From Eledone cirrhosa (Eukaryota): 64,000 nt of DNA. The DNA is taken from positions 40,176,001 through 40,240,000 of the forward strand of contig OZ024748.1 of the NCBI GenBank assembly GCA_964016885.1. Reading direction: 5' to 3'. How positions within the stretch are numbered: the stretch's first letter is position 1; each line of letters opens with the position of its first letter. The notes under the pieces are model-generated. The model saw only the letters and a program-made list of their open reading frames with translations. It did no database searches and had not been told where the DNA came from. Positions 1 to 64,000 of this stretch are shown in pieces. A program made the translations under genes and the position numbers.

Positions 1-2892
1 TATGCTTTGCCGTTCACGTATATTACTGTTACACATCCAGCGGAGCATGCAAGCTTCGTTCCTCTCTAGTCTGCGTATATCCTCTGCACACAATGCCCAG
101 GTCTCACTGCCATGCAACATTGCTGTTCGTATGCAGGCATCGTACAACCTGCCTTTCATTTTTAGGGAGAACCCTTTAGCAGCTAATAGTGGTATAAGCT
201 CTCTGAACTTTTTCCAACCAGTTCTGACTCTAGCTACAGTACTTTCAGAGCACCCTCCCCCACTGCTGATTTTATCGCCCAGGTAACGGAAGCTGTCCAC
301 TATTTCTATAGAACCCTCTGCGCAATTGAAAGAGCTAGTATTGTGTGGGCACTTGCTGCTACTTATTGCACCAGAACACCGGCCACATGTAAAATCTATG
401 TTCTTAGTTAGCTTACCTGTGATCCCACTACATCTTTTATGCACCCATACTTTGCATTTAGGACACAAAATGGAGTTTCTACCTACGCCTTTCCTACACA
501 CCGAGCACGACCATTTCCCAGAAGGGACCGCCGCCTTGTTTTCTTTCCTACAAACTAGAACTTTGGTCTTAGCCAGGTTAATTTTAAGTCCTTTTGACTC
601 TAGGCCGTGCTTCCATGTTTGGAATTTCTTCTCTAGCTCGGCCATTGATTCCGCTATGAGTGTCAGGTCGTCTGCGTATAGGAGTTCCCATGGGCAGCCT
701 GTCTTGAACTCCTCTGTTATAGCCTGAAGGGCAATAATAAATAGTAGGGGGCTGAGAACAGAGCCCTGATGGACGCCAACTTTTACGCTAAACTCTTCAC
801 TATATTCGTTGTTAATTCTAACCTTGCTGACTGTTTCTTTATACATGGCTTGTATAGCCCTCACAAGCCATTCGTCAACGCCTAGTTTTCTAAGAGCCCA
901 CCAGATAATGGAGCGGGGGACTCTGTCGAAGGCTTTCTCCAAGTCGACAAAAGCTAAGTAGAGGGGTTTACCTTTAGCTAGGTACTTCTCCTGTAGTTGT
1001 CGTACTATGAAAAGAGCGTCTGTGGTACTTTTGCCTGACACAAACCCGAACTGCATTTCATCTAGGTCAATTCTCTCTCTGATTAGTTGCGCTATTACTT
1101 TTTCTGTGACCTTCATGACCTGGTCGATTAATTTAATGCCTCTATAGTTACTCCTATCTAGGGCGTCTCCTTTACCCTTATAACAGTTAACGATGATGCT
1201 GCTATGCCAGTCCTTCGGAACAGCCCCATTCTGTACGACTTGGTTAACTATGCGGGTGACCATGGTGTGTCCCACCGTGCCAGATGCCTTCAGCATCTCA
1301 GCAACTATTTCCGAAGGCCCAGCCGCCTTACCTGTCTTCATATCCTTGATTGCCTTACTTATTATACTCCCCTCGACTAACACTGCTGGTCCCTCTATTG
1401 GGTCGACATGGGGGAGACTGTCTTTCTCCCATTTATTCTCCTCATTTAGTAGCCTTTCATAGTGACACTTCCAAGCTGCCTTCTTATCAGTGTCGGTGAT
1501 GGCAAGTATGCCATCATCGTTAAGTACACACTTCTCCCCGACAATATCACGGTTTTCCTTGACGCATTGCCTAGCAATCCTGAACACCTCACGTTTTTGG
1601 TCATCGCGTTGTAGGACATGCTTGAACTTTCTTTCCTCAGCTTCCCTTCTTGCTAAGTACACTTCTCTCCTAGCTTCCCTCCTGGCCACTTGATAGTCTA
1701 CTCTACTTCCCCCATCCCGCCATACTTTCCAAGCCTGCTTTTTGGCCTTAATTGACTCCTCCACCTTACTGTTCCACCACCATGTTACTCTCCTCCTGCC
1801 TACAGGCCTGCTCCAGCCACAGACTTCGTCTGTGGCCAACAGCAGGTTTGCTTTCAGAAATTCCCACTGTCCCTCTATATTGTCCGACTCTAAGTGTTCT
1901 TCCTTACTGTCGAAAGCATCAAGTAATATGTTTTGAAATTTATTTTTGGCTGTGGGGTCCTTTAGCTTCCATATTTTTCTCCTGAGGATAGTCCTCTTCT
2001 GCTGTCGAGTACGTCTCGACCTGACTATGAGGTCGCTAATTATCAGTCTATGTTGGGAGGTGCATTCTTCATGGGGGAGGGATTTAGTGTTTACAACAGA
2101 CACTCTGTCACGTCTTCTGGTAAGGATATAATCTACCTGGCTTGTGTGTTCCCCGGATCTATAGGTGATCAGGTGATTGTCACGTTTTTTGAAGTTAGTG
2201 TTACAGATAGTTAGGTTATTTGCATCACAGAATTCCAGGATTCTGGAGCCTTCCTCATTTCTAGTACCAAACCCATAGCCTCCATGGATTTCGTCGTAGC
2301 CGTCACAATGTTGCCCAACGTGACCATTTAGGTCGCCTGCAATAATTATATAGTCACTGTCAGATATTTGGGAGGTAGTGAGCATCAGTGTCTCATAGAA
2401 TCTGTCTTTTATAGTGCCGGGCAGTCCGGATTGGGGTGCATACGCAGATATTACTGTCACCGTAGTTCTATTGAGGACAAGTCGTATTTTAATTATTCTG
2501 TCGTTCACTCTATTTACGTCTATTATCTTATCCGCCCACTTTTCTGCTACCATGATTCCTACTCCACCCAGCCCATCGTCGTTTCCCACCCAGAAAAGCT
2601 TATAACATCGTTTTTTACCCTCAATGAATCTAGCAGACCCACCCCTCCACCTGGTCTCTTGAATACAACAAACATCGACCTCCTTACGTTCAAGCATTTC
2701 TACAACCTCGTTAGCGCGCCCCTTTAGGGTGCCTACATTTATGGTACCAACTCTGAAGTTTTGGATCGCGTTTGGAGGGTGGGGGTGGTGTGGGGCGGGG
2801 GGAGATGGGGTTATGTTAGCCATCCGCGGGCGAAACAAAGAAGAGTGCTCGCATTCTCGTCCACGAGGTGAATTTGACTTTAGCATTGGCAT
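1..2892 (-). CDS. RTE ORF (APE endonuclease - reverse transcriptase - PHD-like finger), open to the window edge
   Basis: ATG at 2892 (MPMLKSNSPRG...NFRVGTINVGTLKG) is in frame with MLERKEVD at 2697. The ORF track lists no terminated minus ORF here, consistent with no stop before base 1. YADD motif near 668-679. Confidence 0.8.
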   Translation of the reverse strand, partial: MPMLKSNSPRGRECEHSSLFRPRMANITPSPPAPHHPHPPNAIQNFRVGTINVGTLKGRANEVVEMLERKEVDVCCIQETRWRGGSARFIEGKKRCYKLFWVGNDDGLGGVGIMVAEKWADKIIDVNRVNDRIIKIRLVLNRTTVTVISAYAPQSGLPGTIKDRFYETLMLTTSQISDSDYIIIAGDLNGHVGQHCDGYDEIHGGYGFGTRNEEGSRILEFCDANNLTICNTNFKKRDNHLITYRSGEHTSQVDYILTRRRDRVSVVNTKSLPHEECTSQHRLIISDLIVRSRRTRQQKRTILRRKIWKLKDPTAKNKFQNILLDAFDSKEEHLESDNIEGQWEFLKANLLLATDEVCGWSRPVGRRRVTWWWNSKVEESIKAKKQAWKVWRDGGSRVDYQVARREARREVYLARREAEERKFKHVLQRDDQKREVFRIARQCVKENRDIVGEKCVLNDDGILAITDTDKKAAWKCHYERLLNEENKWEKDSLPHVDPIEGPAVLVEGSIISKAIKDMKTGKAAGPSEIVAEMLKASGTVGHTMVTRIVNQVVQNGAVPKDWHSSIIVNCYKGKGDALDRSNYRGIKLIDQVMKVTEKVIAQLIRERIDLDEMQFGFVSGKSTTDALFIVRQLQEKYLAKGKPLYLAFVDLEKAFDRVPRSIIWWALRKLGVDEWLVRAIQAMYKETVSKVRINNEYSEEFSVKVGVHQGSVLSPLLFIIALQAITEEFKTGCPWELLYADDLTLIAESMAELEKKFQTWKHGLESKGLKINLAKTKVLVCRKENKAAVPSGKWSCSVCRKGVGRNSILCPKCKVWVHKRCSGITGKLTKNIDFTCGRCSGAISSSKCPHNTSSFNCAEGSIEIVDSFRYLGDKISSGGGCSESTVARVRTGWKKFRELIPLLAAKGFSLKMKGRLYDACIRTAMLHGSETWALCAEDIRRLERNEACMLRWMCNSNIRERQSI

Positions 2893-3179
2893 TTTCGCTC
2901 TGAGCGTCCAGATTTTTCTCTCCCCTCCACTCTCCAGGATTCCGCAGTCCGTCCATCCATCCATCATATATCGAAGGCAACCGTGCAAGCGATAGTATAG
3001 GCCTCTGGCTTATGATTGGTCCGCGTAATAATAATAATGGTGATGCGTGTGGGGGGGGGGGTCTCTGGCTTATAGTAATAATGGTGATGCGTGTGGGGGG
3101 GGGGGTCTCTGGCTTATGATTGGTCCACGTATTAAGAATGGTGGTGTGTGGGGGCGGGTGGGAGGGATGTGGGGTAGCT

Positions 3180-5198
3180 AGCTGGAAGGTTATGAATGTT
3201 TACCAGCGAGTAACAAAAAGCAAAACTGCAAGATTTGTTCTGTTCAATACGACAAAAACACCGTATTTAAACCTTAATAAATAACAAAAAATACAGATTT
3301 CGGATTTTGCGGGATTGGATGTTTGTACGAAATTGTGGTGTGTGGAGGAGATAGGAAAAACGTGAACGTTACGATTACATGGTTACACCGTAGTAGGGGT
3401 AGTTGAAGCAGCAATTGTTTGGCGAAAGTGAATAAACATGAACGGGAATTTATCTTATATATATATGTGTGTGTGTGTGTGTGTAGCTAAGAGAGAGAGA
3501 GAGAGAGTGGGAAGGGGGAGAGAGAGAGAGAGAGAGTGGCTGACCGCAACCCCTCGTGAAGAAAATGGTGGGTGAGGGGTGTATGAGCGGGATTTTTGAC
3601 TTTCGAGGTAGCATGATATATATATTTAAAGTAAATTATAAGAAGTAGAATGGAAAGGATTTTGTTGTTTTTTGTTTTTTTTGTTTGAGAATACGATAGA
3701 ATTAGGGAATTGGAGGATAAGCTGGAAGGTTATGAATGTTTACCAGCGAGTAACAAAAAGCAAAACTGCAAGATTTGTTCTGTTCAATACGACAAAAACA
3801 CCGTATTTAAACCTTAATAAATAACAAAAAATACAGATTTCGGATTTTGCGGGATTGGATGTTTGTACGAAATTGTGGTGTGTGGAGGAGATAGGAAAAA
3901 CGTGAACGTTACGATTACATGGTTACACCGTAGTAGGGGTAGTTGAAGCAGCAATTGTTTGGCGAAAGTGAATAAACATGAACGGGAATTTATCTTATAT
4001 ATATATGTGTGTGTGTGTGTGTGTAGCTAAGAGAGAGAGAGAGAGAGTGGGAAGGGGGAGAGAGAGAGAGAGAGAGTGGCTGACCGCAACCCCTCGTGAA
4101 GAAAATGGTGGGTGAGGGGTGTATGAGCGGGATTTTTGACTTTCGAGGTAGCATGATATATATATTTAAAGTAAATTATAAGAAGTAGAATGGAAAGGAT
4201 TTTGTTGTTTTTTGTTTTTTTGTTTGAGAATACGATAGAATTAGGGAATTGGAGGATAAGCTGGAAGGTTATGAATGTTTACCAGCGAGTAACAAAAAGC
4301 AAAACTGCAAGATTTGTTCTGTTCAATACGACAAAAACACCGTATTTAAACCTTAATAAATAACAAAAAATACAGATTTCGGATTTTGCGGGATTGGATG
4401 TTTGTACGAAATTGTGGTGTGTGGAGGAGATAGGAAAAACGTGAACGTTACGATTACATGGTTACACCGTAGTAGGGGTAGTTGAAGCAGCAATTGTTTG
4501 GCGAAAGTGAATAAACATGAACGGGAATTTATCTTATATATATATGTGTGTGTGTGTGTGTGTAGCTAAGAGAGAGAGAGAGAGAGTGGGAAGGGGGAGA
4601 GAGAGAGAGAGAGAGTGGCTGACCGCAACCCCTCGTGAAGAAAATGGTGGGTGAGGGGTGTATGAGCGGGATTTTTGACTTTCGAGGTAGCATGATATAT
4701 ATATTTAAAGTAAATTATAAGAAGTAGAATGGAAAGGATTTTGTTGTTTTTTGTTTTTTTGTTTGAGAATACGATAGAATTAGGGAATTGGAGGATAAGC
4801 TGGAAGGTTATGAATGTTTACCAGCGAGTAACAAAAAGCAAAACTGCAAGATTTGTTCTGTTCAATACGACAAAAACACCGTATTTAAACCTTAATAAAT
4901 AACAAAAAATACAGATTTCGGATTTTGCGGGATTGGATGTTTGTACGAAATTGTGGTGTGTGGAGGAGATAGGAAAAACGTGAACGTTACGATTACATGG
5001 TTACACCGTAGTAGGGGTAGTTGAAGCAGCAATTGTTTGGCGAAAGTGAATAAACATGAACGGGAATTTATCTTATATATATATGTGTGTGTGTGTGTGT
5101 GTAGCTAAGAGAGAGAGAGAGAGAGTGGGAAGGGGGAGAGAGAGAGAGAGAGAGTGGCTGACCGCAACCCCTCGTGAAGAAAATGGTGGGTGAGGGGT
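3180..5198 (-). repeat. ~540-bp tandem repeat, ~3.7 near-identical units, forming the RTE 5' UTR
   Basis: gctggaaggttatgaatg recurs at ~3181, 3721, 4260 and 4799. The unit is homologous to the single-copy 5' end of RTE copy 2 (cttcacgaggg..gcggtca, ttcgccaaa, gaacagaacaaatcttg). Confidence 0.92.
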
Positions 5199-5261
5199 TA
5201 TATATATATAGCACAAATAGAATGTAACTATATGGATGTGTTATACACACACACAAATATC

Positions 5262-5350
5262 ATAATAATAATGAAATTATTGTGTACAGTGCTCAGGTGC
5301 ACTACAACTCATCAAAGGTGCGTGTATTGTATATAGAATAATGTACAAAT
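5262..5350 (-). mobile_element. CR1-type LINE 3' tail remnant
   Basis: Reverse complement of the tail at 16080-16130 (gcacctttga.gagttgtagtgcacctgagcactgtacacaat). Confidence 0.55.
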
Positions 5351-5521
5351 GTTTTTAACATCCACTTTCCCAGCTAGCAAGGGTTGGACAGGTCTACATA
5401 GACCAAGTCAGATGGAAGAGGGGGAGATAGAGGTGGTAAGTAAGAGTTGTCCTTCCTAGCAACAACCCTCTTACATATTCACAATTCAATAAAATAAAAA
5501 TAAATTCTAGAGTTTAATTAC

Positions 5522-5602
5522 CCATACAGAAAATCGAAGATCTTCTCCTCCCACTTTGAATTCTGTTTTGAAGAGAATAGCAAATTTTTCTTCTGTTACA
5601 GT
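5522..5602 (-). CDS. STAT5: STAT5-like exon: TVTEEKFAILFKTEFKVGGEDLRFSVW
   Basis: ctctag/gtaatt, 81 nt, phase 0-0. STAT motif 'VTEEKF..LF...F.VGG'. Confidence 0.95.
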
Positions 5603-6234
5603 CTAGAGAGAAAAGGAGAATTATTAGACAAGTTCCTGTAAGAACACCCAATATATATCACTTCCATTAAAACTAATTCAAAAATACCTCCAACTTTTTA
5701 GACCATTGACACTCTTCATGAAAGATTTAACCCCTTCATGAAAGGTTTGACCCCTTCATAAAAAGTTTGACTCATTCATAAAAGATTTGACCTTTTCATG
5801 GAAGACATGACCTGTAGTTTTAGTTATAGGTCTCCTTTGGGGGTTCTACTTTTGGGAGTAAAAAGGATTTATTTATCCCCCACAAAAATTAAAACCCTTT
5901 AGTTACCAACCCAGCCGAAACCAGCTCTGGTTCTATGAAATAAAGCCACCCATTTTTAAGGTTTCCAATTTATATTAAAATCTTCCAACATAATTTTATA
6001 TAAGAACCTTACATTAAGTTACTGTCTTAGTAATAAAATAATAATTTTAGTAAATCCCTCAAAATTCTTCATTGATTAATTAAAATAGAGTGTATTATTA
6101 TTAGAAATACAGTCATGAGAGGGTTAATAAGTAATTAGACACTCCCAAAGTACTATTCCATCAACTTTGTTATCATTGGTTTTAACATTTAATGTCCTCT
6201 TTGTATTGTTGTAGCCCTTAATAAATCTACTTAC

Positions 6235-6276
6235 CTCTGTAGACCTTCGTTCAGCTCTTCTGATCCTCTTCAGTTG
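6235..6276 (-). CDS. STAT5: STAT5-like micro-exon: QLKRIRRAERRSTE
   Basis: acacag/gtaagt, 42 nt, phase 0-0. Resembles STAT5 'LKRIKRADRRGAE'. Confidence 0.92.
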
Positions 6277-6424
6277 CTGTGTTAAATAGAAATGATTTCA
6301 GTTAATGGTGTCGCAACTAAAAGTTGTACAAACAATTGGATCAAAGCCAGGAATAAATACTGAACCATTTAATCCAATTCTAATATCTCAGTCAATTCTT
6401 CAATAGGTATTAACCCACTCTCTA

Positions 6425-6640
6425 AATATCCTCCCCTCTAATGAACTCACCCTCAAATCAACCTCCCCTCAAATCAACCCACCCTCTAAGCAACCTCCCC
6501 TCTAATTAACCCACCTTCAAATCAACCTCCCCTCTAATGAACCCACCCTCAAATCAACCTCCCCTCTAATGAATTTCACCCTCAAATCAACCTCTGCTCT
6601 AATGAACTCACCCTCAAATCAACCTCCGCTCTAATGACTC
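6425..6640. repeat. C-rich minisatellite (aacctcccctctaatg / aacccaccctcaaatc alternation)
   Basis: Directly visible alternating ~16-bp subunits. Confidence 0.85.
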
Positions 6641-6720
6641 CATACTCAATTCACTGCCAATTTGCCAATTATGTTATTGCCATTAAAATGAAACGATTCC
6701 AATTACTGACAAAAACTCAC

Positions 6721-6850
6721 CATATTTCGGAATTTTACAGACAAGAAATTATTTTCCACAACTTCCATTTTCCCAACATTATTCAAAATTTCTCCCATTG
6801 TTTCATTGTTCCTAAGTTCGTTTTGACTAGATTGTCTGGCATCTTGTTCT
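6721..6850 (-). CDS. STAT5: STAT5-like exon (DNA-binding domain): EQDARQSSQNELRNNETMGEILNNVGKMEVVENNFLSVKFRNM
   Basis: tttcag/gtgagt, 130 nt, phase 2-0. Motifs 'GEILNN' and 'FRNM'. Confidence 0.95.
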
Positions 6851-6868
6851 CTGAAAATAAATATTATA

Positions 6869-7379
6869 TTAACGCTTTGGCATTTAAACTGGTTGTAACT
6901 GGCCAGAATTCTCCCCCTCTTTCTGTTCAAACAGGCTATATCCAGTTAGAATTCTCTCCCCTCTTCCTATTCAAATCAACTGTATCTGGCCAGAATTCTC
7001 TCCCCTCTTCCTGTTCAAACCAGCTGTATCCGGCCAGAATTCTCTTACCTCTTCCTGTTCAAACCGGCTGTATCCAGTCAGAATTTTCTCCCCTCTTCCT
7101 GTTCAAATCGGCTGTATCCAGCAAGAATTCTTTCACCTCTTTGTGTTCAAATCAGCTGTAACTGGCCACTCATACTAATGTTAAGGTATTGTTCTCAAAA
7201 TAAATATCAAAATCTCATAGATATTCAATATTATTGTTTCTACATTTGGCACAAGGCCAGCAATTACTCCAGTGTATTACTGGTACTCATAGATATTCAA
7301 TATTATGTAAGATAATTATGTGGTAAAGCATTTACCTCGAAAATACAATAGTATATATAGAGTAATGTTAAAGGGTTAA
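6869..7379. mobile_element. TTAA-flanked piggyBac-type MITE, copy 1, with an internal 42-bp motif expanded ~6x
   Basis: Ends ttaacgctttggcatt ... aatgttaaagggttaa; internal sequence shared with the copies at 29746 and 34778. Confidence 0.7.
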
Positions 7380-7611
7380 GGGATGCAGCCCCAAAATGAA
7401 TGTACAAATGAGATGAGGTCCTCCAACCTGCCCAGGAGGGCAATACCTCCAAATAAGAAGACTCAGGGTGGTGGCTGATGATGGTGGTGCTGGCGGAGAT
7501 GACTATGATGGTGATGATGGAGGTGGAGATGGTGATGGAGATGTGGTGGTGCTGACAGAGATGATGGTGATAAAAGATGTGAAAAATGATGAAAGCTGAG
7601 AGAATACTCAC

Positions 7612-7749
7612 GATATCAACATAGCTTTAACATCAGGAAGATTCATGTTTATATTTAAAGCCTTGCCTACAAGCAGAGTAACGAGGGCCGAGAAACGACC
7701 TGCATCTTTCTTCAGAATTTGAGCTGGTTGATGTTGGACAAGGAATGTG
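7612..7749 (-). CDS. STAT5: STAT5-like exon (DNA-binding domain): TFLVQHQPAQILKKDAGRFSALVTLLVGKALNINMNLPDVKAMLI
   Basis: tactag/gtgagt, 138 nt, phase 2-2. Resembles STAT5 'STFIIEKQPPQVLK...[28 protein letters not shown]'. Confidence 0.95.
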
Positions 7750-8256
7750 CTAGTAAAAGTGAGAAAATAAAACATAAGTTACTGGCGAAAAATAATATAT
7801 TGTTACATGAGAGTGGGTTGAAAAGTCCATAGACTGATTATGAAGGAGTGATGCTAAAGCTGTGAAATCTTGCCTGTATTAATTTCAACTCTTCTTAGTA
7901 ATAACTACATTGTTTCTTTCCAAGGACTATGTTGAAAAATAAACCTCATTTGGTCATTCCATGAGAGTATCTTGGTCAGACTGAACTATTCAGCCAACTG
8001 TCGCAAACATATGTATGTGTATGTGTGTGTGTGTGTGTGTGTGCGTGTGTGTGTGTATATATATATCCTGTCTCTATATTTTGTACTCTTGAAGAAGGGC
8101 TAAAGCCTGACACATTCGACTTTCTTTCCCCTTTTCCATATAAAGCACAAAACTAATTTTTTGTACCTCTGCTTTGTCATTTCCTTGAACTATATATATA
8201 TATATAAAGAATGAATAATAACAGGTAGACATCATAAAAAGGTAATTTATTCCGTG

Positions 8257-8368
8257 TGCTTACAAGTGTTTCCACGGTGGTACTGCAGCCTAGTTATGCT
8301 ACGTGCAAATTCACAAGTACTTGCAGAACTCAAATATCCAATGCTGTGACCACTGTTTCCTCAGAGCA
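8257..8368 (-). ncRNA. Hammerhead-like motif in the Penelope 3' repeat (long stem II insert)
   Basis: Sense strand reads TGCT-CTGAGGA-aacagtggt..67 nt..accaccgtg-GAAAC-actt-GTA-AGCA. Confidence 0.6.
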
Positions 8369-8861
8369 GAATGGTAAAATGTACAATGTAAATACCCTTA
8401 AGTGAGGTTGTTGGGGAAGATAGAGTAGAAAAAGAAGAGAGAAAAGTAGGGAAGAGGGAGAGAGAGAGAAAGATATGCAGGAGTTGGAGAAGTAGGAGAG
8501 AATGGCTTGTAGATATCTTAATCAAAATGTTATGGTAGGGGTTTTATTATACTGGTTACTTTTGGAGAGATGCGTTGATAGTTAAGGTCGGAATTATTTA
8601 TTGCCCCAGAGGGCAGGTTCATAGATGTTGAGAGGGAGGTAGGCCAAAGGCGAGAGAGAGAGAGTGTAATGGATGTAGAGAGAGATAGGTAGAGAGGGGA
8701 CAGATAAAGTTTGTGTGGTGAGTGAACTTTGGGTTTGTAGTAGTAATCTAGGAATTGCACTGAGTTACCATGTATAGTGATAAGCAGTGTATTGTCTTGT
8801 AGTGTGGGGGGAAGAGAAGGTTGTTAGCTAGAAAGTGGTGTTATAGTTACGGGTTCGAATG

Positions 8862-10008
8862 TTAAGTTATTTTATAGTGAGAGAATTTAGCTTTTAGTTT
8901 GTGGTTGCAGTATAATGATCGTTCAATTCTATCGTTAAGTAGTTTGTTTTTGGATTTTAATATGTAAAAGAGCTCAAGGTTACATAACCTGCAGTACTTC
9001 AATCCACTCCGGTATGCACTTGCGCTGGAAAGTATATCCCATTTTAAGGTGAACTGTTGGTTGTGTTCACGGAGTTGCCAGGTCTTGTTGGCGAGCGTGG
9101 TCACAAAACGGTGATTCGGATGTTTGATTGAGAATCGATGACGGTACCAGCGAGATTTAAACGATGTGGTGGTAGAACCGATATAATACCATTTCTGGTC
9201 GTTCGATTCAACCGTATTCTTCAATGGACATCTTTCAGGTAGATGCCAGTTACATTCTTTGTTGTGGGTAGCGGGTATACCATGGATAGGTTGTGATAGC
9301 GGTACAGGTGGGTTGTGTAATACCCGTCTCCCATTTAGTGGTTGGGAGGCAGATATTGCGTTCTGCCCATCTGTTATTAAAATGTTTTGTTTTGTAGAGT
9401 TGTTTAATTGCCTTAAGTTAAGTTTTTTTATGTGTGCTTCAAGGTTTGGTGCTGTGGAGTATGATAGTCTAATAGTTTTAGAGTTCAGAATGTTGCTGTA
9501 TTTATGGGAACTAGGGAAGTTTTTGTTGATTAACTTAAAGAATGAAAGAGATAGTTTTGTACTAATCGAGGCATTAAAAATAGGATTGTACCAGATATAC
9601 TTTCTACAACGTGATTTATTTGGTGGTGATCTGCTATTATTAGTATGTCTGGTAGTACTGTGTGTGTGTGCTTGTGTTTTAGTCCCCCGGTTACGCATTC
9701 CTTGATTTCGTGTAGAGCTATGTGTGTTATGGAGATTCCTATCAATGTATTCTATTGTATCCCGGTGGTCGGCATTCCTTAATGCATTATTGTAGTATTC
9801 AGCGTGTTCACTAAAAATATCAGAGTTAGACGATAGGCGAGAGATTCTAAGAGAAATACTCCGGGGAACTGATTTGATCATGGAGAGTGGGTGGTTTGAG
9901 TTAAAGTTAATATACGTATGGTTCTCATTTACCTTGTGGAAGGGTCGTATCTGTCCGGTATTTAAATTAAGAGTTACGTCCAGAAAGTTTACTACTTTAA
10001 GATTGTAT
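8862..10008 (-). pseudogene. Penelope RT thumb + GIY-YIG endonuclease fragment
   Basis: NFLDVTLNL, SNHP..IKSVP.SIS.R, IWYNP.F, YYIGST, LKWDIL, CRLC.LE motifs. Confidence 0.88.
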
Positions 10009-10021
10009 TTGTATGCTCTAA

Positions 10022-10149
10022 ACTCCCGCTTCTACTAGCCCTCGCCCCCCCCCCCCCCTCCCTCTACTTCACGAGGGCATGGCGGTCAACCGCCCCAATA
10101 CCTACATCATGCGGCCAAACCTCTCTCTCTCCCCCTCCCTCTCTCTTAG

Positions 10150-10210
<61 letters not shown>

Positions 10211-13200
10211 ATAGAAATCACTTCGCCAAATTTCATTGCATTGCTGTTCCCCCCACAGTAATCATGTAACGTAATGTACATATTTTTCTTTCATCTCTAC
10301 CTCCACACTTCTATTTTGTATCCAGTCCAAATAGCCAATCTATTGCTAAAACAAATCTGCATTTTTTGTTATCATTAATTGTTAGATACGAGAGTTTTTG
10401 TTGTATTGAACAGAACAAATCTTGTATTTTTGTTAATCGCTTGTTAAATACAAGGACCTCATTCAATCATTACCTTCTAGCTAGCTACCCAACACCCCTC
10501 CCTCCCGCCCCCACACACCACCATTGTTATTACGTGGACCAATCATAAGCCAGAGCCCCCACGCATCACCATTATTATTATTACGCGGACCAATCATAAG
10601 CCAGAGGCCTATACTATCGCTTGCCTGGTTGCCTTTCAGTATATGATGGATGGATGGACTGCGGAATCCTGGAGAGTGGAGGAGAGAGAGAAAAATCTGG
10701 ACGCTCAGCGACAATGCCAAAGATAAAGACAAATTCACCTCGTGGACGAGAATGCGAGCACTCCTCATTGTTTCGACCGCGGACGGCTAACATAACCCCA
10801 TCGCCCACAACCCCCAAACGCAATCCAAAACTTCAGAGTTGGTACCATAAATGTAGGCACCTTAAAGGGTCGCGCTAACGAGGTTGTAGAAATGCTTGAA
10901 CGTAAGGAGGTCGATGTTTGTTGTATTCAAGAGACCAGATGGAGGGGTGGGTCTGCTAGATTCATTGAGGGTAAAAAACGATGTTATAAGCTTTTCTGGG
11001 CGGGAAACGACGATGGGCTGGGTGGAGTAGGAATCATGGTAGCAGAAAAGTGGGCAGATAAGATAATAGACGTAAATAGAGTGAACGACAGAATAATTAA
11101 AATAAGACTTGTCCTCAATAGAACTACGGTGACAGTAATATCTGTGTACGCACCCCAATCCGGACTGCCCGGCACTATAAAAGACAGATTCTATGAGACA
11201 CTGATGCTCACTACCTCCCAAATAACCGACAGTGACTATATAATTATCGCAGGCGACCTAAATGGTCACGTTGGACAACATTGTGACGGCTACAACGAAA
11301 TCCATGGGGGCTATGGGTTTGGTACTAGAAATGAGGAAGGCTCCAGAATCCTGGAATTCTGTGACGCTAATAACCTAACTATCTGTAACACTAACTTCAA
11401 AAAACGTGACAATCACCTGATCACCTATAGATCCAGGGAACACACAAGCCAGGTAGATTATATCCTTACCAGAAGACGTGACAGAGTGTCTGTTGTAAAC
11501 ACTAAATCCCTCCCCCATGAAGAATACACCTCCCAACATAGACTGATAATTAGCGACCTCATAGTCAGGACGAGACGTACTCGACAGCAGAAGAGGACTA
11601 TCCTCAGGAGAAAAATATGGAAGCTAAAGGACCCCATAGCCAGAAATAAATTTCAAAGCATATTACTTGATGCTTTCGACAGTAAGGAAGAGCATTTAGA
11701 GTCGGATAATATAGAGGGACAGTGGGAATTTCTGAAAGCAAACCTGCTGATGGCGACAGACGAAGTCTGTGGCTGGAGCAGGCCTGTAGGCAGGAGGAGA
11801 GTAACATGGTGGTGGAACAGTAGGGTGGAGGGGTCAATTAAGGCCAAAAAGCAGGCTTGGAAAGTATGGTGGGATGGGAGAAGTAGAGAAGACTATCAAG
11901 TGGCCAGGAGGGAGGCTAGGAGACAAGTGTACTTCGCAAGAAGGGAAGCAGAGGAAAGAAAGTTCAAGCATGTTCTACAACGCGAGGACCAAAAACGTGA
12001 GGTGTTCAGGATTGCTAGGCAATGTGTCAAGGAAAACCGTGATATTGTCGGGGAGAAGTGTGTACTTAATGATGACGGCGTACTTGCCATCACCGACGCT
12101 GATAAGAAGGTAGCTTGGAAGTGCCACTATGAAAGGCTACTAAATGAGGAGAATAAATGGGAGAAAGACAGTCTCCCCCACATCGACCCAATAGAGGGAC
12201 CAGCAGTGTTAGTCGAGGGTAGTATAATAAGTAAGGCAATCAAGGATATGAAGACTGGTAAGGCGGCTGGGCCTTCGGAAATAGTTGCTGAGATGCTGAA
12301 GGCATCTGGCTCGGTGGGACACACCTTGGTCACCCGGATAGTTAACCAAGTCGTACAGAATGGGGTTGTTCCGAAGGACTGGCATAGCAGCATCATCGTT
12401 AACTGTTATAAGGGTAAAGGAGATGCCCTAGATAGGAGTAACTATAGAGGCATTAAACTAATCGACCAGGTCATGAAGGCCACGGAAAAAGTAATAGCGC
12501 AACTAATCAGAGAGAGAATTGACCTAGATGAAATGCAGTTCGGATTTGTGTCAGGCAAAAGTACCACAGACGCTCTTTTCATTGTACGTCAACTACAGGA
12601 GAAGTACCTAGCTAAAAGTAAACCCCTCTACTTAGCTTTTGTTGACTTGGAGAAAGCCTTCGACAGAGTCCCCCGTTCCATTATCTGGTGGGCCCTTAGA
12701 AAACTAGGTGTCGACGAATGGCTTGTGAGAGCTATAGAAGCCATGTATAAAGAAACAGTCAGCAAGGTTAGAATTAACAACGAATATAGTGAAGAGTTTA
12801 GAGTAAAAGTTGGCGTCCATCAGGGCTCTGTTCTCAGCCCTCTACTATTTATTATTGCCCTTCAGGCTATAACAGAGGAGTTCAAGACCGGCTGCCCATG
12901 GGAACTCCTATACGCAGACGACCTTACACTCATAGCTGAATCAATGGCCGAGCTAGAGAAGAAATTCCAAACATGGAAGCACGGCCTAGAATCAAAAGGC
13001 CTTAAAATTAACCTGGCTAAGACTAAAGTTCTAGTTTGTAGGAAAGAAAATAAGGCGGCGGTCCCTTCCGGGAAATGGCCATGCTCAGTGTGTAGGAAAG
13101 GCGTAGGTAGAAACTCCATTTTATGTCCCAAATGCAAAGTATGGGTGCATAAAAGATGTAGTGGGATCACAGGTAAGCTAACTAAGAACTTAGATTTTAC

Positions 13201-14260
13201 ATGTGGGCGGTGCTCTGGTGCAATAAGTAGCAGCGAGTGCCCACAAAATACTAACTCTTTCAATTGCGCAGAGGGCTCTATAGAAATAGTGGACAGCTTC
13301 CGTTACCTGGGTGACAAAATCAGCAGTGGGGGAGGGTGCTCCGAAAGTACAGTAGCTAGAGTCAGAACTGGATGGAAAAAGTTCAGAGAGCTTATACCAC
13401 TATTAGCCGCTAAAGGGTTCTCCCTAAAAATGAAAGGCAGGTTGTATGATGCCTGCATACGAACAGCAATGTTGCATGGCAGTGAGACCTGGGCATTGTG
13501 CGCAGAGGATATACGCAGACTAGAGAGGAACGAAGCTTGCATGCTCCGCTGGATGTGTAATAGTAATATACGTGAACGGCAAAGCATAAACGAACTAAGG
13601 GAAAAAATTAGAAATAAGAGGGATCAGATGTTGTTTACTCGAGAGAAGGCTACGTTGGTACGGACACGTGATGCGCATGAAAGTCGATAGCTGTATAACA
13701 AAGTGCAGGGCAATAAAGATAGACGGTAGCCACGGAATAGGCAGACCTAGAAAATCCTGGGACGAGCTGATAAACTCCGACCTCACACACTTACACCTCT
13801 CCAAGACAATGTCACTGGACCGAGACCTTTGGCGGTACTCAGTAATAGAGAAGACCCGCCTTACCTAAATACATAGTAAAACCTACTACAGCCAGTAGGC
13901 ATCTCTAACAAAATACACCCCCGTCCCACCACCCACACCCCCATCCACACCACCCCCTCCTATGTAAAGTTATGTTGGTGCCATAACATCCAGGCCGAAA
14001 CAAATGAGATCGTGTAGGTGTCACGACAAAAAAACACACAGTCCACGCTGTAATATGGCCGTGTAGGCAACACGGTAAAAACCTCCCAGTCCCACACTGT
14101 AAATGTGGTTGGTGCTAGGAAGGGCATCCAACTGTAGAAAACCTGCCAGACAGTCCTATGCGAGCAAGACAATCACTCTTGCCTCAAGTGGGAATACCCC
14201 CGTCCAAACCCATGCAAGCGTGGAACACGGACGTTACACGTTGATGATGATGATGATGAT
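10022..14260 (+). mobile_element. RTE-clade LINE, subfamily A, copy 2, full length with (GAT)n tail
   Basis: 932-aa ORF with APE motifs (QETRW, SVYAP, GDLNGH, DYIL, HRL) and RT motifs (QFGF, DLEKAFD, GVHQGSVLSP, YADD, YLG); 3' UTR ends in gatgatgat. Confidence 0.95.
10714..13868 (+). pseudogene. RTE ORF with two frameshifts
   Basis: ATG 10714 is 178 nt from 10892 (195 nt in copy 1, so 17 nt shorter). An extra A near 13602-13607 shifts RLRWYGHVMRM...GRPRKSW into another frame that ends at 13868. Confidence 0.85.
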
Positions 14261-15088
14261 GTTATTTTTAGACCCAGTTCACTAGAAGATTTTCTAATAT
14301 TTTTCCGTAGCCTTTCAAGATTTTGGTTATTCAAGTTATTAACTAATAAGAGCCCGTCATCTCTGTATATCCCCCCCTGTAGATTACTAAATTTCACAAC
14401 CAACAGTTCACCTTAAAATGGGATATACTTTCCAGCGCAAGTGCATACCGGAGTGGATTGAAGTACTGCAGGTTATGTAACCTTGAGCTCTTTTACATAT
14501 TAAAATCCAAAAACAAACTACTTAATGATAGAATTGAACGATCATTATACTGCAACCACAAACTAAAAGCTAAATTCTCTCGCTATAAAATAACTTAACA
14601 TTCGAACCCGTAACTATAACACCGCTTTCTAGCTGACAACCTTCTCTTCCCCCCACACTACAAGACAATACACTGCTTATCACTATACATGGTAACTCAG
14701 TGCAATTCCTAGATTACTACTACAAACCCAAAGTTCACTCACCACACAAACTTTATCTGTCCCCTCTCTACCTATCTCTCTCTACATCCATTACACTCTC
14801 TCTCTCTCGCCTTTGGCCTACCTCCCTCTCAACATCTATGAACCTGCCCTCTGGGGCAATAAATAATTCCGACCTTAACTATCAACGCATCTCTCCAAAA
14901 GTAACCAGTATAATAAAACCCCTACCATAACATTTTGATTAAGATATCTACAAGCCATTCTCTCCTACTTCAACTCCTGCATATCTTTCTCTCTCTCTCC
15001 CTCTTCCCTACTTTTCTCTCTTCTTTTTCTACTCTATCTTCCCCAACAACCTCACTTAAGGGTATTTACATTGTACATTTTACCATTC

Positions 15089-15200
15089 TGCTCTGAGGAA
15101 ACAGTGGTCACAGCATTGGATATTTGAGTTCTGCAAGTACTTGTGAATTTGCACGTAGCATAACTAGGCTGCAGTACCACCGTGGAAACACTTGTAAGCA
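15089..15200 (+). ncRNA. Hammerhead-like motif, inverted Penelope copy
   Basis: Stem I tgct/agca, CTGAGGA 15093-15099, GAAA 15185-15188, predicted cleavage triplet GTA 15194-15196. Confidence 0.6.
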
Positions 15201-15392
15201 CACGGAATAAATTACCTTTTTATGATGTCTACCTGTTATTATTCATTCTTTATATACACTCCGGAATACTGAAGGATCAGGAACTAAGTTTCTTCAACAA
15301 TTCTTCCATAACTCATAGAGTAACCTCTTACCGTACGTCAACCATATCCAGTGTAGTAATTAACCATTACTACATCTTGGATAATCCTATAC

Positions 15393-15427
<35 letters not shown>

Positions 15428-15831
15428 CAGTCAGCTAAAAGGTTAATACGCTCACGAGGAAAGACTGATGCTAAAGCTGTGAAATCTAGCAGCTTTTAAA
15501 CTTTTCAGTCAACCCTAGTACATGACGAGACAAATTCCAGTTAAGACATGGAAGAAGATCACAATCTATTTTTCCTTTTCCTGTCTATGTGTTCAACTCT
15601 TTCGCTGTCAAGTTGCCACCAAAAACCTTCCCTAGTTTTTTTTTTGTTTTGTTTTTTCATAATAAAAAACTTTATTTTAAACTGTATATATTTATTTAAA
15701 AACCTTCCCTCATAATTCTATGTAAGAACCTTTGTTAAGTTATCCTCAAAAGACCAACTTAATAACAAGGAAGTTAGTTATATTATTAAACACCTACAAA
15801 TTCTTGAATTAAATCAGAAAACAATACAGTT

Positions 15832-16130
15832 CTCATGACTTTCGGAAACATATTTTCACACTCAGAGTTGCTGAAGCATGGAACAAACTACCTGCATCGG
15901 TTGTTAGCTGCCGAGACACTGCATCCTTTAAAAGCTCCATGATTCTCGAAAATTCACCAACATACACACGCACGCATGTATATGTGTGGTGTGTGTGTGT
16001 GTGTGTGTGTGTATCATAACTCATACACTGTTCTTGTTCACTTTCCTGACATTTGTACATTATTCTATACATCATACTTGCACCTTTGACGAGTTGTAGT
16101 GCACCTGAGCACTGTACACAATTTTCATTA
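15832..16130 (+). mobile_element. CR1-type LINE 3' fragment
   Basis: Translates as FRKHIFTLRVAEAWNKLPASVV...SFK, typical of a CR1 ORF2 C-terminus. Confidence 0.7.
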
Positions 16131-16221
16131 TAGTTATATATTTACAAAATTATTTTAAAATCATTGATATTGTATTTCATTAGAAATATGGCACCAAAAG
16201 GTGTTAAAGAGGTTAAATTAC

Positions 16222-16365
16222 CTTGTAACTAGAAGAGACAATAGTTCTGTAATAGAATTGTCCAACTCAGGATAAAGACTTTCATTCTTTAAACGTTTGT
16301 GCAGTTGTTCGGCTTTCTTAATCTGTTGCCTGTTTTCCCAGATCAGTTCTGCCAAAACTGAACAC
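16222..16365 (-). CDS. STAT5: STAT5-like exon: CSVLAELIWENRQQIKKAEQLHKRLKNESLYPELDNSITELLSLLVT
   Basis: atttag/gtaatt, 144 nt, phase 2-2. Resembles STAT5 'CEKLAEIIWQNRQQIRRAE...ITDIISALVTS'. Confidence 0.95.
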
Positions 16366-16519
16366 CTAAATACAAAGAGAATCAATAACAATACAGAAGA
16401 TCCACCTTCCCACAGACACACACTCAAGTTGAAGCATATATATATATAGTACCACCCCCACCTCACCCTCTTATACATCTATGAGGACAGGCTGAAGTAT
16501 ACATCTAGTGAAGCCTCCA

Positions 16520-18545
16520 ACCCACACTGTAGAGTGGTCATGTTGCTGTCATGATAAAGAGTGCTCAGTCCACACTGTAAAGTGGTCATGTTGGTGTCAG
16601 GATAAAAAGTGCCCAGTCCACACTGTAAAGTGGTCATGTTGGTGTCAGGATAAAAAGTGCCCAGTCCACACTGTAAAGTGGTCATGTTGGTGTGATGATA
16701 AAAAGTGCCCAGTCCAAACTGTAAAGTGGTCATGTAGATGTCACGATAAAAAGTGCGCAGTCCACACTGTAGAGTGGTCATGTAGGTGTCACGATAAAAA
16801 GTTCCCAGCCCACACTGTAAAAAGGTCATGTAGCTGTCACAATAAAAAGTGCCCAGTCCAAACTGTAAAGTGGTCATGTAGGTGTCATGATAAAAAGTGC
16901 TCAGTCCACACTGTAAAGTGGTCATGTAGGTGTCACAACAAAAGGCACCCAGTCCACACAGTAAAGTGGTCATGTAGCTGTCACGATAAAAAGTGCCCAG
17001 TCCACACTGTAAAGTAGTCATGTTGGTGTCACGATAAAAAGTGCCCAGTCCACACTGTAAAGTAGTCATGTTGGTGTCACGATAAAAAGTGCCCAGTCCA
17101 CACTGTAAAGTGGTCATGTAGCTGTCACGATAAAAAGTGCCCAGTCCACACAGTAAAGTAGTCATGTAGCTGTCACGATAAAAAGTGCCCAGTCCAGACT
17201 GTAAAGTAGTCATGTAGCTGTCACGATAAAAAGTGCCCAGTCCACACTGTAAAGTAGTCATGTAGCTGTCACGATAAAAAGTGCCCAGTCCACACTGTAA
17301 AGTAGTCATGTTGGTGTCACGATAAAAAGTGCCCAGTCCAGACTGTAAAGTAGTCATGTAGCTGTCACGATATAAAGTGCCCAGTCCACACTGTAAAGTA
17401 GTCATGTTGGTGTCACGATAAAAAGTGCCCAGTCCACACTGTAAAGTGGTCATGTAGGTGTCACAACAAAAGGCACCCAGTCCACACAGTAAAGTAGTCA
17501 TGTAGGTGTCACGATAAAAAGTGCCCAGTCCACACTGTAAAGTAGTCATGTTGGTGTCATGATAAAAAGTGCCCAGTCCACACAGTAAAGTAGTCATGTA
17601 GCTGTCACGATAAAAAGTGCCCAGTCCACACGGTAAAGTAGTCATGTAGCTGTCACGATAAAAAGTGCCCAGTCCACACTGTAAAGTAGTCATGTTGGTG
17701 TCACGATAAAAAGTGCCCAGTCCAGACTGTAAAGTAGTCATGTAGCTGTCACGATATAAAGTGCCCAGTCCACACTGTAAAGTAGTCATGTTGGTGTCAC
17801 GATAAAAAGTGCCCAGTCCACACTGTAAAGTGGTCATGTAGGTGTCACAACAAAAGGCACCCAGTCCACACAGTAAAGTAGTCATGTAGGTGTCACGATA
17901 AAAAGTGCCCAGTCCACACTGTAAAGTAGTCATGTTGGTGTCACGATAAAAAGTGCCCAGTCCACACTGTAAAGTGGTCATGTAGGTGTCACAACAAAAG
18001 GCACCCAGTCCACACAGTAAAGTAGTCATGTAGGTGTCACGATAAAAAGTGCCCAGTCCACACTGTAAAGTAGTCATGTTGGTGTCACGATAAAAAGTGC
18101 CCAGTCCACACAGTAAAGTAGTCATGTAGGTGTCACGATAAAAAGTGCCCAGTCCAGACTGTAAAGTAGTCATGTAGCTGTCACGATAAAAAGTGCCCAG
18201 TCCACACAGTAAAGTAGTCATGTAGCTGTCACGATAAAAAGTGCCCAGTCCAGACTGTAAAGTAGTCATGTAGCTGTCACGATATAAAGTGCCCAGTCCA
18301 CACTGTAAAGTAGTCATGTAGGTGTCACAATATAAAGTGCCCAGTCCACACTGTAAAGTGGTCATGTAGGTGTCATGATAAAAAGTGCCCAGTCCACACT
18401 GTAAAGTGGTCATGTAGGTGTCACAACAAAAGGCACCCAGTCCACACAGTAAAGTGGTCATGTAGGTGTCACAACAAAAGGCACCCAGTCCAGACTGTAA
18501 AGTGGTCATGTAGGTGTCACAACAAAAGGCACCCAGTACTCACTG
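16520..18545 (+). repeat. 48-bp minisatellite, ~42 units
   Basis: Unit cccagtccacactgtaaagtggtcatgtaggtgtcacgataaaaagtg; matches the 16-aa periodicity of the 676-aa ORF. Confidence 0.95.
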
Positions 18546-18712
18546 TAAATGAGGTTGGCGTTAGGAAGGGCATCCAGCTGTAGTAACCAAGCCAAAATCA
18601 GTTCTACATCAGCAAGATATGGTCACCTGACCTGGCATTCCTCACAACAGTACAACTCGTCTAACCCATGCTAGCATGGGGAAATGGACATTAAACTGTG
18701 ATGATGATGATG
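18546..18712 (+). mobile_element. RTE-type 3' end / SINE tail capping the 48-bp array
   Basis: gttggcgttaggaagggcatccagctgtag ... ctaacccatgctagcatgg ... gatgatgatgat, as in the RTE-A 3' UTR. Confidence 0.75.
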
Positions 18713-19076
18713 TTTCTGATGGCACAATGCCAACAATTTCGGGGGAGGTGAAAGTTGATTAAATCAACCCCAGTGCATTACTGGTACTTTATTTTATCGA
18801 CCCCCATAAGGATGAAAGGGTCGTAACTATGCTGCAAAGCATGTTGTCCGGCACACTACCGATACTGCCAATCTCAATAAGAATGGTTTCTGATTTAGGC
18901 ACAAGGCCAACAATTTCCAATAAGGGACAAACCTTGTGGGAGTGTCACAGCTGTTACATCTTTGGTCATAAGCCTACTGGATCAGGACTAACCTCAGCAG
19001 GGATCCCAAGAACAGTTGAAGGGTTTATCAGGAGTTCAGGGAGTCAATTGAAGGTTGAAGGGTTAACCTGACTTAC

Positions 19077-19228
19077 CGTTTTTGGATTTCACAGAGTGTT
19101 TCCTCTGTTTCGGGGGTCGTGCCATGAAGCTGTTGTTTCCGTTTCCAGTCAACCAAATCTATGTTTAATACTTCTTTAGTGATGGTATTCAACTTTTCAA
19201 ATGCCAATGGGTGAAGCTGAGCTAAGTC
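19077..19228 (-). CDS. STAT5: STAT5-like exon: DLAQLHPLAFEKLNTITKEVLNIDLVDWKRKQQLHGTTPETEETLCEIQK
   Basis: ttacag/gtaagt, 152 nt, phase 0-2. Carries the STAT motif 'L..WKR.QQL'. Confidence 0.93.
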
Positions 19229-19511
19229 CTGTAATAAAGAAAAAAAATAATGCAAGAAAATATACTGAAAATAGACTGAATTGTGTAGTTTTCTGTAGTG
19301 GGTGAGGTTCAGGTCAAGATAAGAAGAGTAAGCTATAAAAAGTGGAGAGGAAGAAGATAAAATGTAATAAAATACAATAAAACTTCTTTAAAAACTGTGT
19401 TTTGTGTTTTATTGTTTATTTGAGTGAAGGTAGACATGTAGAAAATTAGGGTGAGAATTGAATAATAAAATTAACTAATAAAAACGGTAGGAAATATTAT
19501 AACATACATAC

Positions 19512-19627
19512 ATTATATTTATCTACGATTGTTTGATGGTCATTCATTAGCGTTAGGTGCTTTCTACGTATCTCCTCACCAAAACATTGCAGTTTCTCTT
19601 GTGAAGTATCCTTGCTTTTCTTAGCCA
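19512..19627 (-). CDS. STAT5: STAT5-like exon (coiled-coil): AKKSKDTSQEKLQCFGEEIRRKHLTLMNDHQTIVDKYN
   Basis: cctcag/gtatgt, 116 nt, phase 1-0; phases match both neighbouring exons. Confidence 0.8.
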
Positions 19628-19700
19628 CTGAGGAAAAGAGGAAAAGGAAACACAGACATATATAACAGGAGTAGCAGATGTTAAATGATGATGATGGTTG

Positions 19701-19740
<40 letters not shown>

Positions 19741-19807
19741 TATACACACTGCCTGTGCATAGAGTGCTTGTTTTGGTACCACAACTAGTAATTCACTGAA
19801 TTACCTA

Positions 19808-19838
<31 letters not shown>

Positions 19839-20730
19839 GATATAGATATATAGATATATAATGTGAATGTGTGTGTGTAGAGAGAGAGATAATGTGTGTG
19901 TGAGTGTGTGTGTGTATATATATATATACACACTCATCCCACTAACACCTCTACTAATACACACACACACCCTCCTCACTCCAACTTTCACACCTACCCA
20001 TCCTCGCCCCTTTACCATTCCACCGACTGCTGCTATGCCCTCTGACCACCTCCCAGCACAAACAGACACACAGCACTCCCACTGCTTGACCACTTCCTGT
20101 TGCGCGCGCACCCCACATCTCTCCTCTTCCGACCATCGCTTCATGGAATACTCGTACGTAGAACTTGACCACCACAGAATCCACTAAACATCATAGGATT
20201 TTACCAACTTTTCAACCATCCTCTTACGTAATCACCTATATAACTCACCCACATACACACCCCAAAAAATTTTTTTTTCTCCCCACGCCACCTACACCCA
20301 CACGTGTTTTCCACCACATATTTACACCCTCAGCCTCCTGATTCCTCTCCCCCCCCACCCCTCTATCCACACACGCAGACACTCCGACCCACAAACCCCC
20401 ACACACACACCTCTTCCTGAACATGCAACCCCGTTCTTCGCCCAACCCTTACTTTTACATACACACAAACGTACACCTTCAGCCCTCCCCGCTCGGACAC
20501 CCCGTCTCCCTCTCCCCACGCCACCACCCCTACACACCCTTCCACCACCTGTTTTACCCCCCTTTTAATTTCAGTTTATTTTGATCATGCTTTTATATTT
20601 AAATTTATTTCATTCCTTGTATTTTGATCATGCTTTATTTTTATTTTTATTATTCGCACCGTTTCCTTTCGCTATATGTCTCTCCACCACTCCCCTACAC
20701 ACCCTTTGAACTCTGTTCCCACACATTTCT

Positions 20731-20764
20731 CACCTGAGGAAGGGCTTATGCCCGAAACGTCGTT
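20731..20764 (+). ncRNA. Minimal hammerhead-like core at a probable Penelope 3'-end remnant
   Basis: cac-CTGAGGA-aGGGC ttat GCCC-GAAAC-GTC-gt. Stem III is the palindrome ACGT; stem I is only 2 bp. Confidence 0.5.
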
Positions 20765-20851
20765 CCCCACCAACACCCCACTCTCCAGAGCGTGAAATTA
20801 ATAAACATTCGTTGTACTGCCTCTCTGTTTTGTTCCTGTTCAAATTTTTCC

Positions 20852-20988
20852 ATTATATATATATATATAGATATATAATGTGAATGTGTGTGTGTGTGTG
20901 TAGAGAGAGAGAGAGACAGATAATGTGTGTGTGTGAATATATATATATATATAGATATATATATATATATAGATATATAATGTGAATG

Positions 20989-21020
<32 letters not shown>

Positions 21021-21037
21021 CAGATAATGTGTGTGTG

Positions 21038-21077
<40 letters not shown>

Positions 21078-21277
21078 TATATATATATAGAGATATATAA
21101 TGTGAATGTGTGTGTGTGTGTAGAGAGAGAGACAGATAATGTGTGTGTGTGAATATATATATATAGATATATATATATATATATATAGATATATAATGTG
21201 AATGTGTGTGTAGAGAGAGAGAGATAATGTGTGTGTGTGTGTGTGTAGAGAGAGACAGATAATGTGTGTGTGTGAGA

Positions 21278-21314
<37 letters not shown>

Positions 21315-21400
21315 TATATAATGTGAATGTGTGTGTAGAGAGAGAGAGACAGATAATGTGTGTGTGTGAGTGTGTATATATATATATATAATGTGTGTGT
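20852..21400. repeat. Compound (TA)n/(TG)n/(AG)n minisatellite
   Basis: Recurring aatgtgaatgtgtg...agagag..acagataatgtgtg blocks. Confidence 0.85.
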
Positions 21401-21504
21401 ATGATGTAGTGGTATAATGAGTAGCCTAACAGGAAGGGAGAAGTTTGCATGTAGAAGATGCAAAGGAGAGATGTAGAGGAAGATAAACGTTTTCCAATAA
21501 TAGG

Positions 21505-21770
21505 AAGGACCCATAGAAGTGGTTGATAGCTTCTACTATCTAGGTGACCTAATTAGCAGCGAGGGAGGGCACGCCAAGAGTGTCATATCTAGATTAAGGA
21601 AGAAGTTTAGAGAACTACTCCCACTGTTGGCAACAAAACGTTTCTTCTTTCGTAGCAAAGGAAGGCTGTATGATGCCCGTGTGCGGTGCGTGATGCTGCA
21701 TAGTAGGGAAACATGGGCTGTGACTGCAGAGAACATGCAAAGACTGAAGAGAAATGAAGCAGCCATGTGA
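21505..21770 (+). mobile_element. RTE RT C-terminal fragment
   Basis: [12 protein letters not shown]...KKFRELLPLL...GRLYDA...ETWA. Confidence 0.8.
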
Positions 21771-22092
21771 GAGAGGGGGGGTGAGAGGGGAGGAGAGAGG
21801 GGGTGAGAGGGGAGGAGAGAGGGGGTGAGGGGTGAGAGAAAGGAGGGGGAGAGAGAGGAGAGAGAGGGGGGTGAGAGAAAGGAGGGGGAGAGAGAGAGGA
21901 GAGAGAGGAGGGAGGGAGAGAGAGGGGGAGGGAGAGAGAGAGGAGAGAGAGAGGAGGGAGGGAGAGAGAGGGGGGAGGGAGAGAGAGAGGAGGGAGAGAG
22001 AGAGAGAGGAGGGAGAGAGGGAGAGAGAGAGGGAGAGAGAGGAGGGGGAGAGGGAGAGAGGAGGGGGAGAGAGAGCAGGGGAGAGAAAGAGA
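21768..22092. repeat. GA-rich low-complexity tract
   Basis: Directly visible. Confidence 0.9.
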
Positions 22093-22104
22093 GAACATAG
22101 TTAC

Positions 22105-22198
22105 TTTCTAATTGAGATTTTTGAGTCTGAAGGTTTTGATATCCGACAATGAAAAGCTCCTGATCTTGCTGCAGCAAACCAAGTAAATCAGCCGTGTG
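22105..22198 (-). CDS. STAT5: STAT5-like exon (coiled-coil): HTADLLGLLQQDQELFIVGYQNLQTQKSQLE
   Basis: atctag/gtaact, 94 nt, phase 0-1. Resembles STAT5 'LQQTQEYFIIQYQ'. Confidence 0.9.
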
Positions 22199-22200
22199 CT

Positions 22201-22635
22201 AGATATAAAACAGATATAAAACAGATGTAGAACAGCTATAGAATAGATATAAACAGATATAGAATACATATAAAACAGATAAACATAGAGAATAGATATA
22301 AAACAGATATAAAACAGATATAGAATAGCTATAAAACAGATATAGAATAGATATAAAACAGATGTAGAATAGATGTAAAACAGATGTAGAATAGATGTAA
22401 AACAGATGTAGAACATGTAAAACAGATATAAAACAGATGTAGAACAGATATAAAACAGATGTAGAACATCTAGAATAGATATAAAACAGATGAAGAACAG
22501 ATATACGATAGATATAAAACAGATATATGATAGATATAAAACAGATATACGATAGATATAAAACAGATATACGATAGATATAAAACAGATATACGATAGA
22601 TATAAAACAGATATACGATAGATATAAAACAGATA
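22201..22635. repeat. ~10-bp repeat (atataaaacag/atagaatag variants) abutting a STAT splice acceptor
   Basis: Directly visible. Confidence 0.85.
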
Positions 22636-22750
22636 TTGTATGAATCACAGGCTTAATTGTTTAATAAAATTTCTACACATTTATATACATGCAGCCTTAC
22701 ATAAATAGAATTATAACACATCTATATATACACACACACTAGAATTCTAA

Positions 22751-22791
<41 letters not shown>

Positions 22792-23371
22792 ATCTTATAT
22801 AAATAGAATTATCATAACACATTTATAGATATATACACACACACACTAGAATTCACACAACACTATATATATATACATATATATACATAACAGTCTTTCT
22901 TCTCTCTCTGTTTGGTTGAGCACACTTCTCTGAGTGGTTTTTGGGCTGCCCTTTCTAGCAGCTCGTCCCTCAGACACCACTGGTTCCCTGCCCTAAAACA
23001 CGCTGTGACTTCACTCTCCCACGTGTAGCTGGACAGTCTCTTTAAATTCTCTTAGAGTTGTCTGAAATGTATAGCCTTACACACGATGAACCTGGGTTAT
23101 TTTGTTTCTGTCAACTTATTGGCGAAACAGATCTCTTTGGATTTGTACGTGTGTTATATAGTTATAGAGGTGCGTATATACATTTTAATTTATATTTTTA
23201 ATAATTGTGTGTCTACTCTGCCTTCCATAGATTATAGACTCCATACACTGGTGGTTTTCCCTGTTTTATTGATGGCACACTATCTCTCCACTATGTCCCA
23301 CCCTTGCACGCAGGGAAAAGCAGACGTAAAATGATGATGATGATGGTGATATATATATATATATATTTTTG

Positions 23372-23411
<40 letters not shown>

Positions 23412-23469
23412 TGACCATGCTGTAAAATGGAGGGGTAGAGAGGGCCCTTGAGTCTAGTAAGACATCCTC

Positions 23470-26400
23470 TCTAGTGCTGGTGGCACAAATAAAAGCACCC
23501 AGTCCATGCTGTAAAGTGGCGCTGGTGTTAGGAAGGGCATCCAACCAGTGTATCAATGCCAAAACGCTTATCAGCACAGCAACATATAGATAGGAACAAC
23601 AAAATAGTTTGCAGCACTTAATGTTGGCACTCTCAGAGGTAGATCTGCTGAAATAGCGGAGATGCTGGAGAGAAGGCATGTGGATGTGTGCTGTCTGCAA
23701 GAGGTGAGATGGAGAGGTGCCTCTGCGAGACTAGTCGTAGGCAAACATCTTAGCTATAAGCTTTTCTGGGTAGGTAAGGATGATGGGTTAGGGGGAGTAG
23801 GCATTTTCCTGGCTGAGAGATGGATCAATAAGACAATAGAGGTAGCTTGAGTTAGTAATCGAATAATTAAGCTTAGATTAGTTGTAGGCAGGAGACTACT
23901 GACAATCATCTCTGCCTATGCTCCCCAAGCAGGCATAGGCAAAGAAGAGAAAGACTGCTTTTACGAGAAACTTTTACAAACAACTGCAATGACAGAGGAC
24001 GGAGACATCGTTATGCTAGCAGGGAACTTCAATGGTCATGTTGGTCAGCTCCAGGATGGTTACACTGGGGTACATAGTGGGCACGGTTACGGCTCAAGAA
24101 ATGAAGAAAGCGTTGAGACTTCTTGAATTTTGTGATGATTATTTGCAACACTAACTTCCAGAAACCTACCAACCACCTAATAACCTACAAATCTGGCAAG
24201 CATATAAGCCAGATTGGCTTCTTAGTAGTTAGGCAGCGGGACAGGCAGATAGTGTCTAATACCAAGGCATACCCTGGGGAAGAATGTACCCCACAGCAGA
24301 GGTTAGTCATTAGTGATATCTCAGTAAGCAAGAGATGGAATGAGACATACAGGAAGGTGTGGAAAAGAAAGGTCTGGAAGCTAAAAGACCTTTCACTAAA
24401 ATACAAATTTAGGAAAGCCCTTCAAGATGTGTATGATGAAAAAGAAGACGATTTAGAGACGTATGACATAGATAATAACTGGAATTTCTTACGTGACAAC
24501 TTACTGCAGGCTACTGATGAAACTTGTGGCTGGAGCAGAGCTCCAATCAGACAGAGAGCGACCTGGTGGTGGAACAGCACAGTAGATAAGGCCATTAGAG
24601 ACAAAAGACTAGCATGGAAGGCTTGGAAAAAGGGTGGGAGTAGGGAAGGATATACAGCCGCTAAGAGAGAAGCTAGACGTCAGGTGTACTTAGCACGCAG
24701 GGAGGCTGAGAGTAGGAGGTTTGCCAATGTTCTGCGACGGGAAGATCAGAGGCGTGCGGTGTTCCACATTGCAAGGTAGTGTGTCAATGCAAATCAGGAT
24801 GTTGTTGGAGATAAATGTGTCTGGAATGATGCCGGTGTACTTAGTGTCACGAATGATCAGAAAAAGGAGGCGTGGAAATGTCATTATGAGAGACTGATGA
24901 ATGTGGAGAACGAATGGGAGAGAGAGAAATTACCCTCAGTAGATCCGACAGAGGGACCAGCTATTGAGATTGACAAATATAGGGTCCAAGAGGCGACTAA
25001 GGAAATGAAAAATGGTAAGGCTGCTGGACCATCGGGGATAGTTGTTGAGATGCTGAAGGCATCAAGTGACATAGGCACTAAACTGGTTGCACGCATCATT
25101 AATCAGGCTATATATGGTGGTGTCATACCCAAACACTGGTGCAGCAGTATTCTCATAAATTGCTACAAAGGTAAAGGGGATGCTCTGGAGAGGAGCAATT
25201 ATAGGGATATAAAACTGATGGATCAGGTTATGAAAGTGGCAGAGAGAATATTAGCGCAACTGATTAGAGAAAGGGTCAATTTAGATGAGATGCAGTTTGA
25301 TTTTGTGCCTGGGAAGAGTACAACAGATGCCCTCTTCTTGGTGAGACAATTACAAGAGAGGTTCTTAGAGAAAAATAAGCCACTATACTGGTGGTCCCTA
25401 AGGAAACTAGGTGTTGAGGAATGGCTTGTGGGGACAGTGCAAACTTTGTACAGAGGTACTGTCAGTAAAGTCAGGGTAGGAATGGAGTTTAGTGAGGAAT
25501 TCCAGATACAAGTAGGAGTACATCAGGGTTCGGTCCTCAGCCCGCTCTTGTTCATTATAGTCCTCCAAGCCATAACAGAGGAGTTTAAGACTGGCTGTCC
25601 ATGGGAACTTCTCTATGCTGACGCTCTGGTTCTTATAGCAGAATCAGTAGAGGAGCTAGAGAATAAATTCTGGCTATGGAAACAGCAGTTGGAAGAAAGA
25701 GGACTGAGAGTGAACCTAGCTAAGACAAAAGTGTTGATGAGTAGAAAAGAGAACAAAACTCTGATTCCGTCAGGGACATGGCCATGTTCGATATGCAGAA
25801 AAGGAACTGGCATAAATTCTATAAAATTCACACAATGCAGATCCTGGGTACACAAGAGATGTAGCCGGATAGCAGGCAAACTAACAGGTAGGGAGAAATA
25901 CGTATGCAGATGTACAGGGAAATTAGACAGTAGAAGTCGCATTGATAGACACATTTTTCAAATGCAGGCGGGTGCTATAGAAGTGGTGGATAGCTTCCGG
26001 TACATAGATCAGATTAGCATGGGAGGAGGGTGTTCCGAGGCCATAGTATCTAGAATAAGGACGGGTTGGAAGAAGTTTATAGAGCTGCTTCCTCTGTTGA
26101 CGAAGAAGGGTTTCTCCCTGCGTACGAAAGGTCGGTTGTATGAATCCTGTGTGAGGAGCGCGATGCTGCATGGTAGTGAGACATGGGCAGCAACTGCAGA
26201 GGATATGCGACGGCTGGAGAGAAATGAGGCAAGCATGCTCCGTTGGATGTGCAGTGTAAATGTGCGTGAGCGAGCCAGCATAAATGTGTTGAGAGAGAAA
26301 CTGTGTCTGAGAGGGATAGAATGTAGTGTATGGGAGAGGAGACTGAGGTGGTATGGACATGTGATGCGCATGGAGGATGACCGATGGGTGAAGAAGTGCC

Positions 26401-26612
26401 AGGAAATGCCAGTTGAAGGAAGACGTGGTAGAGGTAGACCACGAAAAACATGGGCGGAGGTGGTGAGAACAGACATCAGATCATTGAAGCTCACGGTGGA
26501 GATGACGAAGGACCGTGACGAGTGGAGAGATGCTGTGCTGAATAAGACCCATCCCACCCTTGCAAGCAGGGAAAAGCGGACGTAAAATGATGATGATGAT
26601 GATGATGATGAT
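23470..26612 (+). mobile_element. RTE-clade LINE, subfamily B, near full length, degenerate
   Basis: ORF pieces 23662-23850, 24123-24779 and 24897-26585. YADA replaces YADD, DLEKAFD is deleted, and the ORF ends directly at the (GAT)n tail. Confidence 0.92.
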
Positions 26613-26616
26613 ATAT

Positions 26617-26880
26617 ATTAGAATTGGTGCTCTGAAATAGCGATGTATATATGAATGTATATATAGTATATTTGGCAATATACTGTATGCTTAATTAAAA
26701 GCATTTTGAAGACCTTGCGCCATTATTTTAAAGTAATGACTATGTCACTTCTTTTTTCAACAAACAAAAGAAGTAAGTGACATAGTCACTAATTTAAAAT
26801 AATAGTGCAAGGTCTTCAAAATGCTTTTAATTAAGCATACAGTATATTGCCAAATATACTATATATACATTCATATATAT
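26617..26880. mobile_element. Fold-back remnant of the ribozyme-repeat family (lacks the hammerhead)
   Basis: ~110-bp inverted arms; shares gctctgaaatagc and aaagcattttgaagacc with 47685-48390 and 61466-64000. Confidence 0.75.
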
Positions 26881-26883
26881 ATA

Positions 26884-29467
26884 TAAAATTTAAAAGCATA
26901 TTACTTGATGCTTTTGACAGTAAGGAAGAGCAATTCGAGACATACAGTATAGAGAAACAGTAGGAATTCCTGAAAGTTAACCTGCTGAAGGCGACAGATG
27001 AAATCTGTGGCTGGAGCAGACCTATAGGCAGGAGGAGAGTAACATGGTGGTGGAACAGTAAGGTGGAGGAGTCAATCAAGGCCAAAAAGCAGGCTTGGAA
27101 AGTATGGTGGGATGGGGGAAGTAGAGAACACTATCAAGTGGCCAGGAGGGAAGCTAGTAGACAAGTGTACTTTGCAAGAAGGGAAGCAGAGGAAAGAAAG
27201 TTCAAGCATGTTCTACAACGCGAGGACCAAAAACGTGAGGTGTTCAGGATTGCTAGACAATGTGTCAAGGAAAACCGTGATATTGTCGGGGAGAAGTATG
27301 TCCATAATGATGATGGTATACTTGCCATCACCGATACTGATAAGAAGGTAGCTTGGAAGTGTCACTACGAGAGGCTACTAAATGAGGAGAATAAGTGGGG
27401 AAAAGATAATCTGCCCCAAATTGATCCAATAAAGGGAGCAGCAGTGCAAGTTGAAAGTAGTATAATAAGTAAAGCAATCAAAGATATGAAGACAGACAAA
27501 GCAGCTGGGCCTTCGGAGATAGTTGCTGAAATGCTGAAAGCATCTGGATCGGTGGGACACACTATGGTCACCCGGATAGTAAACCAAGTCATACAGAATG
27601 GGGTCATACCAAATGACTGGCATAGCAGCAGCATCATCATTAACTGCTACAAGGAGATGCCCTAGATAGGGGAAACTATAGAGGCATTAAATTAATTGAC
27701 CAGGTCATGAAGGTCACAGAAAGAGTTATAGTGCAACTAATCAGAGAGCGAATTGATCTAGATGAAATGCAGTTTGGGTTTGTGTCAGGTAAAAGTACAA
27801 CAGATGTTCTTTTCATTGTACGACAACAACAGAAGTACCTAGCTAAAAGTAAACCCCTCTACTTAGCTTTTGTTGACTTGGAGAAAGCCTTTGACAGAGT
27901 CCCCCGCTCCATTATTTGGTGGGCTCTTAGAAAACTAGGTGTTGATGAATGGCTTGTGAGAGCTATACAAGCCATGTATAAAGAAACAGTCAGCAAGGTT
28001 AGAATTAACAATGAATATAGTGAAGAATTTATCGTAAAAGTTGGTGTTCATCAGGGCTCTGTCCTTAGCCCCCCCCCCCCTATTTATTATTGCCCTTCAG
28101 GCTATAACAGAGGAGTTCAAGACCGGCTGCCCATGGGAACTTCTATATGCAGATGATCTAACGCTCATAGCTGAATCAATGGCTGAACTAGAGAAGATAT
28201 TCCAAACATGGAAGCATGGCCTAGAATCAAAAGGCCTTAAAATTAACTTGTCTAAGACTAAAGTTCTAGTATGTAGGAAGGAAAATAGGGCACTAGTCCC
28301 CTCTGGGAAATGGCCATGCTCAGTGTGTAGGAAAGGAGTAGGTAGAAACTCCATTTTATGTCCCAAATGCAAAGTATGGGTGCATAAAAGTTGTAGTGGG
28401 ATCACAGGTAAGCTAACCAAGAACATAGATTTTATATGTGGCCAGTGCTCAGTTGCAATAAGTAGCAAGTGCCCACATGATACTAGCTCCTTCCATTGCC
28501 CAGATGGTTCTATAGAAATAGTGGACACTTTCCGTTACCTGGGTGACAAAATCAGCAGTGGTGGAGTGGTGCTCTGAAAGTACAGTAGCTAGTGTCAGAA
28601 ATGGATGGAAATCGTTCAGAGAGCTCATACCACTATTGGCCACTAAAGGTTTCTCTCTAAAAATGAAAGGCAGGCTGTACGATGCCTGCATACGAACAGC
28701 AATGTTACATGGCAGTGAGACATGGGCATTGTGTGCAGAGGATCTGCGCAGACTGGAGAGGAACGAAGCATGCATGCTCCGTTGGATGTGTAATAGTAAT
28801 ATATGTGAACAGCAAAGCATAAATGAACTAAGTGAGAAATTATGAATAAGAGGGATCAGATGCTGTTTACTCGAGAGAAGACTACGTTGGTATGGTCACG
28901 TGATGCGCATGAAAAACAGTTGTATAAAAAAGTGCAGGGCGATAAAAATAGATGGAAGCTACGGAGTAGGTAGACCCAGAAAAACCTGGGACGATTTGAT
29001 AAATTCCGACCTTACACACTTACACCTCTCCAAGACAATGTCACACGACCGAGATCTTTGGTGCTACGCAGTAATACAGAAGACCCACCTTGCCTAAGTA
29101 CAAAGCGAAACCTCCAGTCAGTAGGCACCTCTTAACCAAAAATACACCCCCATCCCACTACCCCTACCACCACCCCTCTCTCTGTAATGTTGGTACCACA
29201 ACATCCAGTCCTAAATAAATGAGGTCGTGTAGGTGTCATGACAAAAAAACACAGTCCACGTTGTAATGTGGCCGTGTAGGTAACACGGTAAAAACCTCCC
29301 AGTCCACACTGTAAACGTGGTTGGTGTTAGAAAGGGCATCCAGTAGAAAACCTGCCAGACAGTCCTATACGAGCAAGACAACCAATCTTGCCTCAAGTGG
29401 GACAATTCCTGTCTAAACCCATGAAAGGGAGGAAGATAGACGTTAAACGATGATGATGATGATGATA
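26884..29467 (+). mobile_element. RTE-clade LINE, subfamily A, 5'-truncated degenerate copy 3
   Basis: Fragmented ORFs 27063-29097 homologous to the 932-aa ORF; same 3' UTR and (GAT)n tail. Confidence 0.92.
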
Positions 29468-29518
29468 CACACACACTAGAATTCTCACAAAACTATATAT
29501 ATATATATATACACATAC

Positions 29519-29745
29519 ACAGTTTTATATAAATAGAATGTGTGGCTTAGCGGTAATGGTGTTGAGCTCAAAATCATAAGTTCAATTCTCAGAGTGACTC
29601 ATTGTGTCCTTAAGCAAGACACTTCATTTCAAGTTGCTCCAATCCACTCGAGTTGCAAAAACACAGGTTCCCAGCTGTATTGACTTTTGTCTCTCCATTG
29701 GACAACATTGGTAGCATGAAGAAGACTGGCTTGCACAAAACACCT
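29519..29745 (+). mobile_element. tRNA-derived SINE (degenerate)
   Basis: A-box-like tggcttagcgg, B-box-like gttcaattc, then ttgtgtccttaagcaagacacttcatttc; related to 39380-39568. Confidence 0.6.
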
Positions 29746-32700
29746 TTAACCCTTTAGTGTTCAAACCAGCCAAAACCGGCCAGAATTCTCTACCTCTTTC
29801 TGTTGAAACTCGCTGTAAACTGCTGCTGATACTGATGTTAAGATGCAGTTCTCAAAATAAATATTAAAATATAGATTCGATATTATGTGATGTAAAGGCT
29901 TCACTGTGAAATTACAATAGTATATATAGAGTAATGTAAATGTTATGTGAGATATTATGTGAGGTAAAGGCTTCAGTGAAATTACAATAGTATATATAGA
30001 GTAATGTAAATGTTATGTGAGATATTATGTGAGGTAAAGGCTTCAGTGAAATTACAATAGTATATATAGAGTAATGTAAATGTTATGTGAGATATTATGT
30101 GAGGTAAAGCCTTTACTGTGAAAATACAATAGTATATATAACTTTCTTTTTATTTGCCACCAGGGCATCAAAGAATGGGACAAGTACAATGGGGGGAGTT
30201 TACATAAAAAGGCGTCCTCAATAAGGAGGAGGCAATAACAAGATATAAAAAATAATATATGAAATATAACAAAAATAAATTTAATAACAAAATCCTCAAT
30301 AGAGAGGAGGCAGGCGCCTTGGGGGGTTGCACACACCGCCGAACCCTTCTCCTCAGGAGCACAGAGAGGGGGTGCTCCCTTGATCTTTCATCTTCCTCAT
30401 CTCTAGTCTGATGTAGAGTGAAGGCCCATTCACACAGGCCATTCTCGCCACTTTCACCCATCTTTCACAAAAACAGCTGGGGTGCAGCACCTCTCTCTCC
30501 ATCCTGATCCTTCTTCCGAAATGATATCGGAAGAAACGGACCAGTTGTTGGCCAGAGAGAAAGGTGTCTGACCTCAGTCCTTTCAGACGCGTCCACCATA
30601 CAACCTCTTTCGCCATGGCTATTACGCACAGAAACACCGCATCTTCTTCGTTTTTGAAGATGGGAGGCGGCTTGATCGTTACAATAGACTCGGTGGTCAA
30701 CCGGATCGGTCCCACCCTTGACAGCAGTTGTTCGACATAGCCCCACAGATCGGCAATGCCTGAGCAGTGTACCAATGCATGTGCAAGTTTCCTCGTCGCA
30801 CAAGCATCTGGGACAGATCTTTTTCGAGGGGTCCTTACCCGGGTGCCCGTGTCTGTAGAGCCTTTCTCGAACAGGCAGAGCCACTCGGTAGCACTGCCAG
30901 GCCAGGGACCTCTGGAAGTTATCCATGGGTCCCGGGCTGAATGTCCTACCGAACAGGTTGGCAGGTTCGTTTTCCTCCATGTCTAGGGCTTCTCCGAGGG
31001 CGTCGTCGCACCTGCTAACCACCAGCCCTCTATAGAATGACGAGGTGGAGTCTCCACTGACAGCCGGGTCTGCCTGCCAGAGAGCCATGAGCGCCTGGGC
31101 ACACTCAGTGTGCCCAGGCGCCCAGTTTTCTCGGTCTTTGTTTGACCCAGGATTGCAGCTCGGTGAGCGAGACGAGTCTGGGAAAGGCTCACCTCACAAA
31201 CGTGTTTACGTATCATCAGCCACGGCATCCCCAGCCCTCCTTTCGAAGGGTGTTGACAGCAGATGGATCTCCTCACCATAGGAGCCCGCTTCTTCCAAAG
31301 TGTTTTGTTTTGGTTTGAGCTGTGGTTGTTGTTTTTGTAGTGGTGGTTGTGGTGATTGTGTTGGTTGTGCAGTTGTTGGTGGTGTAGGCAGGATTGGGGT
31401 TTTCTTTTTAAGTTGAGGACAGACAGCCCTCAGGTGACCTCTGGCTCCACAGAGGTAACATGAAGGCCGCCTACCCTCAACGGTAATGTTGATAAAAGTT
31501 TGATCATCCAATATGACGCGTTCAGGGATCTGGGCGATCCTTTCGGGCTCATTTGAACTACAAGTTCGAGGCCCGTTCCACTGAACGCGTCACCCGATGC
31601 CTTTCCCATGGATATTAGTGTGTCATCGTCTAGGTCCAGGAAACCTGTCAAAACCCACCATATGTCCACAATCGGCAGGATGGTGTGAATTTTTATTTTT
31701 TGTGTCCTTCCCATGTACGTAGGGTAGAAGGTGTATGCGGTGGATGTGATTGGTTTTATAGACAGTTTCTACTCCCGTAGAGTCTATCCTTCTGAATGAA
31801 TATGATGTCTTTCATGACATCTTTTAAAACCAGCTCTATCTCACTCTGTGATGGTTGAGCTGGTTTTTTGCTTTTGTTTGAGACTGTCCTAAACATGACA
31901 GTGTTTAGGAGTCTCCGGCTTTTTAGTTCCGGGGGGGAGTGGATCGAAAATGATCCATTTTCTCCGTACATTATGTATTTTTTGGCATCTGCCAGTAGCT
32001 CCTTCGCTTTGCTTATATCTACTGGCAGATAGTCGAGGGTTTTCCTTGCCGTCTGGGCGAAGGAGACCTTTACCTTGTTTGTGTTGCTGTTGTAGTTGGT
32101 GGTGTTGTTGTTATCATTGTTGTTAGTGTTGTTTGTTTTTGTTGTCTTTATTGTTGCTGTTGTTGTTGTTGTTTTCAGTTTCTTGTGTCGTGGTTACATC
32201 AAGTCGTCGGTCAGCAGGTGGAGAAAGTTCTACCTCTGGCTGACCTCTGCCTTTGGCATCTGCTGCTGTGCCAGTGGCAGGGGGAAGATGTGAGTTTAGC
32301 TTCCCTTTTCTTTCTTTGAATGTTGGTGAAGCTGCTTCAGCCATTTTTAACACATGACATTTTTCGAAAGATAAAATTTTTTTTTTTCAACACAATTTCG
32401 ACTAAAGGCATAGAATAATTTAAGAGACTGACCAGATCAAAATTTGACCTGGCAGTCCCTCTACAAAATGGTACAAAAATGAAGGTTTACAGTCAAGAAT
32501 TTCTATAGAAATTTAAGCATAACTTACTCGGCAAGTTTTACGCGTGTGTCCATCCCAGATAGATATATATAGAGTAATGTAAATGTTATGTGAGATATTA
32601 TGTGAGGTAAAGGCTTTACTGTGAAAATACAATAGTATATATAGAGTAATGTAAATGTTATGTGATATATTATGTAAGGTAAAGCCTTTACTGTGAAAAT

Positions 32701-33018
32701 ACAATAGTATATATAGAGTAATGTAAATGTTATGTGAGATATGTGAGATAAAGCCTTTACTGTGAAAATACAATAGTAAATATAGAGTAATGTAAATGTT
32801 ATGAGATATGTGAGGTAAAGTCTTTACTGTGAAAATACAATAGTATATATAGAGTAATGTAAATGTTATGTGAGATATTATGTGAGGTAAAGCCTTTACT
32901 GTGAAAATACAATAGTATATATAGAGTAATGTAAATGTTATGCGAGATATGTGAGATAAAGCCTTTACTGTGAAAATACAATAGTAAATATAGAGTAATG
33001 TAAATGCTAAAGAGTTAA
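29746..33018. mobile_element. TTAA-flanked piggyBac-type MITE, copy 2, with a 72-bp satellite and nested L1/Tx1 insert
   Basis: ttaaccctttagtgtt ... aatgctaaagagttaa; 72-bp units at 29883-30140 and 32562-33010. Confidence 0.7.
30142..32345 (-). mobile_element. L1/Tx1-clade non-LTR element, internally deleted
   Basis: ORF1 remnants with a CCHC knuckle (CYLCGARGHLRAVC) join near 31280 to an ORF2 C-terminus (HPSKGGLGMP, CPRC...HC). A-rich 3' end aataaaaagaaag. No EN or RT core seen. Confidence 0.8.
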
Positions 33019-33108
33019 GGTAGTACCCCAGCATGGCCACAGTAAGAAAATAAATGAAAACAGAAACACAGTAAGACAGTTTAAACGATAAGAAATATAA
33101 ACTCTTAC

Positions 33109-33186
33109 CGCTGTATCCTTTTTTAGCTTCTCTAATTCAACCAATTTTTCCCCTTTTTCATAATATTGGCTGTTGGCAGATTCACA
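33109..33186 (-). CDS. STAT5: STAT5-like exon: CESANSQYYEKGEKLVELEKLKKDTA
   Basis: tttcag/gtaaga, 78 nt, phase 0-0. Fits in frame at the start of the coiled-coil; sequence similarity alone is weak. Confidence 0.75.
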
Positions 33187-33225
33187 CTGAAAAATAAATA
33201 TTTGGAGCTTGATGATAACCCTTGT

Positions 33226-34768
33226 GTGTGGCTTAGTGGTTAGGGTGTTGGGTTAGATATGCTGGTTTGGTTTAATGGTTAGGGTGTTGGGTTAGATATG
33301 GTGGTGTGGTTTAGTGGTTAGGGTGTTGGGTTAGATATGGTGGTGTGGTTTAGTGGTTAGGGAGTTGGGTTAGATATAGCGGTGTGGTCTAGTGGTTACT
33401 GTGTTGGGTTAGATATGGTGGTGTGGTTTAGTGGTTAGGGTGCTGGGTTAGATATAGTGGTGTGGTTTAGTAGTTAGGGTGTTGGGTTAGATATGGTAAT
33501 GTGGTTTAGTGGTTAGGGTGCTGGGTTAGATATGGTAATGTGGTTTAGTGGTTAGGGTGCTGGGGTGTTGGGTTAGATATGATGGTGTGGTTTAGTGGTT
33601 AGGGTGTTGGGTTAGATATGATGGTGTGGTTTAGTGGTTAGGGTGTTGGGTTAGATATGATGGTGTGGTTTAGTGGTTAGGGTGTTGGGTTAGATATGGT
33701 GGTGTGGTTTAGTGGTTAGGGTGTTGGGTTAGATATGGTGGTATGGTTTAGTGGTTAGGGAGTTGGGTTAGATATACTGGTGTGGTTTAGTGGTTACTGT
33801 GTTGGGTTAGATATGGTGGTGTGGTTTAGTGGTTAGGGTGTTGGGTTAGATATAGTGGTGTGGTTTAGTGGTTAGTGTGTTGGGTTAGATATGGTGATGT
33901 GGTTTAGTGGTTAGGGTGTTGGGTTAGATATGGTGATGTGGTTTAGTGGTTAGAGTGTTGGGTTAGATATAGTGGTGTGGTTTAGTGGTTAGAGTTGGGT
34001 TAGATATGGTGGTGTGATTTAGTGGTTAGGGTGTTGGGTTAGATATAGTGGTGTGGTTTAGTGGTTAGAGTTGGGTTAGATATGGTGGTGTGATTTAGTG
34101 GTTAGGGTGTTGGGTTAGATATAGTGGTGTGATTTAGTGGTTAGGGTGTTGGGTTAGATATAGTGGTGTGGTTTAGTGGTTAGAGTTGGGTTAGATATGG
34201 TGGTGTGATTTAGTGGTTAGGGTGTTGGGTTAGATATAGTGGTGTGATTTAGTGGTTAGGGTGTTGGGTTAGATATGGTGATGTGGTTTAGTGGTTAGAG
34301 TGTTGGGTTAGATATAGTGGTGTAGCTTAGTGGTTAGGGTGTTGGGTTAGATATGGTGGTGTGGTTTAGTGGTTAGGGTGTTGGGTTAGATATAGTGGTG
34401 TAGCTTAGTGGTTAGGGTGTTGGGTTAGATATGGTGGTGTGGTTTAGTGGTTAGGGTGTTGGGTTAGATATAGTGGTGTAGCTTAGTGGTTAGGGTGTTG
34501 GGTTAGATATGGTGGTGTGGTTTAGTGGTTAATGTGTTGGGGTAGATATGATGGTATGGTTTAGTGGTTAGGATGTTGGGTTAGATATGATGGTGTGGTT
34601 TAGTGGTTAGGAAGTTGGGTTAGATATGGTGGTGTGGTTTAGTGGTTAGAGTGTTGGGTTAGATATGGTGGTATGGTTTAGTGGTTAGGGAGTTGGGTTA
34701 GATATGGTGGTATGGTTTAGTGGTTAGAGTGTTGGGTTAGATATGATGGTGTGGTTTAGTGGTTAGGG
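33226..34768 (+). repeat. 39-bp G/T-rich minisatellite, ~39 units
   Basis: Unit gtggtgtggtttagtggttagggtgttgggttagatatg. Confidence 0.93.
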
Positions 34769-34777
34769 TCTCAAGTC

Positions 34778-37049
34778 TTAACCCTTTAGCATTTAAACCA
34801 GTCATATCCGGCAAGAATTCTCTCACCACTTTCTGTTCAAACTGGCTGTAATGGGCCACTCATACTGATATTAAGGTATTGTTCTCAAAATAAATAATAT
34901 CAACATCTCATAGATTCGATATTATGTGAGATATTGTGTGAGATATTGTGTGAGATATTGTGTGAGATATTGTGTGAGATATTGTGTGAGATATTGTGTG
35001 AGATATTGTGTGAGATATTGTGTGAGATATTGTGTGAGATATTGTGTGAGATATTGTGGGAGATATTGTGGGAGATATTATGTGATATATTATGTGAGGT
35101 AAAGCCTTTACTGTGAAAATACAATAGTATATATAGAGTAATGTAAATGTTATGTGAGATATTATGTGAGGTAAAGCCTTTACTGTGAAAATACAATAGT
35201 ATATATAGAGTAATGTAAATGTTATGTGAGATATTATGTGAGGTAAAGCATTTACTGTGAAAATACAATAGTATATATAGAGTAATGTAAATGTTATGCG
35301 AGATATTATGTGAGGTAAAGCCTTTACTGTGAAAATACAATAGTATATATAGAGTAATGTAAATGTTATGTGAGATATTATGTGAGGTAAAGCCTTTACT
35401 GTGAAAATACAATAGTATATATAGAGTAATGTAAATGTTATGTGAGATATTATGTGAGGTAAAGCCTTTACTGTGAAAATACAATAGTATATATAGAGTA
35501 ATGTAAATGTTATGTGAGATATTATGTGAGGTAAAGCCTTTACTGTGAAAATACAATAGTATATATAGAGTAATGTAAATGTTATGTGAGATATTATGTG
35601 AGGTAAAGCCTTTACTGTGAAAATACAATAGTATATATAGAGTAATGTAAATGTTATGTGAGATATTATGTGAGGTAAAGCATTTACTGTGAAAATACAA
35701 TAGTATATATAGAGTAATGTAAATGTTATGTGAGATATTATGTGAGGTAAAGCCTTTACTGTGAAAATACAATAGTATATATAGAGTAATGTAAATGTTA
35801 TGTGAGATATTATGTGAGGTAAAGCCTTTACTGTGAAAATACAATAGTATATATAGAGTAATGTAAATGTTATGTGAGATATTATGTGAGGTAAAGCCTT
35901 TACTGTGAAAATACAATAGTATATATAGAGTAATGTAAATGTTATGTGAGATATTATGTGAGGTAAAGCCTTTACTGTGAAAATACAATAGTATATATAG
36001 AGTAATGTAAATGTTATGTGAGATATTATGTGAGGTAAAGCCTTTACTGTGAAAATACAATAGTATATATAGAGTAATGTAAATGTTATGTGAGATATTA
36101 TGTGAGGTAAAGCCTTTACTGTGAAAATACAATAGTATATATAGAGTAATGTAAATATTATGTGAGATATTATGTGAGGTAAAGCCTTTACTGTGAAAAT
36201 ACAATCATAATCTATAAAGCTCAGTGTATGGTCACATTTCTTTGTTATAGAAATCTACGATATAGAATTTCTTCAATTGAAATTTACAATTCATTATTCG
36301 AAATAGCTTCAATTGGGTCATGGCACATATATTATTTTCAATTTCACCCACAATTACGCAAAAAAAAAATAAAAATCGATAAAACTCATCCCCTCATTTC
36401 GACTGCTTTTCTCTTTCCATTACCCTTCAAAATCTATACAACTTCATACTTTCTGCTACTTTCTCTTTCCAAGCTGAAACAACTATTCTTTTCATTTTAC
36501 ATTGTTCATGTTGATGGTGATACTCTCCGTTTTACTCTCTCACTCATACACTTTACAGACTAAACAACAAAAACATTAGCCACATTAACGTACAATTTCG
36601 TTTATTCTAAATGTGCGTCTTCAAACTGATTTATTTATTTGCAAACACATACAAACACACACTCACATCAAATGAATAATTAAACTTTAAATCAATTTAA
36701 CCACGTGCCGGATTTCTAACCACACATACACACTTCATTAACAAATAAAAATTCTAATTTGCGACAATTATTTTCTTTCAATCGTAAAATCAAACGACAT
36801 AATTATTTTCATTTTTGGTTGTTAATCTTCCTGTGGATACTACTACCCTTCCATTTCACATCATGTGAGTTAACAAATAATTTTTTAAAACACTATTCGC
36901 AGACTTCCTTAAACAACAAGATCAATTGCGTAGCCGGTATTCATTATGTAGCCGGTAAAGCTATGTAGCAGGTAAAAGGCTATGTAGTCAGTACGATGTT
37001 ATATAGCATGAAAAGTTTATATAACCGGTAAATGTTATGTCGCCGTTAG

Positions 37050-37084
<35 letters not shown>

Positions 37085-37734
37085 TACCGTCAATACACAC
37101 GTGTGGGTGTGCGTGTTTCAATGTAGTTTTCGTTAACAATGACGAGAGTACAATCGCGCCAGAAACAATTCAATTTCTCATTCTTAACTGCTAGGGACGT
37201 TCATAGGTTCATTAAGTACTTTCAGTAAGGAATAAAAAAATTAGGGATTGAACCCAAAACCACGACATAAACAGGCACCAACAAACGTTTTCTTTGTCCT
37301 GTCAAAAAGTGATTCATCCTATCCCTTTCACCTACGACCTCAGTTAGGTTAGGCGAAAGTCAAATAGACAGGGGATCACCTATGTAGGTACAAACCCTGC
37401 TGCGGTATGTCTATTTTTCTAACTGCAACCAGATTATATATACCGTAGTTAACAGAGACCATGACACACCAGGCCTGCAAACCAAACGAGATGGAATATT
37501 CATTATAATACATCAGTTCCTCAGCCCCAAGCAACGCCGAGCACTTCTGCTAGTAGTATATATAGAGTAATGTAAATGTTATGTGAGATATTATGTGAGG
37601 TAAAGCTTTTACTGTGAAAATATAATAGTATATATAGAGTAATGTAAATGTTATGTGAGATATTATGTGAGGTAAAGCTTTTACTGTGAAAATATAATAG
37701 TATATATAGAGTAATGTAAATGCTAAAGGGGTAA
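34778..37734. mobile_element. TTAA-flanked piggyBac-type MITE, copy 3, with 12-bp and 72-bp arrays and a nested Helitron-like insert
   Basis: ttaaccctttagcatt ... aatgctaaaggggtaa; (tgtgagatattg)n at 34922-35090; 72-bp units at 35080-36204 and 37554-37720. Confidence 0.72.
36205..37553 (+). mobile_element. Non-autonomous Helitron-like element
   Basis: 5' TC, 3' CTAG preceded by a GC-rich subterminal segment. Inserted at A|T with no TSD; removing it restores the satellite unit aaatacaa|tagtatata exactly. Confidence 0.8.
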
Positions 37735-38587
37735 ATCATGAGTTTGAATACTGTATAGATTGAAACTACGAACAAGAGTTGTGACAACACTGGTGCCAAG
37801 TTAACCAGTGCCCCAGCATGGCCGCAGTCTAATGACAGAAACCAAAAAAAGTATGTGGTGCCCCAGCATGGCCACGGTCTATTGACAGAAACAAGTAAAA
37901 GAGTACTTTCAAGTCCCAAATAATGGGGACGCGTTGGAATAAGCAAGGGGGTAGGGGTTTGGAAATTCAGTAATTTTTCTAGGTTGTCTCCAGTGATTTT
38001 TTTATAAACCAGAATTAGTAATTTAGTTTACATATTAAGACCCCAATCCATATGGGGTTTCTAGTAATGTACTTTTTTTGTCATGTATAATGTTTTCCAA
38101 TGTATAAAAAAAATTGTTGCAGGAATGCTACTACTTAAAATAATATTTCACTGGAGATAGATTAGGAAAATTTAATAAGTGTGGGGGTGGGATAAAAACA
38201 GTGGGGGTGTCTGAAAAATTAATAAGTGTGTGTGGGGGGGGGGGGGGGGGGGGTAAAAATTAATAAGTGTGGGGGGGGGGGGTAAAAATAGTGGGTGGGT
38301 GGGGGAGTAATGAGTGTGTGGGTGGGGGGGGGGGGGGTAAAAATAGTGAGTGAAAAATTAACAAGTGGGGGGTTGTAATAAAAATAGGGGGGGGGGGGTT
38401 AATATACAACGAGCACCGGGGGGGGGGGGGGCAATTATTCAAGACCCGAGAGTAAATAATTGTTTCTACTTTTGGCACAAGACCACCAATTATCCCAGTA
38501 GATTACTGATACTTTATTTTATCGACCCCGTAAGGATGAAAGGTTAACCTCGGCGGAATTTACCCGAGTGTAAATAATATAACTTAC

Positions 38588-38680
38588 ATTGCCATCATTG
38601 ATATTCACATAACTCTGTTCAGTAGCTAGACATTTCTTTATAACACGGATTAAACACAACGGATTTGTTGAATAGATTTT
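38588..38680 (-). CDS. STAT5: STAT5-like exon: KIYSTNPLCLIRVIKKCLATEQSYVNINDGN
   Basis: tttcag/gtaagt, 93 nt, phase 0-0. Resembles STAT5 '[25 protein letters not shown]'. Confidence 0.9.
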
Positions 38681-38899
38681 CTGAAAAAGAATTTTTGTAA
38701 ACAAGGAATTAGTATGGATAATTACTCATATACAGGTAAAATTCCATTATAACGAATACAATTATAACAAATTTTTCAGTATAATGAAATTTTTTTTCAA
38801 TCCCTGACGTAATAAACAAACGCTCAATTTGTTTCGATCAATCTCGTAAAAAATAGACATACAGCTTAGCACCAGTGATGTCGCAACATATATATAAAT

Positions 38900-39372
38900 T
38901 ATATTCTACACTATATATATACATTATATATACATTATATATACACTATATATACATTATATATACACTATATATACACTATATATACACTATATATACA
39001 TTATATATACATTATATATACACTATATATACATTATATTTACATTATATATACACTATATATACATTATATATACACTATATATACACTATATATACAT
39101 TATATATACATTATATATATACACTATATATACATTATATATACATTATATATACATTATATATACACTATATATACATTATATATACATTATATATACA
39201 CTATATATACACTATATATACACTATATATACATTATATATACATTATATATACATTATATATACATTATATATACATTATATATACATTATATATACAC
39301 TATATATACATTATATATACATTATATATACATTATATATACACTATATATACATTATATATACACTATATA
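38900..39372. repeat. 11-bp AT-rich tandem repeat (aca[t/c]tatatat)n
   Basis: Directly visible. Confidence 0.9.
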
Positions 39373-39379
39373 TGATGTT

Positions 39380-39568
39380 GTCCAAAGGAAAAGAAATGGC
39401 TGATACAGCTTGGCACCTGTAACATCGCAACTCATTTCTACAGATGGGTAAACTGGAGCAGCATGAAATGAAGTGTCTTACTCAAGAACACAACGGTTCG
39501 ATAATCAAACTCACAACCTTCCGATTACAAGCCTAACACTTTAACCACTAAGCCATGTGCCTTCACTT
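39380..39568 (-). mobile_element. tRNA-derived SINE
   Basis: Minus strand reads tggcttagtggttaaagtgtt...gagtttgatt...ttgtgttcttgagtaagacacttcatttc. Confidence 0.6.
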
Positions 39569-39849
39569 CTCATATATAATACCATAATAATCATTATCAT
39601 TTAGTGATGGGTGTTTTTTGCTTGCTAGTAATGTTTTGATGGATTGCCACAGACCAAGTCAGTAAATCAGAGCTCCAGACCTCTCTAACAGGACAGGGGA
39701 AGAGCTGCACTTGCTTACATATATTCCTCACTCTACAGAATGTACTGGGTGCATTATATCATGGCACAATCACTAGGGAAGTCGTCAGGTCTTTGACTCA
39801 ACTAAAGCAGCCACTCAACTCTTTGTTTGGCAAGTTTTCTACAGCGAAA

Positions 39850-40170
39850 TGCTCTTCCTAACACTAACCACTTTTCAGAGTGTACTGGGTGCACTTTATC
39901 GTGTCACCAATACTGGAGAGATTGCTGTGCCCTTGACACAATTGAAGAGGCCTTCCAACACTTTTTGACATACTTTCTACAGCTGGATGCCATTCATATT
40001 GCAAACAACTTTTCAGAGTGTACTGGGTGCACTTTATCGTGTCACCAATACTAGAGAGATTGCTGTGCCCTTGACACAATTGAAGAGGCCTTCCAATACT
40101 TTTTGACATACTTTCTACAGTTGGATGCCATTCATATTGCAAACAACTTTTCAGAGTGTACTGGGTGCAT
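39850..40170 (-). repeat. 138-bp tandem repeat (~2.3 units) from an RTE/SINE tail motif
   Basis: cttttcagagtgtactgggtgca at 39871, 40009 and 40147; contains the reverse complement of ggcatccagctgtagaa. Confidence 0.75.
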
Positions 40171-40242
40171 TTTTCACTTGAGAGGTTAACATATCTTTGA
40201 CACAGAAGAGTCTTCTTAGCATTGAATATGCTGAAGACTTAC

Positions 40243-40396
40243 TTGAAAATCTTCCAATGCTTCTCTTAGTTTCAACCTGGTACTGAAATAATTATGGTGT
40301 AAATTCTGAATTCTTGTCTCCATTTCCTGCAGCAAATTATTCAGCATAGTTCTGGCTAGGTTCTCATTACAGGGATTGCTCTCATCAATGGCATTC
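40243..40396 (-). CDS. STAT5: STAT5-like exon (N-terminal domain): NAIDESNPCNENLARTMLNNLLQEMETRIQNLHHNYFSTRLKLREALEDFQ
   Basis: ttccag acceptor, gtaagt donor, 154 nt. Resembles STAT5 N-domain 'WDAIDLDNPQ...LLEGLVQEL...LKIKL'. Begins mid-codon, so an upstream coding exon is needed; none found in the window. Confidence 0.9.
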
Positions 40397-41083
40397 CTGG
40401 AATAATTAATGAAAACAAAAATATTATCCATCAGTGAAAAGTATGTATATTAAAGTATATATATATATAATATATTAAAGTATATATATAATATATTAAA
40501 GTATATATATATATAGTATATTAAAGTATATATATATATATAATATATTTGTTTCTACTTTTGGCACAAGGCCAGCAATTACCCAGTCCATTACTGGTAC
40601 TTTATTTTATCGACCCCGTAAGGATGAAAGGTAAAGTCAACCTCGGCGGGATTTGAACTCATATATATATATATATACTTTAATAAATATAATATACTAA
40701 AGTATATATATATAATATACTAAAGTATATATATATAATATACTAAAGTATATATATATAATATACTAAAGTATATATATATAATATACTAAAGTATATA
40801 TATATAATATACTAAAGTATATATATATAATATACTAAAGTATATATATATAATATACTAAAGTATATATATATAATATACTAAAGTATATATATATAAT
40901 ATACTAAAGTATATATATATAATATACTAAAGTATATATATATAATATACTAAAGTATATATATATATAATATACTAAAGTATATATATATAATATACTA
41001 AAGTATATATATATATATATAATATACTAAAGTATATATATATAATATACTAAAGTATATATATATATATATAATATACTAAA

Positions 41084-41124
<41 letters not shown>

Positions 41125-41129
41125 GTACT

Positions 41130-41177
<48 letters not shown>

Positions 41178-41182
41178 GTACT

Positions 41183-41226
<44 letters not shown>

Positions 41227-41541
41227 AAAGTTTTATTTAAAATTGTTGGGTTACAACGAGTAAATATTTTATAACTGATATAAAGCACTCAACAAATTTT
41301 GGAGTAGATATACAATATTAAACAAATGGAAACTATATTTATAAAACCATATTTATTTCATTATACATATTTCAGGGATACCATATTAAAAATATGGCAT
41401 GCCTTCTTCAGATAAAATACAATATATAAGCAGTTTTATAAATAAATTTGACGTACCATAAATATTGAACAACTTCCATTTAAGAGGTTGGTTTGGTAGT
41501 AAATATGGTTTTATAAATATAGTTTCCATTTGTTTAATATC

Positions 41542-41581
<40 letters not shown>

Positions 41582-41609
41582 CTAAAGTATATATATATAT
41601 ATATATAAT

Positions 41610-41683
<74 letters not shown>

Positions 41684-42080
41684 GTACTAAAATATATATA
41701 TATATATAATGTACTAAAATATATATATATATATATATAATGTACTAAAATATATATATATATATAATATACTAAAATATATATATATATATAATATACT
41801 AAAATATATATATATATATAATATACTAAAGTATATATATATATAATATACTAAAGTATATATATATATAATATACTAAAGTATATATATATATAATATA
41901 CTAAAGTATATATATATATAATATACTAAAGTATATATATATATATATAATATACTAAAGTATATATATATATATATATATAATATACTAAAGTATATAT
42001 ATATATATATAATAAACTAAAGTATATATATATATATAATATACTAAAGTATATATATATATATATATAATATACTAAAG

Positions 42081-42113
<33 letters not shown>

Positions 42114-42118
42114 CTAAA

Positions 42119-42179
<61 letters not shown>

Positions 42180-42494
42180 CGAAACGGCTTGAGCTCAGCT
42201 GTCGGGGTCTTACTGGTTCCTATTACCCACTCTACTACCTCAAGTATTGAGTACTTTGGTGCGTTATGGTCCACCTGGTTCCTTACCACATTTCCTTCGT
42301 TATATATATATATATATATATAATGTACTAAAGTATATATATATATATATTATATATATATATATATATAATGTACTAAAATATATATATATATATATAT
42401 ATAATGTACTAAAGTATATATATATATATATATAATGTACTAAAGTATATATATATATATATAATGTACTAAAGTATATATATAATGTACTAAA

Positions 42495-42527
<33 letters not shown>

Positions 42528-42559
42528 GTACTAAAGTATATATATATAATGTACTAAAG

Positions 42560-42592
<33 letters not shown>

Positions 42593-42699
42593 GGGAAAAT
42601 GTATGACCCCGACGGCAGATTCAGAAAAGATTGTTTTGGTAAAAACAAGAGTAAGTAGGAGAATATATATAATATATTAAAGTGTATATATATATATAT

Positions 42700-45600
42700 C
42701 TAATATATATTTGTGAAATGGGTGGTGGTTGAAATTCAGATGCGCATGGTTAAATCGTAGTAGACGTGGTCAGACGGACATGAAAATTTACACACCTATG
42801 TAAAAAGTGCCAAGGAAGCAAATAAACGAGGTTTCAAATCTCTAACTTGAAAAATGTGGTCCCTAGGGTCACCAAACGGTCTATTTACTATCACGTTCGG
42901 TGAGTTATTTCCCCCTGTTCTAATACTTGGATGAGTTATTTACAATTTCATACAAATTTTTAAACTCATCAACATTCTTTCGCTGTTAACATACAGTACC
43001 AATAATTTGAAAAATATTATTGAAAGTTTATTATAAAGAAGCAGTTTCAGAAAAAAAAATAGAAATATGCACTTGGGGCTGGATGGCATACAATGAGAAG
43101 TGGAGCGACGTGAAAAGCGTTGTTTATTAACAGCGAAATAGCAATCATTTGAAAATGCAGATTAATAAACTGTTGCCTTCTACAGTAAGTTTCATTTTCA
43201 CAGTACCATTTTATGAAATCGATTCTGCAGTACGGTCACTGTTTTCCATCAAAAGAAATAAAACCCTTAAATTGCGAAGAAGGGACGCGTGTTTTTATTT
43301 TAATTCTAATACATGTTAACTACCACTAACAGTAAGTAGTATTTTTCAAATTGCATATCATCAACATTGCTATTTCGCTGTTAATAAACAACGCTTTTCA
43401 CGTCGCTCCACTTCTCATTGTACGCCGTCCAGCCCCAAGTGCATATTTCTATTATTTTTTCCTGAAACTGCTTCTTTATAATAAACTTTCAATAATATTT
43501 TTCAAATTATTAACTTAATAAAAAGTGGCCCCGGGTGCAACCGGGCTCAGCTGCTAGTATATATATGTTAAAGTATATCTAATCCGATTAGAGCAAACAT
43601 CACGGGCGCTCTATCTCAAAATTATTTTTGAAAAGCATTAGAAATGCGCAACCGGTAAAACTTAAAACCAAAACTGAATACTAACCAATACTATTACTAA
43701 TTTTTACTTATTCCTAATTAAACTATTTTTCACTGGGAACAATTTGTCAGCATTTTCTTTTCCGTTTACCAATATATATATATATATATATATATACAAA
43801 ACTGATGTCTATGTGTGTGTGTGTCCTCATTTTTGCAAAGTCTATACAAATCCAGATTTCTACTCCGATTGACTTCAAACTTGCATTTATATATTCCTTG
43901 CGGTCTAAAGATATTAACTGCAGCTTTTATTTTTCAATTTTTTGTTGATAAAGGGGCGTTAGGCGCCAGTTATCCATCTCCGTCGCATTCTTATAATATC
44001 TGTCTGTATGCCTGGCTGTCTGCATTACGACATTCTGACGAACATTGAGGACATATTATGTTCGCTATTTTCCGTTCATTGCCAGGGAACGTTTTCACGA
44101 ACCAAAGTATTGTCTTCCTGTTTTCCTTCGGTTGCAACGTTTTTAGAAATATTTACTTCTGCGTTCACAGATTGATGTTTTTAGTTTCAGAAAATCCCGT
44201 TAAGGGTGAAAGCAACGATTCTTTGCTTAAACTTTAATCTGTTATTTTAATCTATATATGTATATATATAAAACTGAGGAAGGATGTATGTGTGTATGTG
44301 TGTATGTGTGTGTGTGAAACCCGAGAAGTACCCAACCGATCTTTTTCAAACTTTACATGTGTATTACTTATATTTCAGCACATAAAAAATATTCAACTTT
44401 TTGATCCCCTAGGGCCCGCATTTGGTGAAAAACTGCGTTTTTTCCAGCTTTTTAGGGGTTTTTTGAGGCATTACGTCAGGCCGATTTTCTTGAAATTGTA
44501 ACTATGTATTAGTCAATCACTTCTTCATACTGTGAGCAAAGAAAATCCAACTTTTTTATGGCCTAGGGCCCACACTAGGTGAAAACCTTATTTTTTTCAG
44601 CTTTTTACGGCTTTTTTGAGGCATTACGTCTAGCCGATTTTCCCGAAATTTCAAGGCATATTATGCACATAAAAAAAATTCATTTTCTTGATCCCGTGAA
44701 AACCTGCCTTTTTCTTGCTTCATCGAAGAAAATCTTAGATTATCCCACCATCAGAGTATTCGGTTTATTTTCTTTAGATATTATCCAGGCATGCAGTTTT
44801 TCGACGATTAGGTCTGTTGGCAGCCCGCGTTCCAAAATACCTTATCCTGTGCAATGCCGGGTACCACTGCTAGTAATGTACTAAAGTATATCTATAATAT
44901 TATAAAGCTGAGTGTCGTGTGTATTATGTATGTATCATACACACCTCCCTATAGTTTCTTAGCTTTACTCTCTCCGTCGTTCTTCCCTCTCTCTATAATA
45001 GATTATTGCCCCTCTCTATAATTTAACTGCTTTGCTCTCTCTGTTGCTCTTCACTCTCAAATATTATAAAGCTGAGCGTCATCTCTCTCTCTCCCTCTTT
45101 TACTCTCTCCATCGCTCTTCCCTCTCTCTATAATAGATCATTCCCCCTCTCCATAATTTAACTGCTTTACTCTCTCCGTCACTCTTCACTCAAATATTAT
45201 AAAGCTGAGCGTCGTCTCTCTCTCTCTCCCTCTTTTACTCTCTCCGTTGCTCTTCCCTCTCTCTATAATAGATCATTCCCCCTCTATAATTTAACTGCTT
45301 TACTCTCTGTCGCTCTTCACTCTCAAATATTAAAAAGCTGAGCGTCTTCTCTCTCCCTCTTTCACCCTCTCTATAATTTAACTGCTTTACTCTCTGTCGC
45401 TCTTCACTCTCTATATGAGAACACTGTTTTAGTTTCCGTATCTCCCTTCAATATATACAAAGAGAGAGAGAGAAAGATTAGGAAAACTACACACACACAA
45501 CTACAGAGAGAGACAGAAAAACAGAGGGAGGACAAAAGAGAGAGATAGGCTGTTAGACAGAGAGAGATACAATTAAAGTGTTAGTTATTCAGAGAGAGAG

Positions 45601-45703
45601 AGAGTCGGAAGGACAATGTGACATGGGAGGGTGTGTGGTATCTTTGTAGTGGAGTGGTGGGGGCAGGTATACCTAGCTGGACACCAGCCGGACCGGCCAG
45701 TAG
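42700..45703 (+). mobile_element. Cluster of Helitron-like non-autonomous elements
   Basis: 3' ends with a GC-rich hairpin then CTAG|T at ~43557 (cccggg..ccggg..ctgctagt) and ~44873, and a similar end at ~45703; TC starts. Internal boundaries are approximate. Confidence 0.55.
43001..43511. repeat. ~145-bp near-perfect inverted repeat with ~220-bp spacer
   Basis: 43001-43145 is the reverse complement of 43366-43511. Confidence 0.85.
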
Positions 45704-45782
45704 TATATATATATAATGTACTAAAGTATATATATATATATATATATATATAGTGTACTAAATATATATATAATGTACTAAA

Positions 45783-45818
<36 letters not shown>

Positions 45819-45926
45819 TACTAAATATATATATATATAATGTACTAAAGTATATATATATATAATGCACTAAAGTATATATATATAATGTACTAAAGTA
45901 TATATATATATATATAATGTACTAAA

Positions 45927-45986
<60 letters not shown>

Positions 45987-46143
45987 TACTAAATATATAT
46001 ATATAATGTACTAAAGTATATATATATATAATGCACTAAAGTATATATATATATATAATGCACAAAAGTATATATATATATATATAATGTACTAAAGTAT
46101 ATATATATATATATAATGTACTGAAGTATATATATTTATATAT

Positions 46144-47433
46144 ATCATCATCATCATCATCATTTTACGTCCGCTTTTCTCTGCTTGCAAGGGTGGGATG
46201 GGTCTTATTCAGCACAGCATCTCTCCACTCGTCACGGTCCTTCGTCATCTCCACCGTGAGCTTCAATGATCTGATGTCTGTTCTCACCACCTCCGCCCAT
46301 GTTTTTCGTGGTCTACCTCTACCACGTCTTCCTTCAACTGGCATTTCCTGGCACTTCTTCACCCATCGGTCATCCTCCATGCGCATCACATGTCCATACC
46401 ACCTCAGTCTCCTCTCCCATACACTACATTCTATCCCTCTCAGACACAGTTTCTCTCTCAACACATTTATGCTGGCTCGCTCACGCACATTTACACTGCA
46501 CATCCAACGGAGCATGCTTGCCTCATTTCTCTCCAGCCGTCGCATATCCTCTGCAGTTGCTGCCCATGTCTCACTACCATGCAGCATCGCGCTCCTCACA
46601 CAGGATTCATACAGCCGACCTTTCGTACGCAGGGAGAAACCCTTCTTCGTCAACAGAGGAAGCAGCTCTATAAACTTCTTCCAACCCGTCCTTATTCTAG
46701 ATACTATGGCCTCGGAACACCCTCCTCCCATGCTAATCTGATCTATGTACCGGAAGCTATCCACCACTTCTATAGTGCCCTCCTGCATTTGAAAAACATG
46801 TCTATCAATGTGACTTCTACTGTCTAATTTCCCTGTACATCTACATTTCTTCCTACCTGTTAGTTTGCCTGCTATCCCGCTACATCTCTTGTGTACCCAG
46901 GATCTGCATTGTGTGCATTTTATAGAATTTATGCCAGTTCCTTTTCTGCATATCGAACATGGCCATTTCCCTGACGGAATCAGAGTTTTGTCCTCTTTTC
47001 TACTCATCAACACTTTTGTCTTAGCTAGGTTCACTCTCAGTCCTCTTGCTTCCAGCTGCTGTTTCCATAGCCAGAATTTATTCTCTAGCTCCTCTACTGA
47101 TTCTGCTATAAGAACCAGATCGTCAGCATAGAGATGTTCCCATGGACAGCCAGTCTTAAACTCCTCTGTTATGGCTTGGAGGACTATAATGAACAAGAGA
47201 GGGCTGAGGACCGAACCCTGATGTACTCCTACTTGTATCTGGAATTCCTCACTAAACTCCATTCCTACCCTGACTTTACTGAGAGTACCTCTGTACAAAG
47301 TTTGCACTGTCCTCACAAGCCATTCCTCAACACCTAGCTTCCTTAGGGACCACCAGATGACAGATCGGGGTACCCTATCAAAGGCCTTCTCTAGGTCAAC
47401 AAAGGCTAAGTATAGTGGCTTATTCTTCTCTAA
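46144..47433 (-). mobile_element. RTE subfamily B, 5'-truncated
   Basis: 383-aa ORF 46165-47316 with YADD; (ATC)n tail at 46144-46163. Confidence 0.93.
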
Positions 47434-47795
47434 GTATATATATATAATGTACTAAAGTATATATATATATATATAATGTACTAAAGTATATATATATATA
47501 TATATATAATGTACTAAACTATATATATATATAATGTACTAAAGTATATATATAATATACTAATGTATATATATATATAATGTACTAAAGTATATTTATA
47601 TATAATGTACTAAAGTATATATATATATATAATGTACTAAATATATTTATATATATAATGTACTAAAGTATATATATATATAATGTATTTTGCAATACAC
47701 TTTATGCTTAATTAAAAGCATTTTGAAGACCGTAAGCTATTGTTTTAAAGTAGTGACAAATTCACTCACTTTGATCTCAGCAAACAGGGGAGATA

Positions 47796-47839
47796 AGCCG
47801 ACATGACATGTTTCGCTTTTGTTGAAGCTTATCAAGGCC
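47796..47839 (-). ncRNA. Type I hammerhead ribozyme motif (inverted copy, U3:A8)
   Basis: Exact reverse complement of 48180-48223. Confidence 0.8.
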
Positions 47840-48179
47840 AACTAGCCCGCCTGTCTACTGAGATCAATGATGTTATATTCTTATAGAAATCTAGTAAATA
47901 ATCAGGAGCTGATTATGCAGAGCGGTTGTTGGTCAGGCAGAAATTAAAAATTAGAATTGGAGCTCTGAAATAGCAATATATATATGGATGTATATATAAT
48001 GTATTTTGCAATACACTTTATGCTTATACATCCATATATATATTGCTATTTCAGAGCTCCAATTCTAATTTTTAATTTCTGCCTGACCAACAACCGCTCT
48101 GCATAATCAGTTCCTGATTATTTACTAGATTTCTATAAGAATATAACATCATTGATCTCAGTAGACAGGCGGAGTAGTT

Positions 48180-48223
48180 GGCCTTGATAAGCTTCAACAA
48201 AAGCGAAACATGTCATGTCGGCT
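48180..48223 (+). ncRNA. Type I hammerhead ribozyme motif with U3:A8 core variant
   Basis: GGCC-TTGATAA-GCTT caacaa AAGC-GAAACA tgtca TGTC-GGCT, enclosed by an 18-bp helix ttgatctcagtagacagg/cctgtttgctgagatcaa. Confidence 0.8.
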
Positions 48224-48548
48224 TATCTCCCCTGTTTGCTGAGATCAAAGTGAGTGAATTTGTCACTACTTTAAAACAATAGCTTACGGTCTTCAAAATG
48301 CTTTTAATTAAGCATAAAGTGTATTGCAAAATACATTATATATACATCCATATATATATTGCTATTTCAGAGCTCCAATTCTAATTTTTAAAGTATATAT
48401 ATATATATATATATATATATAATGTACTAAAATATATTTATATATATAATGTACTAAAATATATTTATATATATAATGTACTAAAGTATATATATATATA
48501 TAATGTACTAAAGTATATATATATATATATATAATGTACTAAAGTATA

Positions 48549-49860
48549 CGAGGGGGGATCAAAAAGTTTGCGGAATTTTTCAGAAAATATTCTATTTTTC
48601 AAAAAATATGATTTGCCTTCAATTTATTTTTCTACAGAGTTGCCATCCAGGTCAATACACTTGACAAGGCGATGCTTCAACTTTCGTAAGCCGTCTCTAA
48701 AGAAAGTTGAAGGCTTTGTTCGAAGCCATGTGTTGGCAGTGTTTTTAGCTTCTTCAACACCACTAAAACGGGTTCCTTTTAGCATTTCTTTGAGTTTTGG
48801 AAAGAGGAAAAAGTCTGATGGGGCTAAATCTGGACTATAAGGTGGGTGAGGAAGCACTTCCCATCGAAATTCTCGAAGAACTTCTTTTGCAACCCACGCA
48901 GAATGCGCTGGTGCATTGTCATGGTGAAACAAGATCCCACCATGAAGTTTCCCTTTTCGTTTCTTGACTAATGCCTCTTTCAGCTTCCTTAAAACATGTG
49001 CATAGTAAGCTCCTGTCACAGTTCATTGACCTTCAAGATAATCTATTAGTATCACACCATCTGAATCCCAGAAAATGGTGGCCATCACTTTTTGATCCGA
49101 CTTTTGAGATTTGAACTTGATTGGCCCCGATGATCCACGTGGAAGCCACTGTTATGACTGCTGTTTGGATTCAGCATCATACTGGTAGATCCAGGTTTCA
49201 TCTCCGGTGATGATTCTGGTCAGGAAATGCTCTTCATCAACTTCAATTTTGTTTAATATCGTCAAAGACAGATCACTTCGAAGAATCAGCTGATCAGAGC
49301 GCAACGCTTTTGGGACCCATCGCGCTGAAAGCTTGCTTAGTCCTAAATTATCGTGCAGAATTGAATTTGCCGAACCATATGAAATGTCTAGGGACTTAGC
49401 TAACTGATTAACTGTTATTCTTCGATCTTCTTCAATTAAAGTCTGAGCAGCCTCAACGTTTTGGTCATTTTTTGATGTTCCTAGTCTTCCACTGCGATGG
49501 TCGTCTTCAAGGTCGTCTCTCCCTTGTTTGAATCGCTGAATCCACTTGTAGACAGCAGTTTTCTTTGGAGCAGTACTACTGTAAACTCTAACTAAAACCT
49601 CCATAATCTGTGTCCCATTCCATTTGAGTTTCACCAGAAACTTGATATTCGATCTTATCTCAAAATAACTATTTTCCATTGTTCCAAAAAGAGGTTTTTT
49701 AAAGTGTGTCAGTACTGTACAATAGTCCACACATGACTGACTGCAAGTGAGTAAAAGCAAGGTAAACACCCAGTGACAATGTTCTGACATGTTTAATATC
49801 GTTTTAATCTATTTTTTTCTTACTACAATAAAATTCCGCGAACTTTTTGATCCCCCCTCG
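48549..49860 (-). mobile_element. Full-length mariner (DD34D) transposon, 1312 bp, TA target duplication
   Basis: TIRs cgaggggggatcaaaaagtttgcggaattt / aaattccgcgaactttttgatcccccctcg, flanked by TA. Confidence 0.95.
48624..49679 (-). pseudogene. Mariner transposase, 352 codons, two in-frame stops (~49152, ~49025)
   Basis: WVPKAL, TGDETW, HHDNAPAH and YSPDLAPSDF motifs, all in one frame. Confidence 0.92.
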
Positions 49861-49891
<31 letters not shown>

Positions 49892-50641
49892 TACTAAAGT
49901 ATATATATATATAATGTACTAAAGTATATATAATGTACTAAAGTATATATATATATATATATAGTGTACTAAAGTATATATATATATATAATGTACTAAA
50001 GTATATATATATAATGTACTAAAGTATATATATATAATGTACTAAAGTATATATATATGTAATGTACTAAAGTATATATATATATGTAATGTACTAAAGT
50101 ATATATATATGTAATGTACTAAAGTATATCTATATATAATGTACTAAAGTATATATATATATATAATGTACTAAAGTATATATATATATATAATGTACTA
50201 AAGTATATATATATATATATAATGTACTAAAGTATATATATATATATATAATGTACTAAAGTATATATATATATATAATGTACTAAAGTATATATATATA
50301 TATAATGTACTAAAGTATATATATATATAATGTACTAAAGTATATATATATATAATGTACTAAAGTATATATATATATAATGTACTAAAGTATATATATA
50401 TATAATGTACTAAAGTATATATATATATATATAATGTACTAAAGTATATATATATATATATAATGTACTAAAGTATATATATATATATATAATGTACTAA
50501 AGTATATATATATATAATGTACTAAAGTATAAATATATATATAATGTACTAAAGTATAAATATATATAATGTACTAAAGTATAAATATATATATAATGTA
50601 CTAAAGTATATATATATATATATATATATAATGTACTAAAG

Positions 50642-50672
<31 letters not shown>

Positions 50673-51304
50673 TACTAAAGTATATATATATAAATAATGT
50701 ACTAAAGTATATATATAATGTACTAAAGTATATATATATATATAATGTACTAAAGTATATATATATAGTGTACTAAAGTATATGTATATATATATAATGT
50801 ACTAAAGTATATATATATAGTGTACTAAAGTATATGTATATATATATATAATGTACTAAAGTATATATATATAATGTACTAAAGTATAAATATTTATATA
50901 TAGTGTAATAAAGTATATATATAATGTACTAAAGTATATATATATAATGTACTAAAGTACATATATATAATGTACTAAAGTACATATATATAATGTACTA
51001 AAGTACATATATATAATGTACTAAAGTACATATATATATGTACTAAAGTACATATATATATGTACTAAAGTACATATATATAATGTACTAAAGTACATAT
51101 ATATAATGTACTAAAGTACATATATATAATGTACTAAAGTACATATATATATAATGTACTAAAGTACATATATATATGTACTAAAGTACATATATATACG
51201 TCGGGATTTAAACTCAGATCGTAAAGGGACGTAACTACGCTGGAAAGCATCTCTGACCCTCTACAAATACTGGCAATTCAAAATAATGTACTAAAGTATA
51301 TGTT

Positions 51305-51466
51305 TATAAATGTGGTTGGTGTTAGGAAGGGCATCCAGGCGTAGAAAACCTGCCAGATAGTCCTATATGAACGAGACACGGCCACCCAACCAACCTTGCT
51401 TCAAGTGGGACAACTCCCGTCTAACCCATGCTAGCATGGAAGATGGACATTAAACGAAGATGATGA
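51305..51466 (+). mobile_element. RTE-A 3' tail fragment
   Basis: Matches 14100-14260. Confidence 0.8.
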
Positions 51467-51559
51467 TATATATATATATATATATATAAAGAAAAAGGGA
51501 TGAAATCGAAAATGCAACTGAAGTCTTATTTTTTTAAAAATATATATATTTATTTGATT

Positions 51560-51594
51560 CCTTTACCGGTTTCGCAGTTCTGCTTTTCAAAAGG
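51560..51594 (-). ncRNA. 35-nt minimal hammerhead motif, U3:A8 variant
   Basis: Minus strand reads CCTT-TTGAAAA-GCA gaac TGC-GAAAC cg GTA-AAGG; stem III is the palindrome ACCGGT. Confidence 0.7.
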
Positions 51595-51711
51595 TGAGTT
51601 GAGATGGAGGGTCTGTGGTTTTTCTCACATCTTATATATATATATATATATATAATATATTAAAGTATATATATATATATATAATGTACTGAAGTATATA
51701 TATATATATAT

Positions 51712-52767
51712 ATCATCATCATCATTTTACATCCGCTTTTCCCTGCTTGCAAGGGTGGGATGGGTCTTATTCAGCACAGCATCTCTCCACTCGTCACGGT
51801 CCTTCGTCATCTCCACCGTGAGCTTCAATGATCTGATGTCTGTTCTCACCACCTCCGCCCATGTTTTTCGTGGTCTACCTCTACCACGTCTTCCTTCAAC
51901 TGGCATTTCCTGGCACTTCTTCACCCATCGGTCATCCTCCATGCGCATCACATGTCCATACCACCTCAGTCTCCTCTCCCGTACACTACATTCTATCCCT
52001 CTCAGACACAGTTTCTCTCTCAACACATTTATGCTGGCTCGCTCACGCACATTTACACTGCACATCCAGCGGAGCATGCTTGCCTCATTTCTCTCCAGCC
52101 GTCGCATATCCTCTGCAGTTGCTGCCCATGTCTCACTACCATGCAGCATCGCGCTCCTCACACGGTATTCATACAACCGACCTTTCGTACTCAGGGAGAA
52201 ACCCTTCTTCGTCAACAGAGGAAGCAGCTCTATAGACTTCTTCCAACCCGTCCTTATTCTAGATACCATGGCCTCGGAACACCCTCCTCCCATGCTAATC
52301 TGATCTATGTACCGGAAGCTATCCACCACTTCTATAGCGCCCTCCTGCATTTGAAAAACATGTCTATCAATGCGACTTCTACTGTCTAATTTCCCTGTAC
52401 ATCTACTGCATACATATTTCTTCCTACCTGTTAGTTTGCCTGCTCTCCCGCTACATCTCTTGTGTACCCAGGATCTGCATCGTGTGCATTTTATAGAATT
52501 TATGCCAGTTCCTTTTCTGCATATCGAACATGGCCATTTCCCTGACGGAATCAGGGTTTTGTCCTCTTTTCTACTCATCAACACTTTTGTCTTAGCTAGG
52601 TTCACTCTCAGTCCTCTTGCTTCCAGCTGCTGTTTCCATAGCCAGAATTTATTCTCTAGCTCCTCTACTGATTCTGCTATAAGAACCAGATCGTCAGCAT
52701 AGAGAAGTTCCCATGGACAGCCAGTCTTAAACTCCTCTGTTATGGCTTGGAGGACTATAATGAACAT
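51712..52767 (-). mobile_element. RTE subfamily B, 5'-truncated
   Basis: 346-aa ORF nearly identical to 46165-47316; (ATC)n tail. Confidence 0.93.
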
Positions 52768-54036
52768 TATATATATATATATATATTATATATAAATATA
52801 TAATGTACTAAAGTATATATATATATAATGTACTAAAGTATATATATATAATGTACTAATGTATATATATATACATATAATGTACTAATGTATATATATA
52901 TAATGTACTAAAGTATATATATATATATATATAATGTACTAATGTATATATATATATATATAATGTACTAATGTATATATATATATAATGTACTAATGTA
53001 TATATATATATAATGTACTTATATATATATATATATATAATGTACTTATATATATATATATATATAATGTACTTATATATATATATATATATACATATAA
53101 TGTACTAATGTATATATATATAATGTATAAAGTATATATATATACATATAATGTACTAAAGTATATATATATAATGTACTAAAGTATATATATATAATGT
53201 ACTAAAGTATATATATATAATGTACTAAAGTATATATATATATATAATGTACTAAAGTATATATATATATATAATGTACTAAAGTATATATATATATATA
53301 TAAAATGTACTAAAGTATATATATATAACGTACTAATGTATATATATATATATAATGTACTAAAGTATATATATATATATATATAATGTACTAAAGTATA
53401 TATATATATAATGTACTAAAGTATATATATATATAATGTACTAAAGTATATATATATATATAATGTACTAAAGTATATATATATACATATAATGTACTAA
53501 AGTATATATATATACATATAATGTACTAAAGTATATATATATACATATAATGTACTAATGTATATATATATAATGTACTAAAGTATATATATATACATAT
53601 AATGTACTAAAGTATATATATATACATATAATGTACTAATGTATATATATATAATGTACTAAAGTATATATATATATATATATATATATAATGTACTAAA
53701 GTATATATATATAATGTACTAAAGTATATATATATAATGTACTAAAGTATATATATATATATATAATGTACTAAAGTATATATATATATATAATGTACTA
53801 AAGTATATATATATATAATGTACTAAAGTATATATATATATATATAATGTACTAATGTATATATATATATAATGTACTAAAGTATATATATATACATATA
53901 ATGTACTAATGTATATATATATAATGTACTAAAGTATATATATATATATAATGTACTAAAGTATATATATATACATATAATGTACTAATGTATATATATA
54001 TAATGTATATATATATAATGTATATATATATAATGT

Positions 54037-57000
54037 ACTAGCATGGGTTAGACGGGTTGTCCTGTTGTGGGCAGTGTCTGGTCGGCTGACCATGCCTTGC
54101 TCATACAGGAACTGATTTGGCTTGATTTCTACAGCTGGATGCCCTTCCTAACACCAACCTCATTTACAGTGAGTGCTGGGTGATTTTTCGTAGCACCTAT
54201 ACGTCCACTTTACAGTGTGGGCGGGGTGCTTTTTTGCCGTGGCTCCTCCACGACCACCTTGCGGTGGGGGGTGTGGGGGCATATTGTCTATATGCTTCAG
54301 CTTGTACCCATGGGAGGTCGGGTACTCTGTATTACTGCGTGACGCCAGAAGTCACGGTCATGTGTCATTGCCTTTGAGAGGTGTAATTGGGTAAGGTCGG
54401 CTTTTATCACCTCATCCCAGGTCATCTTGGGTCTCCCCAATCCGCGGTTTCCATCAACTTCTAGTGCTCTGCACCTTTTTATGCAGCTGTCATCCTTCAT
54501 ACGCATCACATGTCCATACCAGCGCAACCGCCTCTCCTGCACACAGCATTTGATTCCTCTTATGCTCAGTCTCTCTCTCAATTCATTTATGCTTTGTCGT
54601 TCACGTATATTACTGTTACACATCCATCGGAGCATGCAGTCTTCGTTTCTCTCTAATCTACACAAGTCTTCCACCTTCAGCACCCAGGTCTCACTACCAT
54701 GCAACATTGCTGTTCGGATACACGCATCATACAGTCTGCCTTTCATTCTGAGGGAGAAGCCTTTTGCAGCTCGCAGTGGTAGTAGTTCCCTAAACTTCTT
54801 CCATCCCATTCTTACCCTAGTTATTGTACTTTCTGAACACCCACCTCCGCTGCTAATTCGGTCACCTAGGTAGCAGAAGCTGTCTACTGTTTCTACAGAG
54901 CCCTCCCAGAGATTGGTGGTACTTGTTTCCTGTGGCTGTTTGCTGCTTGCTGTCTCAGCACAGCTGCTGCATGTGAAGCCTACATTCTTAATTAAGCTTC
55001 CTGAGATCCAGCTATATCTCTTGTGTACCCATTGTTTGCATTTGGGGCAGAGAATGGAGTTCCTACCTACACCTTTCCTACATACTGAGCAAGGCCATTT
55101 CCCTGAGGGGATCTGGGTTCTGTTTTCTCGTCTACTTACAAGGACCTTAGTCTTTGTCATGTTGACTTTGAGACCCTTTCTTTCTAGTCCCTGCTTCCAA
55201 GATTCAGCTATGAGTGCGAGGTCATCAGCATACAGGAGTTCCCATGGGCATCCGGTCTTAAACTCCTCCGTTATTGCCTGCAGGACTATGATGAACAGGA
55301 GGGGGCTAAGAACAGAGCCCTGGTGGACCCCAACCTGTACGCTAAATTCCTCGCTATACTCATTGCTAATACTAACTTTGCTGACTGCTCCCCTATACAT
55401 GGCTTGTACCGCTTTCACAAGCCATTCACCTACTCCTAGTTTTCTAAGAGCCCACCAGATTACAGCACGTGGAACTCTGTCAAAGGCTTTCTCAAGGTCG
55501 ACAAATGCCAAGTAGAGTGGCTTACTTTTAGCTAGGTACTTTTCCTGTAATTGCCTCACAAGGAAGAGGGCATCAGTGGTGCCTCTTCCTGGTACAAACC
55601 CAAATTGCATCTCGTCTATTTCCACCCGGTCCCTAATCAACTGTGCTATAACTCTTTCTGTTACTTTCATGACTTGGTCCATCAACTTTATACCTCTATC
55701 TAGTGCATCGCCTTTACCTTTGTAGCAGTTGACAATGATGCTACTGCACCAATCTTTTGGTATGACACCTTCTAGTATTACCTGGTTAACAATACGTGTG
55801 GTTATAGTGTGACCTACAGACCCAGATGCCTTCAGCATCTCGGCAGCTATACCCGATGGACCGGTTGCCTTCCCCATCTTCATATCTTTGATTGCCTTAC
55901 TTACTACGTTGCTGCTGACTTGTACTGCTGGCCCCTCTATAGGGTCTACTTGGGGTAGGGTCTCTTCTTCCCATGCATTCTCCTCATTTAGTAATCTATC
56001 ATAATGACTCTTCCATGCATCTTTCTTCTCAGCACTTGTGAGGGCAAGCTCACCTTTATCATTCCAGATACACTTCTCTCCAATGATATCACAACTATCT
56101 CTGACACACTGCCTCGCAATCTTGAATACCTCCTGTTTCTGGTCCTCACGTTGCAAAACATGCTTGAATTTTCTATCCTCTGCTTCCCTCCTAGCTAAGT
56201 ATACTTGTCGCGTAGCTTCCCTCTTGGTCTCTATGTAATGTACCCTGCTCACCCCGTTCTTCCATTCTTTCCATGCCTGTCTCTTGGCCTTAACTGCTTC
56301 ATCTACCTTATTGTGCCACCACCAAGTCACTCTCCTCCTGCTTGAGGTCTTACTCCAGCCACAGACCTCATCCATCGCCTCTAGTAAATTATTTTTTAGG
56401 AACTCCCAGTTCTCTTCTACATTAAATGTCTCTATCTGTTCTTCTTTACTGTCGTAGGCGTTGAGTAAAATATCTTTAAATCTGTTACTGGTTGAGGGCA
56501 CTTTCAGCTTCCAGATCTTTCTTCTCTAGGTTGGCCTCTGTTTCCATGTTCGTCTAGTTCTGACCGTGAGGTCGCTGACAACTAAGCTATGTTGGGATGT
56601 ACATTCCTCACTAAGGAAGGCTTTTATGTTTACAACCGTCCATCTGTCACGTCCTCTGATGAGGATAAAATCTATCTGACTGGAGTGCTCCCCTGATCTA
56701 TAGGTGATCAGGTGGTTGTCGGGTTTTTTAAAGTTTGTGTTACATATCGACATGTCATTGGCGTCGCAGAATTCTAGAAGTCTGAATCCTTCATTTCTTG
56801 TGCCAACCCCATGGCCTCCATGTACTCTATTGAAGCCGTCGCAGTGTTTACCTACGTGTCCGTTAAAATCTCCTGCGATGATTAGGAAGTCATTGTCGTC
56901 TGTTAGAGCAGTAGTGTGCATTAGGGACTCGTAAAACCTATCCTTAAGTTCGTCTGGCAGCCCTGATTGGGGTGCGTAAGCTAATATTATTGTGGTAATT

Positions 57001-58020
57001 GTTTTATTCAGGACTAGTCTGAGTTAAATGATTCTTGCATTTACCCTGTACACTGAGATTACTTTATCTACCCACTTGTCAGCTAGTAGTATACCTACAC
57101 CACCCATCCCATCGTTATTTCCCACCCAGAAAAATTTGTAGCACCGACTTTTTCCTACCAGGACTCTGGCAGACTCTCCTCTCCATCTAGTCTCTTGCAC
57201 ACAGCATACATCAATTTCCTTTTGCTCTAGCATTTCTACGATTTCTCCTGCTCTTCCTTTCATTGAGCCTACATTGATGGTACCAACTCGGAGTTTTGGG
57301 CATTTGTCGACACTCGTAGGGAAGGGTCTCTGGGTTGGCGCTTCACATGAGTGCTTGATAGCTCGCAGATTCATATTTCATCTCTTGATTCAGAGTTGCT
57401 CAAATTTATTCTCAGCTCATCCATCCATAACGGTAGGAAAATTGAGGGCTAGAAGAACAGTGGTGGTGGGATAATGGCAGGGTGTGTTGGGAGGAGAGAG
57501 TTAGTTAGGTAGTAGTAGTAATAATAGCAGTAGCAGCAGTAGAAATGGCATGCTGAGGTTTGATTGGTCGAATAGGCTATGGTGGCGTGAGAGGGTGGGT
57601 GGGTGGCGTGAGAGGGTGGGTGGGTGGCGTGAGAGGGTGGGTGGGTGGCGTGAGAGGGTGGGTGGGTGGCGTGAGAGGGTGGGTGGGTGGCGTGAGAGGG
57701 TGGGTGGGTGGCGTGAGAGGGTGGGTGGGAGGAAATTGTGAGTGAGGCACTGAGGGTCACCGTCAAGACTAACAAACTTAAATAACCGAAAGATTAGAAT
57801 ACCGCGTGGTAAATATCCGAAATAATACAGCAAAAACAGCAATAATATTAATAATAATAACATCATAGGAGCTAAGATACCTTCGAAAATTTGTATGGAT
57901 GGGTGGCTGGAACGAATCCAAATCAACTCTAGTGAGTGAGGCACTGAGGGTCGCCGTCAAGGCTAACAAACTTAAATAACCGAAAGATTAGAATACCGCG
58001 TGGTAAATATCCGAAATAAT
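54037..58020 (-). mobile_element. RTE-clade LINE, subfamily C, near full length, frameshifted
   Basis: ORF pieces 57024-57374, 56526-56921 and 54297-56501 (APE + RT + PHD-like finger). 5' UTR has a 21-bp repeat (~7x, 57581-57730) and a 194-bp duplication (57738/57932). Confidence 0.92.
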
Positions 58021-58200
58021 AAATATATATATATATATATAATGTACTAAAGTATATATATATATATATATATAATGTACTAAAGTATATATATATATAT
58101 ATATAATGTACTAAAGTATATATATATATATAATGTACTAAAGTATATATATATATATAATGTACTAAAGTATATATATATATATATATAATGTACTAAA

Positions 58201-58239
<39 letters not shown>

Positions 58240-59944
58240 GTACTAAAGTATATATATATATATATATATAATGTACTAAAGTATATATATATATATATAT
58301 ATATAATGTACTAAAGTATATATATATATATATATATATAATGTACTAAAGTATATATATATATATATATATATAATGTACTAAAGTATATATATATATA
58401 TATATATATAATGTACTAAAGTATATATATATATATATATATATAATGTACTAAAGTATATATATATATATATATAAATAATGTACTAAAGTATATATAT
58501 ATATATATATAATGTACTAAAGTATATATATATATATATATAATGTACTAAAGTATATATATATATATATATATAATGTACTAAAGTATATATATATATA
58601 TATATATAATGTACTAAAGTATATATATATATATATATATAATGTACTAAAGAATATATATATATATATACAATGTACTAAAGTATATATATATATATAA
58701 TGTACTAAAGTATATATATATATATAATGTACTAAAGTATATATATATATATATATAATGTACTAAAGTATATATATATATATAATGTACTAAAGTATAT
58801 ATATATATATAATGTACTAAAGTATATATATATATATAATGTACTAAAGTATATATATATATATATATAATATATATAATGTACTAAAGTATATATATAT
58901 ATATATATAATGTACTAAAGTATATATATAATGTACTAAAGTATATATATAATGTACTAAAGTATATATATAATGTACTAAAGTATATATATATATAATG
59001 TACTAAAGTATATATATATATAATGTACTAAAGTATATATATATATATATAATGTACTAAAGTATATATATATATATATATAATGCACTAAAGTATATAT
59101 ATATATAATGTACTAAAGTATATATATATATAATGTACTAAAGTATATATATATATATATAATGTACTAAAGTATATATATATATATAATGTACTAAAGT
59201 ATATATATATAGTGTACTAAAGTATATATATATATATATATAATGTACTAAAGTATATATATATATATATATATAATGTACTAAAGTATATATATATATA
59301 TATATAATGTACTAAAGTATATATATATATATAATGTACTAAAGTATATATATATATATAATGCACTAAAGTATATATATATATAATGTACTAAAGTATA
59401 TATATATATATATAATGTACTAAAGTATATATATATATATATAATGTACTAAAGTATATATATATATAATGTACTAAAGTATATATATATATAATGTACT
59501 AAAGTATATATATATATATAATGCACTAAAGTATATATATATATAATGTACTAAAGTATATATATATAATGTACTAAAGCATATATATATATAATGTACT
59601 AAAGCATATATATATATAATGTACTAAAGTATATATATATATATAATGCACTAAAGTATATATATATATAATGTACTAAAGTATATATATATATAATGTA
59701 CTAAAGTATATATATATATAATGTACTAAAGTATATATATATATATAATGCACTAAAGTATATATATATATAATGTACTAAAGTATATATATATATATAT
59801 ATAATGTACTAAAGTATATATATATATAATGTACTAAAGTATATATATATATAATGTACTAAAGTATATATATATATAATGCACTAAAGTATATATATAT
59901 ATAATGTACTAAAGTATATATATATATATATATAATGTACTAAA

Positions 59945-59983
<39 letters not shown>

Positions 59984-61379
59984 GTACTAAAGTATATATA
60001 TATATATATATATATAATGTACTAAAGTATATATATATATATATATAATGTACTAAAGTATAATATATATATATATATAATGTACTAAAGTATATATATA
60101 TATATATATAATGTACTAAAGTATATATATATATATAATGTACTAAAGTATATATATATATATATATAATGTACTAAAGTATATATATATATATAATGCA
60201 CTAAAGTATATATATAATGTACTAAAGTATATATATATATAATGTACTAAAGTATATATATATATATAATGTACTAAAGTATATATATATAATGCACTAA
60301 AGTATATATATATAGTATAATGTATATATATAATGTATAAAGTATATATATATATATATATATAATGTACTAAAGTATATATATATATATATATATAATG
60401 TACTAAAGTATATATATATATATATATATAATGTACTAAAGTATATATATATATATATAATGTACTAAAGTATATATATATATATATAATGTACTAAAGT
60501 ATATATATATATATATAATGTACTAAAGTATATATATATAATGTACTAAAGTATATATATATAATGCACTAAAGTATATATATATATAATGTACTAAAGT
60601 ATATATATATATAATGTACTAAAGTATATATATATATAATGTACTAAAGTATATATATATATTATGTAACTATAAAGTATATATATATATATATAATGTA
60701 CTAAAGTATATATATATATATATAATGTACTAAAGTATATATATATATATAGTTACTAAAGTATATATATATATATATAATGTACTAAAGTATATATATA
60801 TATATAATGTACTAAAGTATATATATATATATAATGTACTAAAGTATATATATATAATAATGTACTAAAGTATATATATATATATATAATGCACTAAAGT
60901 ATATATATATATAATGTACTAAAGTATATATAATATATAATGTACTAAAGTATATATATATATAATGTACTAAAGTATATATATATATAATGTACTAAAG
61001 TATATATATATAATGTACTAAAGTATATATATAATGTACTAAAGTATATATATATATGTACTAAAGTATATATATATATATATATTATATATATATAATG
61101 TACTAAAGTATATATATATATATAATGTACTACTAAAGTAATATATATATATATATAATGTACTAAAGTATATATATATATATAATGTACTAAAGTATAT
61201 ATATATATATAATGCACTAAAGTATATATATATATAATGTACTAAAGTATATCTATATATAATGTACTAAAGTATATCTATATATAATGTACTAAAGTAT
61301 ATCTATATATAATGTACTAAAGTATATATATATATATATATAATGTACTAAAGTATATATATATATATAATGTACTAAA

Positions 61380-61414
<35 letters not shown>

Positions 61415-61465
61415 GTACTAAAGTATATATATATATATATAATGTACTAAAGTATATATATATAT

Positions 61466-64000
61466 ATTGGAATAAATGCTCTGAAATAGCGATATATATG
61501 TGAATATAGACATAGAATATTCGAAAATATTCTGTATGTTTATAATAAACATTTTGAAGACCTAATCGCTATAGAATAGAATACGTCACGTATTACAATT
61601 AGATTCTCGATAAAAGCAAGGGAAGTAATCTACGCGTTTCATTCTTGTTAGAAATCATCAGGACTACATATCCAGTGCTTTTATCGAGAATGACACAGCT
61701 AGAGACTTATAGAATACTTAGCTGTGTACAGGAACTGGTTTGAAAGAGCGGTTGCCGGTCCGGCAGAAATTAGAAATTGGAATAAATGCTCTGAAATAGC
61801 GATATATATGTGAATATAGACATAGAATATTCGAAAATATTCTGTATGTTTATAATAAACATTTTGAAGACCTAATCGCTATAGAATAGAATACGTCACG
61901 TATTACAATTAGATTCTCGATAAAAGCAAGGGAAGTAATCTACGCGTTTCATTCTTGTTAGAAATCATCAGGACTACATATCCAGTGCTTTTATCGAGAA
62001 TGACACAGCACTGGATATGTAGTCCTGATGATTTCTAACAAGAATGAAACGCGTAGATTACTTCCCTTGCTTTTATCGAGAATCTAATTGTAATACGTGA
62101 CGTATTCTATTCTATAGCGATTAGGTCTTCAAAATGTTTATTATAAACATACAGAATATTTTCGAATATTCTATGTCTATATTCACATATATATCGCTAT
62201 TTCAGAGCATTTATTCCAATTTCTAATTTCTGCCGGACCGGCAACCGCTCTTTCAAACCAGTTCCTGTACACAGCTAAGTATTCTATAAGTCTCTAGCTG
62301 TGTCATTCTCGATAAAAGCACTGGATATGTAGTCCTGATGATTTCTAACAAGAATGAAACGCGTAGATTACTTCCCTTGCTTTTATCGAGAATCTAATTG
62401 TAATACGTGACGTATTCTATTCTATAGCGATTAGGTCTTCAAAATGTTTATTATAAACATACAGAATATTTTCGAATATTCTATGTCTATATTCACATAT
62501 ATATCGCTATTTCAGAGCATTTATTCCAATTTCTAATTTCTGCCGGACCGGCAACCGCTCTTTCAAACCAGTTCCTGTACACAGCTAAGTATTCTATAAG
62601 TCTCTAGCTGTGTCATTCTCGATAAAAGCACTGGATATGTAGTCCTGATGATTTCTAACAAGAATGAAACGCGTAGATTACTTCCCTTGCTTTTATCGAG
62701 AATCTAATTGTAATACGTGACGTATTCTATTCTATAGCGATTAGGTCTTCAAAATGTTTATTATAAACATACAGAATATTTTCGAATATTCTATGTCTAT
62801 ATTCACATATATATCGCTATTTCAGAGCATTTATTCCAATTTCTAATTTCTGCCGGACCGGCAACCGCTCTTTCAAACCAGTTCCTGTACACAGCTAAGT
62901 ATTCTATAAGTCTCTAGCTGTGTCATTCTCGATAAAAGCACTGGATATGTAGTCCTGATGATTTCTAACAAGAATGAAACGCGTAGATTACTTCCCTTGC
63001 TTTTATCGAGAATCTAATTGTAATACGTGACGTATTCTATTCTATAGCGATTAGGTCTTCAAAATGTTTATTATAAACATACAGAATATTTTCGAATATT
63101 CTATGTCTATATTCACATATATATCGCTATTTCAGAGCATTTATTCCAATTTCTAATTTCTACCGGACCGGCAACCGCTCTTTCAAACCAGTTCCTGTAC
63201 ACAGCTAAGTATTCTATAAGTCTCTAGCTGTGTCATTCTCGATAAAAGCACTGGATATGTAGTCCTGATGATTTCTAACAAGAATGAAACGCGTAGATTA
63301 CTTCCCTTGCTTTTATCGAGAATCTAATTGTAATACGTGACGTATTCTATTCTATAGCGATTAGGTCTTCAAAATGTTTATTATAAACATACAGAATATT
63401 TTCGAATATTCTATGTCTATATTCACATATATATCGCTATTTCAGAGCATTTATTCCAATTTCTAATTTCTGCCGGACCGGCAACCGCTCTTTCAAACCA
63501 GTTCCTGTACACAGCTAAGTATTCTATAAGTCTCTAGCTGTGTCATTCTCGATAAAAGCACTGGATATGTAGTCCTGATGATTTCTAACAAGAATGAAAC
63601 GCGTAGATTACTTCCCTTGCTTTTATCGAGAATCTAATTGTAATACGTGACGTATTCTATTCTATAGCGATTAGGTCTTCAAAATGTTTATTATAAACAT
63701 ACAGAATATTTTCGAATATTCTATGTCTATATTCACATATATATCGCTATTTCAGAGCATTTATTCCAATTTCTAATTTCTGCCGGACCGGCAACCGCTC
63801 TTTCAAACCAGTTCCTGTACACAGCTAAGTATTCTATAAGTCTCTAGCTGTGTCATTCTCGATAAAAGCACTGGATATGTAGTCCTGATGATTTCTAACA
63901 AGAATGAAACGCGTAGATTACTTCCCTTGCTTTTATCGAGAATCTAATTGTAATACGTGACGTATTCTATTCTATAGCGATTAGGTCTTCAAAATGTTTA
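61466..64000. repeat. 310-bp tandem array with one hammerhead motif per unit; ~1.75 units inverted (61466-62009), then at least 6.4 units on + running off the window
   Basis: ctggatatgt recurs at 62011, 62321, 62631, 62941, 63251, 63561 and 63871. The only unit difference I noticed is G>A at 63162. Confidence 0.95.
62019..62061 (+). ncRNA. Minimal type I hammerhead ribozyme motif (first of 7 on +, every 310 bp; minus copies at 61625-61667 and 61935-61977)
   Basis: GTAGTC-CTGATGA-tTTCT aaca AGAAt-GAAAC gc GTA-GATTAC. Predicted cleavage after 62055; stem III is the palindrome ACGCGT. Confidence 0.88.

Follow-up and report, generated by a model that had tools for sequence, protein, structure and literature searches.

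Insertion-site anatomy in an Eledone cirrhosa genomic window supports the proposed mobilisation of hammerhead retrozymes by Penelope-like element enzymes

We analysed a window of 64,000 nucleotides from Eledone cirrhosa (GCA_964016885.1 OZ024748.1:40176001-40240000). The retrozymes in this window were probably inserted in trans by a TA-targeting Penelope-like element (PLE), probably of the Hydra type, through its reverse transcriptase (RT) and GIY-YIG endonuclease. They are likely PLE passengers because they occur as mirror-image pairs in which one end is about 30-50 nt longer than the other, which is the PLE footprint. The passenger idea itself is already published: PLEs were named as the likely mobiliser of metazoan retrozymes in 2020 (Cervera and de la Pena, PMC7229834), and retrozymes were argued to be non-autonomous PLE derivatives in 2026 (Li, Clavereau, Pollet, bioRxiv 10.64898/2026.07.22.740005). 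What is added here is insertion-site anatomy, drawn from five loci of one window plus one sequencing run. It constitutes independent evidence, given that an inverted arm and a one-ended tail mark the enzyme and not the ancestry of the inserted sequence. The features discussed below are as follows.

8201..10020, minus strand: left arm of the putative Hydra-clade PLE, 3' part, with RT thumb, linker, GIY-YIG endonuclease and 3' UTR; outer end in (TA)n
8862-10031: endonuclease-bearing open reading frame (ORF) of the PLE, within the left arm
10021..14261, plus strand: RTE-like LINE inside the PLE left arm, with APE endonuclease, RT, PHD-like finger and (GAT)n tail; bounds approximate
14262..14394, minus strand: 5' part of the PLE left arm, which carries the YRDD RT motif and is cut short at the inversion junction
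14395..15256, plus strand: PLE right arm, a 5'-truncated inverted copy with the end of the endonuclease and the 3' UTR
15089..15200, plus strand: PLE hammerhead-like motif whose stem II is atypical (85 nt); cleavage predicted after 15196
Core at 8364, minus strand: mirror copy of the PLE hammerhead-like motif
15257..15396, plus strand: possibly a long tail by which the PLE right arm reaches a TA tract, or else ordinary flanking DNA
26617..26783, minus strand: retrozyme subfamily B26, left arm, with hammerhead-cut-homologous start and long-site end (+162)
26775..26879, plus strand: B26 right arm, start +28, short-site end +133
41224..41499, minus strand: long arm of the fifth locus; its minimal type I hammerhead has the core at 41411 and a predicted cleavage site after 41362
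41500..41545, plus strand: short inverted arm of the fifth locus, spanning +6 to about +51 relative to the cut, with its outer end in (TA)n
47679..48026, minus strand: retrozyme C47 left arm, ~1.1 units of 316 bp, core at 47835, short end in a TA minisatellite
48025..48391, plus strand: C47 right arm of ~1.16 units, with a hammerhead core at 48184 and cleavage predicted after 48219
61466..62009, minus strand: retrozyme D61 left arm, 1.75 units of 310 bp, cores 61971 and 61661
62007..64000, plus strand: D61 right arm, at least 6.4 tandem units, cores at 62025 + k x 310, outer end beyond the window

The initial annotation had described four loci as head-to-head inverted pairs with their 3' ends outward, joined at truncated 5' ends, and arm alignments bear this out at all four. 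The inverted layout of the PLE stands as described, but the junction maps to 14394/14395, and the ~4.2-kb RTE LINE interrupts the left arm. A fifth locus with the same layout, at 41224-41545, was absent from that annotation; it is either a PLE tail fragment or a retrozyme monomer of another family. Arm identity is 99.2% over 865 nt for the PLE (8201-9065 versus 14395-15256), 94% for B26, 99% for C47 (3 differences over 310 nt) and 100% for D61, whose right arm carries one substitution across 6.4 units. The arms overlap by 2-9 nt at the junctions: the AGC microhomology at 62007-62009 in D61 is exact, as previously noted, C47 has a TA microhomology at 48025-48026, and in B26 the stretch shared by the arms at 26775-26783 is 4-9 nt long. 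Near-palindromic junctions, with 5' ends 20, 28 and 32 nt apart, occur at all three retrozyme loci, as is known for PLEs too (PMC3846280). All five hammerhead-family loci are inverted versus none of the eight RTE copies in the window (Fisher p=0.0008; 3/3 versus 0/8 for the retrozyme loci, p=0.006), these comparisons being post hoc, from one window and with four of the loci preselected by the initial annotation. A weak hammerhead match at 51590 without an inverted arm was taken as chance (0.33 expected), and counting it would make the inverted tally 5/6. The inverted pair at 43001-43511 was rejected as a further locus, being internal to a Helitron-like element.

The 310- and 316-bp units are tandem (GC 0.34) and noncoding, with a longest ATG-started frame of 27-30 amino acids, and judged by sequence they are non-LTR retrozymes, with predicted cleavage and putative circles. 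We found nine hammerhead cores in D61 and two in C47, and the predicted hammerhead folds outscore shuffles (z -6.3 for D61 and -7.6 for C47). The Rfam HH9 model matches C47 at E 0.002-0.004, below the gathering score, and does not match D61. The C47 core at 47835 is a U3-A8 variant, known from PLE hammerheads (PMC4209133). B26 is truncated and keeps no core, which corrects the initial annotation. Predicted activity should be read with the finding that 8 of 9 predicted elements failed to cleave in the experiments described in the main text of Li et al. 2026. Rfam miRNA matches in the window were set aside as inverted arms and TA repeats. The units resemble the metazoan non-LTR retrozymes described in the main text of PMC7229834, which are noncoding tandem units of 150-450 bp with low GC (34% here) and one type I hammerhead per unit with a short palindromic helix III; a U-U at the base of helix II occurs here as in axolotl HHR_Amex2. 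Those elements have long target site duplications (TSDs) when these are present, and inverted arms or tails are not described in that main text. The C47 and D61 arms both cross the head-to-tail unit joint without ORF sequence upstream. Given that the arms exceed one unit and read through intact hammerheads, the template would have been an uncut multimer or a religated circle, which are equally compatible with the arms seen here.

The outer ends carry the second part of the footprint. The initial annotation had the three short loci ending at nearly the same terminus (...TTCAGAGC..CCAAT; ...CAGAGC..CCAAT). This is true of one outer end per locus, while the partner end falls 29 nt earlier in B26 (where the left arm is the long one) and 47 nt earlier in C47 (left-arm end versus right-arm long end). 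The long ends spread over 12 nt (+162, +165 and +172-174 from the hammerhead cut), that of the D61 left arm lying at +165 in a TA minisatellite. Together, the ends fall into two zones, about 125-139 and 162-174 nt past the cut and 26-47 nt apart overall (26-31 nt in D61, from the window and public run X2). PLEs have a tail at one end only, of 30-40 bp in the text of PMC8557442 and 31 bp in PMC3846280, next to an inverted 5'-truncated copy, and the tail has been mapped to two RT start sites in the work described in PMC11167929. The end asymmetry of the short loci matches the PLE tail with its two RT start sites. At the fifth locus, the long arm runs to about 138 nt past the cut, where it meets (TA)n. 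The offset between its arms is 88 nt, which exceeds the published PLE tail length.

The flanks say less about the enzyme. The initial annotation had the outer ends abutting TA, and 6 of the 7 visible ends do run into a TA tract (8/9 with the fifth locus); the exception is the PLE right end at 15256, unless this arm extends 140 nt to the TA tract at 15397. Given that no close full-length PLE relative was found (best protein relatives 29-49% identical), 15257-15396 is left between tail and flank; its open frame is unlike the Hydra N terminus by eye. TA flanks are not diagnostic of PLE insertion, since TA also lies within 6 nt of 6/9 LINE/SINE ends with a (GAT)n tail and TA targeting is common here to RTE, SINE and Helitron-like elements, which makes the TA argument for a shared machinery weaker than first held. 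As the retrozyme ends sit in TA repeats, TSDs are unreadable. LINE-type tails would have spoken against a common layout, and no retrozyme end in the window carries a (GAT)n tail in sense orientation. Together with the inverted 5'-truncated copy and the one-ended extension, this supports the earlier proposal that the short repeats are non-autonomous PLE passengers.

The same two end zones appear in public run X2, with 10 contigs at the short and 7 at the long site, although this run (630 contigs, most about 60 nt) may be the source of the window itself and its independence is unsure. Loose ends lie behind 62504 in 10 contigs (short site, into TA), behind 62519 in 6 (long end of a sister subfamily) and behind 62535 in 1 (into TA). 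Some of the short-site ends could be slippage of an internal TA run. One 5' end (62395) is joined directly to TA, showing that not every copy is inverted, and no strand-changing joint was found among the X2 joints listed, with 6 of 38 loose ends displayed. Runs X1, X2 and X3 list no joint other than the head-to-tail unit joint, and the 6/38 loose ends displayed have no common exit into other sequence. In a run search with 29 words, 20 of the 24 rows listed (16 studies, 17 organisms) have a containment of 0.76-1.00; four runs were taken further, and the other rows carry no weight here. No RNA run stands among the rows listed, which has no bearing on expression. In X21, a Hi-C run sampled at about 1 in 100, no read matched, and no weight is placed on this result. 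Pattern scans for the retrozyme gave no match in metagenome contigs (two scans) or viral contigs (one scan). In two other runs, the unit forms a perfect, closed contig that lacks flanks, and trace contamination is the most likely source; that such contigs, from runs filed under other organisms, reflect a circle passing between hosts has only the slimmest of chances.

A hairpin near the end zones is conserved, with 40/40 cells paired and double changes in 2/8 pairs, and 14 of 500 shuffles scored as high in this comparison of three subfamilies. An invariant 13-nt motif lies alongside it around the predicted start sites. A pseudoknot between two invariant motifs was dropped, since minimum-energy folds favour other pairings. 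By extension from in vitro work on PAc, the Poseidon element of Anolis, as described in PMC11167929, the PLE endonuclease would nick both strands in AT-rich DNA, and each 3'-OH would then start cDNA synthesis at one of two internal sites, which lie about 125-139 and 162-174 nt past the hammerhead cut, with the hairpin and the 13-nt motif as the likely recognition signal. The two cDNAs would stop at truncated points and join via microhomology, or one would fold back, and the result would be two inverted arms, only one of which has a tail. In a bolder version, which we consider rather unlikely, retrozymes are RNA parasites without sequence kinship to their helper. The Hydra-type PLE would recognise the hairpin module by its shape, start twice on the same circular or multimeric RNA, at two fixed sites and from each of the target strands, and continue through the hammerhead joint. 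If this were true, the 310-nt circle would offer a minimal, defined substrate on which PLE second-strand synthesis could be solved. With two start zones and a conserved hairpin on an RNA of 310 nt, a direct in vitro test is simple. As every part is already known and the sample of five loci is small, the contribution lies in confirmation and a test substrate and does not amount to a new system.

Under a cis-acting origin, the repeats would be left over from the terminal repeats of an autonomous PLE that is itself not seen, and unequal crossover would have multiplied them locally along the satellite-birth route suggested in the 2026 preprint (main text); they would then not be independent passengers. 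Truncated PLE ends leave an identical footprint, the length of B26 and of the 41.2-41.5 kb locus would suit such stumps, the near-identity of the D61 units is what recent local expansion would give, and 24 of 57 Xenopus families in the main text of Li et al. 2026 are homologous to Repbase transposable elements, 21 of which are PLEs. We nevertheless regard this origin as unlikely, given that the C47 and D61 arms cross the head-to-tail joint with no ORF upstream and that the public runs list the unit joint and no common exit among the 6/38 loose ends displayed.

That an RTE LINE mobilised the repeats, the inversions arising by L1-style twin priming on one RNA, is very unlikely. RTE copies are abundant, young (two of them share 96% protein identity) and likewise inserted in TA, and in unit coordinates the start of the C47 right arm is no more than 4 nt away from the left arm's outer end, as twin priming predicts (PMC2912911). 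However, this abutting pattern occurs at 1 of 4 loci with both ends visible, so that pure twin priming fits C47 only; none of the eight RTE copies is folded back, and few 5' inversions occur among elements that L1 moves in trans (PMC2912911). LINEs are not characterised by two fixed internal end zones, and local SINE-like partners carry the (GAT)n tail that the retrozyme ends lack. DNA-level fold-backs (repair or amplification chimeras) or assembly artefacts would account for the identical D61 arms and the near-palindromic junctions with 20-32-nt offsets, the junctions being known here from assembled sequence. We consider them highly improbable, because the arms stop at element ends with unmirrored flanks, the B26, C47 and PLE arms have diverged and the RTE LINE sits in one PLE arm only. 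Fold-backs are also confined to hammerhead-family elements: a local scan of the masked window (E<1e-10) returned D61, C47, B26, the 41.2-41.5 kb locus and a Helitron-like internal repeat. A pure short fold-back model was rejected, as at C47 and D61 the supposed copy is longer than its template.

The preferred reading, insertion by a PLE, draws on a clade present in the window: judging from its motifs, the large element at 8201-15256 is a truncated Hydra-clade PLE split by the RTE insertion. Its C-terminal GIY-YIG domain lacks CCHH, with CxxC and CxH flanking conserved E and N; alignment with relatives gives invariant YIGST, C340, C343, E346, N359, C368 and H370, and the Pfam GIY-YIG match (E 6e-4) is under the cut-off. 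The N-terminal RWK/RWR and DKT/DKS motifs are present in 5 relatives, the window copy being 5' truncated. The Hydra clade, as described in the text of PMC8557442, shares the GIY-YIG without CCHH, the CxxC/CxH, the (TA)n target and the inverted 5'-truncated copy, carried by Penelope-13_HM. The 3'-proximal hammerhead of that clade lies 47-100 nt from the element end and may have a counterpart here in a hammerhead-like core with stems I and III 60 nt from the arm end. The window PLE differs in a degenerate CxCX5C linker (second Cys replaced by Trp, intact in 5/5 relatives) and the 85-nt stem II, and by eye it belongs to another family than Hydra-1_Obim, with a different hammerhead context. Its hammerhead-like fold is no better than shuffles (z +1.36), with 0.33 such hits expected per shuffled window. 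Given that blastn found no significant sequence in common between the retrozymes and the PLE (14590-15400; best E 0.11), in line with the earlier statement of no identity beyond the ribozyme core, this PLE is not identified as their partner. Two retrozyme motifs had no match in the supplement text of Craig 2021, where line breaks can hide matches.

As in the Chlamys non-autonomous elements, e.g., MRC1 (text of PMC8557442), and in the pLTR-driven trans-mobilisation of foreign sequence in Adineta (PMC3846280), noncoding or foreign sequence would have been moved here by PLE enzymes. The moved sequences described in those cases are often head-to-tail multimers and have 3' sequence in common with the autonomous partner, of which no match was found here. 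PAc likewise nicks and extends both strands in AT-rich DNA, with two internal RT starts past the hammerhead that define the tail and uncut RNA as template. Its starts lie in an AC-rich stem-loop inside the ORF, whereas those in the noncoding unit flank an AT-rich run beside the hairpin. Trans-mobilisation of a retrozyme is outside the scope of the PAc study as set out in its text. Inversion and tail footprints are absent from the main texts of the 2020 and 2026 papers, whose supplements may show insertion structures; in the latter main text, "tail" and "mollusc" do not occur and "inverted" appears only in a reference title. Li et al. 2026 reached the same conclusion from co-occurrence and pLTR homology and phylogeny, mostly in vertebrates, whereas our evidence is insertion anatomy, with no pLTR homology found.

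Self-comparison of the window bore out the initial annotation, which had described four loci as inverted pairs: every pair is joined head-to-head, with the 3' ends of its two arms pointing outward. These loci, together with a fifth one recovered by a hammerhead scan and a LINE that interrupts the Penelope-like element (PLE), are as follows.

8201-15256: PLE; arms 8201-9065 and 14395-15256, 99.2% identical; the left arm extends to 10020, is interrupted by an RTE-like LINE and continues at 14262-14394 with a YRDD motif
10796-13690: 964-aa frame of the RTE-like LINE in the PLE left arm, with APE, RT and PHD-like domains; its (GAT)n tail lies at 14243-14260
26617-26879: short-repeat locus B26
41224-41545: fifth locus; minimal hammerhead, 45-nt inverted arm, TA minisatellite at both ends and an 88-nt end offset
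47679-48391: short-repeat locus C47, unit of 316 bp
61466-64000: short-repeat locus D61, unit of 310 bp

The three short loci are homologous (84% between C47 and B26; 75-81% for D61 over the common segment). The AGC microhomology reported earlier at the D61 junction was found again as an AGC overlap, and the junctions of C47 and B26 overlap by TA and by 4-9 nt, respectively. In B26, the arms (26775-26830 versus 26720-26770) show four clustered differences and then none over the next 70 nt, as if each arm derived from a different unit.

Under relaxed criteria, a search of the entire window for hammerheads gave the D61, C47 and PLE motifs, a weak match at 51590 and the fifth locus, whose sequence is unrelated to the other units, against a background of 0.33 hits per shuffled window. 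When the masked window was scanned for fold-backs, only the hammerhead-family inverted loci and the internal repeat of one other element appeared. The latter (about 42700-43560), which we take to be Helitron-like, is nonautonomous, lies between TA flanks, shows CTAG after a 3' hairpin and has a 146-bp inverted repeat in its interior. No fold-back was found in the eight copies of RTE, the local LINE family with (GAT)n tails, in the window. Inversion thus occurs at 5/5 hammerhead-family loci versus 0/8 RTE copies (P = 0.0008; 3/3 versus 0/8 in a narrower set, P = 0.006), a post hoc comparison in which four loci came from the initial annotation; the unit and motif searches that set the compared loci made no use of inversion. 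The inverted feature is genuine. One minus-strand RTE copy carries about 3.7 nearly identical tandem 539-bp monomers in its 5' region (3180-5200).

The D61 and C47 units are noncoding (GC content of 0.34; longest ATG frame of 27-30 aa) and contain predicted type I hammerheads. In D61, the core is the usual C3-G8 one, stem III is a 2-bp palindrome and a U-U pair stands at the base of stem II, while the hammerheads of C47 (48184 and 47835) have a 4-bp stem III and a U3-A8 core variant, known from PLE hammerheads as described in part of PMC4209133. Both fold far better than shuffled sequences (z of -6.3 for D61 and -7.6 for C47). For the circular units, z was -4.7 (D61) and -5.7 (C47) over 40 shuffles, and the antisense values were likewise low. 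Given their noncoding nature and these predicted folds, the units fit non-LTR retrozymes as portrayed in the sections of PMC7229834 consulted. A hairpin just 5' of the short end (62450-62476 in D61, with homologous sites in C47 and B26) is conserved among the three subfamilies, with differing 4-nt loops and double changes at two of its pairs, a weak signal from three subfamilies only. The tail, i.e., the extension at one end only, carries an invariant 13-nt motif that, by eye, pairs with upstream sequence as a second helix.

The PLE protein matches relatives bearing the RWK, DKT, CxCX5C, CxxC and CxH marks, which define the Hydra clade in PMC8557442 (section 11 and supplement alignment). According to the same parts of that source, this clade shows (TA)n insertion and hammerheads and includes an octopus family as well as a family that has an inverted copy truncated at its 5' end. 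The hammerhead-like motif of our PLE (15089-15200; mirror at 8257-8368) has a stem II of 85 nt, far exceeding that of the Hydra hammerheads listed there. As the initial annotation had noted, the retrozyme units share no significant similarity with the PLE 3' region, and neither does the fifth locus. The window's repeats may resemble those of octopus DNA.

A common terminus had been proposed for the short loci. This holds for the long ends, which, in nt from the predicted hammerhead cut, fall at +162 in the left arm of B26, +165 in the left arm of D61 and +172-174 in the right arm of C47, but not for the partner short ends, which fall at +133 in the right arm of B26 and +123-129 in the left arm of C47. 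B26 and C47, where both ends are visible, thus have one long and one short end each, 29 and 47 nt apart. The TA-rich flanks also stood in part: they occur at 8/9 visible ends (background, 15% of positions) but also at 6/9 (GAT)n tails, and are therefore genuine but common to (GAT)n-tailed LINE/SINE insertions. A 23-29-bp TA minisatellite, present in several blocks within 40442-61467, is a sink that receives RTE, SINE-like, mariner-like and retrozyme insertions. At 48550-49810 on the minus strand, transposase frames are, from their translation, presumably mariner-like. The minisatellite also contains a 125-bp non-TA insert (42175-42300) with a short GC-rich hairpin at its start, and a 48-bp repeat (16522-18549; 42 copies) is related to SINE-like sequence at 14010-14170 and 54038-54269.

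We compared one D61 unit (62250-62559) with 4 of 24 listed public sequencing runs. Run X2, which may be the source of the window itself, held 630 matching contigs (353 at 99% identity or more) with very high summed depth, showing that the family is at high copy there. Among 6 of its 38 loose ends, 10 contigs exit at 62504 into TA, corresponding to the short site, 6 exit at 62519 with the long end of a sister subfamily, and 1 exits at 62535 into TA, so that the two end zones are seen again; 1 contig has TA immediately preceding 62395, a noninverted 5' end, and 2 loose ends resemble small indels. Some of the TA ends could be slippage. No strand-changing joint appeared among the joints listed for X2, where most contigs are about 60 nt. 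Runs X1 and X3 are assigned to organisms other than that of X2, and each contains a single closed contig of 340 nt (depth of 10-12, without variants or flanks) that is identical to the unit; most simply, this reflects traces of the true host's DNA or RNA, probably through contamination or diet.

The initial reading of the short repeats as passengers of Penelope machinery is supported by the inverted 5'-truncated arms and the one-ended tail, and we consider trans-mobilization of the retrozyme units by a PLE probable. Twin priming by RTE is quite improbable: the C47 right arm starts ≤4 nt from the outer end of the left arm, as in the pattern described in part of PMC2912911, but such an adjoining start occurs at only 1/4 loci. 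In unit coordinates, the 5' ends of paired arms are separated by only 20, 28 and 32 nt (P of about 0.009, post hoc), which suggests fold-back; the simple form of that model does not work for C47 and D61, however, and we regard DNA fold-back or an artifact as the most remote of the alternatives. Because arms of 1.1 to >6.4 units extend through intact hammerheads, either a circle or an uncut multimer served as template, or D61 expanded afterwards; that the units are the remnant of an unseen PLE combined with local expansion is unlikely.

PLE trans-mobilization of retrozymes is largely anticipated in print, having been proposed in PMC7229834 and stated in the title of a preprint from 2026 (Li, Clavereau, Pollet) that argues from co-occurrence and pLTR phylogeny and whose main text, in the portions consulted, does not discuss tails or inversions. 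Within the open-licence literature searched by title or passages, with the preprint and PMC7229834 covered by their main texts, we found no report of the footprint on retrozymes. The footprint anatomy offers independent evidence on the open question of the retrozyme mobilizer.

PLE insertions typically comprise an inverted 5'-truncated copy and a 30- to 40-bp tail at one end (parts of PMC8557442 and PMC3846280), and palindromic junctions as well as trans-mobilization via pLTRs are also reported (PMC3846280). By analogy with such insertions and with PAc, the Poseidon element of Anolis studied in vitro, the retrozyme units would be primed twice, with one priming for each strand and the short and the long zone as start sites, and the two cDNAs may then join through microhomology. 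The retrozyme unit is a small RNA substrate open to test. In the sections of PMC11167929 covering purified PAc, both strands are nicked and extended in AT-rich DNA, synthesis begins internally on the RNA, at two sites separated by the length of the tail, and the main template is uncut RNA.

Follow-up and report, generated by a model that had tools for sequence, protein, structure and literature searches.

A 64,000-nucleotide stretch of Eledone cirrhosa DNA (contig OZ024748.1, 40,176,001 to 40,240,000; hereafter the window) carries, at 47672-48391, two diverging copies of a 316-bp unit that are joined head to head within a TA-rich minisatellite. The two arms are 99% complementary across 323 nt and differ from each other at 3 internal positions. 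The minus arm measures ~355 nt and the plus arm ~365 nt, both longer than the 316-nt unit, and each contains one hammerhead motif. The features of the locus, in window positions, are as follows.

47435..47687, no strand: left flank, a (TA)n-rich minisatellite target of 25-29-bp repeats
47672..48026, minus strand: left arm, 1.1 units of the 316-bp putative retrozyme, 5'-truncated; its 3' end has no tail and blends into the TA-rich target
47796..47839, minus strand: type I hammerhead motif of the minus arm (U3 47835, A8 47830, C17 47800; Hammerhead_HH9 E 2.1e-5, below gathering)
48025..48026, no strand: head-to-head junction, a 2-nt overlap (TA) joining the two 5'-truncated arms
48025..48391, plus strand: right arm, 1.15 units, terminating with a tail
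48152..48248, plus strand: outer helix of 18 bp (48152-69 with 48231-48) that encloses the ribozyme motif, present in the minimum free energy (MFE) fold; two-sided changes in 9 of 12 tested pairs
48180..48223, plus strand: type I hammerhead motif of the plus arm (U3 48184, A8 48189; 470 exact genomic copies)
48208..48218, plus strand: stem III near-palindrome, a 10-bp self-duplex and predicted double-hammerhead contact
48360..48391, plus strand: one-sided tail, 32 nt past the 3' end point of the other arm (compare PMC8557442, PMC11167929)
48394..48548, no strand: right flank, minisatellite as in the left flank

The first-pass annotation had treated 47685..48390 as a single diverged 316-bp member; its placement of the motif holds, whereas the interval is an inverted pair of units, and the tailed, inverted anatomy of the kind left by Penelope-like elements (PLEs) had gone undescribed. 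Three of the blocks that it reported as common to this repeat and a 310-bp unit further along the window (GCTATTTCAGAGC, CAACCGCTCT and TTCTATAAG) lie in the plus arm and align with that unit, and the block 'ttttgaagacc' at 47721 is the minus-arm copy of GGTCTTCAAAA. The arms consist of unit sequence alone: PLE proteins have no match within 47672-48391, and the reverse transcriptase (RT) and GIY-YIG open reading frame of an autonomous PLE is absent from the interval.

Each strand of the locus holds a single ribozyme motif with no same-strand dimer, and a read-through transcript of both arms is predicted to fold into a 323-bp hairpin in which the ribozymes pair with their own antisense copies (48184 with 47835). 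For these two reasons the locus is probably a dead-end copy that should not release unit-length RNA.

Several neighbouring repeats were recorded in the window. Many arrays of a 23-31-bp TA-rich minisatellite (TATATA...ATGTACTAAAG) occupy 42301-61467, and both retrozyme insertions of the stretch lie in or beside such arrays. From 48547, right after the minisatellite, a sequence beginning TACGAGGGGGGATCAAAAAGTT resembles a mariner-type transposon end and may be one. The 310-bp array with a C3:G8 core (61468-64000) is likewise head-to-head, with a tailed minus arm from 61468 to ~62008 followed by at least 6.4 plus units; its stem III reads ACGCGU and its stem II contains a U·U base pair. An older relative at 26617-26882, situated at the (ATG)n/(AT)n end of another repeat, consists of two short 3' fragments joined head to head; only one side is tailed, and neither arm has a ribozyme.

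Hammerhead motif and predicted folding

In the plus arm, stem I pairs GGCC (48180-83) with GGCT (48220-23), the core UUGAUAA occupies 48184-90, and stem II pairs GCTT (48191-94) with AAGC (48201-04) around CAACAA; GAAA follows at 48205-08, and GUC ends at C17 (48219), the predicted cut site. The motif thus has the type I arrangement, i.e., the core N3 UGA N N8 A / GAAA / UH and three helices with stem I open, and at this locus positions 3 and 8 form a Watson-Crick U3:A8 pair. Stem I, stem II, the 18-bp outer helix and the core were all correctly read by the first-pass annotation, as judged by sequence and fold. Its description omitted stem III, the near-palindrome ACAUG-U-CAUGU, which by computation forms no hairpin by itself and has a 10-bp self-duplex at -10.5 kcal/mol.

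At gathering thresholds, Rfam gave no match anywhere in the window. At the E-value threshold, Hammerhead_HH9 (RF02275), which shares the type I topology, was the best ribozyme model for both arms, with 29.9 and 29.0 bits (E 2e-5 and 4e-5); the gathering score of 52 was not reached by either arm, and the unit is not a member of that family. The 316-bp arms nevertheless score 29-30 bits against 19 bits for the canonical 310-bp unit. MicroRNA-model matches obtained at the same E-value threshold were rejected as products of the inverted junction.

The active fold of the monomer lies 5.3-5.5 kcal/mol above the MFE. For a natural tandem dimer from elsewhere in the genome (L140), the double-hammerhead fold was calculated at -142.0 kcal/mol, two monomers at -136.2 and the inactive MFE at -147.0, which places the double hammerhead 5.8 kcal/mol under two monomers and 5.0 above the MFE. 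Based on these energies, dimer cleavage is predicted to be favoured over monomer cleavage, yet not to dominate.

Copy number and states of the 3:8 pair

The exact 44-nt motif occurs 470 times in the 3.0-Gb assembly and its reversed control 0 times, so that a chance origin is excluded. To cover the four Y3/R8 states, an anchored pattern was used in which the family block TTCTATAAG is placed 38-50 nt upstream of the core. Genome-wide, this pattern matched 19,616 C3:G8, 4,548 U3:A8, 79 C3:A8 and 73 U3:G8 sites, with reversed controls of 0, 0, 3 and 0 in the same order; the copies are related, and these counts are not independent events. The 310-bp unit's family is the source of most of the first 100 of the 19,616 C3:G8 matches. 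The possibility raised in the first-pass annotation, that most copies might lack the paired state, is not borne out: 24,164 of the 24,316 anchored matches are paired, and 152 are mismatched, including a few chance matches. Mismatched rows are mostly scattered single copies, as decay after insertion would give. About 19% of the family's anchored copies have U3:A8, and strict C3/G8 searches would miss this variant, as had been anticipated.

A narrower pattern, built on stem II, returned 12 copies with a residue other than U at position 3 (4 C, 4 A and 4 G, with A8 in all) and 5 copies with a residue other than A at position 8, none of them C3:G8. A C3:G8 version of the stem II of the 316-bp subfamily was looked for and not found. 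Among the first 100 C3:G8 rows, 12 show variation at the free position 7, and these include an 8-copy array.

Two arrays were observed elsewhere in the genome. A candidate source array of the 316-bp unit, at least 18 kb long (C2:207687137-207705259; L008-L011, L021 and L022), alternates 316- and 304-bp units and has periodic 195-bp interruptions. On contig C1, close to its end (C1:441858202-442047150), a hammerhead-like motif of the C3:G8 type recurs every 48 bp.

Covariation of the helices

Covariation was examined in 40 subfamily representatives, for which only rows with a paired 3:8 were selected. Among 954 cells (24 pairs in the 40 representatives), 93.7% are standard pairs, in comparison to 36-49% in controls with slid partners. 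Two-sided changes were detected in 18 of the 24 pairs, and all helices covary. The 3:8 line comprises 26 U:A and 14 C:G and is perfect by construction, since rows were chosen for pairing. Stem II occurs as GCUU/AAGC, GCAU/AUGC, GCAC/GUGC and GUAC/GUAC, and the self-complementarity of stem III is kept across ACAUGUCAUGU, ACAAGGCCUUGU, ACAGAGCUCUGU, ACAGGGCCCUGU and ACAGACUGU. The eight fixed core positions besides 3, 7 and 8 are invariant in the 40 representatives, seven of them being imposed by the search pattern. U stands at position 16.1 in 39 of the 40. At position 17, the 74 rows with a called site have C, A or U (G was excluded in the calling, and 5 rows had no site).

Covariation, the 3:8 counts and the trees described below agree with the earlier claim that C3U with G8A is a compensatory swap and that structure is conserved across the family. 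The further claim, that both structure and catalysis are under selection, stands for structure; for catalysis, the U3·G8 lineage at 4 loci and the dispensability in vitro of a PLE hammerhead (PMC11167929) leave selection on this trait unestablished.

Repeated swaps and a U3·G8 lineage

Trees were built from the 215 nt that follow the anchor, with positions 3 and 8 masked; 155 distinct units were thinned to 101, and the loci were hand-picked for diversity, mainly from contig C1. After three chimeric or truncated rows were taken out and the window unit was added, the tree of 99 rows required 3 changes between paired states. U3:A8 subfamilies form a ladder, nested among C3:G8 subfamilies, with the window unit at its tip; a second, older U3:A8 group is placed elsewhere in the same tree. 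A 56-row tree, from which mismatched rows, 3 long branches and 19 near-duplicates were also removed, rejected a single origin of U3:A8 as one clade (p-AU 1e-7). With the region 3' of the ribozyme alone, 2 changes were required and one U3:A8 clade was rejected at 3e-6. The grouping of U3:A8 with the 310-bp family as one clade was also rejected with the 56 rows. A single clade of the older U3:A8 rows was not rejected (p-AU 0.13), and for this reason the supported number of swaps is at least two and not three. The trees built therefore imply at least two independent swaps of the 3:8 pair, which recombination between subfamilies could mimic.

In one small subfamily, 7 of 9 copies are U3·G8; these occupy 4 of 5 loci, on contigs C1, C2, C4 and C26 and with differing flanks. 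These loci are listed below.

L151, C1:47998801
L152, C2:83744041-83745494
L153, C4:295997265
L191, C26:23082459

In the 99-row tree this subfamily is placed inside the U3:A8 ladder. In its insertion on C2, U·G units are mixed with U:A units, and two variants of stem II occur, across both arms. It may be that the U·G units were carried along as passengers of a mixed multimer, or that the wobble is tolerated. The presence of this U3·G8 lineage at 4 loci shows that copying does not strictly depend on a Watson-Crick 3:8 pair. Both steps of the swap are transitions towards A/U, which makes AT-biased mutation with compensatory drift a plausible driver.

Anatomy of insertions across the genome

Thousands of dispersed and tandem copies are present in the genome, with 316-bp tandem arrays at many loci. 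The 30 loci that best match the window unit, a selection by similarity and not a random sample, represent 19 distinct insertions. Of the 19, 17 are head-to-head and one has a single orientation; the remaining one is a long array with its ends out of view. At all 15 insertions with both 3' ends resolved, exactly one arm has a tail: the untailed arm ends in the unit's own TA run, and the tailed arm goes on for ~24-35 nt, ending near CCAATTCTAAT and mostly followed by (TA)n. The 5' truncation points vary, and at most loci the arms meet with overlaps of 0-19 nt. The features of PLE insertions, i.e., an inverted 5'-truncated arm, a one-sided tail of 30-40 nt and a microsatellite target, are thus seen as inversion in 17 of 19 and as tailing in 15 of 15. 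That nearly identical copies lie on many contigs, their 3' ends fixed and their 5' truncation variable, indicates dispersal by retrotransposition.

At many unlinked loci, and in both orientations, each of the two arms, followed from its 3' end, comprises a full unit and continues directly into the next, without any upstream ORF. This unit-to-unit continuation requires a multimeric or circular non-coding template. The unit-to-unit joint was present in contigs of 3 of 4 sequencing runs, whose types are not on record and which are silent on expression or circles.

Penelope-like elements and the search for a partner

An inverted 5'-truncated copy, a one-sided tail of 30-40 bp and a bias towards microsatellites are features of PLEs (Craig et al. 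2021, PMC8557442). The Poseidon PLE protein has been reported to cut and extend both strands of AT-rich DNA, with reverse transcription starting internally at two sites, which define the tail, and PLE (PAc) insertion in vitro proceeded unimpaired with hammerhead mutants (Frangieh et al. 2024, PMC11167929). PLEs with RT and GIY-YIG are present in the E. cirrhosa genome, and their insertions are inverted, tailed and located in (TA)n. The tail of one PLE family ends in TTCTAAT, which is common to the tail of the retrozyme unit. Among 50 GIY-YIG loci (30 and 19 loci and one neighbouring stretch), with 150 of 10,596 candidates scored, none had a terminal repeat with homology to the unit. Two instances of unit-like sequence next to PLEs were rejected as PLE parts: in L052 it is a separate insertion beyond the (TA)n end of the PLE, and in L045 it lies between two unrelated PLE fragments.

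Other hammerheads were recorded in the genome. Two PLE families of autonomous type (L171, L172, L176, L180 and L182; L187 and L188) carry minimal U3:A8 hammerhead motifs in their terminal repeats, with cores UUGAAAA or UUGAUAA and stem III ACCGGU; in L171, a 938-codon RT and GIY-YIG frame lies between two such repeats. Another, unrelated U3:A8 family with stem III ACGUACGU (L031:4902, L032 and L054) precedes a (TA)n or (ATC)n end by ~70 nt. In yet another family of hammerhead repeats, with C3:G8 (L173, L176:185, L180:7145 and L186:5266), a stem II like that of the 310-bp unit is combined with a long stem III.

Discussion

We consider it quite probable that the head-to-head insertion of this 316-bp non-coding U3:A8 repeat is a non-autonomous retrozyme, likely copied into (TA)n by a PLE RT-endonuclease, since inversion together with a one-sided tail of ~30 nt, mostly in (TA)n, is a PLE signature. 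Tandem source arrays would be transcribed, and adjacent ribozymes would pair via the palindromic stem III and cut after C17, releasing unit-length RNA that is probably circular. The PLE protein would nick both (TA)n strands, and reverse transcription would begin at two internal sites ~30 nt apart, one per target strand. Copying would run past one unit, and the two cDNAs would be joined at short overlaps. Selection on the 3:8 pair would then act on the source RNAs and not on the inserted copies.

The same tail and inversion are those of PLEs themselves (PMC8557442), and the units might instead be severed pLTRs of an as yet unfound autonomous PLE, inserted with 5' truncation and then amplified locally in tandem, without a retrozyme RNA cycle. 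Such a route has been proposed for Xenopus retrozymes (10.64898/2026.07.22.740005), and the scored fraction of GIY-YIG candidates is small enough to accommodate it; we nonetheless regard it as unlikely, given that arms pass through a full unit into the next at many unlinked loci without an upstream ORF and that pLTR homology is absent from the 50 PLE loci. The hammerhead fold might also serve as a structural signal for PLE binding or priming and not for cleavage, with the 3:8 pair drifting among C:G, U:A and a tolerated U·G. This would fit the mobile U3·G8 lineage at 4 loci, the dispensability of cleavage for PAc insertion in vitro (PMC11167929), the truncated insertions without a ribozyme (26617-26882) and the difference between the active fold and the MFE. 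The constancy of the core positions, seven of the eight of which the search pattern required, and the residues called at 16.1 and 17 argue against it, and the U·G copies may be passengers, one array having U·G mixed with U:A units; we give this explanation a low probability. An ordinary satellite amplified at the DNA level, its inversion being a replication or assembly artefact in AT-rich repeats, would account for the location in a TA minisatellite and for the long tandem arrays. It is largely refuted, and highly improbable, in view of 3' ends that are fixed and asymmetric in all 15 unlinked insertions, the 3 internal differences between the arms and compensatory changes across helices.

On its testable features, the putative retrozyme can be assigned to the non-LTR retrozymes of metazoans (Cervera and De la Pena 2020, PMC7229834; Li et al. 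2026, 10.64898/2026.07.22.740005), with cleavage and circular RNA being predicted. The elements described there are non-coding and low in GC, with units of ~300 bp that contain one type I hammerhead each; they occur both dispersed and in tandem, number thousands per genome and co-occur with PLEs. The E. cirrhosa family differs in its U3:A8 core in ~19% of anchored copies, in the lack of pLTR homology among 50 PLE loci and in that circular RNA is inferred. Li et al. argued the link between retrozymes and PLEs from co-occurrence and pLTR homology and reported cleavage in vitro for 1 of 9 Xenopus retrozyme dimers, the other 8 remaining uncut. Searches by term in these two papers, and searches of openly accessible literature, did not bring up an inverted (TA)n anatomy with a one-sided tail for retrozymes.

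With the EN+ PLE clades (PMC8557442, PMC11167929), the insertions share partial tandems, an inverted 5'-truncated copy, a one-sided tail of ~30 nt, AT-rich targets and a hammerhead near the 3' end. The unit differs in having no RT or GIY-YIG ORF and a short repeating template, and in its ribozyme the outer helix is long and the palindromic stem III longer than theirs.

The first-pass annotation had implied that the U3:A8 core was novel, which is not the case. Natural U3/A8 covariation in hammerheads active in vitro was described by Perreault et al. in 2011 (PMC3088659), and ~1,300 U3-A8 PLE hammerheads in Schistosoma, missed by a first C3-G8 descriptor, were reported in 2014 (PMC4209133). Covariation from C3-G8 to U3-A8, missed by C3-G8 descriptors, is common to those variants, including the minimal hammerheads of the Schistosoma Cercyon PLEs, and to the present family. 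Here, however, the retrozyme that carries the variant has an extended stem I, and a single traceable family includes both states, at least two swaps between them and a small U3·G8 lineage. The core variant that was flagged is therefore already known; the PLE footprint and the repetition of the swap add modestly to it.

For the integration of animal retrozymes, the links to PLEs in the papers cited here are co-occurrence and terminal-repeat homology. One-sided tailing and inversion in all 15 resolved insertions point to PLE-type priming and name two RT start sites. Descriptors fixed on C3 and G8 would lose ~19% of the anchored copies of this family. The family has natural subfamilies with C:G, U:A or U·G in related backgrounds, and these offer a direct test of whether cleavage matters for spread. 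A wider proposal, that these retrozymes bear a PLE footprint, with two-site internal priming on circular or multimeric RNA, together with a ladder of swaps that passes via a mobile U3·G8 wobble, is possible, and we hold it tentatively, leaning slightly against it. If it is true, ribozyme competence, which is dispensable for PLE insertion in vitro, would be needed in vivo for the amplification of lineages.
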